64,000 nucleotides of DNA, taken from the NCBI GenBank assembly GCA_965203055.1, contig OZ241863.1, positions 768,001 to 832,000 of the forward strand, written 5' to 3'. Below the pieces are notes generated by a model. That model had not been told where the DNA came from and did not search any database. It saw nothing but the letters and a program-made list of their open reading frames with translations. This stretch comes from Spirochaetia bacterium (lineage in GTDB: Bacteria; Spirochaetota; Spirochaetia; SZUA-6; Bin103). Positions 1 to 64,000 of the stretch are shown here, in pieces (position 1 is the first letter of the stretch; the number at the start of each line of letters is the position of its first letter). The position numbers were made by a program, and so were the translations under genes.

Positions 1-89
1 GGCCCGGATTCGGCGCTGCGGTATCGGTGCAGTTGGCGTTGTAGAGCGCGCGCCAAGCAACCGAGCATAAGAAGGTGGAGACGACCGCT

Positions 90-1211
90 ATGGAGTTCAT
101 TTCGCTGGAGTTCATCCAGCTACAGCTGATCCAGAAGGGCGGCGTGGTGATGATGTTGATCGTCCTGCTGTCAATCATCGCCGCCGTAATCGTGATCGAA
201 CGCCTGCTCTACTTCCGCAGCCGGCGCGCCGACGAGCAGAAGCTGCTGCAGCGCCTCACGGCGACGCTCCGCAAGGGGCACTACGAGGAGGCGCTCGCGA
301 TCTGCGAAGATCATCCCTCGGCCCTCGCGTCGATGATGCAGGTGGGGGTCAACCATCGCCACGCCTCCACGAGCGAGCTGCGGGAGGTGATCCTGGATGC
401 CGCCAACATGGAGATCCCCAAAGAGGAGCGGTTTCTCTCGGCGCTCGGCACCATCGCCCACATCGCGCCGCTGCTGGGTCTGCTCGGCACCGTCACCGGT
501 AACATCCAGGCCTTCGGGGTACTGGGAGACATGGGATCGGTTGCCGACGCCTCGCTGCTGTCGCGCGGCATCTCCGAGGCGCTGCTGACCACCGCGGCCG
601 GCATCATCGTCTCGATGCCGGCGATCATCTTCTACAACTTCCTGGTCAGCAAGGTGAGTCACCGCATGATCCGCCTGGAGCATCGCGTCAGCGAGCTGGT
701 GGCGATGCTGGTGGCGGCCGAGCAGGCTGCCGAGGCGGCGCCGGGCGCGGCCGAGAGCGGGCAACCCGCCGCCGCGCCGGCGGCGGCCGCCCGGGCGGCG
801 GGCGCGGAAGCCGACGCGCAGCAACCCGCCCCGGCGCCCGCGCGGCCGGAGCCGGCGGGCGCGCAACCGGGCCCCGCGGCGCCCCATCCGGCGCCCCAAC
901 CCGCGGCGCCGCAGCCGGGCGTGACGATTCCGCAACCGCAACCGCAACCGGGCTACGCGCTGCCGCAGCCGGGCTACGCGGCCCCGCAACCGGGAGTGGC
1001 GGCTCCGCCTCCGGGTATGGCGCCGCAACCGGGCGTCGTACCGCAGCCGGGCTACGCGATCCCGAACCCCGGAGTGGCGCTGGCCCAATCCGCGGCCGCG
1101 GCGCCGCAGCCCGGGGTGGCGGCCCAACCCGGAATGCCGGCGGCCCATCCGGGTATTGCCGCGGCCCCGAACGGCGCCGCGGCGCCCCGCCAGCCGGCGG
1201 CGGTCAGGTGA
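90..1211 (+). CDS. exbB: MotA/TolQ/ExbB proton channel protein with long Pro/Gln/Ala-rich C-terminal tail
   Basis: LGTIAHIAPLLGLLGTVTG and GISEALLTTAAG motifs; followed by exbD/tonB; start 75 or 90 uncertain. Confidence 0.9.
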   Translation: MEFISLEFIQLQLIQKGGVVMMLIVLLSIIAAVIVIERLLYFRSRRADEQKLLQRLTATLRKGHYEEALAICEDHPSALASMMQVGVNHRHASTSELREVILDAANMEIPKEERFLSALGTIAHIAPLLGLLGTVTGNIQAFGVLGDMGSVADASLLSRGISEALLTTAAGIIVSMPAIIFYNFLVSKVSHRMIRLEHRVSELVAMLVAAEQAAEAAPGAAESGQPAAAPAAAARAAGAEADAQQPAPAPARPEPAGAQPGPAAPHPAPQPAAPQPGVTIPQPQPQPGYALPQPGYAAPQPGVAAPPPGMAPQPGVVPQPGYAIPNPGVALAQSAAAAPQPGVAAQPGMPAAHPGIAAAPNGAAAPRQPAAVR

Positions 1212-1636
1212 AGGCGCGCCGCGGCCTGAAGCCGCAGACCAGCGTCAACCTGGTGCCGATGATCGACGTGGTGTTCCAGCTCGTCATCTTCTTCATGGTT
1301 TCCACCACCTTCAAGGTGGTGCCCGGCATCGAGCTGGATCTGCCCGCTTCGAAGACCGCCGAGCCGGTCGCCTTGACGCCGCTGGTGCTCTCCATCGGCG
1401 ACCGCGACGAGATCTACGTGAATGAACGCCAGGTGACCATCGGCAACCTGGACGCCGCCGTGCGCGAAAATATCGGCGGCGAACCGCCGGATGAGCATCC
1501 GGTGGTAATCGAGGGCGATGCTTCGGTGCCCTACGACCTGATGATAGACGTACTTGACGTGCTGCGGGTACTCGGCTTCCAGAACATGAGCCTGCGCACC
1601 CGGGATCGGAACGCGCCGCTTCCCGGGAGGTCATGA
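1208..1636 (+). CDS. exbD: ExbD/TolR biopolymer transport protein
   Basis: NLVPMIDVVFQLVIFFMV motif; GTGA overlap with exbB stop. Confidence 0.93.
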   Translation: MKARRGLKPQTSVNLVPMIDVVFQLVIFFMVSTTFKVVPGIELDLPASKTAEPVALTPLVLSIGDRDEIYVNERQVTIGNLDAAVRENIGGEPPDEHPVVIEGDASVPYDLMIDVLDVLRVLGFQNMSLRTRDRNAPLPGRS

Positions 1637-2727
1637 GCACCGCCGCGGTCGAATGGCGCGACGCGCGCCTGAACGCGCGGCTCAAGGTTGCCCTGCTGGC
1701 GGCCCTGATCCTGCACGTCGTGGTGCTCATCGCGGTGCAGCTTCGCGCCGCGCTGGAAGCGGAGCAGCCGCGCGGCCCGATCACGATCCAGTTGCAGCCG
1801 ATCGCGCCGCCGGAGCCGGAGCCGATTGCGCCGCCGGAGCCGATCGCGCCGCCGGAGCCCGCGCCCAAGAGCGCCCCGGAGCCGCGCGAGGAGACTCCGG
1901 CGCCCACGCCGACGCCCGCGCCGGCCGCCGAGGCGCCGGCGCCGACTCCCGAACCGCCGGTCGCGCAACCGCGGTCGCAGCCGCTGCCGACGCCGCCGGC
2001 GCCGGCGGAGACGCCCACCGCCCCGCTGCCGGCGGCGCCCCAGCCGGCCGCGGCGCCGCAGCCGGCCCCGGCGCCGGTGGTGGCCAACCGGCCGCCGCCG
2101 CCGCCCGCGGTATCGCGCGCCGAAGCCGCGGCCGCGGCGCAGCAACTCGCCCGCGCGGCGCTGCAGACGTTGGCGCCGACTCCCGACGCCGGTGACGAGC
2201 CTACCAACTTCGGCGCCCCGGTAGCGGCCCTGGCCGACGCGCCGCCGGCGCCGGTCGTATCGGAGACCCAACGCCCGTCGGTGGGAACCCCCTCCGCGAC
2301 CTACGACCAGGCATCCAATGCGCAGCGGGTGGCCGGTATCGACAAGAATCTTGCCGCGGGCAGCCCGCCGGCGGGGGGGAGCGCCCCGGCCGACGGAGTG
2401 CTGGCGGCCGGTACGGCGCGGGGCAGCGCCGTCGGCGGCGGCCCCTCGGGAGTGCTGTGGGACGGCGACGGCGCAGGCTGCGGCGAACCGGTGGTTGATC
2501 CGCCGCCGGCTACCGGAGGGATCGACGGCGGCGGCATGACCTACCACATCGAGGTGCAGTTCCGGCTGGACGGTACCGGCCTGGTGCTCAGTCCGCGGAT
2601 CACCACCGGCAGCGGCAACAGCCAGCTCGACAACGCGGTGCTCAGCGCCGCGCGCGGCATGCGATTCGACTGCTCCTCCGAAGCGCGCGGGCGCCGAATC
2701 TACCAAGTCAAACCGGGCGGCAGATAG
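1633..2727 (+). CDS. tonB: TonB-family energy transducer
   Basis: N-terminal TM with LHVV, long Pro-rich linker, C-terminal SGNSQLDNAVL TonB_C-like motif; ATGA overlap. Confidence 0.8.
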   Translation: MSTAAVEWRDARLNARLKVALLAALILHVVVLIAVQLRAALEAEQPRGPITIQLQPIAPPEPEPIAPPEPIAPPEPAPKSAPEPREETPAPTPTPAPAAEAPAPTPEPPVAQPRSQPLPTPPAPAETPTAPLPAAPQPAAAPQPAPAPVVANRPPPPPAVSRAEAAAAAQQLARAALQTLAPTPDAGDEPTNFGAPVAALADAPPAPVVSETQRPSVGTPSATYDQASNAQRVAGIDKNLAAGSPPAGGSAPADGVLAAGTARGSAVGGGPSGVLWDGDGAGCGEPVVDPPPATGGIDGGGMTYHIEVQFRLDGTGLVLSPRITTGSGNSQLDNAVLSAARGMRFDCSSEARGRRIYQVKPGGR

Positions 2728-2836
2728 GAGTTCTTCGCGGCCCGGCGCGGGCGGAGCGCCGGGCCGCCCTTTTGGGGAGCCCGGCGCGCGGCCCGCGCCG
2801 GCTGCTCAATCGGCGCCGGCTCATGGTACGGTCCTG

Positions 2837-3556
2837 GTGAACCACCTCATGGCAGCTTTCCGTAGCCCTCCGTTGCGCGCCGTGGTCTTCGACGTCGACG
2901 GCACGCTGTATCCCATCCGCCAGATCGTGCGCCGCTCCTGGCCGCTGGTGTGCCGCCACGCGCGTCTGTTCCGCGCCTTCGGCCGCGCCCGGCGCGCGTT
3001 GCGCGGCGAGCGGCCCGGCGCCCGGCTGCGCCAGCGGCAGGCGGAGCTGGTGGCCGGCTTCCTCGGCATCGACGCCGAGTCGGCGGCCGAGGCGGTGGAG
3101 CGGGTGGTGTACCGGCAGTGGCCGCGCACCTTCCGGCGGCTGCGGCCCTATGCGCAGGTGGCCGCCACGCTGGCCCGGCTGCGGGCGGACGGCCTGCGGC
3201 TGGGAGTGGTCTCCGATTCCCCGTTCATCCGCCAGAAGTTGTCGGCGTTGGGTCTGGCCGCGGGCTGGCGCGGGGTGGTCAGCGCCGACGAGGCGGGAGC
3301 GTTGAAGCCCAATCCGGAACCGTTCCTGCTGGTGTTGCGCCGGCTGCAGGTGGCACCGGAGGAAGTGCTGTTCGTGGGCAACAGCTACGCGCTCGACGTG
3401 GTCGGCGCGCACCGCGTCGGCATGCGCGCCGCGCACCTGACGCGCCGTCCGGTGGCCTCGGGGGTGGCCGCGGTATCGTTTCCCAACTACCGCTCCTTCC
3501 CGGAGATTGCGCCGCCTGCCGGAGTACGCGCGGCCGGAAGCCGGCGCCAGGTTTGA
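2837..3556 (+). CDS. HAD-family hydrolase
   Basis: VVFDVDGTL motif I, KPNPEPF, FVGNS motif IV variant. Confidence 0.85.
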   Translation: MNHLMAAFRSPPLRAVVFDVDGTLYPIRQIVRRSWPLVCRHARLFRAFGRARRALRGERPGARLRQRQAELVAGFLGIDAESAAEAVERVVYRQWPRTFRRLRPYAQVAATLARLRADGLRLGVVSDSPFIRQKLSALGLAAGWRGVVSADEAGALKPNPEPFLLVLRRLQVAPEEVLFVGNSYALDVVGAHRVGMRAAHLTRRPVASGVAAVSFPNYRSFPEIAPPAGVRAAGSRRQV

Positions 3557-3637
3557 CAGTCCCCGCTGCCGGCGGCTAACATGGCGGCGCTGCGTGCCAC
3601 GAGTCCCGGGCGCGGCATTGGGGAGGGGGACGCACCA

Positions 3638-4798
3638 ATGTTCTCAGTCGGCAACCTCATCACCCTGCTGGTGGTGGTGGCCATACTGTTCGCCTACCGC
3701 TACTTCGATGCAAGGCGCGGCGCGCTGGACAAGGTGAAGCGCTACGCCGACCGCGTGGCCAAGGGCGTCGCGCAGTCGGTCGATCAGAAGGCGGCGGAGG
3801 TCCGGGACCTGGCGATCGAGTTGCAGGTCAACCTCAAGACCGGAGCGGAGTTGCTGAAGCGGGTGCGCGCCATCGCGGGCGGATTGACCGACCGGGTCGG
3901 CGAAGTGGAGCGCCTCGGGGAGCGGCTGCGGGCCCACGACGCGACCGTCACCGAGCTGGCGCGCGGGACCAGGGCGGCGCAGGAGGAGTTGCGTCAGGTA
4001 GCGGCGGAGTGCGCGGCGATTCCCGCTCTCAAGGAGCGCCTCGGCGGGGTTCGCGGGGAGACCGCCGGTCTGGAACTGCGGGTCCGCGGCGCGGCCGCGG
4101 CGGTGACGGAGCTCGATCAGCGCATCGCCGGGTTGCTGGCCCAGCGGGAGGAGCTGCACGGGGTGCGGCGGGATCTGGCGCAGGCGCGCGAACTGGGCAA
4201 CGAGGTGCTGCTGAAGGCGGGCCAGTTGCAGGCGCAGCACCGGCAAGTCGAAACCCTGCACGGCGCGGTTCACGCGCTGGAGCAGGACGTGGAGCGGCTG
4301 CATCCCGGAGTCGGCGAAGCGCGCGCCACGCTGGCGCGGCTGCAGGACCAGATTCAGAGCCTGGCGGCCGGTTCGGACCGCGCCGCCGAGGCGCTCGCGG
4401 CCCTGGGCCGGATCGATGCGGCGATGGCCGAGGCGGAACAGCGCGCGGCCCGGTTGCAAGTGGCCCGAGAGTGGCTCGCGCGCACCGAGACCCGGCTCGC
4501 CGAGGTGGGCGCCGGCGCGCAGGAACAGGTGCGCCTGCTGGAGGCGCTGCTCCGCGAGGAGCGCTCCTCCGCCGCGGCCGAGAACGGTTCCGCGGCGCTC
4601 GGCAAGCGCGAAACGGTGCTCAAGTTGGCCGCTCAGGGCTGGTCGGTGCCCGAGATCGCCCGCGCGGCCCGGCTCAGCCGCGGCGAGGTGGAGCTTACCC
4701 TGGAGGTCGGCGCCAGCTCGGCCCGGAGCCTGCCCGAATACCAGCCGGCCGCCGCGCGAGCCGGCGGAGCGCCGCCGCCGGCGGCGCCGGTAGAGTAG
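3638..4798 (+). CDS. Membrane-anchored coiled-coil protein, spirochaete SpiroCoCo-like (short form)
   Basis: GGAGG before ATG 3638; N-terminal TM then LDKVKRYAD; C-terminal RETVLKLAAQGWSVPEIARAARLSRGEVEL HTH-like end; family from recall. Confidence 0.65.
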   Translation: MFSVGNLITLLVVVAILFAYRYFDARRGALDKVKRYADRVAKGVAQSVDQKAAEVRDLAIELQVNLKTGAELLKRVRAIAGGLTDRVGEVERLGERLRAHDATVTELARGTRAAQEELRQVAAECAAIPALKERLGGVRGETAGLELRVRGAAAAVTELDQRIAGLLAQREELHGVRRDLAQARELGNEVLLKAGQLQAQHRQVETLHGAVHALEQDVERLHPGVGEARATLARLQDQIQSLAAGSDRAAEALAALGRIDAAMAEAEQRAARLQVAREWLARTETRLAEVGAGAQEQVRLLEALLREERSSAAAENGSAALGKRETVLKLAAQGWSVPEIARAARLSRGEVELTLEVGASSARSLPEYQPAAARAGGAPPPAAPVE

Positions 4799-4820
4799 CC
4801 CGCCCCCGAGGAACCGCACC

Positions 4821-5846
4821 GTGCAACTGCTGCCTGACAATCTCGCCGTCAACCTGGCGGTCATCGTCGTGGCCTTCGGCGTGCTCGCCTACTGCGCCGA
4901 CTTTCTGGTCGATGGCGCGGTCGGCATCGCTCAGCGGCTGCGCGTTCCGAAGATCGTCATCGGCATCGTGCTGGTGGGATTCGCCACCACCTCGCCGGAG
5001 CTTACCGTGTCCCTCCTGGCGGCGCTGCGCGGGCACCCGGAGCTGGCGCTGGGCAACGCCATCGGGTCGGTCATCGTCGACGACGCGGTAGCGCTGGGGC
5101 TGGGCATCCTGGTGGCGCCGGTGGCCATTGCGGTCGATTCCAAGGTGCTCAAGACCACCGGCCTGTTCCTCGCCGCGGTGGCGGTGGTCAGTTTCGCGCT
5201 GGCGGCGAACGGCACCGTCTCGCGGCTGGAAGGGGCCGCGCTGCTGGCCATTCACGTGGCCTATCTGACCGCGGTGCTGGTGGTCGAGGGCCGGCGGCGG
5301 CGGGCGCGGGCGCAGGATGCGGATGCGGATGCCGGCGGCGAGGACGCCGGCGGCGAAGCGGAGGAGCAGGGCAAGCCGGGCGGGCTCGGAGCGCAGTTGC
5401 TGCGCCTGCTCGGCGGGGTTGCCGGTATCGTGGTGGCCAGCGAGCTGCTGGTGGAGTCGGCCACCTTCGTAGCCCGCGTCGTGGGCGCCTCCGAGGCGAT
5501 AATCGGGCTGACCATCATCGCCGTCGGCACCTCGCTGCCGGAGATCGCGACCAACATCTCCGCCGGTCGCCGGGGGCACGGCGATCTGGCCCTGGGCAAT
5601 ATCCTCGGCGCCGACATCCTCAACCTGCTGTGGATCATCGGCGCGTCGGCGCTGGCCAACCCGATCCGGGTAGATCGCTCGGTGGTGTTCTACTCGTTCC
5701 CCTGGATGCTGGTGATCGTCGGCACCATGTTGCTGCTGTGCCGCATCGGCTACCGGCTGCCGCGCTGGAAGGGCGTGGTCCTGGTCGGCCTCTACCTGAT
5801 CTATCTGGTCATGACGATCGTGGTCTTCTACCTGAACGGCGCCTGA
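4821..5846 (+). CDS. Calcium/sodium antiporter (YrbG-like)
   Basis: Two alpha repeats GFATTSPE..GNAIGS and GTSLPE..GNILGA. Confidence 0.9.
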   Translation: MQLLPDNLAVNLAVIVVAFGVLAYCADFLVDGAVGIAQRLRVPKIVIGIVLVGFATTSPELTVSLLAALRGHPELALGNAIGSVIVDDAVALGLGILVAPVAIAVDSKVLKTTGLFLAAVAVVSFALAANGTVSRLEGAALLAIHVAYLTAVLVVEGRRRRARAQDADADAGGEDAGGEAEEQGKPGGLGAQLLRLLGGVAGIVVASELLVESATFVARVVGASEAIIGLTIIAVGTSLPEIATNISAGRRGHGDLALGNILGADILNLLWIIGASALANPIRVDRSVVFYSFPWMLVIVGTMLLLCRIGYRLPRWKGVVLVGLYLIYLVMTIVVFYLNGA

Positions 5847-5900
5847 CTCCCGCCTGCCGCCGCGCCGCCGCCCCGGCGGCGGCGGCGCGGCGGGAACTCC

Positions 5901-5930
5901 TTGACCGCGATGAAAGGCGGTTATTACCTT
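5901..5930 (+). promoter_or_regulatory. Possible sigma70-type promoter of grpE-dnaK-dnaJ
   Basis: TTGACC (5901), 18-nt spacer, TACCTT (5925) in an AT-richer intergenic patch. Confidence 0.3.
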
Positions 5931-6009
5931 ACCGTTGCGCTTCAGCCGTCGGTCAGGGCGGCGAGTGATGGGGCCGCCCCGGCCTCACCTCGGTAGCGCG
6001 CTACGCAGT

Positions 6010-6834
6010 ATGACGAAGAAACGTTTCGGCAACGGTGGTTCGCGGGGTGGCCGCTCCGGCCGGGGAAGACGGCGCGCCGAGACCGAGCACCCCGCCGCAC
6101 CGGCCAGCGGCGCTGCCGCAGCGGCGGAGCGCGCGGCTCAGCCGGAGGAGGCGGCCGGCGCGGATGCGGCCGACGGCAGCGGCGCCGGGAGCGACCCGCG
6201 CGGCCCGGACGGCGGAGCGCCGGTCAGCGAAGCGCCCGGCGGCGAAGCGGCGGGCGCCGCCGGCGCCAGGGACACGGCGCCTGACGCGGCCGCCGAGAGC
6301 GCCGCGGACGCGGCGCCGTGCGAAGTCGCGCAGGCCGAACAGTTGGACCAGCTTCGCGGCCAGATTGCAACGCTGCAGGACGAGTTGTTGCGCAAGCAGG
6401 CCGACTTCGAGAACTTCCGCAAGCGCATCAATCGGGACAAGGAAGAGGCCATCAAGTTCGCCAACAAAGGTCTCCTGCTCGATCTCACCGCGGTGCTCGA
6501 CGACTTCGAACGGGCCAGCTCGGCAGCCGCTCAGAGCGAGGACTTCGCTACCTTGCGCAGCGGCATCGAGTTGATCGAGAAGCAGCTCTTGAGCACCTTG
6601 CAGCGCAAGTGGGGGCTTACCCGGTTCGAATCGGCGGGCCAGCCGTTCGATCCGGAGCGCCACGAAGCGCTGACCTCCGCGCCGTCAGCCGACCACACCG
6701 AGACCACGGTGATCGAGGATTACCAGAAGGGTTACACGCTGCACGGGCGCGTCATCCGCGCGGCGCGGGTACGCGTCGTAACGCCGCTGGAGCGAGCTGC
6801 CGGCGATCGCGAGTCCGCCGCGAAAGGAGTATAG
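6010..6834 (+). CDS. grpE: Nucleotide exchange factor GrpE with low-complexity N-terminus
   Basis: [33 protein letters not shown]; start uncertain (5968/6010). Confidence 0.93.
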
Positions 6835-6839
6835 CAGGC

Positions 6840-8834
<1,995 letters not shown>

Positions 8835-8865
8835 CCGGGACTCACCTGATTAGGATCGCGAGCGG

Positions 8866-9993
8866 TTGGCCAAGCGGGATTATTACGACGTACTGGGGGT
8901 CGACAAGAGCGCGGCCCTCGATGACATAAAGAAGGCGTACCGCAAGCTCGCGATTCGCTATCACCCCGACAAGAATCCCGGCGACCAGGCGGCCGAGGAG
9001 AAGTTCAAGGAGGCCACCGAAGCCTACGACGTACTCTCCGATACCCGCAAGCGAGAGGCCTACGATCAGTTCGGCTTCGCCGGCGTCGACGGCATGCGCG
9101 GCGGCGGAACGCAGGACTTCTCGCACGTGTTCCGCGACTTCGAGGACATCTTCGGCGACTTCGGGGGCATCTTCGACTCGCTGTTCGGCGGTGGCCGGCG
9201 GCGCGCTCCCGGGGCGCGCGCCGGTGTCGTACGCGGCGACGATCTACGCTACGACTTGAAGGTGCCGTTCGCCGACGCGGTGTTCGGCAGCGACGTGGAG
9301 ATCGCCTTCACCCGCCGCGAGGCATGCGATCCGTGCCGCGGCACCGGCGTGGCCGGCGGGGCGGGCCGCGCCATCTGTCCGAGCTGCGGCGGCAGCGGTC
9401 AAGTGCGGCGCAGCTCGGGGTTCTTCTCGATTGCGTCCACCTGCCCCCAATGCGAGGGCGCCGGGGACGTCGTCGAGCATCCGTGCCAGCATTGCCGCGG
9501 CAGCGGCCGGCAACGCCGCAACCGGCGCATCAAGATCACCATTCCGCAGGGCATCGAGCCGGGAAAGCGCATCCAGATTCCGGGCGAAGGCGACGGCGCG
9601 AGCGGCAACCGGCCGCCCGGCGACCTGTACGTCTACATCCACATCCAGCCGCATGAACTGTTCGAGCGGCACGGCAACGACCTGTACTGCGTAATCCGGG
9701 TGGGGGTCGTGCAGGCCGCGCTGGGTGCGGACATCGTGGTCCCGACCCTGGACCAGCGGCGGGTCAAGGTCAGGATTCCGGCCGGCACCCAGAACGGCAA
9801 GATGCTGCGGTTGCGCAACGAGGGCGTCCCGTACCGGGGCGAGCGTCACCGGCGCGGCAATCTCTACATCCGCGTGCTGATCAAGATCCCGGAGAAGGTG
9901 CCGGCGCGCGCGCGCCATCTGCTGGAAGAGTTCTCCCGCATCGTGCCGGACGACGACACCCCGCAACCCGTACCCCTGGCCGAGCTAGAGTAG
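8866..9993 (+). CDS. dnaJ: Chaperone DnaJ
   Basis: J-domain HPD, G/F region, four CxxCxGxG motifs; TTG start. Confidence 0.98.
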
Positions 9994-9998
9994 TCCAG

Positions 9999-11342
9999 AT
10001 GCCCGGCGGCGCGGCGCTGGTGGTGGGCACGGCCGTGGCCGCCCTGCTCGGCGCCCAGATTGTGGTAGCCGCCCTGCGTACCCCGGCCGCGCCGCGGCGC
10101 GCCGAGGCGGTCTGGTTCATGCTGTTCCTTGGCGCGATGCTGGTGATGGCGCTGACCCCGGCCACCGGTCCGGCCGGTCTGGCGGCCACCGCGGTGTTGT
10201 TGTGGGTGGCGGGCGCCTACCTCACCGCGCGCGACGGCGAGCGCGTGCCGCGGCGCTGGCACGCGCTGGCGGGCGCGGCGACCGGCGTGGTCGTGGGGTG
10301 CCTGCTGGCCGGCTGGTGGGGCAGCGCCCGCTGGCTGTTGCCGATGGCAGCCACCGCGGCGCTCGCGGTCTACCCGTGGCGGCGCCTGTGCGGGCGGCGC
10401 CACCTGCGCAAGGGAGCCGCGGACTGGTATCTCTGCAGCACCGGCCTGCTGCCGGTCGCGGGGGCGCTGGGAGATCAGGTGGTACAGCTCCTGGGCGCCC
10501 CGGCGCCGTCGTTGGCGGTCGCCGGCGTCGGCGTGCTGACGCTGGGCTCCGGCTACTTTCTGACCGAGTTGAACTACCTGCGCGGGACGCCGGGCGGCGG
10601 TCTCGCCGGCCAGATGCGCCGCCTGCAGCGTCTGCGCCGCCGGCTGGAGCACGCTGAAGAGAGCCTGTTGCTGCAGAACCGCCTGGAGACCGTGGGTTAC
10701 CTCACGGCCGGCGTCTCCCACGAGTTCAAGAATATCCTGGCTCACATCAAGACCACCGCGGAATGGGGTATGAAAGCCGCGATCCTGTCCGACGCGGCCC
10801 GCGCCCTGCGTCTCATTCGCCGTCACGTGGGCGCCGGGGTAGCCGGAGTCAACGAGATGCTCACTACCGTGCTGCGCGGCGGACCGGAGCAGCGCACCGA
10901 GGTACGGGTGCGCGAGGAACTGGGGCAGATGTTGGGAATGGTGACGGCCTCCTACCAGGCCGAGCAGGTGACCGTGGACCTGCAGGTGCCGCCGGCCTTC
11001 ACGGTAGTCACCCGCAAGCGGGAACTGCTGCTGGCGCTGCTGAACCTCCTGCAGAACGGGGCGCAGATCACGGCCGAGCGCGTAGCCGGCGGCGGCTCGG
11101 TGACGGTGGCCGGCCGCGCCACCGCCGAGCAGCGCATCCTGGAGGTGACCGATGCCGCGGGCGGAGTAGAACCGGAAGCGGCCGCCCGCCTGTTCGACTG
11201 GGGATACACCACCGGTTCGGGCACCGGTCTCGGCCTGCACCTCGCGCGGCGCCTGGTGGAACGCAACGGCGGCACGCTGACCTATCACGCCCGGCCCGAC
11301 GGAAGCTGCTTTCGCATCGTCTTGCCGCGGGAGCCGGCGTGA
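9999..11342 (+). CDS. Membrane sensor histidine kinase
   Basis: Multi-TM N-terminus; H-box GVSHEFKN, N-box LLNLLQN, G2 GSGTGLGL. Confidence 0.88.
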   Translation: MPGGAALVVGTAVAALLGAQIVVAALRTPAAPRRAEAVWFMLFLGAMLVMALTPATGPAGLAATAVLLWVAGAYLTARDGERVPRRWHALAGAATGVVVGCLLAGWWGSARWLLPMAATAALAVYPWRRLCGRRHLRKGAADWYLCSTGLLPVAGALGDQVVQLLGAPAPSLAVAGVGVLTLGSGYFLTELNYLRGTPGGGLAGQMRRLQRLRRRLEHAEESLLLQNRLETVGYLTAGVSHEFKNILAHIKTTAEWGMKAAILSDAARALRLIRRHVGAGVAGVNEMLTTVLRGGPEQRTEVRVREELGQMLGMVTASYQAEQVTVDLQVPPAFTVVTRKRELLLALLNLLQNGAQITAERVAGGGSVTVAGRATAEQRILEVTDAAGGVEPEAAARLFDWGYTTGSGTGLGLHLARRLVERNGGTLTYHARPDGSCFRIVLPREPA

Positions 11343-12247
11343 CGCCCTCCGGCGCCCGCCGCGGCGCCGCGCCGCAGGAGTTGTTCGACGACCAGGGACG
11401 CAGCCGCGGCTACTATGCGGCGGACAACCGGCTCAACGACCTGACCGGCCGGGAGTGGCTGTACTGGACGCGATCGGTAGTCAACCGGCCCTATCCGGCG
11501 AACTGCCAGCATGCCCTGCGCCGCGCCCATGGCGGGCAGAAGCCGCCCGACTTGTGCGCCGACCTGATTTGCGTCTTCAGCAAGCGCGGGCAGCGCGTGC
11601 TCGATCCGTTCATGGGGGTCGGCGGCGTGCTGCTGGGGGCGGCGCTGGCGGAACGCCGCGCAGTCGGGGTGGAGATCAACCCGCGCTGGATCGAGATCTA
11701 CCGCGAGGTGTGCCGCCGGGAGGGGCTGCCGGAGATGCCGGCCTGGGCCGGCGACGCCGGCAGCGTGCTGCCGCGGGTGGCGGGTCCCTTCGACCTGGTG
11801 TTCACCGACGTTCCCTACTGGAACATGGACGTGGCGCGGCGTTCCAAGGGCAGCTACAAGCGGGTGGAGGAGCGCGCGCGGCCGACCCCCGCGACCCGGT
11901 TGACCGAGTTCGGCAGCGCCTCCGGCTATCCCGACAAGGCGAGCTGGCTGGCCGCCATGGAGCGGGTGTTCCGCCTTGCCGCAGCCCGCCTCAAGAGCGG
12001 CGGCTACCTGCTTTCCTTCATCGGCGACATGTACACCGCCGGCGCCTACCATGCATTGTCGAACGACCTGGCGGCGATGCTCAGCGGCATCGAGCCGCTG
12101 GTGTGGCAGGCCAATCTGATCTGGTACGACGTGTCCAAGAAGCTGCACATCTACGGCTATCGCTATCGCTTCATTCCTTCGCTGGTGCACCAGAACATCC
12201 TGGTGTTTCGCAAGCAGGAGCCGGGCCCGGCGCCCGGCCGCGGGTGA
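11339..12247 (+). CDS. Amino (N6/N4)-type methyltransferase, probably DNA; orphan
   Basis: VLDPFMGVGG SAM motif and FTDVPYW catalytic-like motif; GTG 11339 overlaps kinase stop. Confidence 0.75.
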   Translation: MTPSGARRGAAPQELFDDQGRSRGYYAADNRLNDLTGREWLYWTRSVVNRPYPANCQHALRRAHGGQKPPDLCADLICVFSKRGQRVLDPFMGVGGVLLGAALAERRAVGVEINPRWIEIYREVCRREGLPEMPAWAGDAGSVLPRVAGPFDLVFTDVPYWNMDVARRSKGSYKRVEERARPTPATRLTEFGSASGYPDKASWLAAMERVFRLAAARLKSGGYLLSFIGDMYTAGAYHALSNDLAAMLSGIEPLVWQANLIWYDVSKKLHIYGYRYRFIPSLVHQNILVFRKQEPGPAPGRG

Positions 12248-12257
12248 CCGCGGAAAG

Positions 12258-13076
12258 ATGGTGCTGTACGGCGTGCATCCGGTGGCCGAGCTGCTGCGCC
12301 GGCTGGCGGCGGAGGGCGGCGCCGCGCCGCGCCTGGAGCTGCTGCTGGCGCGCGACAACGCCGCCCTGCGCCAACTCCGGCGCCAGGCCGAGGCGCTGGC
12401 CATCCCGGTACGGGCCGTCTCGCCCGCGGAGCTGAGCGCGCGTTGCGGAAGCCGCGCCCACCGCGGGGCGGCGCTGGTGAGCGCCGGCCGCATACCGCCG
12501 GAGGGGCCGCGCTCGGAGCCGCCGCCGGCGCGGCGCCGCGCCGGCGGCGCCCCGGCAGGCGAACTCCGCGCGCAACTGGCGGAGCTGAGGCGGCGGCCCA
12601 CCGCCCTGGTGGTAGTGGCGGACGGCGTCAGCGACCCGGTGAATCTGGGCGCCATCACCCGCTGCGCGGACCAGTTCGCGGCTGATCTGCTGCTGATTCC
12701 GCGGCGCCGGGCGGCGCGCGTCAACGACACGGTCATGCGCGTGTCAGCCGGCGCCGCGGCGCACCTCACCACGGTCACGGTGGCCAACATCGCAGCCGCC
12801 CTGCAGCAGCTCAAGGCGATCGGCTGCTGGATCTACGGCGCCGACCTGCGCGGCGAGGCAGTCGATCAGGTACGGTTTCCGGCGCGCGTGGCGCTGGTGG
12901 TGGGGGCGGAAGGCGGCGGCCTGCACGGGCTGGTGCGCAGCCGCTGCGATCACCTGGTACGGATACCCACCGCCGGGCAGGTCGACTCCCTCAACGTCGG
13001 CGTTGCCGCCGGAATTGCGCTGTACGAGATCAGCCGCCAGCGGCGGCGCGCGGCCGCGGCCGGCGGGCGCGGTTGA
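12258..13076 (+). CDS. rlmB: TrmH/SpoU-family RNA methyltransferase (RlmB-like)
   Basis: DPVNLGAITR, VVGAEGGGL, DSLNVGVA SPOUT motifs. Confidence 0.85.
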   Translation: MVLYGVHPVAELLRRLAAEGGAAPRLELLLARDNAALRQLRRQAEALAIPVRAVSPAELSARCGSRAHRGAALVSAGRIPPEGPRSEPPPARRRAGGAPAGELRAQLAELRRRPTALVVVADGVSDPVNLGAITRCADQFAADLLLIPRRRAARVNDTVMRVSAGAAAHLTTVTVANIAAALQQLKAIGCWIYGADLRGEAVDQVRFPARVALVVGAEGGGLHGLVRSRCDHLVRIPTAGQVDSLNVGVAAGIALYEISRQRRRAAAAGGRG

Positions 13077-13115
13077 GGTTGCGCAGGGTCCGCCGGTGCG
13101 CCGGCGGCGCAGCGT

Positions 13116-13892
13116 TCAGGTGGCGTCCAGGGCGAAGAAGTCCAAGCTGTTCTGGTACAGCACTTCGGCCAGATCTTCTACTTCCATGCTGCGCTGCTGG
13201 GCTATGAAGTGCGCCGTGTCCGCAATGTAGGCCGGGCGGTTGCGCTTGCCGCGGTGGGCGGAGGGGACCATGAACGGTGACTCGGTCTCGATCAGCATGC
13301 GCTCCAGGGGGATCTGCTTCATGGTGTCGTGCAGGTTGCGGGAGTTGCGGTAGGTGACGTTGCCGGCGAAGGAAATGAACAGGTTGAGTTCCAGCGCTCG
13401 GCGCGCGTAGTTGCTGTCCTCCGAGTAGCAGTGCAGCACCCCGCCGCGGGACGGCAGCTTGTCGCGCAGTATTTGCAGCGTATCGGCGCCGGCGTCGCGG
13501 TTGTGGATGACCACCGGCAGGCGCAGGCGCTCGGCCATTTCCAGTTGCCGGACGAACAACTCCACCTGCGAGTCGCGATCGCCGTACTTGCGGAAGTAGT
13601 CGAGCCCGATCTCGCCGATCGCCACCACCCGCTCGCGCCCGGCGCAATCCTCCACCAGCGCCTCCCAGTCGCCGCTGAGAGAACCCACCTCGGACGGGGC
13701 GATACCGACGCCGTAGTGGATGTGAGACAGACTCCGCAGGTTGTCGTGAGTAATCGAGAAGTCGCGTAAGTTGCTGGATATGCTCAAGATGCCGCGGACT
13801 CCGGCTTGTTTCGCTTCCTCGCAGATGATAAGCTGTTCAACCGGATCATCGTGGATCAGGCCGATATGTGCATGGGTGTCGAAGAATCGCAT
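13116..13892 (-). CDS. tatD: TatD-family hydrolase
   Basis: DTHAH, GEIGLDY, HNR, HCYS, ETESPF. Confidence 0.92.
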   Translation of the reverse strand: MRFFDTHAHIGLIHDDPVEQLIICEEAKQAGVRGILSISSNLRDFSITHDNLRSLSHIHYGVGIAPSEVGSLSGDWEALVEDCAGRERVVAIGEIGLDYFRKYGDRDSQVELFVRQLEMAERLRLPVVIHNRDAGADTLQILRDKLPSRGGVLHCYSEDSNYARRALELNLFISFAGNVTYRNSRNLHDTMKQIPLERMLIETESPFMVPSAHRGKRNRPAYIADTAHFIAQQRSMEVEDLAEVLYQNSLDFFALDAT

Positions 13893-13958
13893 GTGGCTCA
13901 ATCGGATGAGGAACGAACCAAGCGTACCCCCCTGGCGAAGCATCGTCAACGTGACGCG

Positions 13959-15011
13959 GTGAGCGGCCGCGCCGCGGCGGGGCGCTACAAGGCCGCCGAG
14001 GTATGCGCGGTGAACGCGGCGCGGCGGCGGGCGGCGGGCGCTGCGAGCCTGGTCATGCGCCCGTGGCGCGCGCTGCGCCGCTTCGGCTTCCAGCAGGTCA
14101 CGGTGATGTTCATTCCGCATTCGGAGCGGCGGGTCGCCAGCCTGCAGCTTTCCATGTTCGGGCTGCTGTTCATGGGGGTGCTGCTGGCCGCGGTGCTGGC
14201 GGTGTTCGTCTCCCTGTCCACCGACTTCACGCGCACCCACGAGCGGTTTCTCGCCGCCAGCCGCTCACTGGCCGCCAGCGAGACTACGGTCGAAGGCATC
14301 GATGACGAGGTGAAGGAACTGCAGCGGGCGGCAACGGAGTTCCGCCGGTCGCTCGAGAGCGTGCTCAACGTGGTCGGCGCCGATGCCGCGCGCGGCGACC
14401 GGACCGGCGGCGCGGGCGCCGACTTGGCCGCGTTCGTAAGCGAGGCGCCGGTGATCCCCGGCGAGGTGCGCAGCCTCACCGAGCTGCGCAGCCTGCGGCG
14501 CTACCTGGAGGGCGCCGGCGGTCCCCTGCGCGAGATCGAGAGCGCGCTGCTGGCGCAGCGGGAGTTGCTGGTGGACATTCCCAGCCGGTGGCCGGTGCAG
14601 GACGGCAAGGGCTACATCACCGCCGACTTCGGCCCCGGCATCCACCCGTTTACCGGGCGCTGGTACATCCACAAGGGGGTAGACATCGCCTGGATGCGCG
14701 GCACCGAGGTGGTCGCGACCGCCAACGGCAAGGTGCAGCGCGTGGCATACGAACCCTACAACCTCGGCCACTTCGTGGTCATCAAGCACAAGTATGGGTT
14801 CGTCACGGTATATGGCCACTTGAACCAGAAGCCGCTGGTTGCGCCGGGCCAGCAGGTGGGACGGGGCACCGTGGTGGGCTACCTGGGGAGCACCGGGTTT
14901 TCGACCGGCCCGCATCTGCACTACGAGGTGCGCATCGCCGAGCAGGTGGTGAACCCGCGCCAGTTCCTGTCGATCGTCGCCAGTTCGCGCGGCGCCGCGG
15001 CGGCGCGTTAG
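13959..15011 (+). CDS. M23-family metallopeptidase
   Basis: HKGVD, YGHL, STGPHLHYE; start uncertain (13959/14055). Confidence 0.9.
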   Translation: MSGRAAAGRYKAAEVCAVNAARRRAAGAASLVMRPWRALRRFGFQQVTVMFIPHSERRVASLQLSMFGLLFMGVLLAAVLAVFVSLSTDFTRTHERFLAASRSLAASETTVEGIDDEVKELQRAATEFRRSLESVLNVVGADAARGDRTGGAGADLAAFVSEAPVIPGEVRSLTELRSLRRYLEGAGGPLREIESALLAQRELLVDIPSRWPVQDGKGYITADFGPGIHPFTGRWYIHKGVDIAWMRGTEVVATANGKVQRVAYEPYNLGHFVVIKHKYGFVTVYGHLNQKPLVAPGQQVGRGTVVGYLGSTGFSTGPHLHYEVRIAEQVVNPRQFLSIVASSRGAAAAR

Positions 15012-15012
15012 G

Positions 15013-15849
15013 TCAGGAGGTCAGGTCAGGCGCGCCGGCCGCGGAGGCTGGCGGGCTCACGGCCGCCCGGCGCCAGGCCGCCACCTGGACCGCAATTGCC
15101 TGCCGGGCCTGCGCCAGCGCCTCCGCCGCGGCGCGCCGGTCCGGCGCCGGCGGGTGGACCTGCAGCACCTTGATCCGGTAGTGGACCCGGGCGAGGTTGC
15201 GCAAGGCGCGCAGGCGCGAGATGCCGGTGCCGCCATCCAGCGCCGCCACCACGATCGGCAGCCGCGCCTGCTCGGCGAGGAGCCGCAGGCCGGCGCGATG
15301 GAACCGCCCCAGGCGGCCGTCGCGGGAGCGCGTCCCCTCGGGAAACAACGCCAGGCTGCAGGGAGGAAACCGGGAGTCGGAGCGCGGCCGCCGGTCGAGC
15401 CGGGCCAGCCTGAGCAGGGCGCGCCGCGTACGCTGCTGCGCGCCGCGGCGGTCGATGAGCGCGTGACAGCCGTAGCGCAGGCACTTGGAGAGCGTCGGAA
15501 TGCCGCGCTGCAGCGAGCGCTTGGCCACGAACTTCAGCGGATGGCGGGGGAACGCGGCCACCAGCATGAGGATGTCGGCCAGGCTCTGATGGTTGGTCAC
15601 GAGAATGAAACGCCGCGGCAGGGCCGCGGCGTTGGTGTGGAATGAGTATTGCAGGCCGCTCAGGCGCTGCACCGTGGCCAGCATGCGGCGCGCCTGATTC
15701 GCCATGAAGCGCTCCACCCGCTGGCGGCGCTGCGGCATCCAGCGCAACACCAGGGCGAGGCGCAATTCGTTGAACAGGAAGATGACGGCAACGTAGACCA
15801 GCGCCGCGGCGGCGCCCCCGGGCGGCGACCGCCGGGCGGGCTCCGCCAT
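15013..15849 (-). CDS. Lysophospholipid acyltransferase (PlsC-like)
   Basis: NHQSLAD and FPEGTRS motifs; ATG 15849. Confidence 0.88.
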   Translation of the reverse strand: MAEPARRSPPGGAAAALVYVAVIFLFNELRLALVLRWMPQRRQRVERFMANQARRMLATVQRLSGLQYSFHTNAAALPRRFILVTNHQSLADILMLVAAFPRHPLKFVAKRSLQRGIPTLSKCLRYGCHALIDRRGAQQRTRRALLRLARLDRRPRSDSRFPPCSLALFPEGTRSRDGRLGRFHRAGLRLLAEQARLPIVVAALDGGTGISRLRALRNLARVHYRIKVLQVHPPAPDRRAAAEALAQARQAIAVQVAAWRRAAVSPPASAAGAPDLTS

Positions 15850-16694
15850 CAGCCGGCGGACCGGGCGGCGCGGCCGAACAGACCGGCCATCTGCGCGGCG
15901 CCGATCACCCGGACGCCGCGGCGCCGCAGGCGGCCGGCCTGCGCCAACCATTGCGGCAGCACGTAACCCCAATCGGCGAGATAGGCGGCGATGCGCGAGT
16001 CGCCGTTGTCGAGCAGGTGATCGAGCTGGTCCTCGACGAACAGGGCGCGCCCGCCGGGGAGCGCATCGAGCTGCGCGGCGATCAGGTCCAGCTTGCGGGC
16101 GTCGGCGCCGGCCGGGTTGCTGGCGGCGTGGAACACGGCCGCGGCGGGCAGCGGGATGGCGTGGGCGCGCAGGATCTCGCGCACCAGCTCCGCCGCCTTG
16201 GTGGAGATGATGCGCACGTTGGCGAGGTCGTACCCGGTCAGCAGCGCGCGCATGTGGGGATAGATGCGGTTGAGAGCCAACCAGCCGCCGCGGTCGCGCT
16301 GCAGGAAGCGGGCGCGGGTCGCGGCCATGGCGCGCTTCCAGGCGGCGATGCGCGCGGCGCCGAGGGCGCTGCGGCAGGCATCGAACTCCTCCTGCGTGGC
16401 CGGGCCGCGGTACTCCGGCTGCGCCTCCTCGCGCGCCAGGAGGTGCTGAATGACCACGTAGTCCTCGCCGGAGCGGATCAGGGGGCGCAGTTCGCGGAAT
16501 CGGCGCCGGGCGCGCAGCGTGATCTGCGGCGGACCGCGGTCCGCGGCGGCCAGCTCGCGCCACGTGAGCCAGCTACTGGCAAAGCATTCCCGCTCCGAAT
16601 CGCACACCACGCCGTCGAAGTCCAGGAACAGGAGGCAGCGTCCGGCCGCGGCGCCGGCCTCAGCCGCCGGCCAGATGCAGCGTCTCGCCGGCAT
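15849..16694 (-). CDS. HAD-like hydrolase
   Basis: FLDFDGVV, FVED, YLADWGY; start uncertain. Confidence 0.75.
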   Translation of the reverse strand: MPARRCIWPAAEAGAAAGRCLLFLDFDGVVCDSERECFASSWLTWRELAAADRGPPQITLRARRRFRELRPLIRSGEDYVVIQHLLAREEAQPEYRGPATQEEFDACRSALGAARIAAWKRAMAATRARFLQRDRGGWLALNRIYPHMRALLTGYDLANVRIISTKAAELVREILRAHAIPLPAAAVFHAASNPAGADARKLDLIAAQLDALPGGRALFVEDQLDHLLDNGDSRIAAYLADWGYVLPQWLAQAGRLRRRGVRVIGAAQMAGLFGRAARSAG

Positions 16695-17925
16695 GATCCA
16701 CGTACAGGACCCCCTCGGCTTCGCGTCCGCGGTAGTCCTGCGGGTCGATGGCGGCGGGGTCGAGGTAGCCGAGATTGACGCGCTCGCAGACCTCCGCGCT
16801 CAGCCCGGTGGCGAGGGTGACGTTGATGCGCGGCCGCTCCACGCCGTCCCGATAGCTGCCCTCGCCCTTTACCAGCGCGGAGTGGGCCAGCACCCCGCGC
16901 GGAACGTGGCTGAACTGCTGCATGCGGGTCCGGTAGTAGTCGGCGACGTGATACCCCACCTGTTCCAGGTAGCGGCCCCAGGTGCGCGACAGCTCGCGGA
17001 TGTGCGGGCCGTACACGATCAGGGTGCCGCCGTCGGCCACCACCGGCTCCAGCTTGTACATCACCTTGCCGCCGACCCACATCTCGTCGTACATCGCCGG
17101 CGCGTGTCCGAACACGGTGTGGAAGGGCCGCGGCTTGCGCACCACGTGCACCCGCGCCGAATGCGCCGCCGCCGCGGGCCAGGCCGCCTCCGGGGCGCCG
17201 ACGTACAGACCCTCCAGGCCGCCGCCGGAGGTCACTACCATGGCGATCAGGTGGCGCGGCACGTCCACCATCCCGGCGGCGCGTTCCACTACGGCGCGGG
17301 CCGGCGTGTCGCGCCGGCCGATGGTCTTGCGGCAGGTGATCACCGCCGACAGCCAGTGGAAGAAGTCGAGGAACTCCCCGCCCGAGATGCCGGGGAACAG
17401 GTACTTGTGGCCGCCGGAGAAGCCCACGATCTCGTGCGGAAACACCGGTCCCACGATCACGATCAGGTCGTATTCGAAGATCGCGCGGTTGATGGTGACG
17501 TCGATCGCCTCCGCGAACAGGCCGCCGGTAAGGCCGGCGATTTCGCGCTCTTCGAAGCGCCCGATCCGGACCAGCGAGTCGGCCCGGTCCCAGCGGTGGT
17601 TCATGAACCGGGAGTCGGGAAAGTCGCGCTCCCTGGCGGCGGCGGACACGCCGTACAGGTCGAGAATGCCCTGCTCGCTCATCACCGGGTGCGTTCCCAG
17701 GGCGACCATGTAGTCCAGCCGCGCCGCGCGCGATCCGATCACCTCCCGCACCGCGCGCACCAGGAGCGGCAGCGGCGCGCTGCGGGTGGCGTCGGGCGTC
17801 AGCGCGAGCACGCGCCGGTTCTCCACCAAGTGCGCGGGCGTGCCGGCCTCGAGGCGCGCGCACACCGCGGGAAAGTCCCACGTTGCGCCGGTGCCGCGCG
17901 GCTTTGCCGCGGCGAGCTGCGCCAT
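16660..17925 (-). CDS. LarA-family (lactate racemase domain) nickel-pincer epimerase/racemase
   Basis: PDATRS, ALGTH, PHEIVGFSGGHK, FHW motifs; GGAGGAG before ATG 17925. Confidence 0.85.
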   Translation of the reverse strand: MAQLAAAKPRGTGATWDFPAVCARLEAGTPAHLVENRRVLALTPDATRSAPLPLLVRAVREVIGSRAARLDYMVALGTHPVMSEQGILDLYGVSAAARERDFPDSRFMNHRWDRADSLVRIGRFEEREIAGLTGGLFAEAIDVTINRAIFEYDLIVIVGPVFPHEIVGFSGGHKYLFPGISGGEFLDFFHWLSAVITCRKTIGRRDTPARAVVERAAGMVDVPRHLIAMVVTSGGGLEGLYVGAPEAAWPAAAAHSARVHVVRKPRPFHTVFGHAPAMYDEMWVGGKVMYKLEPVVADGGTLIVYGPHIRELSRTWGRYLEQVGYHVADYYRTRMQQFSHVPRGVLAHSALVKGEGSYRDGVERPRINVTLATGLSAEVCERVNLGYLDPAAIDPQDYRGREAEGVLYVDHAGETLHLAGG

Positions 17926-17942
17926 CGCTCCTCCCGCCTCGC

Positions 17943-18857
17943 TCAGCCGGTCCGGGCGCCGGCCGGCGCGGTCCACGGCGGCTCTTCCGGCAGCAGCCGC
18001 TCGAACTCCCGCACCCGCTCGGCCTGGTACGCGCCGGCGTAGGCGCCGGCGAAGAACCGCTCCAACGCCTCGTCCTGCAGCCGCTGCCACGACTCCTCTT
18101 CCGCGCCCGGCGCGATGGGAAAGAACAGCGCCGCCACCGCCTGCGCCGCGCGCCGGTCGCCGGGCGCGTCGCCCACCATCAGGAGGTGGCCGGGGGGGTA
18201 CTTGGCGGCGGCCGCCAGCTTCAGGTGTTCGCTCTTGCTGCCCAGCTCCTGCCCGGCTATTGCGCGCACGTAGCGGTCGAGGCGGTGTTCCTCCCACTCC
18301 CGCTGCAGCGCGTCGCCCGGCGTCGCCGATACCACCACCACGTCCGCCCGTTCCTGCAGCCGCCGGAGGACCTGTTCGACCCCAGGGAACGGCGGCACCC
18401 CCTGCACCATGCGCGCAATGGCGGAGTTCACGGCATTGGACCAGTCGAGCACCCGGCGCAGCTCGGCGTCGTTGCTCTCCCGCACCGCCACCACCAGCTC
18501 CGGGTTGGCCAGACTGGAGGCGCGCTCGGTCCACGCCCGCAGGCGGGCCAGGCGCGGCACCTCCACCGCGGCGCGCCGCACCTCGCGGCGTTCCGCCAGC
18601 AGCTCCATCACCTTGAGCAGCGCCGGGAACCGGTTCGCGCCGCGCCACTGGGAGTACAGGTTGACGAACTCGGCGGCTTCGCGCACGTACTTCGAGATCG
18701 GCTGCAGCGCGAAGTGGCGCACGATCTCGGGGATGAAGCACTCCTTGTGCTTCAGCTCCATGCTGGGGAAGGCGCAGCCGTCGGAATCGATGCCCACGAA
18801 GAAGGAATGGTTCGGCTGCAGGTCACGCAGCGCTCTGTCATCGGTGCCGTTACTCAT
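17943..18857 (-). CDS. HAD-family hydrolase
   Basis: GIDSDGC, VVSATP, MVGDAPGD. Confidence 0.85.
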   Translation of the reverse strand: MSNGTDDRALRDLQPNHSFFVGIDSDGCAFPSMELKHKECFIPEIVRHFALQPISKYVREAAEFVNLYSQWRGANRFPALLKVMELLAERREVRRAAVEVPRLARLRAWTERASSLANPELVVAVRESNDAELRRVLDWSNAVNSAIARMVQGVPPFPGVEQVLRRLQERADVVVVSATPGDALQREWEEHRLDRYVRAIAGQELGSKSEHLKLAAAAKYPPGHLLMVGDAPGDRRAAQAVAALFFPIAPGAEEESWQRLQDEALERFFAGAYAGAYQAERVREFERLLPEEPPWTAPAGARTG

Positions 18858-18876
18858 GGTCCGCTCGCAGAGTAGC

Positions 18877-19695
18877 TCATACGTTGTGGATCAGGTAGCC
18901 GCCGTCGATCGGAATGGTGACGCCGGTGATGAAGCCGGCCGCCTGCGCGCTGGCCAGGAACAGGGCGGCGCCGGTCATCTCGCCGGCGGCGGCGAAGCGC
19001 CCGAACGGGGTGTGGTCGATGATCTGCCGCCCGCGCTCGGTGAGCTCGCCGGTGGCGTCGTCCTCGATCAGCAGGCGGCGGTTCTGGTTGGCGACGATGA
19101 AGCCGGGCGCAATGGCGTTGACGCGGATGCCGTGCGGAGCGTACTCCTTGGCGCAGGCCATGGTCAGGTTGACCACGCCGGCCTTGGCCGCGCCATAGGC
19201 CCATACCCCCGACAGCGGCACGTACGAGGCCATGGAAGCGACGTTGATGATGCAGCCGCCGCCGCCGCGCGCGATCCAGAACGCCGCGGTGCGCTTGGTA
19301 GGCACCACCAGGCCGGCGACCAGATTGAGGCGCAGCACCTCCTCGAACAGGGCCACGTCCAGGTCGTTGAACGGCCCCTTGCCGCGGTTGCCGCCGACCC
19401 CGTTGACCAGCACCGTGGGCGCGCCGAGCGCCGCCGCGGTGGCCTCCAGGGCCGCGTCCACCGCGGCTTCGTCGCCGGCGTCGGCCTGCACCCCGCACAG
19501 CCGCTGCCGCCGTTCGGGCACCGCGCCAAGCTGCTCCAGGGCCGCGTCCACCGTCTCCTGCCGGCGGCTCCAGACCGCCACCTTGGCGCCGGCCGCGAGA
19601 AACGCCTCCGCCAGGGCCAGGGCGATGGTGCCGCCGCCGCCGGCCAGCGCCACCACCTGGCCGCGCAGCCCGAAGGTGCGCTCGACGTAGCTCAC
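18877..19695 (-). CDS. SDR oxidoreductase, D-mannonate oxidoreductase-like
   Basis: GGGGTIA, NGVGGN, YGAAK, NAIAPGF..QNRRLL..LTERG..HTPFGRF. Confidence 0.8.
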   Translation of the reverse strand: MSYVERTFGLRGQVVALAGGGGTIALALAEAFLAAGAKVAVWSRRQETVDAALEQLGAVPERRQRLCGVQADAGDEAAVDAALEATAAALGAPTVLVNGVGGNRGKGPFNDLDVALFEEVLRLNLVAGLVVPTKRTAAFWIARGGGGCIINVASMASYVPLSGVWAYGAAKAGVVNLTMACAKEYAPHGIRVNAIAPGFIVANQNRRLLIEDDATGELTERGRQIIDHTPFGRFAAAGEMTGAALFLASAQAAGFITGVTIPIDGGYLIHNV

Positions 19696-19703
19696 GGCGC
19701 GAC

Positions 19704-21152
19704 TCACTTCAGTTGGCGCGCGGGGGCCTGCGCGCCGGCCAGCCAGTCGGTGTGGAACACCCCCGGGCGGTCCACCCGGCGGTAGGTATGAGCGCCGAAG
19801 TAGTCGCGCTGCGCCTGGATCAGGTTGGCCGGCAGGGTCGCCGAGCGGTAGCTGTCGTAGTAGCTCAACGCCGAGGCGAAGGCCGGCACCGGGATGCCGA
19901 TGGTGGCCGCGGTGGCCACCACCTCGCGCCACTCCCGCTGGCCGTCGTGGACGATCGCCGCGAAGTAGGGGTCCAGCAGCAGGTTGGCCAGCGCCGGGTC
20001 ACGGTCGTAGGCGTCCTTGATCTTGCCGAGAAACTTGGCGCGGATGATGCATCCGCCGCGCCAGATCATGGCGATGGCGCCGTAATCGAGCGCCCAGCCG
20101 TGCTCCTGCGCCGCGGCCCGCATCAGTCCGAAGCCTTGGGCGTAGGAGCAGATCTTCGAGGCGTAGAGCGCTTTGCGCAGCGCTTCCAGGAACTGCTTGG
20201 GGTCGCCGGAGAAGGCGGCCGCGGGACCGCGCAACTGCGCCGCGGCCGCGGTCCGCTCCTGCTTGAGGGCGGAGACGAAGCGCGCGAACACCGCCTCGGC
20301 GATGGTCGGCGCCGGCACCCCCAGGTCCAGAGCGGACTGACTGGTCCACTTGCCGGTGCCCTTCTGGCCCGCCTGGTCGAGAATCACCTCCACCAGCGGC
20401 GCCCCGCTCTCGGGGTCGATCTTGGTGAGGATGTCGGCGGTGATCTCGATCAGGTAGGAGTCGAGCTCGCCGCGGTTCCACTCGGCGAAGGTTGCCTGCA
20501 TTTCGCCGTGGCTCATGCCGAGCGCGAGCTTCATGCAGGCGTACGCTTCGCTGATGAGCTGCATGTCGCCGTACTCGATGCCGTTGTGGATCATCTTCAC
20601 GTAGTGGCCGGCGCCGTCGGCGCCGATATAGGCGCAGCAGGGCTCCTCTTCCACCTTGGCGGCGATGGCGCTGAGGATCGGCGCCACGGCCGCGTAGGCG
20701 CCGCGGTCGCCGCCGGGCATGATGCTCGGCCCGCGCAGCGCGCCCTCTTCCCCGCCGGACACGCCGGTGCCGATATAGCGCAACTGCGCCGCGGCGGCGC
20801 GCTGCGCGCGGCGGATGGTGTCGACGAAGTAGGAGTTGCCGCCGTCGATCAGAATGTCGCCCGGCTCCAGGTGCGGCTCCAGGTCGGCGATGACCTGGTC
20901 CACCGCGCTGCCGGCCTGCACCATCAGCAGGATCTTGCGGGGCCGGACGAGGGACGCCGCCAGCTCCGCCAGCGAAGCCGCCGGCAGCAGCCGCCGTTCG
21001 GCGCCGGCGCCCCGGACGAATTCGTCGAGGGTGCTCCGGGTACGATTGTAGACGGCCACGGTATAACCGCGGCTTTCGATGTTGAGGGCCAGATTCTGAC
21101 CCATCACCGCCATGCCGATGACGCCGATGTCTGCCTGCGAGGGTGTGCTCAT
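19704..21152 (-). CDS. gndA: 6-phosphogluconate dehydrogenase (decarboxylating)
   Basis: [39 protein letters not shown]. Confidence 0.97.
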
Positions 21153-21284
21153 GTTTTTCAAAGGATGGGCGGCGGGCGCGCGCGCCGGGCCGGACCCGCC
21201 GCCATTCTGGCCTGATCGCGCCGCGCGCGCAACCCAACGTGCGCCGCCGGGCGGCGGACGCGCTGCGCGACTCCATCGACGCCG

Positions 21285-21955
21285 GCGCGTGGCGCTTTCG
21301 TGGGGAGACGGAGTTGCGCCCGATCGTGCCGATGGTGTTCTATCTGGGAAGCGGACGCTGGCGCTACGCGACCGAGTTCTCGGAGTTGTTCCCGCGTGAG
21401 GTGCGCGGGTGGCGGTGGCTGCCGAGCTTCGAGCACGTGCTGATCGACCATTCGGAGACGGAGCCGGAAGGGGTGCGGGGCAAGTTGAAGGGGAGGCTGG
21501 CGCAGCTGATGATGCTGGCGGTATACCGGGCGGCGGTGGCGTGGCCGGCGCTGGAGCGAGCGTTGCCGCTGCTGGCGAAACTGGCGCGCCGCGGGGGTGG
21601 GGAGCAGAGCATGTTCGTGTGGTACGTGCTGGCGACGCAAAGGGAACCGTTGCGGGGGCGATTTGCCAAGGAACTGCAGCGGCAGATACCGGGACCGGAG
21701 GGAGACATCATGAATTACGTGGAGGAGATCAAGCAACAAGGCCGCCTGGAAGGCCGGCAGGAGGGGCGCCTGGAAGGCCGGCAGGAGGGTGAGCTTAAGG
21801 GCCGGCAGGAGGGCCGGCTGGAGACCATCGAAGAGTTCCTGCGGGCGGGAATCGGGTGGCCGGTGATCCTATCCGCCACCGGCATCGACGAGCACACCTA
21901 CCGGACCCTCAAACGCGACTCCGCCAACGGCGCGGAGCAGGCCGCGCCCCGCTAG
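21285..21955 (+). pseudogene. Rpn family A, 5'-truncated (nuclease motifs missing)
   Basis: Near identical to 25690-26433 from [10 protein letters not shown] onward; lacks HD, SDLL, EHQS. Confidence 0.88.
21710..21955 (+). CDS. Putative RpnS small protein (A type, 81 aa), orphan
   Basis: GGAGGGAG-acatc-ATG; intact frame MNYVEEIKQQ-(GRxE)n. Confidence 0.6.
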   Translation: MNYVEEIKQQGRLEGRQEGRLEGRQEGELKGRQEGRLETIEEFLRAGIGWPVILSATGIDEHTYRTLKRDSANGAEQAAPR

Positions 21956-21959
21956 CTTC

Positions 21960-22095
21960 CTGCCATCCGGACGCGCGTAGTTGGCGGAGGACGTTGGCGC
22001 TGCCGAGCGACGTGCTGAGAGGCATACAACTGGTTTGTGACGACAATTCGAGCCTGGTCTGATGGGCGGCCACTGCATCGGCGTCGATCCGTACC
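21960..22095 (+). pseudogene. Collapsed remnant of nucleotide-sugar dehydrogenase gene
   Basis: Matches 26440-26535 joined to GGHCIGVDPY-coding 27290-27335. Confidence 0.8.
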
Positions 22096-22131
22096 AGGCA
22101 GGCCGGTTTCGAACCGCGGCGGCGTTGCGAG

Positions 22132-22287
22132 TTAGCGGGTTGTGATCTGGGCTAGTTCGGTGGCGAGTTTGTCGTACCAGGTTGCGCTTCGGAAGGACTC
22201 GCCGCGTTGCCGCGCTCCGGTACACAGCGCGCGGTAGAGCTGCGGGTCGCCGATCACGCGCCGTATCGCCTCCCGAACCGCGGCCGC
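22132..22287 (-). pseudogene. 3' tail of GT4 gene; inverted copy of 44167-44321
   Basis: AAVREAIRRVIGDPQLY..QITTR; about 7 mismatches in ~155 bp by eye. Confidence 0.88.
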
Positions 22288-22325
22288 ACCTGCCGGATTT
22301 CGGCGCTGGCGCCATCTGGCGTCCG

Positions 22326-24257
22326 TCAGCTTACGCGGTGCTCGTCCAGCCATGCCTGAAACATCAGTATGTCCCATATGCAGGCGTCCCACCGGCGGAT
22401 TCCAGCGAGGTGTTCCATCCACCGCATTCTGATCGGTTCCGGCTCAAAGTACCCTTCATCGCGCAGCCGGCTTTCGGCCAACAGCGATTCCGCCCACTCT
22501 CTGAGCGGTCCTCTCAGCCACGACTCCAGCGGAACTCCGAACCCCATCTTGGGCCGCTCGACGAGCCTCCTGGGTACATGCCGATCGAGCACCTGCCGCA
22601 ATATCCACTTGCTCTCGGCCCCTCGAATCTTCATCGCCAACGGCAACCGCCAGGCGAACTCCACCACTCGATGATCGAGAAACGGCGCGCGCGTTTCCAG
22701 GCTCACCCCCATTGCCGCCCGATCCACCTTGACCAGAATGTCATCCGGCAGGTACGTCAACGCGTCGATCCCCATCAGCCGACTCTGGAGGTCAGGAGCG
22801 TCAGGCCATGCCCGATGATCCGACAGGCAGGTTCGAGGCTCTGACGTATGCCGTACGATGGAAGCAGGAGACTTCCAGTGCGACACCAACTGAACGTAGA
22901 GCTGCTCCGGCTCCCGAAAGTCCAGCAGATCAGACACCTTGCAAGCCCGGTCATAAGTCCGCCCCCTTCCCCAATGCGATGGAACCGCGGCAATGGCACC
23001 CCGGTATAATCGCCTCATCCAGTTCGGGACCGGACCCAGGATCCGCCAAAGGGTACGGGTTCTGAAGTATCGTGTATAGCCGCCGAACAGCTCGTCACCG
23101 CCGTCTCCCGACAGAGCGACGGTCACGTGCCGGCGGGTCATGGCGGAGACCAATGAAGTGGGAATCTGCGAAGGGTCCGAAAACGGTTCGTCGTACAGTA
23201 CCGGCAATCCGGGAATGACATCCAACGCATCCTGCGGGGTAACGTACAACTCCGTATGTTCGGTTCCGAGATGCTCCGCGACTTCCTTGGCATGCGCTGC
23301 CTCGTCGTAGCGCGGATCGTCAAATCCGATGGCGAACGTCCGCACCGGTCGCGACGAGCAGGCCTGCATCAACGCTACGATCGTCGATGAATCGATGCCC
23401 CCCGAAAGAAACGCTCCCAAAGGGACATCAGCTACGACCTGAGACGCCACCGCCTGCCGCAACACCTCGTGCAGCGCCTCCACGGCCTCGCCGGCGTCGC
23501 CCTCGAACGGTCGCTCCCGTCCTTCTTCGACAATCTCCCGCAACGACCAGTAGCGTTCTTCTTCCGGCAATTCGCCTGCCGGTGAAGACCCGTTTCCGAA
23601 CGCGAGCTTGACAAACGCGCCCGGCGCCAGTTTTCGAATGCCCCGATAGATGGACCAAGGACCCGGAATGTAGTTGTGCCGCAGGTACAACGCCAGCGCT
23701 TCCCGGTCGATCACCCCGGCAAATGAAGGATGACATGCCAGGGCCTTGAGCTCGGAGGCGAACATGAACACGCCATTCTGCCACCCGAAGTACAGCGGCT
23801 TCTCACCGAGCCGATCCCGCGCCAGGTAGAGCGCCCGTTCCTGCCGGTCCCACACTGCGAACGCGAACATGCCTGTCGCATACCGCAGCGCCGCCGCCAA
23901 TCCGAAGTGCTCGATCGCCGCCAACAGAGACTCCGTATCGGATGCGCCCTGCCAGGCAACCATCGGACCGGATCGAGAATCCAACCGGTGTCTCAGCTCC
24001 TGGTGATTGTATATTTCCCCGTTGAACGAAATGACGTAGCGGCCCGAGTGGGAACACATCGGCTGGTGCCCGGCGGCAGACAGATCGATCACCGCCAGAC
24101 GCCGATGGGCCAACGCGACGCCGGCGGTTCCGTCGAGCCATACGTCCGCGTCGTCCGGTCCGCGATGCGCCAGCACCTCCGCCATCTTCGACGCTATCGG
24201 CCTCGCCAGCGCTCCCGGAAAGCCGCCGCGCTGAACGAACCCTGCTACTCCGCACAT
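22326..24257 (-). CDS. asnB: Asparagine synthase-like glutamine amidotransferase (glycan-locus type)
   Basis: MCG start, HRGPD, FNGEIYN, FLSGGIDSS, SGDGGDELFGGY. Confidence 0.93.
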   Translation of the reverse strand: MCGVAGFVQRGGFPGALARPIASKMAEVLAHRGPDDADVWLDGTAGVALAHRRLAVIDLSAAGHQPMCSHSGRYVISFNGEIYNHQELRHRLDSRSGPMVAWQGASDTESLLAAIEHFGLAAALRYATGMFAFAVWDRQERALYLARDRLGEKPLYFGWQNGVFMFASELKALACHPSFAGVIDREALALYLRHNYIPGPWSIYRGIRKLAPGAFVKLAFGNGSSPAGELPEEERYWSLREIVEEGRERPFEGDAGEAVEALHEVLRQAVASQVVADVPLGAFLSGGIDSSTIVALMQACSSRPVRTFAIGFDDPRYDEAAHAKEVAEHLGTEHTELYVTPQDALDVIPGLPVLYDEPFSDPSQIPTSLVSAMTRRHVTVALSGDGGDELFGGYTRYFRTRTLWRILGPVPNWMRRLYRGAIAAVPSHWGRGRTYDRACKVSDLLDFREPEQLYVQLVSHWKSPASIVRHTSEPRTCLSDHRAWPDAPDLQSRLMGIDALTYLPDDILVKVDRAAMGVSLETRAPFLDHRVVEFAWRLPLAMKIRGAESKWILRQVLDRHVPRRLVERPKMGFGVPLESWLRGPLREWAESLLAESRLRDEGYFEPEPIRMRWMEHLAGIRRWDACIWDILMFQAWLDEHRVS

Positions 24258-24339
24258 TCTGGCAAATATGCTAACAGTCGAGTCGCGCAATCACGATATG
24301 AACACCGCAGCGGCAACGAGCCGACGCGCAGAGCGACGC

Positions 24340-25145
24340 TCATTGGACGCCGGCATTGCGTACAAAAACGAATTGATGATTCCCGGTACCCGCAGTGGGA
24401 TTCACCGTTCGTGCGATGAAACCTCTCTCGTAAAAGAACTGAACTACTTCGTCCGACTTTGCATACTCATACGGATAGCCGCCGATCCAGTCCAGTATGT
24501 CGGTCACTACGTGCATTCCTCTCTTGCGCTGGTATGCGGCAAACAAGTTGGTCCGTTGCCGAATGGAAGAGATTGCTCTTCTCCCCATATAATACGGAAC
24601 CAGTACCATGGACGTGGCCACTCTCGTAGCGACGTTGAAGTTGTAAAATCTCTTGATCTTTGCCCAGATTCTTGACCGCAATCCGCAATCGTTGTAGATT
24701 GCAAGGCACAAGTGTCCTCCACCTTTCGTCAACTTCGCTACATTGTCCATTGCGTTCCACATGGCGCCGGTGTGATGCAGAACTCCCCATGCGTATACGA
24801 TGTCGTAAGTGTTCAATGACTTCAAAAACTCCTTGTCCAACACAGAACCCTGTAGAACGGCCCAGTTCGAATCGCCGGGGTAATACCGATCCCTAAGTTC
24901 CTTGGCGCATGAAACGGCGTCCGGATCGTAGTCGAATGAGGTCACTTCGCACCCGGCTGAACGCGCGCATAATGAAAGAGTCCACTGCCGCAGCCGACGT
25001 CAAGAAAGCGCGTGCCGGCACTGATGGCGCCATCAGCTTCGGAGATCATGGCAAGCAGTGATTGCTTGGCAATCTTGATGTCCGTATCGGACATGGTGGA
25101 CAAGTACTTCTTCCAGTTTCTTCCGAATCCGAACCGTGACTTCAT
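24340..25145 (-). pseudogene. Class I SAM-dependent methyltransferase, -1 frameshift
   Basis: Paralog of 37184-38002; one base short in homopolymer at 24975-24977 after LDVGCGSGLF. Confidence 0.82.
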
Positions 25146-25159
25146 TCTCTGCAGGCTGA

Positions 25160-25359
25160 GGCAGCCCGGACGGCAGTTTAAGGGTAATCGTTTCGTTGAT
25201 CTACCCCTTCTTGTCGCTCGTCGCTCGTTCTGCCAAAATGGGCGGCGTAACGGGGTGGGGATGCGGAGTATTACCGTTAACTTGTTATATTCAATAGAAG
25301 TACGCCAAAGCTTGGCAGATGCGCCGCGGCCCGCGGGCAGCCGGGAACTGGTCTGAAGC
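25160..25359 (+). repeat. Conserved ~200-bp upstream region of Rpn-A (also ~49630-49834, ~55060-55266)
   Basis: Shared GATCTACCC..TTGTCGCTCG..GTTAACTTGTTAT..CAATAGAAGTACGCC; AT-rich core probably a promoter. Confidence 0.85.
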
Positions 25360-26433
<1,074 letters not shown>

Positions 26434-26459
26434 CCGCCTGCCATCCGGGACGCGCGTAG

Positions 26460-27839
26460 TTGGCGGAGGACGTTGGCGCTGACGAGCGAGGTGCCGGGAG
26501 GCATGCAACTACAACTGGTTTTGTGACGACAATCGAATCACTTCGAAGCAGGGAGGCGCACGTCGGCGTAGTTGGGCTTGGCTACGTCGGCAGACCGCTG
26601 GCGGCGGCGTTGCATCGTCACTTCTCGGTCTACGGCTTCGACACGGACGAACGCCTCATCCGGGCGCTTCGAGCGGGAGCGGGCGGAACTCACGCGGACG
26701 AGACCCGCCCGCTGCGTGAGATGAGGAATTGTCTCACTTCCGACCCCGCGGTACTCAGACGGTGCTCCTTCATCGTCATAACCGTACCGACTCCGATTAC
26801 CGCCGACCGAGTCCCCGATCTGGAGCCCTTGAGAGGCGCTGCCCGGACCATCGGACGGAATCTCAGGACCGGCTGCGTGGTGGTGGTGGAATCGACTGTC
26901 TATCCGGGCGTGACCGAGGAGGTGGTCGGCCCGGTCATTGCTCGCGAAAGCGGTCTCAAGGCCGGTACGGGGTTTCATCTTGGTTACTCGCCGGAGCGCA
27001 TCAACCCCGGAGACGACACACACACGCTGGAGCAGTTGGTGAAGGTGATCGCAAGTAACGAGCGGCCGGTGTCAGAGCTCATGCGCGCCGTCTACGGAGC
27101 GGTTACCGATGCCGGGGTGTACCAGGCGGCGAGTATCCGGACGGCCGAACTTGCCAAGGTACTCGAGAATACTCAGCGCGATCTCAACATTGCATTGATG
27201 AACGAGCTGGCCATGATCTGTGATCGGCTGGCAGTCGACACCAGGGATGTCATCAGGACAGCGGCCACGAAATGGAACTTTGCCCGCTTCGAGCCGGGTC
27301 TGGTGGGCGGCCACTGCATCGGCGTCGATCCGTACTACCTTACCCACGTAGCCGAGCAGGCGGGGCATACGCCGCAGGTCATACTTGCCGGGAGGCAGGT
27401 CAACGATGCAATGGGACAATACGTGGCCGAACGTACCATTGCCTTGATTCGGTCAGCCCGCGGAAGCGTCGAGCGCGCGAACATTCTGGTATTGGGCTTT
27501 ACCTTCAAGGAGAATGTTCCGGACGTGCGCAATACTCGGGTGGCCGACATCATCCACGCTCTGAGGGAGCATGGAGCGCAGTGTTCGATCTTCGACCCCA
27601 AGGTCGACCCTGATGAGATCGGCGGCAATTACGGGTTCCGGGTAGTGGACGACGTGACCCGAAAGGCGCCATATGATGCCGTAATAGTTGCGGTACGGCA
27701 TGACGTGTTCAGGTCGATGTTTTCGCTGGACGCAATCAAGTCGATGTTGGTTCCCGATCATCCGGTTCTCATTGACGTGAAGGCATTCTACGACAAAGAG
27801 TCCGCGCATACCGCAGGGTTACTATATTGGCGACTATAA
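26460..27839 (+). CDS. Nucleotide-sugar dehydrogenase (TviB/WbpO/WecC-like)
   Basis: GLGYVG, ESTVYPG, YSPERINPG, GGHCIGVDP, FKEN; start uncertain. Confidence 0.92.
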   Translation: MAEDVGADERGAGRHATTTGFVTTIESLRSREAHVGVVGLGYVGRPLAAALHRHFSVYGFDTDERLIRALRAGAGGTHADETRPLREMRNCLTSDPAVLRRCSFIVITVPTPITADRVPDLEPLRGAARTIGRNLRTGCVVVVESTVYPGVTEEVVGPVIARESGLKAGTGFHLGYSPERINPGDDTHTLEQLVKVIASNERPVSELMRAVYGAVTDAGVYQAASIRTAELAKVLENTQRDLNIALMNELAMICDRLAVDTRDVIRTAATKWNFARFEPGLVGGHCIGVDPYYLTHVAEQAGHTPQVILAGRQVNDAMGQYVAERTIALIRSARGSVERANILVLGFTFKENVPDVRNTRVADIIHALREHGAQCSIFDPKVDPDEIGGNYGFRVVDDVTRKAPYDAVIVAVRHDVFRSMFSLDAIKSMLVPDHPVLIDVKAFYDKESAHTAGLLYWRL

Positions 27840-27844
27840 TGTTG

Positions 27845-28367
27845 ACGCCACGCCCCCGAGTTTGTGCTGCTGGTGGACCAGTCGGAGACGGGGGTGGAAG
27901 CGGTGCCGGGCGAAACGCTGGGGCGGGCAGCGCAGCTGGCGCTGATGGCGGCGGCGCGCCGCGAGGTGAGGGAGGCGCTGGCACGGGCGGTGCGGCTGAT
28001 GGGAGAGTTGCACCGTGCGGGACAGGGCGAACGGTTCGGGCCGGTAGTGTTGTACGTGACCCGCACGCAGGATAACGAGACGTTGCGGGAGTTCTTCGCG
28101 GCGCTGCGGAGGGAAGTACCGGGACCAGGAGGGGATATGAGAACGTATGGGGAGCAGTTGATCCAGGAGGGCCGGCAGGAAGGCCTCCAGGAAGGCGTGC
28201 TGAAGGGCCGGCAGGAAGGCCGGCAGGAGGGCCAAGTGGCCACGATCGAGAGCTTTCTGCGCGCCGGCGTCGGGTGGTCGACTATCAAGCAGGCTACCGG
28301 CATCGACCAGGAGGCGTTCGAGTTGCTCCGCCGACAGACCCACCCGGCAGATCGGGAACTGACTTAG
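27845..28367 (+). pseudogene. Rpn family B with nuclease domain deleted
   Basis: B upstream motif CCACGCCCCCGAGTTT joined directly to LLVDQSET-coding sequence. Confidence 0.88.
28137..28367 (+). CDS. Putative RpnS (B type, 76 aa), orphan
   Basis: AGGAGGGG-at-ATG; intact frame MRTYGEQLIQE. Confidence 0.6.
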   Translation: MRTYGEQLIQEGRQEGLQEGVLKGRQEGRQEGQVATIESFLRAGVGWSTIKQATGIDQEAFELLRRQTHPADRELT

Positions 28368-28529
28368 TTCAGCCGCACCGGTCGTTCAGCAACGGGCCGG
28401 TGGCCCTGCGGGGTAGCTCAAGCAACCAACGCCGCCGACGGCCAGCGTTGCCCGGAGGCACGCAGGTGCTTCGCCTGCACGGTATGGCGCCACGCCACCG
28501 AGTTTATGTTATGCTGCGCGGCGCCACGC

Positions 28530-29687
28530 ATGACGCGCGACCTGCACCAGCCGCATGACCGCCTGTTTCGCAAGGTGTTCTCCGAGCCGGCCGAAGCGGC
28601 CGGCTTGTTGCGCGTCTACGTGCCGGGGTGGCTCGCCGAAACGCTGGACTGGTCCAGCTTGACGCTGGTGCCCGCCAGCTACGTGGACGACGAACTGCAG
28701 GCCAGCGAGTCCGACCTGCTGTTCGCGGTGGAGCAGCGTCCGGGCGGGGCGGAGTCGGGAGAGGAGCGGCGTTCGCTGCGGCTCTATCTGCTGTTCGAGC
28801 ACCAATCGACGCCGGACCGGATGATGAGCTTCCGGCTGCTGAAGTACTGCTGCCGCATCTGGGATGATTTCTTGCGCTCTGACGAAGGGAAGGAGACGCC
28901 GGAGTTGCCGCCGATCGTGCCGCTGGTGTTCTATCAGGGCGAGTCGAGCTGGCGCCACGCGACCGAGTTCAGCGAGTTGTTTGCGGAATCGGTCAGGGGG
29001 TGGCCGTGGACGCCGAAGTTCAAGCACCTGTTGGTGGACCAGTCGGAGACGAGGGTGGAAGCGGTGCCGGGCGAAACGCTGGGCCGGGCAGCGCAGCTTG
29101 CGCTGATGGCGGCGGCGCGCCGCGAGGTGCGTGCGGCGCTGGCGCGGGAGGCGCTGGCGCGGACGGTGCGGCTGATGGGAGAGTTGCACCGTGCGGGACA
29201 GGGAGAACGGATCGGGCCGGTGGTGTTGTACGTGATCGGCACGCAGGATAATGAGACGTTGCGGGAGTTTGACGCGGCACTGCGGCGGGAAGTACCGGGA
29301 CCAGGAGGGGATATGATGACGTATGGGGAGCAGCTGATCCAGGAGGGCCGGCAGGAAGGTCTCCAGGAAGGCCTCCAGGAAGGCCGGCAGCAAGGCGTGC
29401 TGAAGGGCCTCCGGGAGGGCGTGCTGAAGGGCCGGCAGGAAGGCCGAGTGGAAGGCCGGCAGGAGGGCCGAGTGGAAGGCCGGCAGGAGGGCCGAGTGGA
29501 GGGCCGGCACGAGGGTCGGCACGAGGGCCGGCAGGAAGGCCGGCAGGAAGGCCAGATAGCCACGATCGAGAGCTTTCTGCGCGCCGGCGTCGGGTGGGCG
29601 ACTATCAAGCAGGCTACCGGCATCGACCAGGAGGCGTTCGAGTTGCTTCGCCGGCAGACCCACCCGGCAGATCGGGAACTGACTTAG
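28530..29687 (+). CDS. Rpn/YhgA-like nuclease, family B
   Basis: PHDRLFR, SDLLF, LFEHQS, PIVPLVFY, 17 four-residue units. Confidence 0.92.
   Translation: MTRDLHQPHDRLFRKVFSEPAEAAGLLRVYVPGWLAETLDWSSLTLVPASYVDDELQASESDLLFAVEQRPGGAESGEERRSLRLYLLFEHQSTPDRMMSFRLLKYCCRIWDDFLRSDEGKETPELPPIVPLVFYQGESSWRHATEFSELFAESVRGWPWTPKFKHLLVDQSETRVEAVPGETLGRAAQLALMAAARREVRAALAREALARTVRLMGELHRAGQGERIGPVVLYVIGTQDNETLREFDAALRREVPGPGGDMMTYGEQLIQEGRQEGLQEGLQEGRQQGVLKGLREGVLKGRQEGRVEGRQEGRVEGRQEGRVEGRHEGRHEGRQEGRQEGQIATIESFLRAGVGWATIKQATGIDQEAFELLRRQTHPADRELT
29313..29687 (+). CDS. Putative intragenic RpnS (124 aa)
   Basis: In-frame AGGAGGGG + ATG. Confidence 0.6.
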   Translation: MMTYGEQLIQEGRQEGLQEGLQEGRQQGVLKGLREGVLKGRQEGRVEGRQEGRVEGRQEGRVEGRHEGRHEGRQEGRQEGQIATIESFLRAGVGWATIKQATGIDQEAFELLRRQTHPADRELT

Positions 29688-29854
29688 TTCAGCCGCACCG
29701 GTCATTCAGCATGGGCCTGTAGGCTTCGCGGGGTAGCTCAAGCAACCAACGCCGCCGGCGGGCCAAGCGTTGCCCGGGAGGCACAGCAGGTGCTTCGCCT
29801 GCACGGTATGGCGCCACGCCCCCGAGTTTTATGCTATGCTGCGCGGCGCCACGC

Positions 29855-30909
29855 ATGACGCGCGACCTGCACCAGCCGCATGACCGTCTGTTTCGCAAGG
29901 TGTTCTCCGAGCCGGCCGAAGCGGCCGGCTTGTTGCGCGTCTACGTGCCGGGGTGGCTCGCCGAAACGCTGGACTGGTCCAGCCTGACGCTGATGCCCGC
30001 CAGCTACGTGGACGACGAACTGCGGGCCAGCGAGTCCGACCTGCTGTTCGCGGTGGAGCAGCGTCCGGGGGCGGCGGAGCCGGGGGAGGAGCGGCGTTCG
30101 TTGCGGCTCTACCTGCTGTTTGAGCACCAATCGACGCCGGACCGGATGATGAGCTTCCGGCTGCTGAAGTACTGCTGCGGCATCTGGGATGATTTCTTGC
30201 GCTCTGACGAAGGGAAGGAGACGCCGGACTTGCCGCCGATCGTGCCGCTGGTGTTCTATCAAGGTGAGTCGAGCTGGCGCCATGCGACGGAGTTCAGCGA
30301 GTTGTTTGCGGAATCGGTCAGGCGGTGGCCGTGGACGCCGCAGTTCAAGCACCTGCTGGTGGACCAGTCGGAGACGGGGGTGGAAGCGGTGCCGGGCGAA
30401 ACGCTGGGCCGGGCAGCGCAGCTGGCGCTGATGGCGGCGGCGCGCCGCGAGGTGAGGGAGGCGCTGGCACGGGCGGTGCGGCTGATGGGAGAGTTGCACC
30501 GTGCGGGACAGGGCGAACGGTTCGGGCCGGTAGTGTTGTACGTGACACGCAGGATAACGAGACGTTGCGGGAGTTCTTCGCGGCGCTGCGGAGGGAAGTA
30601 CCGGGACCAGGAGGGGATATGAAAACGTATGGGGAGCAGCTGATCCAGGAGGGCCGGCAGGAAGGCCTGCAGGAAGGCCTGCTGAAGGGCCTCCACGAAG
30701 GCGTGCTGAAAGGCCGGCAGGAGGGCCGAGTGGAGGGCCGAGTGGAAGGCCGGCACGAGGGCCGGCAGGAAGGCCAGGTAGCCACGATCGAGAGCTTTCT
30801 GCGCGCCGGCGTCGGGTGGGCGACTATCAAGCAGGCTACCGGCATCGACCAGGAGGCGTTCGAGTTGCTTCGCCGGCAGACCCACCCGGCAGATCGGGAA
30901 CTGACTTAG
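29855..30909 (+). pseudogene. Rpn family B, frameshifted upstream of the RpnS start
   Basis: 4-bp deletion at ~30546 (GTGAC-ACGCAG vs GTGACCCGCACGCAG at 28056). Confidence 0.85.
30619..30909 (+). CDS. Putative RpnS (B type, 96 aa), intact
   Basis: AGGAGGGG + ATG, open to TAG. Confidence 0.6.
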   Translation: MKTYGEQLIQEGRQEGLQEGLLKGLHEGVLKGRQEGRVEGRVEGRHEGRQEGQVATIESFLRAGVGWATIKQATGIDQEAFELLRRQTHPADRELT

Positions 30910-31039
30910 TTCCAGCCGCACCGATCGTCAGCACGGGCCTGTAGCCCGGCGGGGTAGCTCAAGCAACCCACGCCGCCGGCGGCCAGCGTTGCCCGGGAGG
31001 CACTGCCTGCACGGGGTTGGCGTCCGGCTTCGCGGCGCG

Positions 31040-31237
31040 GCGCGTGACCGCCGAGTGGATGGAGTTCTACAAGGAGAGGTATGCCCCACTCGGCGTTGGG
31101 TCGGCGGGCGCCTGCGGAGGCCTGCTGCAACGTGGCGGGTTACCGCCACTTGATTTGCAGAGGGAGGGATGGGTTGACAACCGGCGGATACCCCTTAACC
31201 TACCCCTTGTACCGTCTGACCGACCGGGACCACCTCA
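31040..31237 (+). mobile_element. IS3-family remnant (integrase C-terminus and right end)
   Basis: EWMEFY..PHSALGRRAPAEA across a frameshift; ends GGGACCACCTCA; related end inverted at 49594 and 55026. Confidence 0.6.
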
Positions 31238-31400
31238 GACGACGTGACCCGAAAGGCGCCACATGGCGCCGTTGGACGTTTCCGCTGGACGCAAGCAAGT
31301 CGATTCCGGTTCCCGATCATCCGGTTCTCATCTGACGTGAAAGCACTCTACGACAAAGAGTTCGCGCGTGCCGCAGGGCTACGATATTGGCGACGGTAAT
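31238..31400 (+). pseudogene. Degenerate duplicate of the dehydrogenase 3' end
   Basis: Matches 27648-27845 including the TAATGTTGA junction. Confidence 0.85.
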
Positions 31401-32919
31401 GTTGAGCCGCATCGCCGGCGCTATCCGAGGATCACATATATCTTCTTCCGAACGGTCCGTCGGATCCAGGATTTCCGCGGCGGCGCTTGCCATTGGTGGG
31501 TTCACTGTTGGCGTCAAGGTGGTGGCCCTGGGCTCGACGTTACTCATTGCCTCCTTCTTTGGTACCGGAGACGATCTGGAGGCATTTCTCATTGCGTTCC
31601 TGTTGCCGTCGATGGGAATGTCCGTGATATGCGGCGCGTTCCGGTCAGCTTTGATACCAACATACGTCCAGGTGCGAGAGCAGTACGGAAGTCTCCGCGC
31701 TCAGTCTCTGTTCTCGAGAATCATGTTCGTTGCCAGTGGCATACTCCTGCTTTCCGTGGGATGCTTCGCAGTTCTGGTACCGTACCTGTTGCCGCTACTC
31801 GCATCCGGCTTCCCGCCAACCAAGTTGGCACTGGCAATACAACTTTCCTACTTATTGTTACCGGTGATCGTGGTCAAGGGTATCGCGACGATATATGGCG
31901 CGGCGCTCAACGCCGAGGAACGTTTCTCCCTGGTCGCTGCGGCGCCGGCGCTGATACCAGCCTCCACCATTCTATTCATGCTGTTGTGGCCGGTGCCTGC
32001 TACGAGGATCTACGGGCTTGCGGTCGCCACGATCGTCGGGATGGTCGGAGAACTCATTGCCGTGAGCTGGGCACTGAAGTTGCGCGGAATCGCCTTGCTT
32101 CCGCGGCGCGCCGCGAGTAGCGCCGCGAGTCGGCAGGTGATTTCTCAGTATTTTCCCATTCTGGCGGGCGCCCTGCTGATGAGCGGTACCGCGTTTGTGG
32201 ACGAGGCGATGGCGGCCTCGCTGTCTGCGGGCAGTCTGGCGTCCCTCAGCTACGGCGGGCGATTCGTAAACGTAATCCTGCAGGTCCTGTCAGGCGCTAT
32301 CGCAACGGCCGTACTTCCGTTCTTTTCCAAGCTCGTCGACGAGCGCAATTGGAGCGCGCTGCGATCGCTGCTCAGGGTGTACATTGCGCGCATACTTGTC
32401 GTAACGGCCGGAATTACGCTCTTGCTGGTCGTCTCTTCCGAGACGTTGATAGGCTTGGTACTGCAACGAGGCGTATTTGGACACGGAGACACCGTACTGG
32501 TCGGACGAATTCAGGCGGTGTACGCGTTGCAGATTCCCTTCTACGTCTGCGGGATAATGCTCGTTCGCGTGATCTCGTCGCTGAAGGCCAATCATGTCCT
32601 CGTGATCGGGTCGTTCGCCAACCTCGTCATCAACATCTGCTTGAATTACCTCTTCATGCAGATATGGGGCGTTACGGGAGTGGCGCTTTCGACGGTCTGC
32701 GTGTATCTGTTTTCGACCGCCTATATCATGATCATGGTATATCGAATTCTCCTCAGCGGGGGCGGCGCAGCGCGGCTATCCGATCGGCAGCGGAGTGGTG
32801 GAAGCGGCGTACAAGACGCTGGTCACCGAACGGCTGAAGCGTTCGGGGATGCGCTGGCGAGAGGCCGGGGGGCAAGCGATTCTGACGTTACGAGGCTGGG
32901 TGCAGAGCGGTCGTTTTGA
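31399..32919 (+). CDS. MurJ/MviN-like flippase
   Basis: Multi-TM; FFGTG..EAFLIAF, ALIP, LSY, AIATAVLPFFS, GVALST. Confidence 0.8.
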   Translation: MLSRIAGAIRGSHISSSERSVGSRISAAALAIGGFTVGVKVVALGSTLLIASFFGTGDDLEAFLIAFLLPSMGMSVICGAFRSALIPTYVQVREQYGSLRAQSLFSRIMFVASGILLLSVGCFAVLVPYLLPLLASGFPPTKLALAIQLSYLLLPVIVVKGIATIYGAALNAEERFSLVAAAPALIPASTILFMLLWPVPATRIYGLAVATIVGMVGELIAVSWALKLRGIALLPRRAASSAASRQVISQYFPILAGALLMSGTAFVDEAMAASLSAGSLASLSYGGRFVNVILQVLSGAIATAVLPFFSKLVDERNWSALRSLLRVYIARILVVTAGITLLLVVSSETLIGLVLQRGVFGHGDTVLVGRIQAVYALQIPFYVCGIMLVRVISSLKANHVLVIGSFANLVINICLNYLFMQIWGVTGVALSTVCVYLFSTAYIMIMVYRILLSGGGAARLSDRQRSGGSGVQDAGHRTAEAFGDALARGRGASDSDVTRLGAERSF

Positions 32920-32993
32920 GACAGCGTGGACGCTGCTTGCGGCCATGTATCGAGACGAGGTAAGACGCTGACGTACGACGTACGCCCGCTGCG

Positions 32994-34091
32994 TCAATGA
33001 GCCGATATGCAGGACGTGATCAATCGCTCCCACATCCCCATTACCTTGTCCTTTCCGAAGCGCTTGGCCACCTCTATCCCGTTGGCCGCAAGACGCTCGC
33101 GCTCCGCCTGGTCAGCCATCAACCGATCCATTGCTTCGGCCAGCTTGTTCACGTCGTCGGATGGAACGAGAATGCCATCGATACCATCCCTTACGATGTG
33201 ACGAGGACCAGGACAGTCGAAGCTCAATACCGGGACTCCGCACGCCATCGCTTCGCACAGCACGTTAGGGAACCCTTCAAATCGAGAAGACATTACAAAC
33301 AGTCCGGCCTCCCGCATCTCTGAGAACGGATCCGATGTCCACCCAGGAAGCGCAACTCGACCTTGCAGATCGAGCCGATCGCGCAGCAGTTCAAGCTCCT
33401 GTCGATCATTTCCCTCTCCCCAGATCTGCAAGGACCACCCAGGATGATTTGCGGCGACCATCGAGAACGCGGTGATCAACCGGTCAAACCCCTTCTGATG
33501 AACAAGCCGACCCATCGCCATTACGGTTTTGTTCCTGCCACCGGCACGCGCAAGACCAGCGTCGAATGGCACCGAGACCGGATTGGGTATTACCCGTCCT
33601 CGCCGCCGGATCGGGTCCGGGAAGTACCGGAGCGCGTCCGGCGTGAGCGCTACGACAAACGTAGCGTAACGATAACACCATCTTCGAAGTACGCTCCATG
33701 CCGCCCCAATTCGATGGCGTGAAGGATCGATGCGCTCGGATACGATCACCGGGATGCCGAGTCCCAAGGTCGCCAATATCGTCTTTACGTTCACCACGTC
33801 CAGGAACGACACTATGGCGTCCGGCGTACTGTCCCTGATCGCACGTCGTATGACAGGAAGACGTTTCAGGTTGTTACCGACGGCTTGGACTACCCCGCTG
33901 GACGGACGCTCAATATCCAAATGCCGATGATCTACCGCCGCGTGAAGGCCGTAGGCGGGAGCTTCGCGACCATCATCGTACGTCAGCAGCGTAACCCTCC
34001 ATCCGCATGCGGCCCAATGGCTTGCCATGATCGACATCACGCGCTCCGCGCCGCCGCCTCTGAGCGAAGAAATAACTAGTGTGATCCGCAC
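32994..34091 (-). CDS. GT4 glycosyltransferase (PglH/PglJ/AmsD-like)
   Basis: GGAERV, GRLVHQKGFD, SRFEGFPNVLCEAM; GTG 34091 after GAGGAGG. Confidence 0.9.
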   Translation of the reverse strand: MRITLVISSLRGGGAERVMSIMASHWAACGWRVTLLTYDDGREAPAYGLHAAVDHRHLDIERPSSGVVQAVGNNLKRLPVIRRAIRDSTPDAIVSFLDVVNVKTILATLGLGIPVIVSERIDPSRHRIGAAWSVLRRWCYRYATFVVALTPDALRYFPDPIRRRGRVIPNPVSVPFDAGLARAGGRNKTVMAMGRLVHQKGFDRLITAFSMVAANHPGWSLQIWGEGNDRQELELLRDRLDLQGRVALPGWTSDPFSEMREAGLFVMSSRFEGFPNVLCEAMACGVPVLSFDCPGPRHIVRDGIDGILVPSDDVNKLAEAMDRLMADQAERERLAANGIEVAKRFGKDKVMGMWERLITSCISAH

Positions 34092-34765
34092 TACGATCAC
34101 CTCCTCGTAGTCGTGAATCGACGGCAACTCCACGGCCCACTTCCGGCCCAGGCGCGCAGCCACAGGTTGAAACTCTTCGTCAGCTCCGGCTCGCCCTCTG
34201 CCGCCAGCCACTGCCCCAACTCCCGCACCCGCGTCGCCATCTCCCGGCGTGCCGGCTGCGCTCCACGCCCGCACCCAGGTTATCAGGTTCGGGCGCGGCA
34301 GACCATCCGCTGCCATCGCCACCAGATCAACCAGGTTGTAGCTCAGCGCAAGCTGCGCCGGCCGTCGTACTCCGGACTCGTTGGCACCAACTCGCCAACT
34401 ACCGGCGCGCGCCCCACTTGGTGGCGGCGTTGTACCGCACGACGTGCAGGCATCGGGTCGGCGGTGTCGCCCTTGCGGCACGGGCGCCGGTGGTCGCGGT
34501 AGCGCCACTGGTAGAGCAGTTCAGGAACCGGAGCGGCATAGAGTGATCTACCGACGACGACCGATGCTCGATCAGCACCTGCGTGGTCTGCAAGCTGCGG
34601 TCGGCCCCGCGGCGTTCGATGGACAGACGACGTCGCTGAGGCGCCGGCGCCGGTTAGTCGGTGACGTGCTCGGCGGGGCCTTCGCACAGGGAGTCGAAGT
34701 CTGCCGTAGCGTGGGTACAGCATCGTCCATTCTCCTGACTGCTAAAAACGGCGTGGCGTCAGCGG
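34092..34765 (-). pseudogene. Decayed Rpn family C, continuous with the GT4 start
   Basis: QVLIEH.SSVDHSMPLRFLN, LALSY..VDLVA, LPRPNLITW, KWAVELPSIHDYEE in shifting frames. Confidence 0.85.
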
Positions 34766-35047
34766 GGCCATACCGGCGGCCGGCCGCGCTTGAGCGTGTG
34801 GCACTTGGTAGTATACATTCTCCTGAACCAAGAGCAGCCACTGGGTTTGATTGGGAAATCGAGTATGCCCATGAGGACGACAGCGCATCGTAGGCGTGGC
34901 TGGCGAGGCAACCTCATCATCGATGCCACGGGGAGAACCTTGACGGAACGAAACGGCCACCGCCGGCTGTACCGTGTGCGCCGTCGTCGATGCACTCCGT
35001 CAAAATAGTACTCGTGTCCTTCTTCTCACGTAGCGAGAGATAGTCAA

Positions 35048-36154
35048 GTGAAGATCATCGTTGTGATAAACGTCCTGAGTCGCGGTGGCGCGGAACGGGT
35101 AGTATGCCGGTTGACGAAGGAATGGGCCAAACGCCACGATGTTCATATTGCCGTTTTCGATGCCACTCAACCAGTCTACGAGTTCGGTGGCCGGATCACA
35201 GACTTGGGAGTTCCCGCGCCTACGTTACTACGTAAGATTTCCAGACTATTTCGCGGATCATTCCGCCTTGCAAGTATCTTTCGCCAATATCGCCCAGATC
35301 GTATTGTATCTTTTATGGAAAGCGCCAGTATTCCGGCTATCTTCGGTGCGGCAATGAGCGGTTTTCTAAATGTACTTTGGGTCAGTGTCAGGCTTAATCC
35401 AGCCTGTATACCTATTCCTTATCTGGTTTTGATTCCTGTGCTGTACCGGCTTGCGGACCGGGTTGTAGCGCCGTCCGAAGGCGTGCGCGACAGTCTCGCC
35501 AAGATGGGGCTTCCGCGAGCAAAGTTGTCGGTTATTCGCAATCCTGTCGTCTTCCCGAGCTTGCGCACTAGGTCTCCATCGCCGTTCCCTTTTCCGTACA
35601 TCCTGGGAGCAGGTAGACTGCACCGACAGAAGGGATTCGATCGCTTGCTGAAGTCGTTCCGTAGTATAGGCTCCCCGGACGTGCACCTCGTCATCCTCGG
35701 TGATGGACCGGAACGAGATCGTCTAATCGGTATGACAAACCGCCTCGGCATTGGGTCACGGGTACACTTTCCGGGCGCGTCTTCGGATATCGAGCGGTGG
35801 TTCGACCATGCCCGTTGCTTTGTCCTATCCTCACGCTACGAAGGATGGCCGAACGTGCTCATGGAAGCAATGGCGTACGGATGTCCCGTAGTCAGCTTCG
35901 ATTGCCGATACGGACCGTCTGAAATCGTTGAGAACGGGATAAGTGGAATCCTGATCGCACAGCGTGACGTCGCAGGCCTGCGTGACGCTATCTCACGTAT
36001 CTTGAACGACGTGGAACACCGCCATCGACTGACGGAGGCCGGAAGGGCAAGAGGCAAGCTGTACTCAATCGATAGAATCGCGCCACTGTGGCTTACTGAC
36101 GACGGCGCTTTCGCCACTGGTTCTAACGCCGCTGATAAATTTCCGGCGCAGTAG
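35048..36154 (+). CDS. GT4 glycosyltransferase
   Basis: GGAERV, GRLHRQKGFD, SRYEGWPNVLMEAM. Confidence 0.92.
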   Translation: MKIIVVINVLSRGGAERVVCRLTKEWAKRHDVHIAVFDATQPVYEFGGRITDLGVPAPTLLRKISRLFRGSFRLASIFRQYRPDRIVSFMESASIPAIFGAAMSGFLNVLWVSVRLNPACIPIPYLVLIPVLYRLADRVVAPSEGVRDSLAKMGLPRAKLSVIRNPVVFPSLRTRSPSPFPFPYILGAGRLHRQKGFDRLLKSFRSIGSPDVHLVILGDGPERDRLIGMTNRLGIGSRVHFPGASSDIERWFDHARCFVLSSRYEGWPNVLMEAMAYGCPVVSFDCRYGPSEIVENGISGILIAQRDVAGLRDAISRILNDVEHRHRLTEAGRARGKLYSIDRIAPLWLTDDGAFATGSNAADKFPAQ

Positions 36155-36206
36155 GATTGAGCGGCGCACCAGTGAGACGATAGGATCGTACTGCGCGATA
36201 GCTTCA

Positions 36207-37115
36207 ATGGAATTTACGGTATTCACCGCGACTTACAATCGGGCTCACCTGTTGCACCGCGTCTACGACAGTCTGAGGGCACAGACGTTTCGCAATTTCG
36301 AGTGGCTGGTAATCGATGACGGTTCAACCGATGGGACCGGGGCTTTGATAAATGCATGGCGTGATGAGGCTAATTTTCCGATACGCTATTTCCGTCAGGA
36401 CAATCAGGGCAAGCACGTGGCGTACAATCACGCCGTGCCATATGCCAGAGGCAGATTCTTCTTGACGTTCGACTCGGACGATGCCTGCGTGCCGCACGCG
36501 TTGGAAAGGCTCAAGCACTATTGGGACGCGATACCGGACCGGGAGAAGCCGAACTTTTCCGCCGTTACCGTTCTGTGCATGGATGAAGCGGGGCGTATCG
36601 TCGGCGACCGCTTTCCCTGTCAAGTTACCGATTCCGATTCGCTCGAATTGCAATATCGATTCAAGGTCCGGGGAGAGAAATGGGGATTCCAACGTACGGA
36701 AGTCATGCGGAACTACCCGTTCCCGGTCCCTGATCAGAAGCTGTCCCACGTTCCCGAATCGATTGTGTGGGACCGCATTGCCCGGAAGTACAAGACCCGC
36801 TTCGTGAACGATCCCTTGCGTATCTATCATACCGAATCAGACCACATAACTGCCGCGGCTAACATCAGAAGAAATGCGTACTCGTTCATGCTCGGCAATC
36901 AAATTAGGTTGAACGAGCATATCGATTATCTCCGACACGCGCCGATTGCTTTTCTGAAATCGGCTGCCAACTATGTTCGCTGTTCGCTGCACGTGCGCAA
37001 GAACCCCATCGATATTTTGACTTCGCTGGGGAATCAACGGGCGAGGTTGCTGTGTCTGGCCGCTTTTCCGCTTGGCTGCGGCGTATACTTGCGCGACGTG
37101 AGGCGTGGCCGATGA
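36207..37115 (+). CDS. GT2 glycosyltransferase
   Basis: TATYNRA, IDDGSTD, FDSDD. Confidence 0.92.
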   Translation: MEFTVFTATYNRAHLLHRVYDSLRAQTFRNFEWLVIDDGSTDGTGALINAWRDEANFPIRYFRQDNQGKHVAYNHAVPYARGRFFLTFDSDDACVPHALERLKHYWDAIPDREKPNFSAVTVLCMDEAGRIVGDRFPCQVTDSDSLELQYRFKVRGEKWGFQRTEVMRNYPFPVPDQKLSHVPESIVWDRIARKYKTRFVNDPLRIYHTESDHITAAANIRRNAYSFMLGNQIRLNEHIDYLRHAPIAFLKSAANYVRCSLHVRKNPIDILTSLGNQRARLLCLAAFPLGCGVYLRDVRRGR

Positions 37116-37183
37116 GATGGCGGACACTTCCATGCGGATAAGCGGCGTGGCTTGGTAAGCATTGGCAATTGCGGCATATTAGG

Positions 37184-38002
37184 TTATTTGAAGGTGGCAT
37201 TGCGTACAAAACCGAATAGATGATTGCCGGTACCCTCACTGGGCGTTACCGTCGATGCGATGAACCCCCTTTCGCGAAAGAAATCGACGACCTCCTTCCA
37301 CTTTGCATACTCATACGGATAGCCGCCGATCCAGTCCAGTATGTCGGTCACTACATGCATCCCTCTTTCACGTTTGTAGGCGGCAAACAAGTTGGTCCTT
37401 CTTCGAATGGAAGAAATCGCCATTCTACCAAGTTGATACGGCACGAATACAATGGATGTAGCAATTCTCGTAGCAACGTTGAAATTGTAAAACTTCTTGA
37501 CTCGGAGCCACATCTGAGATCTCGAGCCACAGTCATTGTAGATCGCGAGACACAGGGTTCCTCCATTTTCTGTCAGCCCCGCCACGTTGTCCATTGCGGT
37601 CCACATGTCGCCGGTATGGTGCAAGACACCCCATGCATATACGATGTCGTAAGTGTTCAACGATCTCAAAAATTCCTCGTCCAGTACGGATCCTTGTAGA
37701 ACGGTCCAGTCCGGATCACCAGGGAAATAGTGGTCTCTGAGTTCCTTGGCGCACGAAACCGCGTCCGGGTCGTAGTCGAAGGAAACCACTTTGCAACCGG
37801 CAGAGCGCGCGCATAGCGAAAAGAGGCCACTGCCGCATCCGACGTCAAGAAAGCGCTTGCCAGCGATCGTCTCGTCAGTAATGCTGTCATCGGCGTTGGA
37901 GACCATGGTCAGCAGCGATCGCTTGGCAATATCAATGTCCGCATCGGACATGGTGGACAGGTACTTCTTCCAGTTTCTTCCGAATCCAAACCGTGACTTC
38001 AT
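37184..38002 (-). CDS. Class I SAM-dependent methyltransferase
   Basis: FLDVGCGSGLF, WGVLHHTG, DWIGGYPYE. Confidence 0.9.
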   Translation of the reverse strand: MKSRFGFGRNWKKYLSTMSDADIDIAKRSLLTMVSNADDSITDETIAGKRFLDVGCGSGLFSLCARSAGCKVVSFDYDPDAVSCAKELRDHYFPGDPDWTVLQGSVLDEEFLRSLNTYDIVYAWGVLHHTGDMWTAMDNVAGLTENGGTLCLAIYNDCGSRSQMWLRVKKFYNFNVATRIATSIVFVPYQLGRMAISSIRRRTNLFAAYKRERGMHVVTDILDWIGGYPYEYAKWKEVVDFFRERGFIASTVTPSEGTGNHLFGFVRNATFK

Positions 38003-38204
38003 TATTTCTATCTGCTGGCTGGTTAGCCCGGCGGCACCGTATAGGGTGTCGCCTGGTTAATCTACCCCTACCGTTCAGCGACAATCAAGATGAGAACGCG
38101 CGCTCGGCGAGTCGGGGCGGCTGCCTCCAGATAGGAGGAGGATTGAGGGCCGCCCGCCAGCGACGTGCCCACGGAGGCGCGCCGCTCGTAGTCAGTGGCG
38201 GGGC

Positions 38205-38735
38205 GGCGCCTGAGTCCGATCTGTTGTAATCTCTACCGGAGCCGCGCCGGCAGTGTACCTGGCTGTACGTGCATCAATCGACGTCCGCAGCCGTGACCGG
38301 TGGATGCGCCTGCGGCTGTTGCAGTACCGCTGCCGGATCTGGGAACGCGACCGGCGCCGCTATCGTGCGGCGACGGTGTTGCGCCCGATCGTACCGATGG
38401 TGTTCTATCTGGGAGGTGGTCGCGGTGCCACCCTACCGAGTTTCATGCTATGCTGCGTGCCATCGCGCAACCAGGTGCAACCCGCATCTGCCAGCCGCAT
38501 GACCGTCTGTTTCGCTGGTGGCGGTGTAGCGCCACAATTCAGATAGACGCCGGTTGGGACGTGTGATGGCGCTCGCGAACGGCTGGTGCCCAAGGAGCAG
38601 CAGCGAACGTACCGTGATCGAGCGATCGTCCTTTGGTCAACTGCACTCGCCGGCCAGCGGGCTCATAGTAGATGGTACGGCGACCAGGAGGCGACAATAT
38701 GAAAACGTATGTAGAGGAATTGATCCATGCCGGGT
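38205..38735 (+). pseudogene. Highly degraded Rpn-A and Rpn-B fragments
   Basis: [24 protein letters not shown] (A), B upstream motif + QPHDRLF (38430-38520), AGGAGG + MKTYVEELI (38699). Confidence 0.75.
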
Positions 38736-38831
38736 TCCTACCGTCACGTAGTTGAGGAACGGATAATCAGAAGTGGCAACTGACGACAACTCTTTGGAAC
38801 TTGACCGTAGCCATAGTATGCTGGTTGCAAG

Positions 38832-40772
38832 ATGTGCGGCGTAGTTGGGTTCGTTCAGCCCGGCGGCTTTGTACGCCAAGAAGCGATCCTGACGTCCTCC
38901 AAGATGGCCGACGCGGTTGCGCATCGCGGACCGGACGACTCAGACGTGTGGCTGGATGAGACGACCGGAGTTGCGTTGGCTCATCGTCGTCTTGCCGTTA
39001 TCGATCTGTCCGCTGCCGGGCATCAGCCAATGGTCTCACAATCTGGGCGCTACGTTATCTCGTTCAATGGTGAAATCTACAATCACCTGGATATCCGACG
39101 TCGATTGGAGACTCGATATCCCGATGAGATCGTATGGAAAGGCACGTCTGATACGGAGTCGATTTTGGCTGCAATAGAGTGTCTTGGACTACAGGACGCG
39201 CTGCAACAGTCGGTCGGAATGTTTGCGTTTGGACTGTGGGATAGACAAGAGAGGAAACTCTATCTGGCGAGGGATCGCCTCGGCGAAAAGCCACTCTACT
39301 TCGGATGGCAGAATCAAGTTTTCCTGTTTTCGTCCGAGCTCAAAGGCATGGCGTGTCATCCCGCGTTTTCAGGTGTAGTTGATCGAGGCGCGGTAGCATT
39401 ATTCACACGGTACGGCTACATTCCGGCTCCCTGGTCGATCTATGAAGGGATACAAAAACTCGCTCCGGGGGCATTTCTTGAGCTCTCGGTCGGCCGCGGT
39501 GCTCAATGTTACGGTGAGCTCCCGGAGTCAAAACGTTACTGGTCGTTACAGGATGTCATCGAGAGGGGCACAGAGCGGCCATTCGAGGGCGATACTAGCG
39601 AGGCAGTGGAGGTCTTGCACGAAATACTGCGTCAGGCCGTCGTATCTCAGGCTATTGCAGACGTGCCGCTGGGCGCGTTCCTTTCAGGAGGCGTCGACTC
39701 GTCCACGATAGTCGCGCTGATGCAGGCTCACTCTTCACGGCCGGTAAGGACCTTTACCATCGGATTCGGAGAGCATCACTACGACGAGGCGGTTCACGCA
39801 AGGAAAGTAGCAGAGCTTCTTGGTACCGACCATACCGAAATGTACGTGTCGCCGCAGGATGCGTTGAATGCCATTCCCAGATTGCCGGTATTGTACGATG
39901 AGCCATTCTCTGATTCTTCACAGATCCCGACGGCGCTGGTGGCCGAAATGGCGCGGAAGCATGTCACGGTGGCCCTGTCGGGCGACGGCGGGGACGAGGT
40001 GTTCGGCGGCTACGCGCGCTACTCTTCGGCGCGTGCGCTTTGGAGGGTTTTGTCTCCGCTCCCGAATGTAGTTCGCCAGACGTTCCAGCGTATCAGTGCT
40101 GCTATTCCTGCGCGCTGGCCGAGCTCCGGTATAGTGGGGAAAGCACGTATGCTATCCGATATTCTTGATTATCAATTTCCGACCGTTGAACAGCTATATT
40201 TCCTGCTGGTATCGCATTGGAGATCGCCGACGACAGTGGTAAATCAAGTGGATGAACCCCGAACCGTCCTTTCCGACCGTTCGATGTGGCCCGATGCCTC
40301 CGAAATGGAAGGCCGAATGATGGCGACTGACACTCTGACGTACTTGCCGGATGACATTCTGGTCAAGGTAGACCGGGCGGCGATGGCCGTTAGTCTGGAA
40401 ACACGCGCCCCACTTCTCGACCATCGAGTGGTAGAATTTGCTTGGCGGTTGCCGCTATCGCTCAAGATCAGAGGCGGTCAAGGTAAATGGATACTGCGGA
40501 AGGTCCTCCACGGCTATGTACCGCAGAAACTTGTCAAGCGTACCAAGAGAGGCTTCATCGTACCAATTGAATCGTGGCTCCGTGGGCCGCTTAGAGATTG
40601 GGGGGAGGCGCTTCTCGATGAACGCCGATTGCGTATTGACGGGTTCTTTCGGGTTGCTGCGATCAGGGAGCGATGGGCCGAGCATATCCGCGGCGTTAGA
40701 CAATGGGATAGATGCCTCTGGGACATATTGATGTTTCAGGCGTGGCTGGATGAGAACCGGCGGACGGCATGA
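38832..40772 (+). CDS. asnB: Asparagine synthase-like glutamine amidotransferase, second paralog
   Basis: MCG, HRGPD, FLSGGVDSS, SGDGGDEVFGGY. Confidence 0.93.
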   Translation: MCGVVGFVQPGGFVRQEAILTSSKMADAVAHRGPDDSDVWLDETTGVALAHRRLAVIDLSAAGHQPMVSQSGRYVISFNGEIYNHLDIRRRLETRYPDEIVWKGTSDTESILAAIECLGLQDALQQSVGMFAFGLWDRQERKLYLARDRLGEKPLYFGWQNQVFLFSSELKGMACHPAFSGVVDRGAVALFTRYGYIPAPWSIYEGIQKLAPGAFLELSVGRGAQCYGELPESKRYWSLQDVIERGTERPFEGDTSEAVEVLHEILRQAVVSQAIADVPLGAFLSGGVDSSTIVALMQAHSSRPVRTFTIGFGEHHYDEAVHARKVAELLGTDHTEMYVSPQDALNAIPRLPVLYDEPFSDSSQIPTALVAEMARKHVTVALSGDGGDEVFGGYARYSSARALWRVLSPLPNVVRQTFQRISAAIPARWPSSGIVGKARMLSDILDYQFPTVEQLYFLLVSHWRSPTTVVNQVDEPRTVLSDRSMWPDASEMEGRMMATDTLTYLPDDILVKVDRAAMAVSLETRAPLLDHRVVEFAWRLPLSLKIRGGQGKWILRKVLHGYVPQKLVKRTKRGFIVPIESWLRGPLRDWGEALLDERRLRIDGFFRVAAIRERWAEHIRGVRQWDRCLWDILMFQAWLDENRRTA

Positions 40773-41956
40773 GCGATAGACAAGCGACGGCGGATCGCAA
40801 ACCGCGGATAGTAATGGTGATCGATCAGCTGGAGCCTGGTGGGGCACAGCGCCAGTTTTGTCTGTTGGCAACATCGTTGCATCGTAGAGGATTCAACGTG
40901 ACGGTGATGGTGTTCCGTCCGGACCTGTTTTTCGAGGATGCGTTGCAGGAGGCCGATATTCCGATCGTATATCTACGATCACAAAGCCGTATTGGTTTGT
41001 TGTTTCTGGTACCGAAGGAGATCCGTCGAGCAGACGCGGATGTCGTGATTAGTTTTCTTTCGTGGTCCAATTTGATGGTAGAACTAGCGCGTCTGCCAAC
41101 GCGAAACTTTGCGGTGATCGTGTCTGAAAGAGATCTGGATATTACGATGGGAGTCAAGCGTCGAATAGCCTACTACTGTCACAGATTAGCGGATGTTGTG
41201 GTAAGCAACTCATATGCTCAGGGGGAGATCGTAGCGCGGATCTTGAGACGTAGACGCGTAAGCACGACAGTGATCGTAAACGGGGTTGACATTGGACACT
41301 TCAAGCCTAATGAAGCCCCGCGAAACGGAGGCGGCAGTCTTCGCTTGTTGGTATTGGCGCGATTCGCACCACAGAAAAACGCGCTTCGATTCATCGAGGC
41401 GGTGAGCGTGGTATGCGCGCGCCATCCGGAGATCGGATTGGAGGTAGACTGGTATGGGAAGGCGCCGGCGGGCAGTCAGGAAGACGACGCGGTGTGGGCG
41501 AAGGCTCATCGCGACAAGCTGGCGGCATACTACCGGAGTGTGGTGGAGAAGATAGAGCGGCATCAGCTTCAAGGGCAATTTCGGATGCACGCTCCCAGAA
41601 AGGATGTCAGGAATCTGTACCTGCAATCGGACGTGGTGTGTATGCCATCGCTGCACGAAGGCTGTTCCAACGTGATCGCGGAGGCAATGGCATGCGGGAT
41701 TCCGATATTGGCGAGTTGCGTGGGCGACAACGTGAGGCTTGTCGAAGACGGGCGCAACGGATTGCTCTTCGACCCATTGTCGATCGACGAGATGGTCAGA
41801 GCGATTGTCGGCTTCGCGGAGCTACCTGCTTCTGCGCGAAGGAGGCTGGGCCAGGAAGGACGAAGAATGGCGGAGGAACTGCTGTCCGTGGACGTGTTCA
41901 CCGACCGATACGTCAGGCTGATCGGGGAAGTAAGCCGCGAGCGGTTCCGTGCATGA
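40769..41956 (+). CDS. GT4 glycosyltransferase
   Basis: GGAQRQ, PSLHEGCSNVIAEAMACG; ATGA overlap. Confidence 0.9.
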   Translation: MSDRQATADRKPRIVMVIDQLEPGGAQRQFCLLATSLHRRGFNVTVMVFRPDLFFEDALQEADIPIVYLRSQSRIGLLFLVPKEIRRADADVVISFLSWSNLMVELARLPTRNFAVIVSERDLDITMGVKRRIAYYCHRLADVVVSNSYAQGEIVARILRRRRVSTTVIVNGVDIGHFKPNEAPRNGGGSLRLLVLARFAPQKNALRFIEAVSVVCARHPEIGLEVDWYGKAPAGSQEDDAVWAKAHRDKLAAYYRSVVEKIERHQLQGQFRMHAPRKDVRNLYLQSDVVCMPSLHEGCSNVIAEAMACGIPILASCVGDNVRLVEDGRNGLLFDPLSIDEMVRAIVGFAELPASARRRLGQEGRRMAEELLSVDVFTDRYVRLIGEVSRERFRA

Positions 41957-42025
41957 GCGGAGCCGGGTGTGCGGAAGCGGACGGTGGCGCGCGGTATGCG
42001 CTGAGCTCCGCCGACTAACTGGACG

Positions 42026-43252
42026 TTGATGCGCGTCCAGGCGGTCGGCGGCGTCCTGCTTGCGCTTTTTCAACTTATCGGGCGCTCGCAGGCGGAGCGG
42101 TTCATCAGTGTTGGAGGAGCGGGATGGTACCTGGAGCTCAGGCTGTGGGTGTTGGTAGCGCTGTCGACTTGGTTGATCGGATTCGCGGCGGCAGGGATCA
42201 AGCGGTTCGACACGCGGGGCGCGGAAACGTTCGGCCGCATGTTCGTACTGTTCCTGGGATACATGGTGATAACCGGTCTTTGGGCGCCGGATCCGTTACG
42301 GGCGACGACAAAGGCATATGACCTGTTGTTCGTCGTCTGGTCATGCCTTCTGACGGTCGTTGCGCTGCGGACTAGCGGTGTGCAAGCGACGATCGACGGA
42401 TTCTGGGGAGGCATGTTTGTCGGCGCGTTGGCAATCGCCGCGTTAGGCGCGGCGGCGGCTATCGTTGGCGCAATATCCGACGGGCGGCTGTCAGTGTTGT
42501 CGGGAGGCCCCAACGTTTTCGGGCGGAACATGGGCTTGCTGGCGTTGGCATCGCTCCACCTGGTATTCGACGCACGTCACGCGCGGAGGAGGGTCGGCAT
42601 GACAGCGGCTCCTGTGGCCGCGTTGCTCGTTCTGCTGTCTGGTTCGCGCGGGGCGATGCTGGCTCTGTTTTTCGGCGTGATCGTCTACCTGATCGTCCAT
42701 CGTGTGGACCGGCGGGTCCTTGCGTCGCTTGCGGCCGTTGCCCTACTGGGAGCGGTCGCCGTGGCCACCCAATTCGGCGAACTCGCGATAGCGGTGTTTA
42801 CAAACCGGTTTCTTGTCGGGCTCTTCGTCGAGCGCTATTTTACGTTCCGCGATGTTCTGTTCTTGGAAGCGATTCGGGCGGGTCTGCAGAACCCGATCAG
42901 AGGGCTCGGGCTGGCAGGTTTCGCGGAGGTAGGGACCCGTGGGGACTATCCGCATAACATGTTCTTGGAGGCATTCTCGGAGGGAGGACTGCCGGGATTG
43001 ATACTGATTTGTCTACCATTCATGAAGTATGTGCGGCGCTGGCGGCGAGGGATGGGGCCGGGTGACCCGCTTACGGTAGCCGGATTGGGATTGCTCGTCG
43101 TGTCGAGCAGCATATCAGGAGACCTCTTCGACGCGCGGGGAGTGTTCCTGCTGTTGTTGATGGCGGTCGCCAGCCAGGGGGCCGAGGGCGCAGCACGAAA
43201 TAGTAGTGTCGCATCGCCGGAGCACCACGAAAATGAGCTCCCGCACCGCTAA
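42026..43252 (+). CDS. O-antigen ligase/Wzy-like polymerase
   Basis: Multi-TM; PNVFG, SGSRGA, GLG, YPHNMFLE. Confidence 0.82.
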   Translation: MMRVQAVGGVLLALFQLIGRSQAERFISVGGAGWYLELRLWVLVALSTWLIGFAAAGIKRFDTRGAETFGRMFVLFLGYMVITGLWAPDPLRATTKAYDLLFVVWSCLLTVVALRTSGVQATIDGFWGGMFVGALAIAALGAAAAIVGAISDGRLSVLSGGPNVFGRNMGLLALASLHLVFDARHARRRVGMTAAPVAALLVLLSGSRGAMLALFFGVIVYLIVHRVDRRVLASLAAVALLGAVAVATQFGELAIAVFTNRFLVGLFVERYFTFRDVLFLEAIRAGLQNPIRGLGLAGFAEVGTRGDYPHNMFLEAFSEGGLPGLILICLPFMKYVRRWRRGMGPGDPLTVAGLGLLVVSSSISGDLFDARGVFLLLLMAVASQGAEGAARNSSVASPEHHENELPHR

Positions 43253-44321
43253 GCGGCTCCGGGCTTTGCTCATCGGAGCCTTGCCACCGCAGGTGCCCAG
43301 CGCCGCAAATCCGATAGGTGGGGCGGCGGTGAACTTTGGGGATATGGTAGCGCAGTTGAAGCTCCGTTCGATGGACGTAAACGTGATTGACATATCTCGT
43401 CCCCGGGTGAATGTCGGCGTGCGTCAGCTCTGGCACAACTTCGCGACGGTCGCCAAGTTGATGTGGCAGGTGTCGACTCGTATCCGTCACCGCGACGTCG
43501 TGATCATGCATATCTCGGCAAAGAGCGCGTGGTGGCTGGGATCGGGATTATGGCTGATATGCGCGGCGTTCCGCCGGCCGGTCGTATTGAAGTTCATCGG
43601 CGGTGACTTCGCGAAGATATACGACGGGTATTCCGTGGCCAAGCGGCGTTGGGCGAACGCGACGTACATGCGATGCGCACTGATTCTCGTGCAGACCAAG
43701 GCCATCAAGAAGCGATTTCAGAATCGGCAAGCCGTCCGCTGGTTTCCGAATACCCGAGACACCCGGGGATCAGGAGCGGCCCCGAGAAGCGCCGCGCGGC
43801 GCCTTATCTTCGTTTCTCAGTTGCGGATGGAGAAGGGGCTTCGTGAGGCGGTGGAAGCCTGCCGGGACCTTCCGAGTGGTTGCTGTCTGAACGTATACGG
43901 GCCGACGATGGCGAACACCGATCTCAGCGTATTCGACGGGCAGGACAAAGCGGTGTATCGCGGGGTCCTGCGCCGCGGCGAGGTGGCCGACGCGCTGGAA
44001 CGCCACGACGTCCTGGTCTTGCCGACGTACTGGGAGGTGGAGGGGCATCCCGGCATCGTCCTGGAGGCGCTGCAGTGTGGGCGCCCGGTCATATCGACAT
44101 ACTGGGGCAGCGTGCCGGAGGTCGTGGAGGACGGCAAGAGCGGCCTGCTGGTAGAGCCGCGATCGACGGCCGCGGTTCGGGAGGCGATACGGCGCGTGAT
44201 CGGCGACCCGCAGCTCTACCACGCATTGTGTACCGGAGCGCGGCAACGCGGCGAGTTCTTCCGAAGCGCAACCTGGTACGACAAACTCGCCACCGACCTA
44301 ACCCAAATCACAACCCGCTAA
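43233..44321 (+). CDS. GT4 glycosyltransferase
   Basis: EKG, LPTYWEVEGHPGIVLEAL. Confidence 0.88.
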   Translation: MSSRTAKRLRALLIGALPPQVPSAANPIGGAAVNFGDMVAQLKLRSMDVNVIDISRPRVNVGVRQLWHNFATVAKLMWQVSTRIRHRDVVIMHISAKSAWWLGSGLWLICAAFRRPVVLKFIGGDFAKIYDGYSVAKRRWANATYMRCALILVQTKAIKKRFQNRQAVRWFPNTRDTRGSGAAPRSAARRLIFVSQLRMEKGLREAVEACRDLPSGCCLNVYGPTMANTDLSVFDGQDKAVYRGVLRRGEVADALERHDVLVLPTYWEVEGHPGIVLEALQCGRPVISTYWGSVPEVVEDGKSGLLVEPRSTAAVREAIRRVIGDPQLYHALCTGARQRGEFFRSATWYDKLATDLTQITTR

Positions 44322-44891
44322 CCCTAAGCTAACGCGCGTAGCATAGCGATACGGTTGTTCAGCAGGTAGTGAAGGAACGGCACGCCGATCCACACTACTG
44401 GTTCCCGCAGGGTGTAGAACGTAGGCGACGGCGGCCAAACGGTCATCGCCTCGCTGTAGACCACCTCAATCGCCTTGGAACAGACGTACCCACAGTGGTG
44501 GCCGATATGCCCATGGGTTATCCGCGCCTCGGCCACCATACCGCGGCGTGCGCGACCGGGCAAGGCTCAAGGCCGATCGCCGGTCAGTCAGGTCGATGGT
44601 GCGCCATTGCCCCTTCAGGTTGCGGCGGCCGTGCGGGCGCAGCGAGGCGAGACGGCGGCCGAGAGGATCGTGCGTGGTAGTCCCGCTTCATCCGACAGCA
44701 CGGCGCCATGGTCTGCCGGTGATCGGCAGTGACGCGGCGCGCGTTGGCGAAGGCCGCCGCCGAAACAGGGCGGTCAGCTCTGCTCGGCAGTCGGCGCGGT
44801 GGTGTGGCACCAGGCCGATGATCAGCCGCAGCACCTGTCGACCGAGCGCACTCGTTTCTTTTCGGCGCGCATTGGCGTCCTTTCCGCTCCG

Positions 44892-46151
44892 CTATTTGTA
44901 GTCATCGACGACCGCCGTCGCGGATTTTTCCAGCTCCGGGAACAGAGTTTCCTCCGAGATGTTCAAGGAATACAGTTCTTTCCGGATACGGCATTTGTTT
45001 TCCACCTCCAATCGGTAGTAGTTGTAGGGTACGTCGTGACGGTCCATTCTGTACCGGCCGCACTGTTCCTTGGGTTTGAAATCGAACGTCCCGTGATGCG
45101 CCGAAACGAGGAAGGCTCCTGACTGCGCTCTGAGGCGAGGAAACAGCCGGCGCGGCTGCACGATGAAGATGCGGAACAGGTCTCTCGGATCGATCAGACC
45201 CTCGACGAAGTATGGCTTTTCCTGCCTGATGAAGGTATGGAGACGGCCCATCTTCCGGCGCAGGGAATCCATACGACAGCGCCAGGCGTAGACACCGACT
45301 TCTCCTCTGACATCGCGCCTGCGCATGATACGGTAGCCGTGAGAAGAATGGACGAAGGCGCGTCGTTCGTCCAGAAACTGCGCCGTTTCTGTCAGAATCT
45401 CCTCTTGTTCGTTTCTACCGAGTCGAGCGAAGTTGGCGACGATGCTCACGGCGTCGCTGTCGTAGGGTTTGACGCGATCCCGCGTCGTCGCGAACACGTA
45501 GAGGCAACCGTGCTTCGAATCGTGCTTCGAATCGTTACAAGCGAAGAACAAGCCTACCAGGGGATTCGCGGAGATGTCGAGGAACCTCGTGGGAAGGCCA
45601 TGATGTTGCGCAATCACCCACTGGTCGAGAGCTGATACGAACCTGGAAAACTCATCAGGCTGCCTCGTTATCAAGTCGCGCAGCATCGCTCCTTCGTACT
45701 TGCAGTGATTCTCATTCCGCATGACGGACGGCGCAAGCTTATGGCCGAACCTATTATAGTAGTGTTTGCTCTGACCGCGATAGTACAACAGAGGGCGATA
45801 GTCCCGTAGTAGCAGCTCCTCGTCTTCTTCTTCTTCTTCTTCTTCTTCTTCTTCCTCCTCCTCCTCAAACTCCCGTTTCTTGGCCTCCGCTTCCGCCCGT
45901 CTTTCCGCTTCCGCCTGCCTCTCGGCTTCCGCCTGTCTCTCGGCTTCCGCCCGCCTCGGCTTCCGCCTGTCTCTCGGCTTCCGCCCGCCTCTCGGCTTCC
46001 GCCGTCTCTCGGCTTCCGCCCGTTTCTCGGTCTCCCGTTTCTCGGTCTCCCGTTTCTCAAACTCCTCGATCTTTTGGATGTTCGACAACAACGCAGATAC
46101 GCAATCGATGGGCTGCAGACACGGCCACCCGGGGTCGCATGACATTCTCAA
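44892..46151 (-). CDS. FRG-domain protein with repetitive charged N-terminus
   Basis: YYRGQS, QHHGLPTRFLDIS.NPLVGLFFAC, RLRAQSGAF; start uncertain. Confidence 0.82.
   Translation of the reverse strand: MRMSCDPGWPCLQPIDCVSALLSNIQKIEEFEKRETEKRETEKRAEAERRRKPRGGRKPRDRRKPRRAEAERQAEAERQAEAERRAEAEAKKREFEEEEEEEEEEEEEEDEELLLRDYRPLLYYRGQSKHYYNRFGHKLAPSVMRNENHCKYEGAMLRDLITRQPDEFSRFVSALDQWVIAQHHGLPTRFLDISANPLVGLFFACNDSKHDSKHGCLYVFATTRDRVKPYDSDAVSIVANFARLGRNEQEEILTETAQFLDERRAFVHSSHGYRIMRRRDVRGEVGVYAWRCRMDSLRRKMGRLHTFIRQEKPYFVEGLIDPRDLFRIFIVQPRRLFPRLRAQSGAFLVSAHHGTFDFKPKEQCGRYRMDRHDVPYNYYRLEVENKCRIRKELYSLNISEETLFPELEKSATAVVDDYK
45823..46060 (-). repeat. Poly-Glu (GAA/GAG)n plus 15-18-bp tandem repeats in FRG gene
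   Basis: (TTC)n(CTC)n then eight GCTTCCGCC-led units of 18,18,18,16,18,18,17,18 bp. Confidence 0.9.
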
Positions 46152-46754
46152 TCCCTCCAGCAGACTTCAATGCGTGGTCGCACTACGCCGTTGACGGCCG
46201 TCAACATCTCGCCGTCCTTCTGGCCGACCACATCGAGGGCGATTCAAGCGTGTGACATTCGGCGGCGGTAGTGGCTCTCTGCCACGACCGCGGGTACTCC
46301 GGCTCTTCATGTCTGCCTCCCTGCCCTCTTGCGGGGCACCAAAACCGGCCGGGGCGTTGGCGGGCTATTCTTGGGCGATGCGGGGTAGCGTGAGCTACGC
46401 CGCCTTCGGGGTTACGGAGGGGTGATCGTGACCGTACTCCGGGGCGGCCCTCTTGATGGATCACTTGACCCTCACCCGCTCGGTGACGTTCGTTCGACGT
46501 TCGCAGTGGATTCTCATCTTGATTGTCGCTGAACAGCCTCGAGTTCGGACGGCCAAACGCGCTTCGGCCGCCTCCGCGCGAGCCTCCGCCTCACGGCGTG
46601 CTGACGCCGCTCGGAAAGTGAGCCGTTTGCCGGTCGGTTTTTGACCCACCCGGCAGTACGGAAGGAATGTAGCAGAGGCGGCGGAGAATGGGGAGGGGGT
46701 CTGGGGGAGGGATGGATTTGCTTGTGGATAAGTGGATAACCCGCATTCGATCCG

Positions 46755-47226
46755 CTGCTGCTGGACCAGACCCGGATGGCGCCGGCGGCGGTGGCCGGGG
46801 AGCTGCACGGGCGGGTTGCTGCAACTGGCGATGATGCACACCTTCGAGCAGGAGCTGGGGGAGGCGCGGAAGCGGATCGCGCCGCTGCTGGGGGAGTTGC
46901 AGGGGAAGCCGACGCACAGCGGGGTGGATTACTACCAAGCGTTTATGGAGTACATTGTGAAGACCGGACCGGCGGACACGCTACAAGCGCTGGGTGAGCT
47001 GCTGCGGCGCCTGGCGCCGGAACTGAGAGGTGATTTGATGACCTGTGGCGAGATACTGCGCCGGGAAGGCGAGTTGAAGGGCCGCCTGGAGACTATCGAA
47101 GGGTTCCCGCAGGCCGGGATCGGGTGGCCGGTGATTCAATCCGCCACCGGCATCGACGAGCCCACCTACCGCACCCTCAAACGCGACGCCGCCAACGGCA
47201 CGGAGCAGACCGCGCCCCGCCAGTAG
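46755..47226 (+). pseudogene. Rpn family D, 5'-truncated
   Basis: Matches 57300-57780; LLQLAMMHTFEQE..RGDLMTCGE. Confidence 0.85.
47038..47226 (+). CDS. Putative RpnS (D type, 62 aa), orphan
   Basis: GAGGTGA-tttg-ATG; open frame. Confidence 0.55.
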   Translation: MTCGEILRREGELKGRLETIEGFPQAGIGWPVIQSATGIDEPTYRTLKRDAANGTEQTAPRQ

Positions 47227-47394
47227 TCCCTGCTGCCGGGCCGGCGGCGCGTCCACCACGGCGAACGCGCCGCGCCGCCAAATGCAAAGCGCGGCCGACG
47301 CCGCGCCGTTGTAGGGGTCAGAGAATGGCACCGCCGCTGCACTAGCCGGCTCCCCGGCCGCGGCCGGCACGGCGCCGCCATCGACGGAGACTCC

Positions 47395-48432
47395 ATGAAC
47401 GACGAATCGTACAAGCGCCTGCTCTACCACCGGCGCACCGTCAAGGACCTGCTCCTCGGCTTCATCGCCCGCCTGCGCCCGGCCGGTTGGGCTGACTCGC
47501 TCATCTTCGACTCGCTGCGCGAAGGTCCGGCCGAGTACGTCACCGACCACCTTCGCCGGCGGCTCAGCGACGTCGTCTGGTCGATCGACCGCAGCGCCGC
47601 CGACGGCAACGTGCGGACCATCCAGGTGCTGATCGAGCATCAGTCGTCGGTGGACCACTCGATGCCGCTGCGGTTCCTGAACTACGGCAGCCTGATGTAC
47701 CAGCGGAAGTACCGGGACCGCCGGTGGCGCAAGGGCGACACCGGCGACCAGGTGCTGCACGTGGTGTTGTACAACGGCGCGACCCGCTGGGACGCGCCGC
47801 AGTCGCTGGCGGAGCTGGTGCAGGCGAGTGCGGAACACGACGGCCCCGCGCATCTCGCGCTGAGCTATGACGTGGTTGATCTGGTAGCGCTGGCAGCGGA
47901 AGACCTGCCGCGCCCGAACCTGATAACCTGGATGGCGGAAGTGGAGCGCAGCCGGCGCGCCGGGGAGCTGGCGGAGCGGGTGCGGGAGTTGGGACAGTGG
48001 CTCGCGGCGGAGGACGAGCCGGAACTGACGAAGAGTTTCGACCTGTGGCTGGGAGCCTTGGGTGAAAAGTGGGGCGTGGAGTTGCCGTCGATTCGCGACT
48101 ACGAGGAGGCAAGCGCAATGCTGTTAGAAAAGATCAATCGCTGGGAAGCTGATCTCCGCCAAGAAGGCCGGCAGCTGGGCCAACAGGAAGGCGAGTTGAA
48201 AGGCCGCCAGGAAGGCCGGCTGGAGGGCCAACAGGAAGGCGAGTTGAAGGGCCGCCAGGAAGGCCGGCTGGAGGGCCAACAGGAAGGCGAGTTGAAGGGC
48301 CGGCTGGAGACCATCGACGGGTTCCTGCGGGCCGGGATCGGGTGGCCGGTGATCCACTCCGCCACCGGCATCGACGAGCCCACCTACCGCGCCTTCAAAC
48401 GCGACTCCGCCAACGGCATGGAGCCCCGCTAA
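47395..48432 (+). CDS. Rpn/YhgA-like nuclease, family C
   Basis: DESYKRLL, SDVVW, LIEHQS, VVLYNG..W, GRQE units. Confidence 0.9.
   Translation: MNDESYKRLLYHRRTVKDLLLGFIARLRPAGWADSLIFDSLREGPAEYVTDHLRRRLSDVVWSIDRSAADGNVRTIQVLIEHQSSVDHSMPLRFLNYGSLMYQRKYRDRRWRKGDTGDQVLHVVLYNGATRWDAPQSLAELVQASAEHDGPAHLALSYDVVDLVALAAEDLPRPNLITWMAEVERSRRAGELAERVRELGQWLAAEDEPELTKSFDLWLGALGEKWGVELPSIRDYEEASAMLLEKINRWEADLRQEGRQLGQQEGELKGRQEGRLEGQQEGELKGRQEGRLEGQQEGELKGRLETIDGFLRAGIGWPVIHSATGIDEPTYRAFKRDSANGMEPR
48118..48432 (+). CDS. Putative intragenic RpnS (104 aa)
   Basis: GAGGAGG-caagcgca-ATG in frame. Confidence 0.6.
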   Translation: MLLEKINRWEADLRQEGRQLGQQEGELKGRQEGRLEGQQEGELKGRQEGRLEGQQEGELKGRLETIDGFLRAGIGWPVIHSATGIDEPTYRAFKRDSANGMEPR

Positions 48433-48544
48433 TCCCGCCCGGCCGGTCCGGGCACCTCCACCACGGCGAGTGCGGCGCGCTGCCGAACAAGCGCCGCTAC
48501 CGGCGTGCGCCAGATCTGGCACAATTTCGCGACGGTGCTTGGCG

Positions 48545-48774
48545 CCGGACTGAGAGGTGATCTGATGACCTGTGGCGAGATACTGCGCCGGGAAGGCGAG
48601 TTGAAGGGCCGCCGGGAAGGCGATTTGAGGGGCCGGCTGGAGACCATCTAAGGGTTCCTGCAGGCCGGGATCAAGTGGCCGGTGATTCAATCCGCCACCG
48701 GCATCGACGAGCCCACCTACCGCACCCTCAAACGCGACGCCGCCAACGGCACGGAGCAGACCGCGCTGCGTTAA
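48545..48774 (+). pseudogene. Stand-alone D-type RpnS with nonsense codon
   Basis: GAGGTGA + ATG 48565; GAA>TAA at 48649. Confidence 0.8.
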
Positions 48775-48956
48775 CCGCCGCCGGGAGGCGTCTACCGTGA
48801 GCGCGGCCGCGCCGTAGCGAGAGCTGGGAGGCGTCTCGCAACCCTGATTCGCGCGCCGGCACATGGGCAGGGCACGTCCACGACCGCGAGCACGGCGTCG
48901 CCAAAAGCACCGCAGACGCCGCGCCGTTGTAGGGGCAGAGGAGAGAATGACACCGA

Positions 48957-49593
48957 ATGTCACCGCCCCTGCATCAGCCCCACGATCACCTGTTCCGCCT
49001 GGTGTTCGCCGACCCCGAGGAGACCGCCGCCTTCCTCCGCGCCCGGCTGCCGGACTCGTACCAGCGCGGCATCCTCTGGCCCTCCCTGCGCCGCGCCGCA
49101 GGCTCGTTCATCGACCAGGAGCTGCGCGGCTCCGTCTCCGACCTGCTGTTCGAGGTGCGCAGCGCGGCCGCGGCGCCGCGGCAGTGGCTCTAACCTGCTG
49201 TTCGAACATCAGTCCCAGCCCGACCGCTGGATGGCGCTGCTACTGCTGCCGCATCTGGGAGGCCGACCGCCGCGACTACCCCGACGAGCAGTACCTGCGC
49301 CCGGTGCTGCCGCGGTGTTCTACCAGGGCGAGCACCACTGGCACTACGCCATCGAACTGGCGGAGTCGTTCCCGCCGGCGCTGCGCGGATAGCCGTTGGG
49401 GTGCCGCGGTTCTGCCCGCTGCTGCTGGACCAGACCCGGATGGCGCCGGCGGCGGTGGCCGGGGAACTGCACGGGCGGTTGCTGCAACTGGCGATGATGC
49501 GCACCTTCGAGCAGGAGCTGGGGTGAGGCGCGGAAGCGGATCGCGCCGCTGCTGTGGGAGTTGAAGGGGAAGCCGACGCACGGCGGGGGTGGA
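48957..49593 (+). pseudogene. Rpn family D, frameshifted, truncated by an IS3-like end
   Basis: PHDHLFR, SDLLF; CTCTAACC insertion-stop at 49191; homology ends at TGAGGTGG 49594. Confidence 0.85.
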
Positions 49594-49834
49594 TGAGGTG
49601 GTCCCGGTTGGTTAGACGTCCGAGGGGGTAGCCCTGATGGCAGCTCAAGGGCAATCGTTTCGTTGATCGTCGTTGATCTACCCTTCTTGTCGCTCGTGGC
49701 TCGTTCTGCCAAAATGGGAGGCGTAACGGGTGGGGATGCGGAGTATTGCCGTTAACTTGTTATCTTCAATAGAAGTACGCCGATGCTTGGCAGATGTGCC
49801 GCGCCCCGTGGGCAGCCGGGAACTAGTCTGAAGC

Positions 49835-50896
49835 ATGGCGAACGACGACTTGGCGCAGCCGCACGACAATCTGTTCCGCGCCGTGTTCGGCGAACCCGCC
49901 GAAGCGGTCGGGTTGCTGCGCGCCCATCTGCCGCCGGCCGTCGCCAACGGCTTGCAGTGGTCCACGCTGTCCGCCGAGAACAGCGCCTTCATCGCCCCCG
50001 ACCTGCGAGCCACCGAGTCCGATCTGCTGTACTCAATCCGGCGCCGCGCCGGCGGCGCGCCGGCCTGGCTGTACGTACTGCTGGAGCATCAGTCGACGGT
50101 GCGGAACCGTGACCGCTGGATGCGCCTGCGGCTGCTGCAGTACTGCTGCCGGATCTGGGAACGCGACCGGAGGCGCTATCCTGCGGAGACGGAGTTGCGC
50201 CCGATCGTGCCGATGGTGTTCTATCTGGGAAGCGGACGCTGGCGCTACGCGACGGAGTTCACGGAGTTGTTTCCGGGTGAGGTGCGGGAATGGCGGTGGC
50301 TGCCGCGGTTCGAGCACGTGCTGATCGACCATTCGGAGACGGAGCCGGAGGGGGTACGGGGCACGTTGAAAGGGCGGCTGGCGCAGCTGATGATGCTGGC
50401 GGTATACCGCGCTGCGGTGGCATGGCCGGCGCTGGAGCGAGCGTTGCCGCTGCTGGCGGAACTGGCGCGGCGCGGGGGACGGGAGCAGAGCATGTTCGTA
50501 TGGTACGTGCTGGCGACCCAAAGGGAACCGATGCGCGGGCGCTTTGCCAAGGAGCTGCAGCGGCAGATACCGGGACCGGAGGGAGACATCATGAATTACG
50601 TGGAGGAGATCAAGCAACAAGGCCGGCAGGAGGGCCGCCTGGAAGGCCGGCAAGAAGGCCGGCAAGAGGGTGAGATCAAGGGCCGGCAGGAGGGTGAGAT
50701 CAAGGGCCGGCAGGAGGGTGAGATCAAGGGCCGGCAGGAGGGTGAGATTAAGGGCCGGCTGGAGACCATCGAAGAGTTCCTGCGGGCGGGAATCGGGTGG
50801 CCGATGATCCGGTCCGCCACTGGCATCGACGAGCAGACCTACCGCGCCCTCAAACGCGACTCGGCCAACGGCACGGAGCGGGCCGCGCCTCCCTAA
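49835..50896 (+). CDS. Rpn nuclease family A (12 units; internal RpnS start 50591)
   Basis: Near identical to 25360-26433. Confidence 0.92.
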   Translation: MANDDLAQPHDNLFRAVFGEPAEAVGLLRAHLPPAVANGLQWSTLSAENSAFIAPDLRATESDLLYSIRRRAGGAPAWLYVLLEHQSTVRNRDRWMRLRLLQYCCRIWERDRRRYPAETELRPIVPMVFYLGSGRWRYATEFTELFPGEVREWRWLPRFEHVLIDHSETEPEGVRGTLKGRLAQLMMLAVYRAAVAWPALERALPLLAELARRGGREQSMFVWYVLATQREPMRGRFAKELQRQIPGPEGDIMNYVEEIKQQGRQEGRLEGRQEGRQEGEIKGRQEGEIKGRQEGEIKGRQEGEIKGRLETIEEFLRAGIGWPMIRSATGIDEQTYRALKRDSANGTERAAPP

Positions 50897-50899
50897 CCT

Positions 50900-51131
50900 C
50901 CTGCCATCCGGATGCGCGTAGTTGGCGCGGAGGACGTTGGCGCTGCGAGCAGGTGCTGGGAGCATGCAACTAGTTTTGTGACGACAATCGAATCACTTCG
51001 AAGCAGGGTGGCGCATGTCGCGTAGTTGGGCATGAGCTGAAGAGCCGGCTGGAAACCATCGACGAGCCCACCTACCGCACCCTCAAACGCGACGCCGCCA
51101 ACGGCAAGGAGCAGACCGCGCCCCGCCAATA
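50900..51131 (+). pseudogene. Dehydrogenase 5' stub fused to an Rpn C-terminal fragment
   Basis: Matches 26440-26580, then GAGCTGAAG..ACCATCGACGAGCCC (internally deleted tail). Confidence 0.8.
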
Positions 51132-51459
51132 GTCCCTCCCACCGGGCCGGACGCGCGTCGACCACGGCGAGCGCGCCACGCCGCCAATGCAAGCGCGGCC
51201 GACCCCGCGCCGTTGTAGGGGGCAGAGATGGCACTGTCCCTGCACCAATCGCCCCCGGCACGGAGCAGACGGCGCGCCTCGTCAATGGTCCCGCCGGGCC
51301 AGGCGCGTCCACCACGGCCAGCACGCCGCGTCGCCATGCAAAGCGCCGCCGACGCCGCGCCGTTGTAGCAGTCAGAGAATGGCACCGCCGCTGCTTCAGC
51401 ACACGGTCACCTGTTCCGCCGGCCACGGCCGGCACGGCGCCGCCATCGACGGAGACTCC

Positions 51460-52437
51460 ATGAACGACGAATCGTACAAGCGCCTGCTCGACCACCGGCG
51501 CACCATCAAGGACCTGATCCTCGGCTTCATCGCCCGCCTGCGCCCGCCCGGCTGGGCTGACTCGCTCATCTTCGACTCGCTGCGCGAAGGTCCGACCGAG
51601 AACGTCACCGACCACCTTCGCCGGCGCCTCAGCGACGTCGTCTGGACGATCGACCGGCGCGCCGCCGACGGCAACGTGCGGACCATCCAGGTGCTGATCG
51701 AGCATCAGTCCTCGGTGGACCACTCGATGCCGCTGCGGTTCCTGAACTACGGCAGCCTGATGTACCAGCGGAAGTACCGCGACCGCCGGTGGCGCAAGGG
51801 CGACACCGCGGACCAGGTGCTGCACGTGGTGTTGTACAACGGCGCGACCCGCTGGGACGCGCCGCAGTCGCTGGCGGAGCTGGTGCAGGCGAGTGCGGAA
51901 CACGACGGCCCCGCGCATCTCGCGCTGAGCTATGACGTGGTTGATCTGGTAGCGCTGGCAGCGGAAGACCTGCCGCGCCCGAACCTGATAACGTGGATGG
52001 CGGAAGTGGAGCGCAGCCGGCGCGCCGGGGAGCTGGCGGAGCGGGTGCGGGAGCTGGGACAATGGCTCGCGGCGGAGGACGAGCCGGAGCTGACGAAGAG
52101 TTTCGACCTGTGGCTGGGAGCCTTGGGTGAAAAGTGGGGCGTGGAGTTACCGTCGATTCGCGACTACAAGGAGACAAGCGCAATGATATTAGAAAAGATC
52201 GATCGCTGGGAAGCTGAGCTCCGCCAAGAGGGCCGGCAGGAAGGCCGGCTGGAGGGCCAACAGGAAGGCGAGTTGAAGGGCCGCCAGGAAGGCGAGTTGA
52301 AAGGCCGGCTGGAGACCATCGACGGGCTCCTGCGGGCCGGGATCGGGTGGCCGGTGATCCACTCCGCCACCGGCATCGACGAGCCCACCTACCGCGCCTT
52401 CAAACGCGACTCCGCCAACGGCATGGAGCCCCGCTAA
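51460..52437 (+). CDS. Rpn nuclease family C (internal RpnS start 52183)
   Basis: Paralog of 47395-48432, 20 aa shorter in the repeat tract; AAGGAG before internal ATG. Confidence 0.9.
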   Translation: MNDESYKRLLDHRRTIKDLILGFIARLRPPGWADSLIFDSLREGPTENVTDHLRRRLSDVVWTIDRRAADGNVRTIQVLIEHQSSVDHSMPLRFLNYGSLMYQRKYRDRRWRKGDTADQVLHVVLYNGATRWDAPQSLAELVQASAEHDGPAHLALSYDVVDLVALAAEDLPRPNLITWMAEVERSRRAGELAERVRELGQWLAAEDEPELTKSFDLWLGALGEKWGVELPSIRDYKETSAMILEKIDRWEAELRQEGRQEGRLEGQQEGELKGRQEGELKGRLETIDGLLRAGIGWPVIHSATGIDEPTYRAFKRDSANGMEPR

Positions 52438-52549
52438 TCCCGCCCGGCCGGTCCGGGCACCTCCACCACGGCGAGTGCGGCGCGCTGCCGAACAAGCGCC
52501 GCTACCGGCGTGCGCCAGATCTGGCACAATTTCGCGACGGTGCTTGGCG

Positions 52550-52779
52550 CCGGACTGAGAGGTGATCTGATGACCTGTGGCGAGATACTGCGCCGGGAAG
52601 GCGAGTTGAAGGGCCGCCGGGAAGGCGATTTGAGGGGCCGGCTGGAGACCATCTAAGGGTTCCTGCAGGCCGGGATCAAGTGGCCGGTGATTCAATCCGC
52701 CACCGGCATCGACGAGCCCACCTACCGCACCCTCAAACGCGACGCCGCCAACGGCACGGAGCAGACCGCGCTGCGTTAA
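52550..52779 (+). pseudogene. Stand-alone D-type RpnS with the same nonsense codon
   Basis: ATG 52570, TAA 52654; duplicate of 48545-48774. Confidence 0.8.
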
Positions 52780-53474
52780 CCGCCGCCGGGAGGCGTCTAC
52801 CGTGAGCGCGGCCGCGCCGTAGCGAGAGCTGGGAGGCGTCTCGCAACCCTGATTCGCGCGCCGGCACATGGGCAGGGCACGTCCACGACCGCGAGCACGG
52901 CGCCGCCAAAAGCACCGCAGACGCCGCGCCGTTGTAGGGGCAGAGGAGAGAATGACACCGAATGTCACCGCCCCTGCATCAGCCCCACGATCACCTGTTC
53001 CGCCTGGTGTTCGCCGACCCCGAGGAGACCGCCGCCTTCCTCCGCGCACGCCTGCCCGACTCGTACCAGCGCGGCATCCTCTGGTCCTCCCTGAGCCGCG
53101 CCCCAGGCTCCTTTCGTCGACCAAGAGCTGCGCGGCTCCGTCACCGACCTGCTGTTCGAGGTGCGCAGCGCGGCCGCGGCGCCGCGGCAGTGGCTCTAAC
53201 CTGCTGTTCGAACATCAGTCCCAGCCCGACCGCTGGATGGCGCTGCGACTGCTGCGCTACTGCTGCCGCATCTGGGAGGCCGACCGCCCGCGACTACCCC
53301 GACGAGCAGTACCTGCGGCCGGTGCTGCCGCTGGTGTTCTACCAGGGCGAGCACCACTGGCACTACGACATCGAACTGGCCGAGTCCTTCCCCCCGGCGC
53401 TGCGCGGCCAGCCCTGGGTGCCGCGCTTCTGCCCGCTGCTGCTGGACCAGACCCGGATGGCGCCGGCGGCGGTG

Positions 53475-54878
53475 GAGATATAACCGGAAGTTGTGGATGG
53501 GATGAAAAGAGCGCATCCTCCCAAGAACGATTCAACCACGAATCAGGAGGAGTACGCTCGTGGAGAACAATACCGGCAGGACCACCGAGGCTCAAGGTCC
53601 TCAAGGTCCTGGTGCCATTCTGGATGAGATCGTACGCGCCGGAGCGCGGCAGATGCTGGCTGCGGCGCTGGAGGCGGAAGTGGACGAGTTCCTGGCGCGG
53701 TACGCTGACCAGCGGGATCAGCACGGCCACCGGCTGGCGGTCCGCAACGGCCATCTGCCGAAGCGCTCGTTGGTCACCGGGATCGGTCCGATCCCGATCC
53801 GGCAGCCGCGGGTCGATGACCGCCAGCTCGCCAAGCAGGGAGAGTCGAGGTTCAGCAGCGCGATCCTGCCGCGCTACGCGAGACGGACGCCGAGTGTGGA
53901 CAGCCTGATACCGACGCTGTACCTGAAGGGGGTATCGAGCGGGGACTTCTCGCAGGCGCTGGCGGCGATCCTGGGAGAGCAGGCCGCAGGGCTGAGCGCG
54001 ACCAACGTGGTGCGGCTGAAGAAGGTGTGGGAAGCGGAGTACCGGGAGTGGACGCAGCGTGATCTGAGCGGCAAGAGGTACGTGTACTTCTGGGCCGACG
54101 GCCTGCACGTGAACGTGCGACTGGACGAGGAGCGCAGTTGCATCCTGGTGATCATGGGCGCCGACGAGCAGGGGCGCAAGGAAGTGGTGGCGGTCAGCGA
54201 CGGCTACCGGGAGAGCAAGACGGCGTGGTGTGAGCTGCTGTTGGACCTGCGGCGGCGTGGGCTGACGAAGGGGCCGCGGCTGGCGACGGCGGACGGGGCG
54301 TTGGGATTCTGGGCGGCGTTGCGGGAGGTGTATCCGGGAACGGAGGAACAGACCTGCTGGTTCCACAAGGCCGGCAACGTGCTGGACAAGATGCCGCAGT
54401 CGGTGCAGGGGCGGGCGAAGACGATGATCCGCGAGATGTGGCAAGCGCCGTCGTTGGAGCATGCTACCAGCGCCTACCACCAGTTCTGCACGGCGTGGGA
54501 GGCGAAGTACCCGAAGGCGGTCGCCAGCCTGCGCAAGGATGAAGGCTCGCTGTTCAGCTTCTATGGGTTTCCGGCGGCGCACTGGATCCATCTGCGGACC
54601 AGCAACCCGATCGAGTCGACGTATGCGACGGTGCGGCTGCGGACGAAGCGGACGAAGGGCTGCGGGTCGCGGGCGGCGACGCTGACGATGGTCTGGAAGC
54701 TGGCGCTGGAAGCGCAGCGGAGGTGGCGCCGGCTGATGGGCTTCAAACTCATACCCCTGGTGATGGAGGGGCGTGAATTCGTAGACGGCGAGCTGACGGA
54801 GGCAGCGGCTTAGAGAGACGACAGAACGATTGGAGATGCGCTCGCTGATTCTCAATCCACAAGACTTGACAATATCTC
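53475..54878 (+). mobile_element. IS256-family insertion sequence
   Basis: Imperfect IRs GAGATAT..TTGTGGAT; flanking direct repeat CGGCGGCGGTG at 53464-53474 and 54880-54890. Confidence 0.9.
53560..54813 (+). CDS. IS256-family transposase
   Basis: RNGH, LYLKGVS, WADG, ADGALGF, CWFHK, RTSNPIES; AGGAGG upstream. Confidence 0.93.
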   Translation: MENNTGRTTEAQGPQGPGAILDEIVRAGARQMLAAALEAEVDEFLARYADQRDQHGHRLAVRNGHLPKRSLVTGIGPIPIRQPRVDDRQLAKQGESRFSSAILPRYARRTPSVDSLIPTLYLKGVSSGDFSQALAAILGEQAAGLSATNVVRLKKVWEAEYREWTQRDLSGKRYVYFWADGLHVNVRLDEERSCILVIMGADEQGRKEVVAVSDGYRESKTAWCELLLDLRRRGLTKGPRLATADGALGFWAALREVYPGTEEQTCWFHKAGNVLDKMPQSVQGRAKTMIREMWQAPSLEHATSAYHQFCTAWEAKYPKAVASLRKDEGSLFSFYGFPAAHWIHLRTSNPIESTYATVRLRTKRTKGCGSRAATLTMVWKLALEAQRRWRRLMGFKLIPLVMEGREFVDGELTEAAA

Positions 54879-55266
54879 GCGGCGGCGGTGGCCGGGGAAC
54901 TGCACGGGCGTTTGCTGCAACTGGCGATGATGCGCACCCTTCGAGCAGGAGCTGGGGGAGGCGCGGAAGCGGATCGCGCCGCTGATAGGGGAGTTGCAGC
55001 GGAAGCCGGTGCGCGGCGGGGTGGATGGGGTGGTCTCGGTTGGTTAGACAGTCCGAGGGGGTAGCCCTGATGGCAGCTTAAGGTAATCGTTTCGTTGATC
55101 GTCGTTGATCTACCCTTCTTGTCGCTCGTGGCTCGTTCTGCCAAAATGGGCGGCGTAACGGGTGGGGATGCGGAGTATTACCGTTAACTTGTTATCTTCA
55201 ATAGAAGTACGCCGATGCTTGGCAGATGTGCCGCGCCCCGTGGGCAGCCGGGAACTAGTCTGAAGC

Positions 55267-56352
55267 ATGGCGAACGACGACTTGGCGCAGCCGCACGACA
55301 ATCTGTTCCGGGCCGTGTTCGGCGAATCCGCCGAAGCGGTCGGGTTGCTGCGCGCCCATCTGCCGCCGGCCGTCGCCAACGGCTTGCAGTGGTCCACGCT
55401 GTCCGCCGAGAACAGCGCCTTCATCGCCCCCGACCTGCGAGCCACCGAGTCCGATCTGCTGTACTCAATCCGGCGCCGCGCCGGCGGCGCGCCGGCCTGG
55501 CTGTACGTACTGCTGGAGCATCAGTCGACGGTGCGGTCCCGTGACCGCTGGATGCGCCTGCGGCTGCTGCAGTACTGCTGCCGGATCTGGGAACGGGATC
55601 GGCGGCGCTATCCTGGGGAGACGGAGTTGCGCCCGATCGTGCCGATGGTGTTCTATCTGGGAAGCGGACGCTGGCGCTACGCGACTGAGTTCACGGAGTT
55701 GTTTCCGGGTGAGGTGCGGGAGTGGCGGTGGCTGCCGAGCTTCGAGCACGTGCTGATCGACCATTCGGAGACGGAGCCGGAGGGGGTACGGGGCACGTTG
55801 AAAGGGCGGCTGGCGCAGCTGATGATGCTGGCGGTATACCGCGCTGCGGTGGCATGGCCGGCGCTGGAGCGAGCGTTGCCGCTGCTGGCGGAACTGGCGC
55901 GGCGCGGGGGACGGGAGCAGAGCATGTTCGTATGGTACGTGCTGGCGACCCAAAGGGAACCGATGCGCGGGCGCTTTGCCAAGGAGCTGCAGCGGCAGAT
56001 ACCGGGACCGGAGGGAGACATCATGAATTACGTGGAGGAGATCAAGCAACAAGGCCGGCAGGAGGGCCGCCTGGAAGGCCGGCAAGAAGGCCGGCAAGAG
56101 GGTGAGATCAAGGGCCGGCAGGAGGGTGAGATCAAGGGCCGGCAGGAGGGTGAGATCAAGGGCCGGCAGGAGGGTGAGATTAAGGGCCGGCAGGAGGGTG
56201 AGATTAAGGGCCGGCTGGAGACCATCGAAGAGTTCCTGCGGGCGGGAATCGGGTGGCCGATGATCCGGTCCGCCACTGGCATCGACGAGCAGACCTACCG
56301 CGCCCTCAAACGCGACTCGGCCAACGGCACGGAGCGGGCCGCGCCTCCCTAA
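55267..56352 (+). CDS. Rpn nuclease family A (14 units; internal RpnS start 56023)
   Basis: Near identical to 49835-50896 plus one extra 24-bp unit. Confidence 0.92.
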   Translation: MANDDLAQPHDNLFRAVFGESAEAVGLLRAHLPPAVANGLQWSTLSAENSAFIAPDLRATESDLLYSIRRRAGGAPAWLYVLLEHQSTVRSRDRWMRLRLLQYCCRIWERDRRRYPGETELRPIVPMVFYLGSGRWRYATEFTELFPGEVREWRWLPSFEHVLIDHSETEPEGVRGTLKGRLAQLMMLAVYRAAVAWPALERALPLLAELARRGGREQSMFVWYVLATQREPMRGRFAKELQRQIPGPEGDIMNYVEEIKQQGRQEGRLEGRQEGRQEGEIKGRQEGEIKGRQEGEIKGRQEGEIKGRQEGEIKGRLETIEEFLRAGIGWPMIRSATGIDEQTYRALKRDSANGTERAAPP

Positions 56353-56354
56353 CC

Positions 56355-56642
56355 TCCTGCCATCCGGATGCGCGTAGTTGGCGCGGAGGACGTTGGCGCT
56401 GCGAGCAGGTGCTGGGAGCATGCAACTAGTTTTGTGACGACGATCGAATCACTTCGAAGCAGGGTGGCGCATGTCGCGTAGTTGGGCATGAGCTGAAGGG
56501 CCGGCTGGAAACCATCGACGGGCTCCTGCGGGCCGGGATCGGGTAGCCGGTGATTCAATCCGCCACCGGCATCGACGAGCCCACCTACCGCACCCTCAAA
56601 CGCGACGCCGCCAACGGCAAGGAGCAGACCGCGCCGCGTTAA
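56355..56642 (+). pseudogene. Dehydrogenase 5' stub fused to an Rpn tail with TGG>TAG
   Basis: As 50900-51131 but tail not deleted. Confidence 0.8.
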
Positions 56643-56830
56643 ACCTCCGCCGTCCGGGAGGCGTCTCCCGTGAGCGCGGCCCGCGCCTGTAGCGAGAGCT
56701 GGGAGGCGTCTCGCTACCTTGGTTCGTGCGCCGGCACGTGGGCGGGCACGTCCACGACTGCGAGCACGGCGCCGCGAAAAGCACCGCCGACGCCGCGCCG
56801 TTGTAGGGGCAGAGGAGAGAATGACACCGA

Positions 56831-57790
56831 ATGTCACCGCCCCTGCATCAGCCCCACGATCACCTGTTCCGCTTGGTGTTCGCCGACCCCGAGGAGACCG
56901 CCGCCTTCCTCCGCGCACGCCTGCCCGACTCGTACCAGCGCGGCATCCTCTGGTCCTCCCTGAGCCGCGCCCCAGGCTCCTTCGTCGACCAAGAGCTGCG
57001 CGGCTCCGTCACCGACCTGCTGTTCGAGGTGCGCAGCGCGGCCGCGGCGCCGCGGCAGTGGCTCTACCTGCTGTTCGAACATCAGTCCCAGCCCGACCGC
57101 TGGATGGCGCTGCGCCTGCTGCGCTACTGCTGCCGCATCTGGGAAGCCGACCGCCGCGACACCCCGACGAGCAGTACCTGCGGCCGGTGCTGCCGCTGGT
57201 GTTCTACCAGGGCGAGCACCACTGGCACTACGCCATCAAACTGGCCGAGTCCTTCCCCCCGGCGCTGCGCGGCCAGCCCTGGGTGCCCCGCTTCTCCCCG
57301 CTGCTGCTGGACCAGACCCGGATGGCGCCGGCGGCGGTGGCCGGGGAGCTGCACGGGCGGGTTGCTGCAACTGGCGATGATGCACACCTTCGAGCAGGAG
57401 CTGGGGGAGGCGCGGAAGCGGATCGCGCCGCTGCTAGGGGCGTTGCAGCGGGAGCCGGTGCGCGGCGGGGTGGATTACTACCAGCGTTCATGGAGTACAT
57501 TGTGAAGACCGGGCCGGCGGACACGCTGGAAGCGCTGGGTGAGCTGCTGCGGCGCCTGGCCGGAACTGAGAGTGATCTGATGACCTGTGGCGAGATACTG
57601 CGCCGGGAAGGCGAGTTGAAGGGCCGGCGTGAAGGCGAGTTGAGGGGCCGGCTGGAGACCATCGAAGGGTTCCTGCAGGCCGGGATCAAGTGGCCGGTGA
57701 TTCAATCCGCCACCGGCATCGACGAGCCCACCTACCGCAGCCTCAAACGCGACGCCGCCAACGGCACGGAGCAGACCGGGCCACGTTTAA
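56831..57790 (+). pseudogene. Rpn family D, full length but multiply frameshifted
   Basis: PHDHLFR, LFEHQS intact; single-base indels near 57160, 57360, 57485, 57560; internal ATG 57580. Confidence 0.82.
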
Positions 57791-57954
57791 CGCTCCCGCC
57801 GTCCGGGCGTCTTACCGTGAGCGCGGCCCGCGCGTCGTCAAAAGCGCCGCTGACGCGGCGCCGTCGTAAAGGGGCAGGGAGATGGCACCACCCCGCGCCA
57901 GCCCCATCGACAAGCGGTAGCTGAAGTAGCCCGCTACGGCAGTAGGCAGCTGGC

Positions 57955-58796
57955 ATGTCGTGCTGTACAACGGCAGCACGCGGCGGGACCCGCCGCAGTC
58001 GCTGGCGGAGTTGGTGCCGACGAGTCCGAATAAGACGGCCCGGCTCAGCTTGCGCTGAGCTATGACGTGGTTGATCTGGTGGGTACGGTGGTACGGTATG
58101 GCAGCGGATGATCTGCCGCGCCCGAACCTGATAACCTGGGTGGCGGAAGTGGAGCGCAGCCGGCAAGCCGGGCGCCGGAAACTGAGAGGTGATCTGATGA
58201 CCTGTGGCGAGATGCTGCGCCGGGAAGGCCGGCAGGAAGGTGAGTTGAAGGGCCGGCGTGAAGTACGGCTGGTGATCATTGACGGGCTCCTGCGGGAGGG
58301 GATCGAGTGGTCGTTGATCCAATCCGCGACCGGCATCGACGAGCCCACCTACCGCGCCCTCAAACACGCTGCGCGGCCAGCCGTGGGTGCCGCGCTTCCG
58401 GCAGGCCTCGGAGGAGACGCGGCAGCGGATCGCGCCGCTGTTCGCGGCTTTGCGAGAGTAGCTGGCGCGCAGCGGGCGGATTACTACACGTTCATGTGGT
58501 ACCTTGTGGAGACCGGGCCGGCGGACACGCTGCAAGCGCTGGATGAGGAGTTCCGGCGCCAGACGCCGCAACTGAGAGGTGATCTGATGGCCTGTGGCGA
58601 GATGCTGCGCCGGGAAGGCCGGCAGGAAGGTGAGTTGAAGGGCCGGCGTGAAGTACGGCTGGAGACCATCGACGGGCTCCTGCGGGCCGGGGTCAAGTGG
58701 CCGGTGATTCTATCCGCGACCGGCATCGACGAGCCCACCTACCGCACGCTCAAACGCGACGCCTCACACGTGCCGGAGCAGGCCGCGCCGCGCTGA
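57955..58796 (+). pseudogene. Chimera: Rpn-C mid-fragment plus two tandem D-like RpnS modules
   Basis: LPRPNLITW (C) joined to RGDLMTCGE (58197), then RGDLMACGE (58587). Confidence 0.82.
58587..58796 (+). CDS. Putative RpnS (D-like, 69 aa), orphan
   Basis: GAGGTGA + ATG; open to TGA. Confidence 0.55.
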   Translation: MACGEMLRREGRQEGELKGRREVRLETIDGLLRAGVKWPVILSATGIDEPTYRTLKRDASHVPEQAAPR

Positions 58797-58802
58797 CTCC
58801 TG

Positions 58803-59966
58803 ATGAACCGTTCGGGACTCGGAACCATGCCGCCGCCGTTTACCAGGCTGGTCGCCGGTCTGGAAGCGGCCAATCCGTTCGTCGGGCCGGAGACTCTGGA
58901 GCGGCGCGCGGGACGCCGGTTTCGCGTGCGGGCGGGGGCCAACGAGAGCGCCTTCGGCATGTCGCCGCGGGCACGGGCGGCGGCCGCGGCCGCCCTCGAC
59001 CGCCTCTCCTGGTACGGCGATCCCGAGAATTACGAGCTGCGCGCCGATCTGGCGGCGTATCACGGCGTGGACCTCGAGCAGGTGCTGGTGGGCGCCGGCA
59101 TCGATGACCTGCTCGCGCTGATGGTGCGGGCGTTCGCGGCCGACGGCGGCCGCGCGGTGATGACGCTGGGCTCCTACGCCACCTTCGCCTACCACGCCGC
59201 AACCTGCGGCGCGGCGTTGGACTGCGTGCCCTACGGCGCCGGCGGTCAGGTCGATCTGGCGGCGTTGGCCGCCCGGGCGCGGGACAGCGAAGCTGTCCGC
59301 GGGCGCGGCGCGGGCGCCCGCCGCGGCGCCACCGTGGTGTACTTGGCGAACCCGGACAACCCGGCCGGCACGTGGCACGCCGCGGAGGCGGTGCGCGGCT
59401 TCGCCGAGGCGCTGCCGCCCGGCTGCATCCTGGCGCTCGACGAAGCCTACGTCGACTACGCGCCGCCGGCTCCGGCCCGGGCGCTGGTCACGGACGACCC
59501 GCGGGTGGTGCACCTGCGCACCTTCTCCAAGGCGCACGGCATGGCGGGGGCGCGCGTCGCCTACGCCGTCGGCGCGCCCGCGGTCTGCGCCGGGCTGAAC
59601 AAGCTGCGCCTGCAGTTCGGCGTCAGCCGGGTGGCGCAGGAGGCGGCGCGCGCCTCCCTTGCCGACGCCGCCTTCGTGGCCCGGGTAGGGCGGCGGGTGG
59701 CCGCGGGGCGCGCCGCCTACCACGAGCTGGGCCGCGCGCTGGGCGTGCCGACGCTGCCGTCGGCGGCCAACTTCGTGTGCTTCGACCTGGGAACCCGGCG
59801 CCGCGCCGAGGCGGTGCTGGCCGCGCTGCTGGATCGCGGCGTGTTCGTGCGCAAGCCGGCGGCGCCGCCCCTCGACCGTTGCATCCGCCTCAGCGTGGGC
59901 ACCGAGGCGGAGGGCCGCATCGTGGCGGCCGAGCTGCGGCAGCAGCTGGAGGAAGTGCCGGGTTAG
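58803..59966 (+). CDS. PLP-dependent aminotransferase (HisC-like)
   Basis: ANPDNPAG, DEAY, RTFSKAHGMAGAR. Confidence 0.88.
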   Translation: MNRSGLGTMPPPFTRLVAGLEAANPFVGPETLERRAGRRFRVRAGANESAFGMSPRARAAAAAALDRLSWYGDPENYELRADLAAYHGVDLEQVLVGAGIDDLLALMVRAFAADGGRAVMTLGSYATFAYHAATCGAALDCVPYGAGGQVDLAALAARARDSEAVRGRGAGARRGATVVYLANPDNPAGTWHAAEAVRGFAEALPPGCILALDEAYVDYAPPAPARALVTDDPRVVHLRTFSKAHGMAGARVAYAVGAPAVCAGLNKLRLQFGVSRVAQEAARASLADAAFVARVGRRVAAGRAAYHELGRALGVPTLPSAANFVCFDLGTRRRAEAVLAALLDRGVFVRKPAAPPLDRCIRLSVGTEAEGRIVAAELRQQLEEVPG

Positions 59967-59993
59967 GTCAGGTCAGGCGCCGCGGAGCCGCGG

Positions 59994-60953
59994 CTACCCG
60001 TTGCAGGCGTCGACGATGCCGCGGAAGCGGCGCACGTGTTCGGCGGTGGTTCCGCAGCAGCCGCCGACGATGCGGGCGCCGGCGGCGAGCAACTCGTCGA
60101 GGCCGGCCACCATCTGCTCCGGCGTCTGCCGGTATACCACCTGCATGTCGATCAGCTCCGGCAGACCGTTGTTGGGCTTGGCCATGAGCGGCAGGTCGGA
60201 GGCCGACCGATAGCGTTGCAGGATCCGCGCCGCCCACGCCATGTCCACGCCGGTGCCGCAGTTGATGGCCAGGACGTCGGCGCCGGCCTCCTGCAGCACT
60301 TCCGCGGCCTGCTCCACCCGCACCCCCATCATGGTGCGCACGTCCTTGCCGTCGCGGTTCAGATCGAACGCCATGGAGGCGATGACGCAGGCGGCGCCGG
60401 CTTCCTTGGCGGCGGCGATTCCCAGCCCAATCTCCTCCAACGCGGTCTGGGTCTCGATGATCACCGCGTCGGCGCCGGCATCCACCAGGGCTGCCGCCTG
60501 CTCGCGGAACGCCGCCGCGACCGCGGCGCGCGGCACCTCGCCGTAGGGCTCCATCAAGCCGCCGAACGGCCCGACGTCACCGATGACGAAACCGGCCCGG
60601 CCGGCGAACGCGGCGCGGGCAACGGCGACGCCGCGCGCATTGATCTCCGCCACGCGGTCGGCCAACGAGTGCCGTTCCAGCATGACGCGGCAGGCGCCGA
60701 AGGTGTTGGTCAACAGGCAGTCCGAGCCCGCTTCGACGTACTCGCGTTGAATTGCCAGCACGGTGTCGGGGCGGTCGATGTTCCACGCCTCGCCGCTGCC
60801 GCCCGGCTCCAGGCCGGCCTGCTGCAGTTGCGTCCCCATGGCGCCGTCGGCCAGCAGCACGCGCTCCGCGAGCGCCTGCAGCAGCGGTTGCGGCGCCGCG
60901 GCGGGCGCCGCCGGTTCGCCGCCGCCGGGACTGTCGGTGCTGAGAACTGTCAT
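59994..60953 (-). CDS. Homocysteine S-methyltransferase family protein (stand-alone MetH N-domain)
   Basis: DGAMGT, TNTF, IETQ, INCG, GGCCGTT. Confidence 0.9.
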   Translation of the reverse strand: MTVLSTDSPGGGEPAAPAAAPQPLLQALAERVLLADGAMGTQLQQAGLEPGGSGEAWNIDRPDTVLAIQREYVEAGSDCLLTNTFGACRVMLERHSLADRVAEINARGVAVARAAFAGRAGFVIGDVGPFGGLMEPYGEVPRAAVAAAFREQAAALVDAGADAVIIETQTALEEIGLGIAAAKEAGAACVIASMAFDLNRDGKDVRTMMGVRVEQAAEVLQEAGADVLAINCGTGVDMAWAARILQRYRSASDLPLMAKPNNGLPELIDMQVVYRQTPEQMVAGLDELLAAGARIVGGCCGTTAEHVRRFRGIVDACNG

Positions 60954-61044
60954 CGCCGTAACTATACCCCGCGCACCCGCCCGCGGCGAGCCGTCTTTGC
61001 CGGCCCGGCGCGGAGCGGTCCGGTCGCGGTGGAAGGCGGGGCGG

Positions 61045-62478
61045 TCAGGCCGGGGCGCCGGCGGCGGCCAGAGCCGGCCGGCGCGAAGCGACGCCGAGGG
61101 CGGCTTCCCACGCCGCGGCGAAGGCCAGCAGCTCCGCCTCGCCGCGGTAGCGGCCGACGATCTGGGCGCCTACCGGCAGGCCGCCGGGAGTGAAGCCGCA
61201 CGGCAGCGACAGCGCCGGATGGGAGGTCATGGTGATCAGCGAGCAGCTCTGCATCCAGTCGATGTAGGTCGCCATCGGCACGCCCTCGATGGAGCGCACC
61301 CAGTCTGTCTCCACCGGAAACGGCACCACCTGCGAGACCGGCAGGATCAGCACGTCGAACCGTTCCAGGAACGCGCTCATGCGCAGGTATTGCGCGGCGC
61401 GCAGGCGCTGGGCGCGGATCACCTGCCGCGCGGTCAGCGCCAGGCCGCGCTCGATGTTCCAGATCACCGTGTCCTTGAGCTGGTCGCGGTGGTCGCGCAG
61501 CGTGGCGGCGTGGTCGCCGGCGAAGCGCAGCGCGCGCAGCACGTCGAACGCTTCGGCGCCGCCGGAAAGATCGGGATGGGCTGTTTCGATGACGCAGCCC
61601 AGGTCTGCCAGCCGCGGCAGGGCGCGCTCGATCACCTCCGTCACCGCGGGCTCCACCGGCAGCAGGCCGAGGTCGCGGCTGTAGGCCGCCCGGCAGCCGG
61701 CCAGGTCGCGCGGGGCCGCCGCGCCCGCCGTCGGCGGCGGTTCGCCGAGCGCGGTCGGGTCGCGCCGGTCGGGGCCGGCGATCACGCTCAGCAGCAGCGC
61801 GGTGTCGGCGACGGTGCGCCCCATCGGGCCGAGCACGCTCAGCGTCTCCCACGGGTCGCCGGCCGGGACCTTGGGCACGCGCCCGGGCGTGGGCCGCAGT
61901 CCCACCACGCTGTTGAAGTTGGGGGGATTGCGGATCGAGCCGCCGTAGTCGCTGCCGTCGGCAATGGCGATCATGCCGCTGCTCAGGGCCGCGGCGCCGC
62001 CGCCGCTGCTGCCGCCGGCGGAACGGCCCAGGTCGTAGGGGTTGCGGGTCACCCCGAACACCGTGTTGAAGGTGTGCGAGCCGGCGCCGAACTCCGGCAC
62101 GTTGCTCTTGCCGGTCACGATGGCGCCCGCCGCCCGCAGGCGCCGCACCATCAGATCGTCGTGGGCGGCCACCGCGTCGCGGTACAGCGGCGACCCGCGG
62201 GTGGTGGGCAGCCCGGCCACGTCGACCAGGTCCTTGACCGCGATCGGCAGCCCGGCAAGCGGGCCGGGCGCGGCGCCGGCCGCGAGCTCGGCGTCGAGCC
62301 GCGCCGCCGCGGCCGCGGCGCCTTCGGCGTCCAGCGTGCAGATGGCGTTGACGCGCGGGTTGAGGCGTTCGATCCGGTCCAGGTGCGCCGCCAGCAGCTC
62401 GGCGGCGCTCACCTCGCGCGAGCGCACCAGCGCCGTCAGCTCGGTGGCCGGCCGCAGGCACAGATCGTCGTCTCTCAT
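61045..62478 (-). CDS. Amidase (AS family)
   Basis: AVKDL, GGSSGG, GSDYGGSIR; GGAGG before ATG 62478. Confidence 0.92.
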   Translation of the reverse strand: MRDDDLCLRPATELTALVRSREVSAAELLAAHLDRIERLNPRVNAICTLDAEGAAAAAARLDAELAAGAAPGPLAGLPIAVKDLVDVAGLPTTRGSPLYRDAVAAHDDLMVRRLRAAGAIVTGKSNVPEFGAGSHTFNTVFGVTRNPYDLGRSAGGSSGGGAAALSSGMIAIADGSDYGGSIRNPPNFNSVVGLRPTPGRVPKVPAGDPWETLSVLGPMGRTVADTALLLSVIAGPDRRDPTALGEPPPTAGAAAPRDLAGCRAAYSRDLGLLPVEPAVTEVIERALPRLADLGCVIETAHPDLSGGAEAFDVLRALRFAGDHAATLRDHRDQLKDTVIWNIERGLALTARQVIRAQRLRAAQYLRMSAFLERFDVLILPVSQVVPFPVETDWVRSIEGVPMATYIDWMQSCSLITMTSHPALSLPCGFTPGGLPVGAQIVGRYRGEAELLAFAAAWEAALGVASRRPALAAAGAPA

Positions 62479-62593
62479 CCCCACGCCTCCCGGCACCCTA
62501 CACCGCAGCGTCCACTCCTGCATACGCGGTTCCGGGCTGCGCCCGCGCGCTGGTCACCAAACGGCGAATGTGCCACCCTCTGCGGGAGGCGCG

Positions 62594-63580
62594 ATGATGA
62601 CGGCACGCAGCGCAGCCACCGCAAGCGGCGTTACCGCGGCCGCGCCGCAGGCGCAGCGGCGCCCGCGGCGCAGCCGGCTGCGCAAGACCCTGGCGCACAA
62701 CTACCAGCTCTACCTCCTGGTGGCGCTGCCGCTGGTCTACCTGATCATCTTCCAGTACGTGCCGATGTACGGGGCGCAACTGGCGTTCAAGAAGTATCGC
62801 GTTGCCCTCGGCATCTGGGGCAGCGAGTGGGTCGGGTTGGACCACTTCATCGCCTTCTTCCAGTCGTTCCAGTTCCAGCGCGTGGTGCGCAACACCATCT
62901 CCATCAGCGCCTACTCGCTGGTGGCCGGGTTTCCGGTTCCGATCATCCTGGCAATCGCGCTCAACAACAGTCAGGCGCGGCGCTTCAAGAAGACGGTGCA
63001 ACTCGTCACCTACGCCCCCCACTTCATCTCCACGGTGGTGATGTGCGGGATGATCATCCAGTTTCTGTCGCCGAGCCTGGGCATCGTCAACAAGTTCATC
63101 GCCGCGCTCGGGCTGCAGCCGGTGGGCTTCATGGGGCGCCCGGAGTGGTTCCAGACCATCTACGTGTTCTCCGGCATCTGGCAGCAGGCGGGCTACGCGT
63201 CGATCATCTTCCTGGCGGCGCTGGCCTCGGTCTCGCCGGAGTTGCACGAGGCGGCGATCGTCGACGGCGCCGGCCTGCTGCAGCGCAACCGGCACATCGA
63301 CCTGCCGGCGATCATGCCTACCGCGGTCATCCTGCTGATCCTCAACGTCGGCAATCTGATGAGCGTCGGCTTCGAGAAGGTGTATCTGCTGCAGAACACC
63401 ATGAACCTGGAGACGAGCGAGGTAATCCAGACCTTCGTCTACAAGCGCGGCATTGCCTGGCAGCCCCCCAACTTCTCCTACGCCGCGGCGGTGGGGCTGT
63501 TCAACTCGGTGGTCAACCTGATCCTGCTGGCGGCGGTGAACGCGCTCGCGCGGCGGGTCAGCGGCACCAGCCTGTGGTAA
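62594..63580 (+). CDS. Carbohydrate ABC transporter permease (LplB-like)
   Basis: PHFIS, EAAIVDGA; GGAGG before ATG. Confidence 0.92.
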   Translation: MMTARSAATASGVTAAAPQAQRRPRRSRLRKTLAHNYQLYLLVALPLVYLIIFQYVPMYGAQLAFKKYRVALGIWGSEWVGLDHFIAFFQSFQFQRVVRNTISISAYSLVAGFPVPIILAIALNNSQARRFKKTVQLVTYAPHFISTVVMCGMIIQFLSPSLGIVNKFIAALGLQPVGFMGRPEWFQTIYVFSGIWQQAGYASIIFLAALASVSPELHEAAIVDGAGLLQRNRHIDLPAIMPTAVILLILNVGNLMSVGFEKVYLLQNTMNLETSEVIQTFVYKRGIAWQPPNFSYAAAVGLFNSVVNLILLAAVNALARRVSGTSLW

Positions 63581-64000
63581 CCGGCGCCGGCGCCGGACGG
63601 CGCGCCATCCCCGTGCCGCGCGGCGACCGCGGCTACCTGCTGGCCAACCACCTGTACCTGGCCGGGGCGCTGCTGATCGTGCTCTACCCGCTGGTGTACA
63701 TCGTCAGCTCGTCGTTCAGCTCGGTGCAGGCGGTGCTGAGCGGCCGCGTGTGGCTGTGGCCGGTCGACTTCTCCCTGGACGGCTACCGCGCGGTGGTCAA
63801 CTACTCGAAGACCTGGATCGGCTACGCCAACACGCTGATCTACACGGGCGCGGGCACCGCCATCAACGTGGTGCTGACGATCCTGGCCGCCTACCCGCTG
63901 TCGCGGCGCGACATGGCCGGGCGCGGCTTCATCATGTTCCTGATGGTCTTCACGCTGCTGTTCCACGGCGGGCTGATTCCCACCTACGTGCTGATCCAGA
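63574..64000 (+). CDS. Carbohydrate ABC transporter permease (LplC-like), partial
   Basis: Open frame from GTG 63574: LYPLVYIVSSSFS, AAYPLSR, FHGGLIPTY; runs off the window. Confidence 0.85.
   Translation, partial: MVTGAGAGRRAIPVPRGDRGYLLANHLYLAGALLIVLYPLVYIVSSSFSSVQAVLSGRVWLWPVDFSLDGYRAVVNYSKTWIGYANTLIYTGAGTAINVVLTILAAYPLSRRDMAGRGFIMFLMVFTLLFHGGLIPTYVLIQ

Follow-up and report, generated by a model that had tools for sequence, protein, structure and literature searches.

Rpn/YhgA-like genes are the closest described counterparts of the nuclease genes treated here. According to the accessible part of PMC10400941, RpnL toxicity, neutralization by RpnS, phage protection, and an internal promoter were shown for E. 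coli homologs only; the same paper already describes rpn genes in tandem arrays, orphan rpnS, and an enrichment in defence islands. Our genes share nuclease motifs, an internal ribosome-binding site (RBS) and start, and variable four-residue repeats with the published genes (PF04754, TIGR01784; accessible parts of PMC10400941 and PMC5350276). Like the RpnL–RpnS arrays in the former, ours have orphan downstream rpnS, co-oriented tandem duplication, defence neighbours, and dozens of copies per genome. Unlike the arrays described there, this locus interleaves four families, places one tail on three nuclease families, mixes in glycan genes and their crumbs, and begins a glycosyltransferase at an RpnS start; Supplementary Fig. 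S1B of PMC10400941 may show related cases.

Flexible genomic islands, as far as the accessible portion of PMC4898812 describes them, supply a second comparison: a fixed slot, content differing in each relative, cross-genus recruitment of glycan genes, and partial anchor repeats all recur here. Unlike in the additive and replacement (glycotype) islands of that account, the glycan cluster here behaves additively rather than being exchanged whole, lies at different sites in relatives, and is interleaved with defence genes, and glycan genes rather than a tRNA serve as repeated anchors.

The glycan genes themselves recall Wzx/Wzy-type clusters—with a flippase, a Wzy_C-domain protein, GT4 and GT2 glycosyltransferases, a nucleotide-sugar dehydrogenase, an amidotransferase, and methyltransferases—but are fragmented, duplicated, and partly inverted, with two amidotransferase alleles. 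Invertible or shufflon-type glycan phase variation combines a recombinase with a set of short conserved inversion sites. Here, blocks lie on both strands and a 156-nt inverted repeat (96%) could invert 22 kb, but no site-specific recombinase was found among the ORFs scanned, nor a short conserved inversion-site set; on present evidence, this is not a new programmed glycan-switching system.

A search of titles and abstract beginnings, with most subscription journals outside its coverage, did not turn up any report of Rpn arrays within glycan loci. The initial annotation treated the combined locus as not known to have been described. Rpn arrays and orphan antitoxins are already published; glycan–defence layering, an antitoxin tail common to three nuclease families, and a glycosyltransferase whose start codon sits at the internal one of RpnS were not found in print. 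We read the locus as a layered, additive glycan–defence island (probability about 0.58), whose pile-up looks more like what recurrent import and loss of genes leave behind than like machinery dedicated to shuffling sugars.

Rpn density and assembly support

The 64,000-nt window analysed here belongs to the 4.56-Mb genome of a sponge-associated Spirochaetia bacterium (G000). Searching this genome by tblastn with the six intact Rpn proteins gave 74 Rpn clusters, 20 of them at window positions 21293–58793. A genome HMM search, using a profile built from 45 full-length copies of the same genome, placed 19 of 74 merged segments in the 37.5-kb region, or 50.7 per 100 kb against 1.2 per 100 kb elsewhere (42-fold); the next-densest 37.5-kb window of the genome has 4. 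Both counts bear out the roughly 20 segments annotated initially, and the enrichment rules out equal density genome-wide, though 55 segments lie elsewhere. At the DNA level, a hand count gives about 27 Rpn pieces, together 16,381 of 37,512 nt (44%), of which about three quarters are broken.

Placement is uneven. Twelve of the 19 segments fall in the right array (46.7–58.8 kb), which has zero intact glycan genes, one at the left edge, and six among the glycan genes (Table 1). All pieces bar one (34100–34768) lie on the + strand. Elsewhere in G000, 17 of 19 close Rpn pairs are likewise co-oriented, with RM, PglX-like, Uma2, HNH, and Fic genes as neighbours.

Table 1. Features of the interval and its two anchors, in window positions
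Feature	Position	Strand	Remarks
gndA, 6-phosphogluconate dehydrogenase, conserved left anchor	19704..21152	-	NCBIfam TIGR00873
RpnA 3' half	21282..21955	+	intact orphan RpnS (81 aa, ATG 21710, with RBS)
Scar cluster	21956..22286		dehydrogenase upstream DNA; 48-nt internal dehydrogenase crumb; inverted 156-nt GT4d 3' end (96% to 44167-44322)
asnB1, AsnB-type amidotransferase	22326..24260	-	86% aa to G011, 68% to asnB2
MT1, SAM methyltransferase	24340..25160	-	MT2 paralog (78% nt), frame interrupted relative to MT2
RpnA, intact, 357 aa	25360..26433	+	RpnS 105 aa from 26116
UDP-sugar 6-dehydrogenase (TviB-like)	26460..27839	+	immediately 3' of RpnA
Three RpnB copies	27867..30909	+	3' half (RpnS 76 aa); intact 28530-29687 (385 aa, RpnS 124 aa); frameshifted 29855-30909 (RpnS 96 aa)
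Multicopy-element remnant and duplicated dehydrogenase 3' end (88%)	31006..31405		element presumably IS3-like
MurJ/Wzx-like flippase	31387..32919	+	housekeeping murJ located elsewhere; last ~55 codons taken to be a transposase-like remnant
GT4a glycosyltransferase	32994..34091	-	GTG start at internal RpnS start position of upstream decayed RpnC
Decayed RpnC N-terminal half	34092..34768	-	ends in internal RBS; sole inverted Rpn piece
GT4b (+), GT2 (+), MT2 (-)	35048..38002		
Four nested Rpn remnants	38077..38726	+	fifth-family upstream DNA; RpnA internal; RpnB 5' end; RpnB internal start
asnB2-GT4c-wzy/ligase-like-GT4d operon	38832..44321	+	same order in G010, G011, G012, G021
FRG-domain gene	44892..46151	-	matches PADLOC candidate PDC-S15
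Right Rpn array	46732..58796	+	intact RpnC 47395 and 51460, intact RpnA 49835 and 55267; about a dozen broken pieces, mostly RpnD
IS256 inside an RpnD copy	53475..54880	+	elsewhere in genome: six full-length copies (99-100%) and one split copy
PLP-dependent aminotransferase, conserved right anchor	58803..59966	+	starts 6 nt past last RpnD stop

The region is repeat-rich, its genome is metagenome-derived, and no single compared contig spans the whole comparison stretch (21–41 kb); an assembly artefact is nevertheless extremely improbable. Most of 30.9–40.8 kb is tiled by contigs of run X2 without a mismatch, and one X1 contig of 5,447 nt, from another study, matches 33621–39067 exactly, which rules out misassembly of the interior; contigs of a third study match it at 98–99%. 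Copies differ by 3–20% with synonymous bias, the tandem copies of the right array are 94% identical with IS256 in one only, and co-oriented Rpn clusters also occur in relatives G007, G011, and G012. In X4, a contig connects 23351 with 25170 (side 30 nt, 24 letters between), which is too slight a basis for calling a variant, and X2 joints 21765–26290 and 21954–25324 sit in Rpn repeats and fit paralogs.

Intact and broken Rpn genes

All six intact genes (25360, 28530, 47395, 49835, 51460, and 55267) are complete from ATG to stop, exceed the Pfam cut-off for the PF04754 nuclease domain, and keep the D..D..EHQS motifs, whose D..D..ExQ residues we take to be catalytic as in E. coli RpnA; RpnA and RpnB pass TIGR01784 and RpnC misses it. 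The four annotated families stand (A–D), with nuclease domains 24–54% identical in five of six family pairs (all but B versus C); RpnD has no intact copy within the window, and an 80-nt upstream remnant at 38077 represents a fifth family. A PADLOC 2.0 scan of two Rpn proteins gave zero matches, a PDB sequence search with the RpnA nuclease part found nothing meaningful (best E 0.77), and consensus promoter and terminator scans stayed at shuffle level.

Each intact gene has an RBS and a start codon inside it, ahead of the repeat tract, opening RpnS parts of six lengths (105, 124, 104, 101, 84, and 109 aa); by script, the start was detected in 31 of 45 full-length genome copies, and regex counts of the four-residue repeats range from 0 to 18 genome-wide. 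One antitoxin tail (78–83% over 36 aa) is common to three nuclease families whose nuclease domains are 24–46% identical. Tails held in common and a 3.9-kb tandem duplication in the right array (47190–51067 versus 51250–56523, 94% identical) indicate that Rpn copies recombine among themselves; flank homology among copies stops at varying points. The Rpn tree (FastTree) raised long-branch warnings, and only its short, well-supported clades were used.

Synonymous:nonsynonymous codon differences are 28:14 and 30:12 for intact RpnA nuclease domains, and RpnB shows a synonymous bias too; the two intact RpnC differ at 10:11 codons, and decayed RpnC at 24:48. The intact genes, each with its own internal antitoxin start, thus appear to be under purifying selection. 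This bias, six intact genes with six RpnS lengths, and the finding that every nuclease-only remnant examined is frameshifted or stopped argue against a neutral junkyard, that is, a tolerant island collecting selfish Rpn and IS elements with no selected role. The broken majority of pieces, IS256 and other remnants, and several orphan RpnS with stops or lacking a start speak for such an origin, which we regard as quite improbable. By hand count, about 11 broken pieces keep the 3' part and about 9 lack it, with no clear bias toward keeping antitoxin ends; with clean RpnS and RBS in only about 5 of the 11, an orphan-antitoxin library is a weak candidate for the main purpose.

Strand switches, scars, and glycan ancestry

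The initial annotation proposed that Rpn repeats supply the homology, or serve as the addiction modules, by which glycan cassettes are reshuffled and kept, coupling receptor variation to abortive defence. Co-location of glycan and Rpn genes far above background is certainly present: the 42-fold enrichment is accompanied by a similar association in G011, a relative from another genus, and G000 contains a second glycan cassette, at 3.693 Mb, with RpnA-end remnants on both sides. Of the five strand switches among the glycan genes, the three head-to-head ones contain Rpn DNA and the two tail-to-tail ones lack it. In a hand-made list for 21.2–46.8 kb, 11 of 19 junctions touch Rpn DNA and 8 do not; most scars do abut Rpn, as annotated, but this is unremarkable because 44% of the region is Rpn-derived.

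Reshuffling by Rpn homology is not supported. With all pieces bar one co-oriented, recombination between Rpn copies does not easily account for the strand switches, since repeats in one orientation yield deletions and duplications and the glycan genes show inversions. At the four junctions inspected, glycan DNA abuts other glycan DNA or Rpn DNA with microhomology of a few nucleotides or none; a clean crossover between two same-family Rpn copies would leave no scar to be seen in this way. Contigs of four runs list no strand-changing joints over 21–41 kb, a comparison in which contigs drop rare variants, the right inverted repeat (44167–44322) lies beyond the stretch, and uncovered parts (X1 almost nil at 22–29 kb, X7 nil at 36.3–37.7 kb) were not counted.

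Nor does Rpn seem to retain glycan cassettes. The intact RpnA and RpnC of the right array are flanked by only 36–200-nt crumbs: GT4d (48501, 52506), dehydrogenase 5' end (50900–51031, 56356–56487), and methyltransferase upstream DNA (49627, 55060). With only crumbs left between them and the glycan genes beside them deleted, the intact Rpn genes evidently outlasted their glycan neighbours rather than retaining them. The coupled reshuffling-and-retention proposal is unlikely to be correct.

Rpn nuclease might instead be the engine, its local nicks or breaks leading to RecA-independent, microhomology-type joins near rpn and hence to arrays and scrambled neighbours. The four inspected junctions and the 11 Rpn-touching ones are consistent with this, and the top Rpn counts (57 and 43) belong to the two genomes with glycan-linked arrays. 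In the accessible part of PMC5350276, overproduced E. coli Rpn promotes RecA-independent recombination, but basal recombination is unchanged when four rpn genes are deleted; that of PMC10400941 considers that Rpn might initiate duplication. A nuclease that diffuses is not bound to act in cis, like scars occur in the glycan island of same-genus G010, and a repeat pile-up surrounds FRG fragments at 4.26 Mb in G000, all of which makes a nuclease-driven origin distinctly unlikely.

The glycan genes are a mosaic of at least three sources: GT4a, GT2, asnB1, and GT4c are closest to G011 (82–87% aa), murJ and the dehydrogenase to G010 (77%), and asnB2 is 64–68% identical to all six compared. We assume that the TviB-like dehydrogenase and AsnB-type amidotransferase make uronamide sugars (predicted pathway). 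asnB1 is evidently the start of a second operon copy whose GT4c–wzy–GT4d part was deleted. Redundant copies seem to have diverged as working alleles that deletions later cut down: synonymous:nonsynonymous counts are 20:15 (GT4d copy), 58:45 (GT2), and 74:49 (MT), and 24:13, 23:13, 48:33, and 11:8 for G010 murJ fragments. Decay looks neutral in the dehydrogenase 3' copy (2:10) and one G010 GT2 piece (4:11). Dehydrogenase upstream or 5' DNA follows all four RpnA pieces that keep the 3' end.

Rpn could also be a regulatory and recombinational scaffold of the glycan cluster, with its internal promoter and RBS driving GT4a, the dehydrogenase, and the aminotransferase and so coupling antitoxin expression to receptor synthesis, one tail tuning three unrelated nuclease families by repeat number, and an Rpn–glycan package moved between genera; we consider this rather unlikely. 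Across G000 and the loci of relatives examined, a long non-Rpn frame follows only 1 of 111 internal-start-like sites (GT4a), so capture there was apparently a single event and general capture of Rpn internal starts is ruled out. The start regions of GT4a and RpnC show no unusual folding (z -0.03 and 0.95).

The slot and glycan loci in relatives

gndA lies near the aminotransferase gene in 6 of 10 same-genus genomes, and this interval, whose comparison the initial annotation had suggested, is evidently a variable slot: empty in G008 (~390 nt), filled by RTX and T1SS genes in G001, G003, and G007, by RTX and IS in G005, and by adhesin-like, Rpn', PglX-like, and Rpn genes in G010. None of the six has glycan genes there, as a replacement island would; homologous clusters sit at other sites. 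A fixed site, cassettes varying in number and kind, and partial anchor repeats match an additive island. tRNA/tmRNA and Rfam searches of the window gave no match, and no integrase was seen among the ORFs scanned.

The homologous G010 locus has seven co-oriented murJ copies (one intact), six dehydrogenase copies, and GT2 with six fragments, lying between QatABCD, two SIR2-STAND, three Uma2, an AAA ATPase, and one Rpn. It shows a like layered decay in which the repeats are glycan genes and only one Rpn takes part, so specificity of the arrangement to Rpn is not supported. Rpn counts within 20 kb of the glycan locus centre are 0 in G001, G008, G010, and G012 and 1 in G021, yet peripheral gene order varies among all five; the core asnB–GT4c–wzy–GT4d order is identical in the 5/5 genomes having it, against a reshuffling role.

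In G011, Rpn is densest at the glycan locus homologous to this one: 7 of its 43 matches lie within 20 kb, a count that 0.5% of randomly placed centres reach. A self-comparison of the island shows Rpn duplications and no clear glycan crumbs. Nuclease-domain identity to G000 RpnA/RpnC is 84%/77–80% in G011 and 69%/61% in G010. With RpnA and RpnC, like the glycan genes, closer to G011 than to G010 and a derived RpnC tail common to G000 and G011, Rpn and glycan genes probably travelled together once, and because of this common ancestry G011 is probably not an independent case.

Relatives of the Rpn-rich family carry 4–43 matches in 10 of 12 genomes; in other families, two of eight genomes have one match each. 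Among the matches listed, the Rpn HMM, built from G000 copies and liable to overlook distant Rpn, matched 0 of 79 asnB loci (of at least 604, genome contigs) and 0 of 80 GT4a loci (of 157, metagenomes), all distant homologs of at most 60% (asnB) and 55% (GT4a). As to how DNA may enter, comEC and dprA are present in 5/5 genomes, and in 10/14 and 11/14 controls, respectively.

The layered, additive island could have arisen as follows. Related symbionts would donate DNA in which a defence gene immediately precedes a glycan gene (dehydrogenase, murJ, or GT2); recombination anchored in the glycan gene would add the piece while the resident copy stays; and later deletions would remove redundant glycan DNA. 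Rpn toxin–antitoxin genes would stay because they are selected for phage defence, costly to lose, or both; they would also undergo tandem duplication and trade antitoxin tails via their common four-residue repeat tract. The amplified cargo would be Rpn in G000 and G011, with other defence genes filling that role in G010, and occasionally a neighbouring gene (GT4a) may capture an Rpn internal translation start.

Read this way, the locus would keep a layered record of the import, trimming, and retention of glycan and anti-phage genes in an uncultured, sponge-associated lineage, with G010, where other defence genes stand in for Rpn, as a natural control. It makes three Rpn questions testable: the origin of arrays, repeat number versus tail sequence as the basis of antitoxin specificity, and the capture of an RpnS start by a host gene.

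Rpn genes in the gndA–aminotransferase interval

The G000 genome, which carries the window, is a single 4.56-Mb contig (68.8% GC). The initial annotation had described about 20 segments derived from Rpn, a PD-(D/E)XK nuclease (RpnL toxin) gene with an internal antitoxin start (RpnS), with six intact genes and four families. This count was recovered: 20 of 74 genome-wide tblastn clusters and 19 of 74 HMM segments fall between gndA and the aminotransferase, and all six named genes are intact; together with the fragments they sort into four families, A–D. Copies were also counted elsewhere, and Rpn is not equally dense genome-wide: The slot region holds 50.7 versus 1.2 segments per 100 kb, and any other stretch of equal size has at most four HMM segments. 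By hand count, ~27 pieces, all but one on the + strand, span 16,381 of 37,512 nt. Assembly error is highly improbable as the source of this array; the interior is matched exactly by contigs of two studies, one of them 5,447 nt long, and a public sequencing run labeled sponge metagenome (X4) contains pieces 98–99% identical to G000. The Rpn–glycan arrangement is real.

The six genes retain an intact toxin–antitoxin architecture: nuclease motifs, an internal RBS, and an ATG ahead of four-residue repeats; family D occurs solely as broken copies in the region. The right array contains 12 of the 19 segments, no intact glycan gene, and a 3.9-kb tandem duplication whose copies are 94% identical, with IS256 in one only. 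Across the region, most redundant copies vary mainly at synonymous sites and therefore diverged as working genes. Synonymous:nonsynonymous counts in intact nuclease domains are 28:14 and 30:12 for RpnA, 21:12 for RpnB, and only 10:11 for RpnC; a few pieces show neutral decay, and a neutral pile-up is improbable.

Coordinates of features in the window and of related loci
Feature	Position
exbB-exbD-tonB	75-2727
Ordinary grpE-dnaK-dnaJ cluster	5935-9993
gndA end	21152
Intact RpnA	25360
Exact-match contig	33621-39067
DNA in common with G000:C1:4251500-4265000	44469-46599
FRG gene N-terminal part: poly-Glu and short charged repeats	45820-46060
Right array	46.7-58.8 kb
Intact RpnC	47395
Aminotransferase start	58803
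Homocysteine methyltransferase, amidase, ABC permease	60-63.6 kb
Three tandem Rpn genes between type I RM hsdM and hsdR, at the expected hsdS position	L102:1139-9827 (G000:C1:1711139-1719827)
Second glycan cassette, inserted together with MT-A70 methylase and HNH nuclease between the E1 and E2 genes of pyruvate dehydrogenase	L100:9261-12610 (G000:C1:3693261-3696610)
Layered repeats: FRG fragments, Uma2, AAA ATPase, small coiled-coil repeat ORFs, adjoining an Rpn pair	G000:C1:4251500-4265000
Frameshift-split Gly/Ser/Thr-rich repeat protein, lipoprotein-like start; related repeats at several G000 sites	L002:4000-6100 (G010)
G010 homologous locus, ~64 kb, also with ThiF/E2, IrrE-like, and many unknown genes (1178-aa and 1506-aa ORFs lack a Pfam match)	L120, L121, L011, L012 (G010:C1:2852000-2916100)
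Four Rpn copies in 10 kb, identical nuclease domains; DUF1801 gene ahead of two	L020:8840-18644 (G007)
RTX calcium-binding repeat proteins in slot; three of the four loci also have type I secretion genes (L003, L004, L005, L006)	
Convergent, diverged GT4b-like paralogs bounding a small block; glycan clusters without nearby Rpn (L015, L017; G001, G008)	

The slot and its glycan genes across relatives

The slot is variable. gndA and the aminotransferase lie near each other in 6 of 10 same-genus genomes, none with glycan genes between them. The interval is a ~390-nt gap in G008. G001, G003, and G007 carry an RTX protein and type I secretion genes there, and G005 has RTX genes and a transposase. 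In G010 it is filled by an adhesin-like repeat protein, an Rpn fragment, a PglX-like methylase, and an intact Rpn. The RTX cargo suggests a surface-identity site.

In G000, the region encodes a flippase, a Wzy_C-domain protein, four GT4 and one GT2 glycosyltransferases, a TviB-like dehydrogenase, two AsnB-type amidotransferases, and two methyltransferases. Its alleles are mosaic: GT4a, GT2, asnB1, and GT4c have their nearest relatives in G011, of another genus (82–87% aa, against 69% for gndA), whereas those of the flippase and dehydrogenase are in same-genus G010 (77%); asnB2 is 64–68% identical to all compared relatives. The homologous cluster is sited elsewhere in relatives (asnB and GT4d each in 6 of 23 family genomes); that of G010 begins next to a hydantoinase gene, a position occupied in G000 by a single flippase paralog together with a PglX-like gene. 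Additive and replacement islands are defined in PMC4898812; by those definitions, the G000 locus is a glycan cluster acting additively.

Scars, junctions, and antitoxin tails

On the earlier claim that most rearrangement scars abut Rpn: Among 19 hand-listed junctions in 21.2–46.8 kb, 11 touch Rpn, two are flanked by it on either side, and in no case is a family joined to itself; same-family crossovers would be invisible, and so may also have occurred. The left block is what remains of a second operon in inverted orientation: asnB1, followed by ~10 nt from the start of GT4c and the final 156 nt of GT4d; the deletion has Rpn DNA at neither end. These scars show that the visible deletions bypassed Rpn genes and took out glycan DNA, which is the reverse of cassette retention. 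The proposal that Rpn shuffles and retains glycan cassettes is unlikely. That the Rpn nuclease drives rearrangement is quite unlikely. PMC5350276 describes RecA-independent recombination upon overproduction only.

Glycan DNA recurs beside Rpn. All four RpnA pieces with a retained 3′ end continue into dehydrogenase upstream or 5′ DNA, methyltransferase upstream DNA precedes each of the three intact RpnA genes, and the intact RpnA at 25360 is the sole copy that retains both neighbors. A 36-nt GT4d crumb lies 3′ of both intact RpnC genes (a same-threshold search of the remaining genome gave eight matches, all within three known paralog loci), and a duplicated dehydrogenase 3′ end brackets the three RpnB copies. 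Import anchored in glycan genes would, we presume, resemble homology-facilitated illegitimate recombination.

Families A, C, and D share tails (78–83% identical versus 24–46% for nuclease domains), which implies tail exchange among them. GT4a begins 8 nt past the internal RBS that a decayed RpnC has left, at exactly the position of the RpnS start in RpnC 47395; four GT4a orthologs have unrelated upstream DNA, and a survey of 111 sites gave no other case. The aminotransferase gene begins 6 nt past the last RpnD stop and lacks the promoter-like motif seen by eye upstream in G001, G003, G007, and G008. By extrapolation from Escherichia coli, expression may proceed from Rpn internal promoters. The literature searched yielded no prior description of the shared A/C/D tail or of GT4a at an RpnS start.

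Related loci and the origin of the arrangement

Rpn is expanded family-wide (4–43 matches in 10 of 12 relatives), and the 14 G000 loci inspected often neighbor RM, Uma2, HNH, or Fic genes. A second G000 cassette at 3.693 Mb comprises an RpnA end, truncated GT4d, GT2, a methyltransferase, and RpnA upstream DNA, without intact Rpn. The densest Rpn cluster of G011 sits at its glycan locus, with 7 of its 43 matches inside 20 kb, a density reached by 0.5% of random centers; G001, G008, G010, and G012 have none within 20 kb, and G021 has one. No Rpn match occurred in asnB loci from other sources (n = 79, among matches listed) or in GT4a loci (best 80 of 157). G000 RpnA and RpnC are nearer to G011 than to G010 copies, and both G000 and G011 carry an A/D-type tail on family C (0 of 5 others sampled), so a single transfer probably underlies the two cases; their copies form separate clades, consistent with probable separate amplification.

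The G010 locus (2.852–2.916 Mb) contains seven co-oriented murJ copies, six dehydrogenase copies, and GT2 with six fragments, mostly 85–98% identical, interspersed with QatABCD, two SIR2-STAND, three Uma2 nucleases, an AAA ATPase, a ThiF gene, and one Rpn; the layering of G000 therefore also occurs where the repeats are glycan genes.

PMC10400941 already documents tandem rpn arrays and orphan rpnS genes, as well as repeat-tuned specificity and defense-island enrichment, and its Fig. S1B (arrays) may bear on novelty; at title and abstract level, the literature searched gave no description of Rpn arrays inside glycan loci. The G000 locus is real and striking, a variation on known kinds. We assign a probability of roughly 0.58 to additive DNA import anchored in glycan genes, with Rpn persisting through defense value or addiction and phage pressure acting on the glycan. 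The G010 locus is a candidate source of new defense genes.
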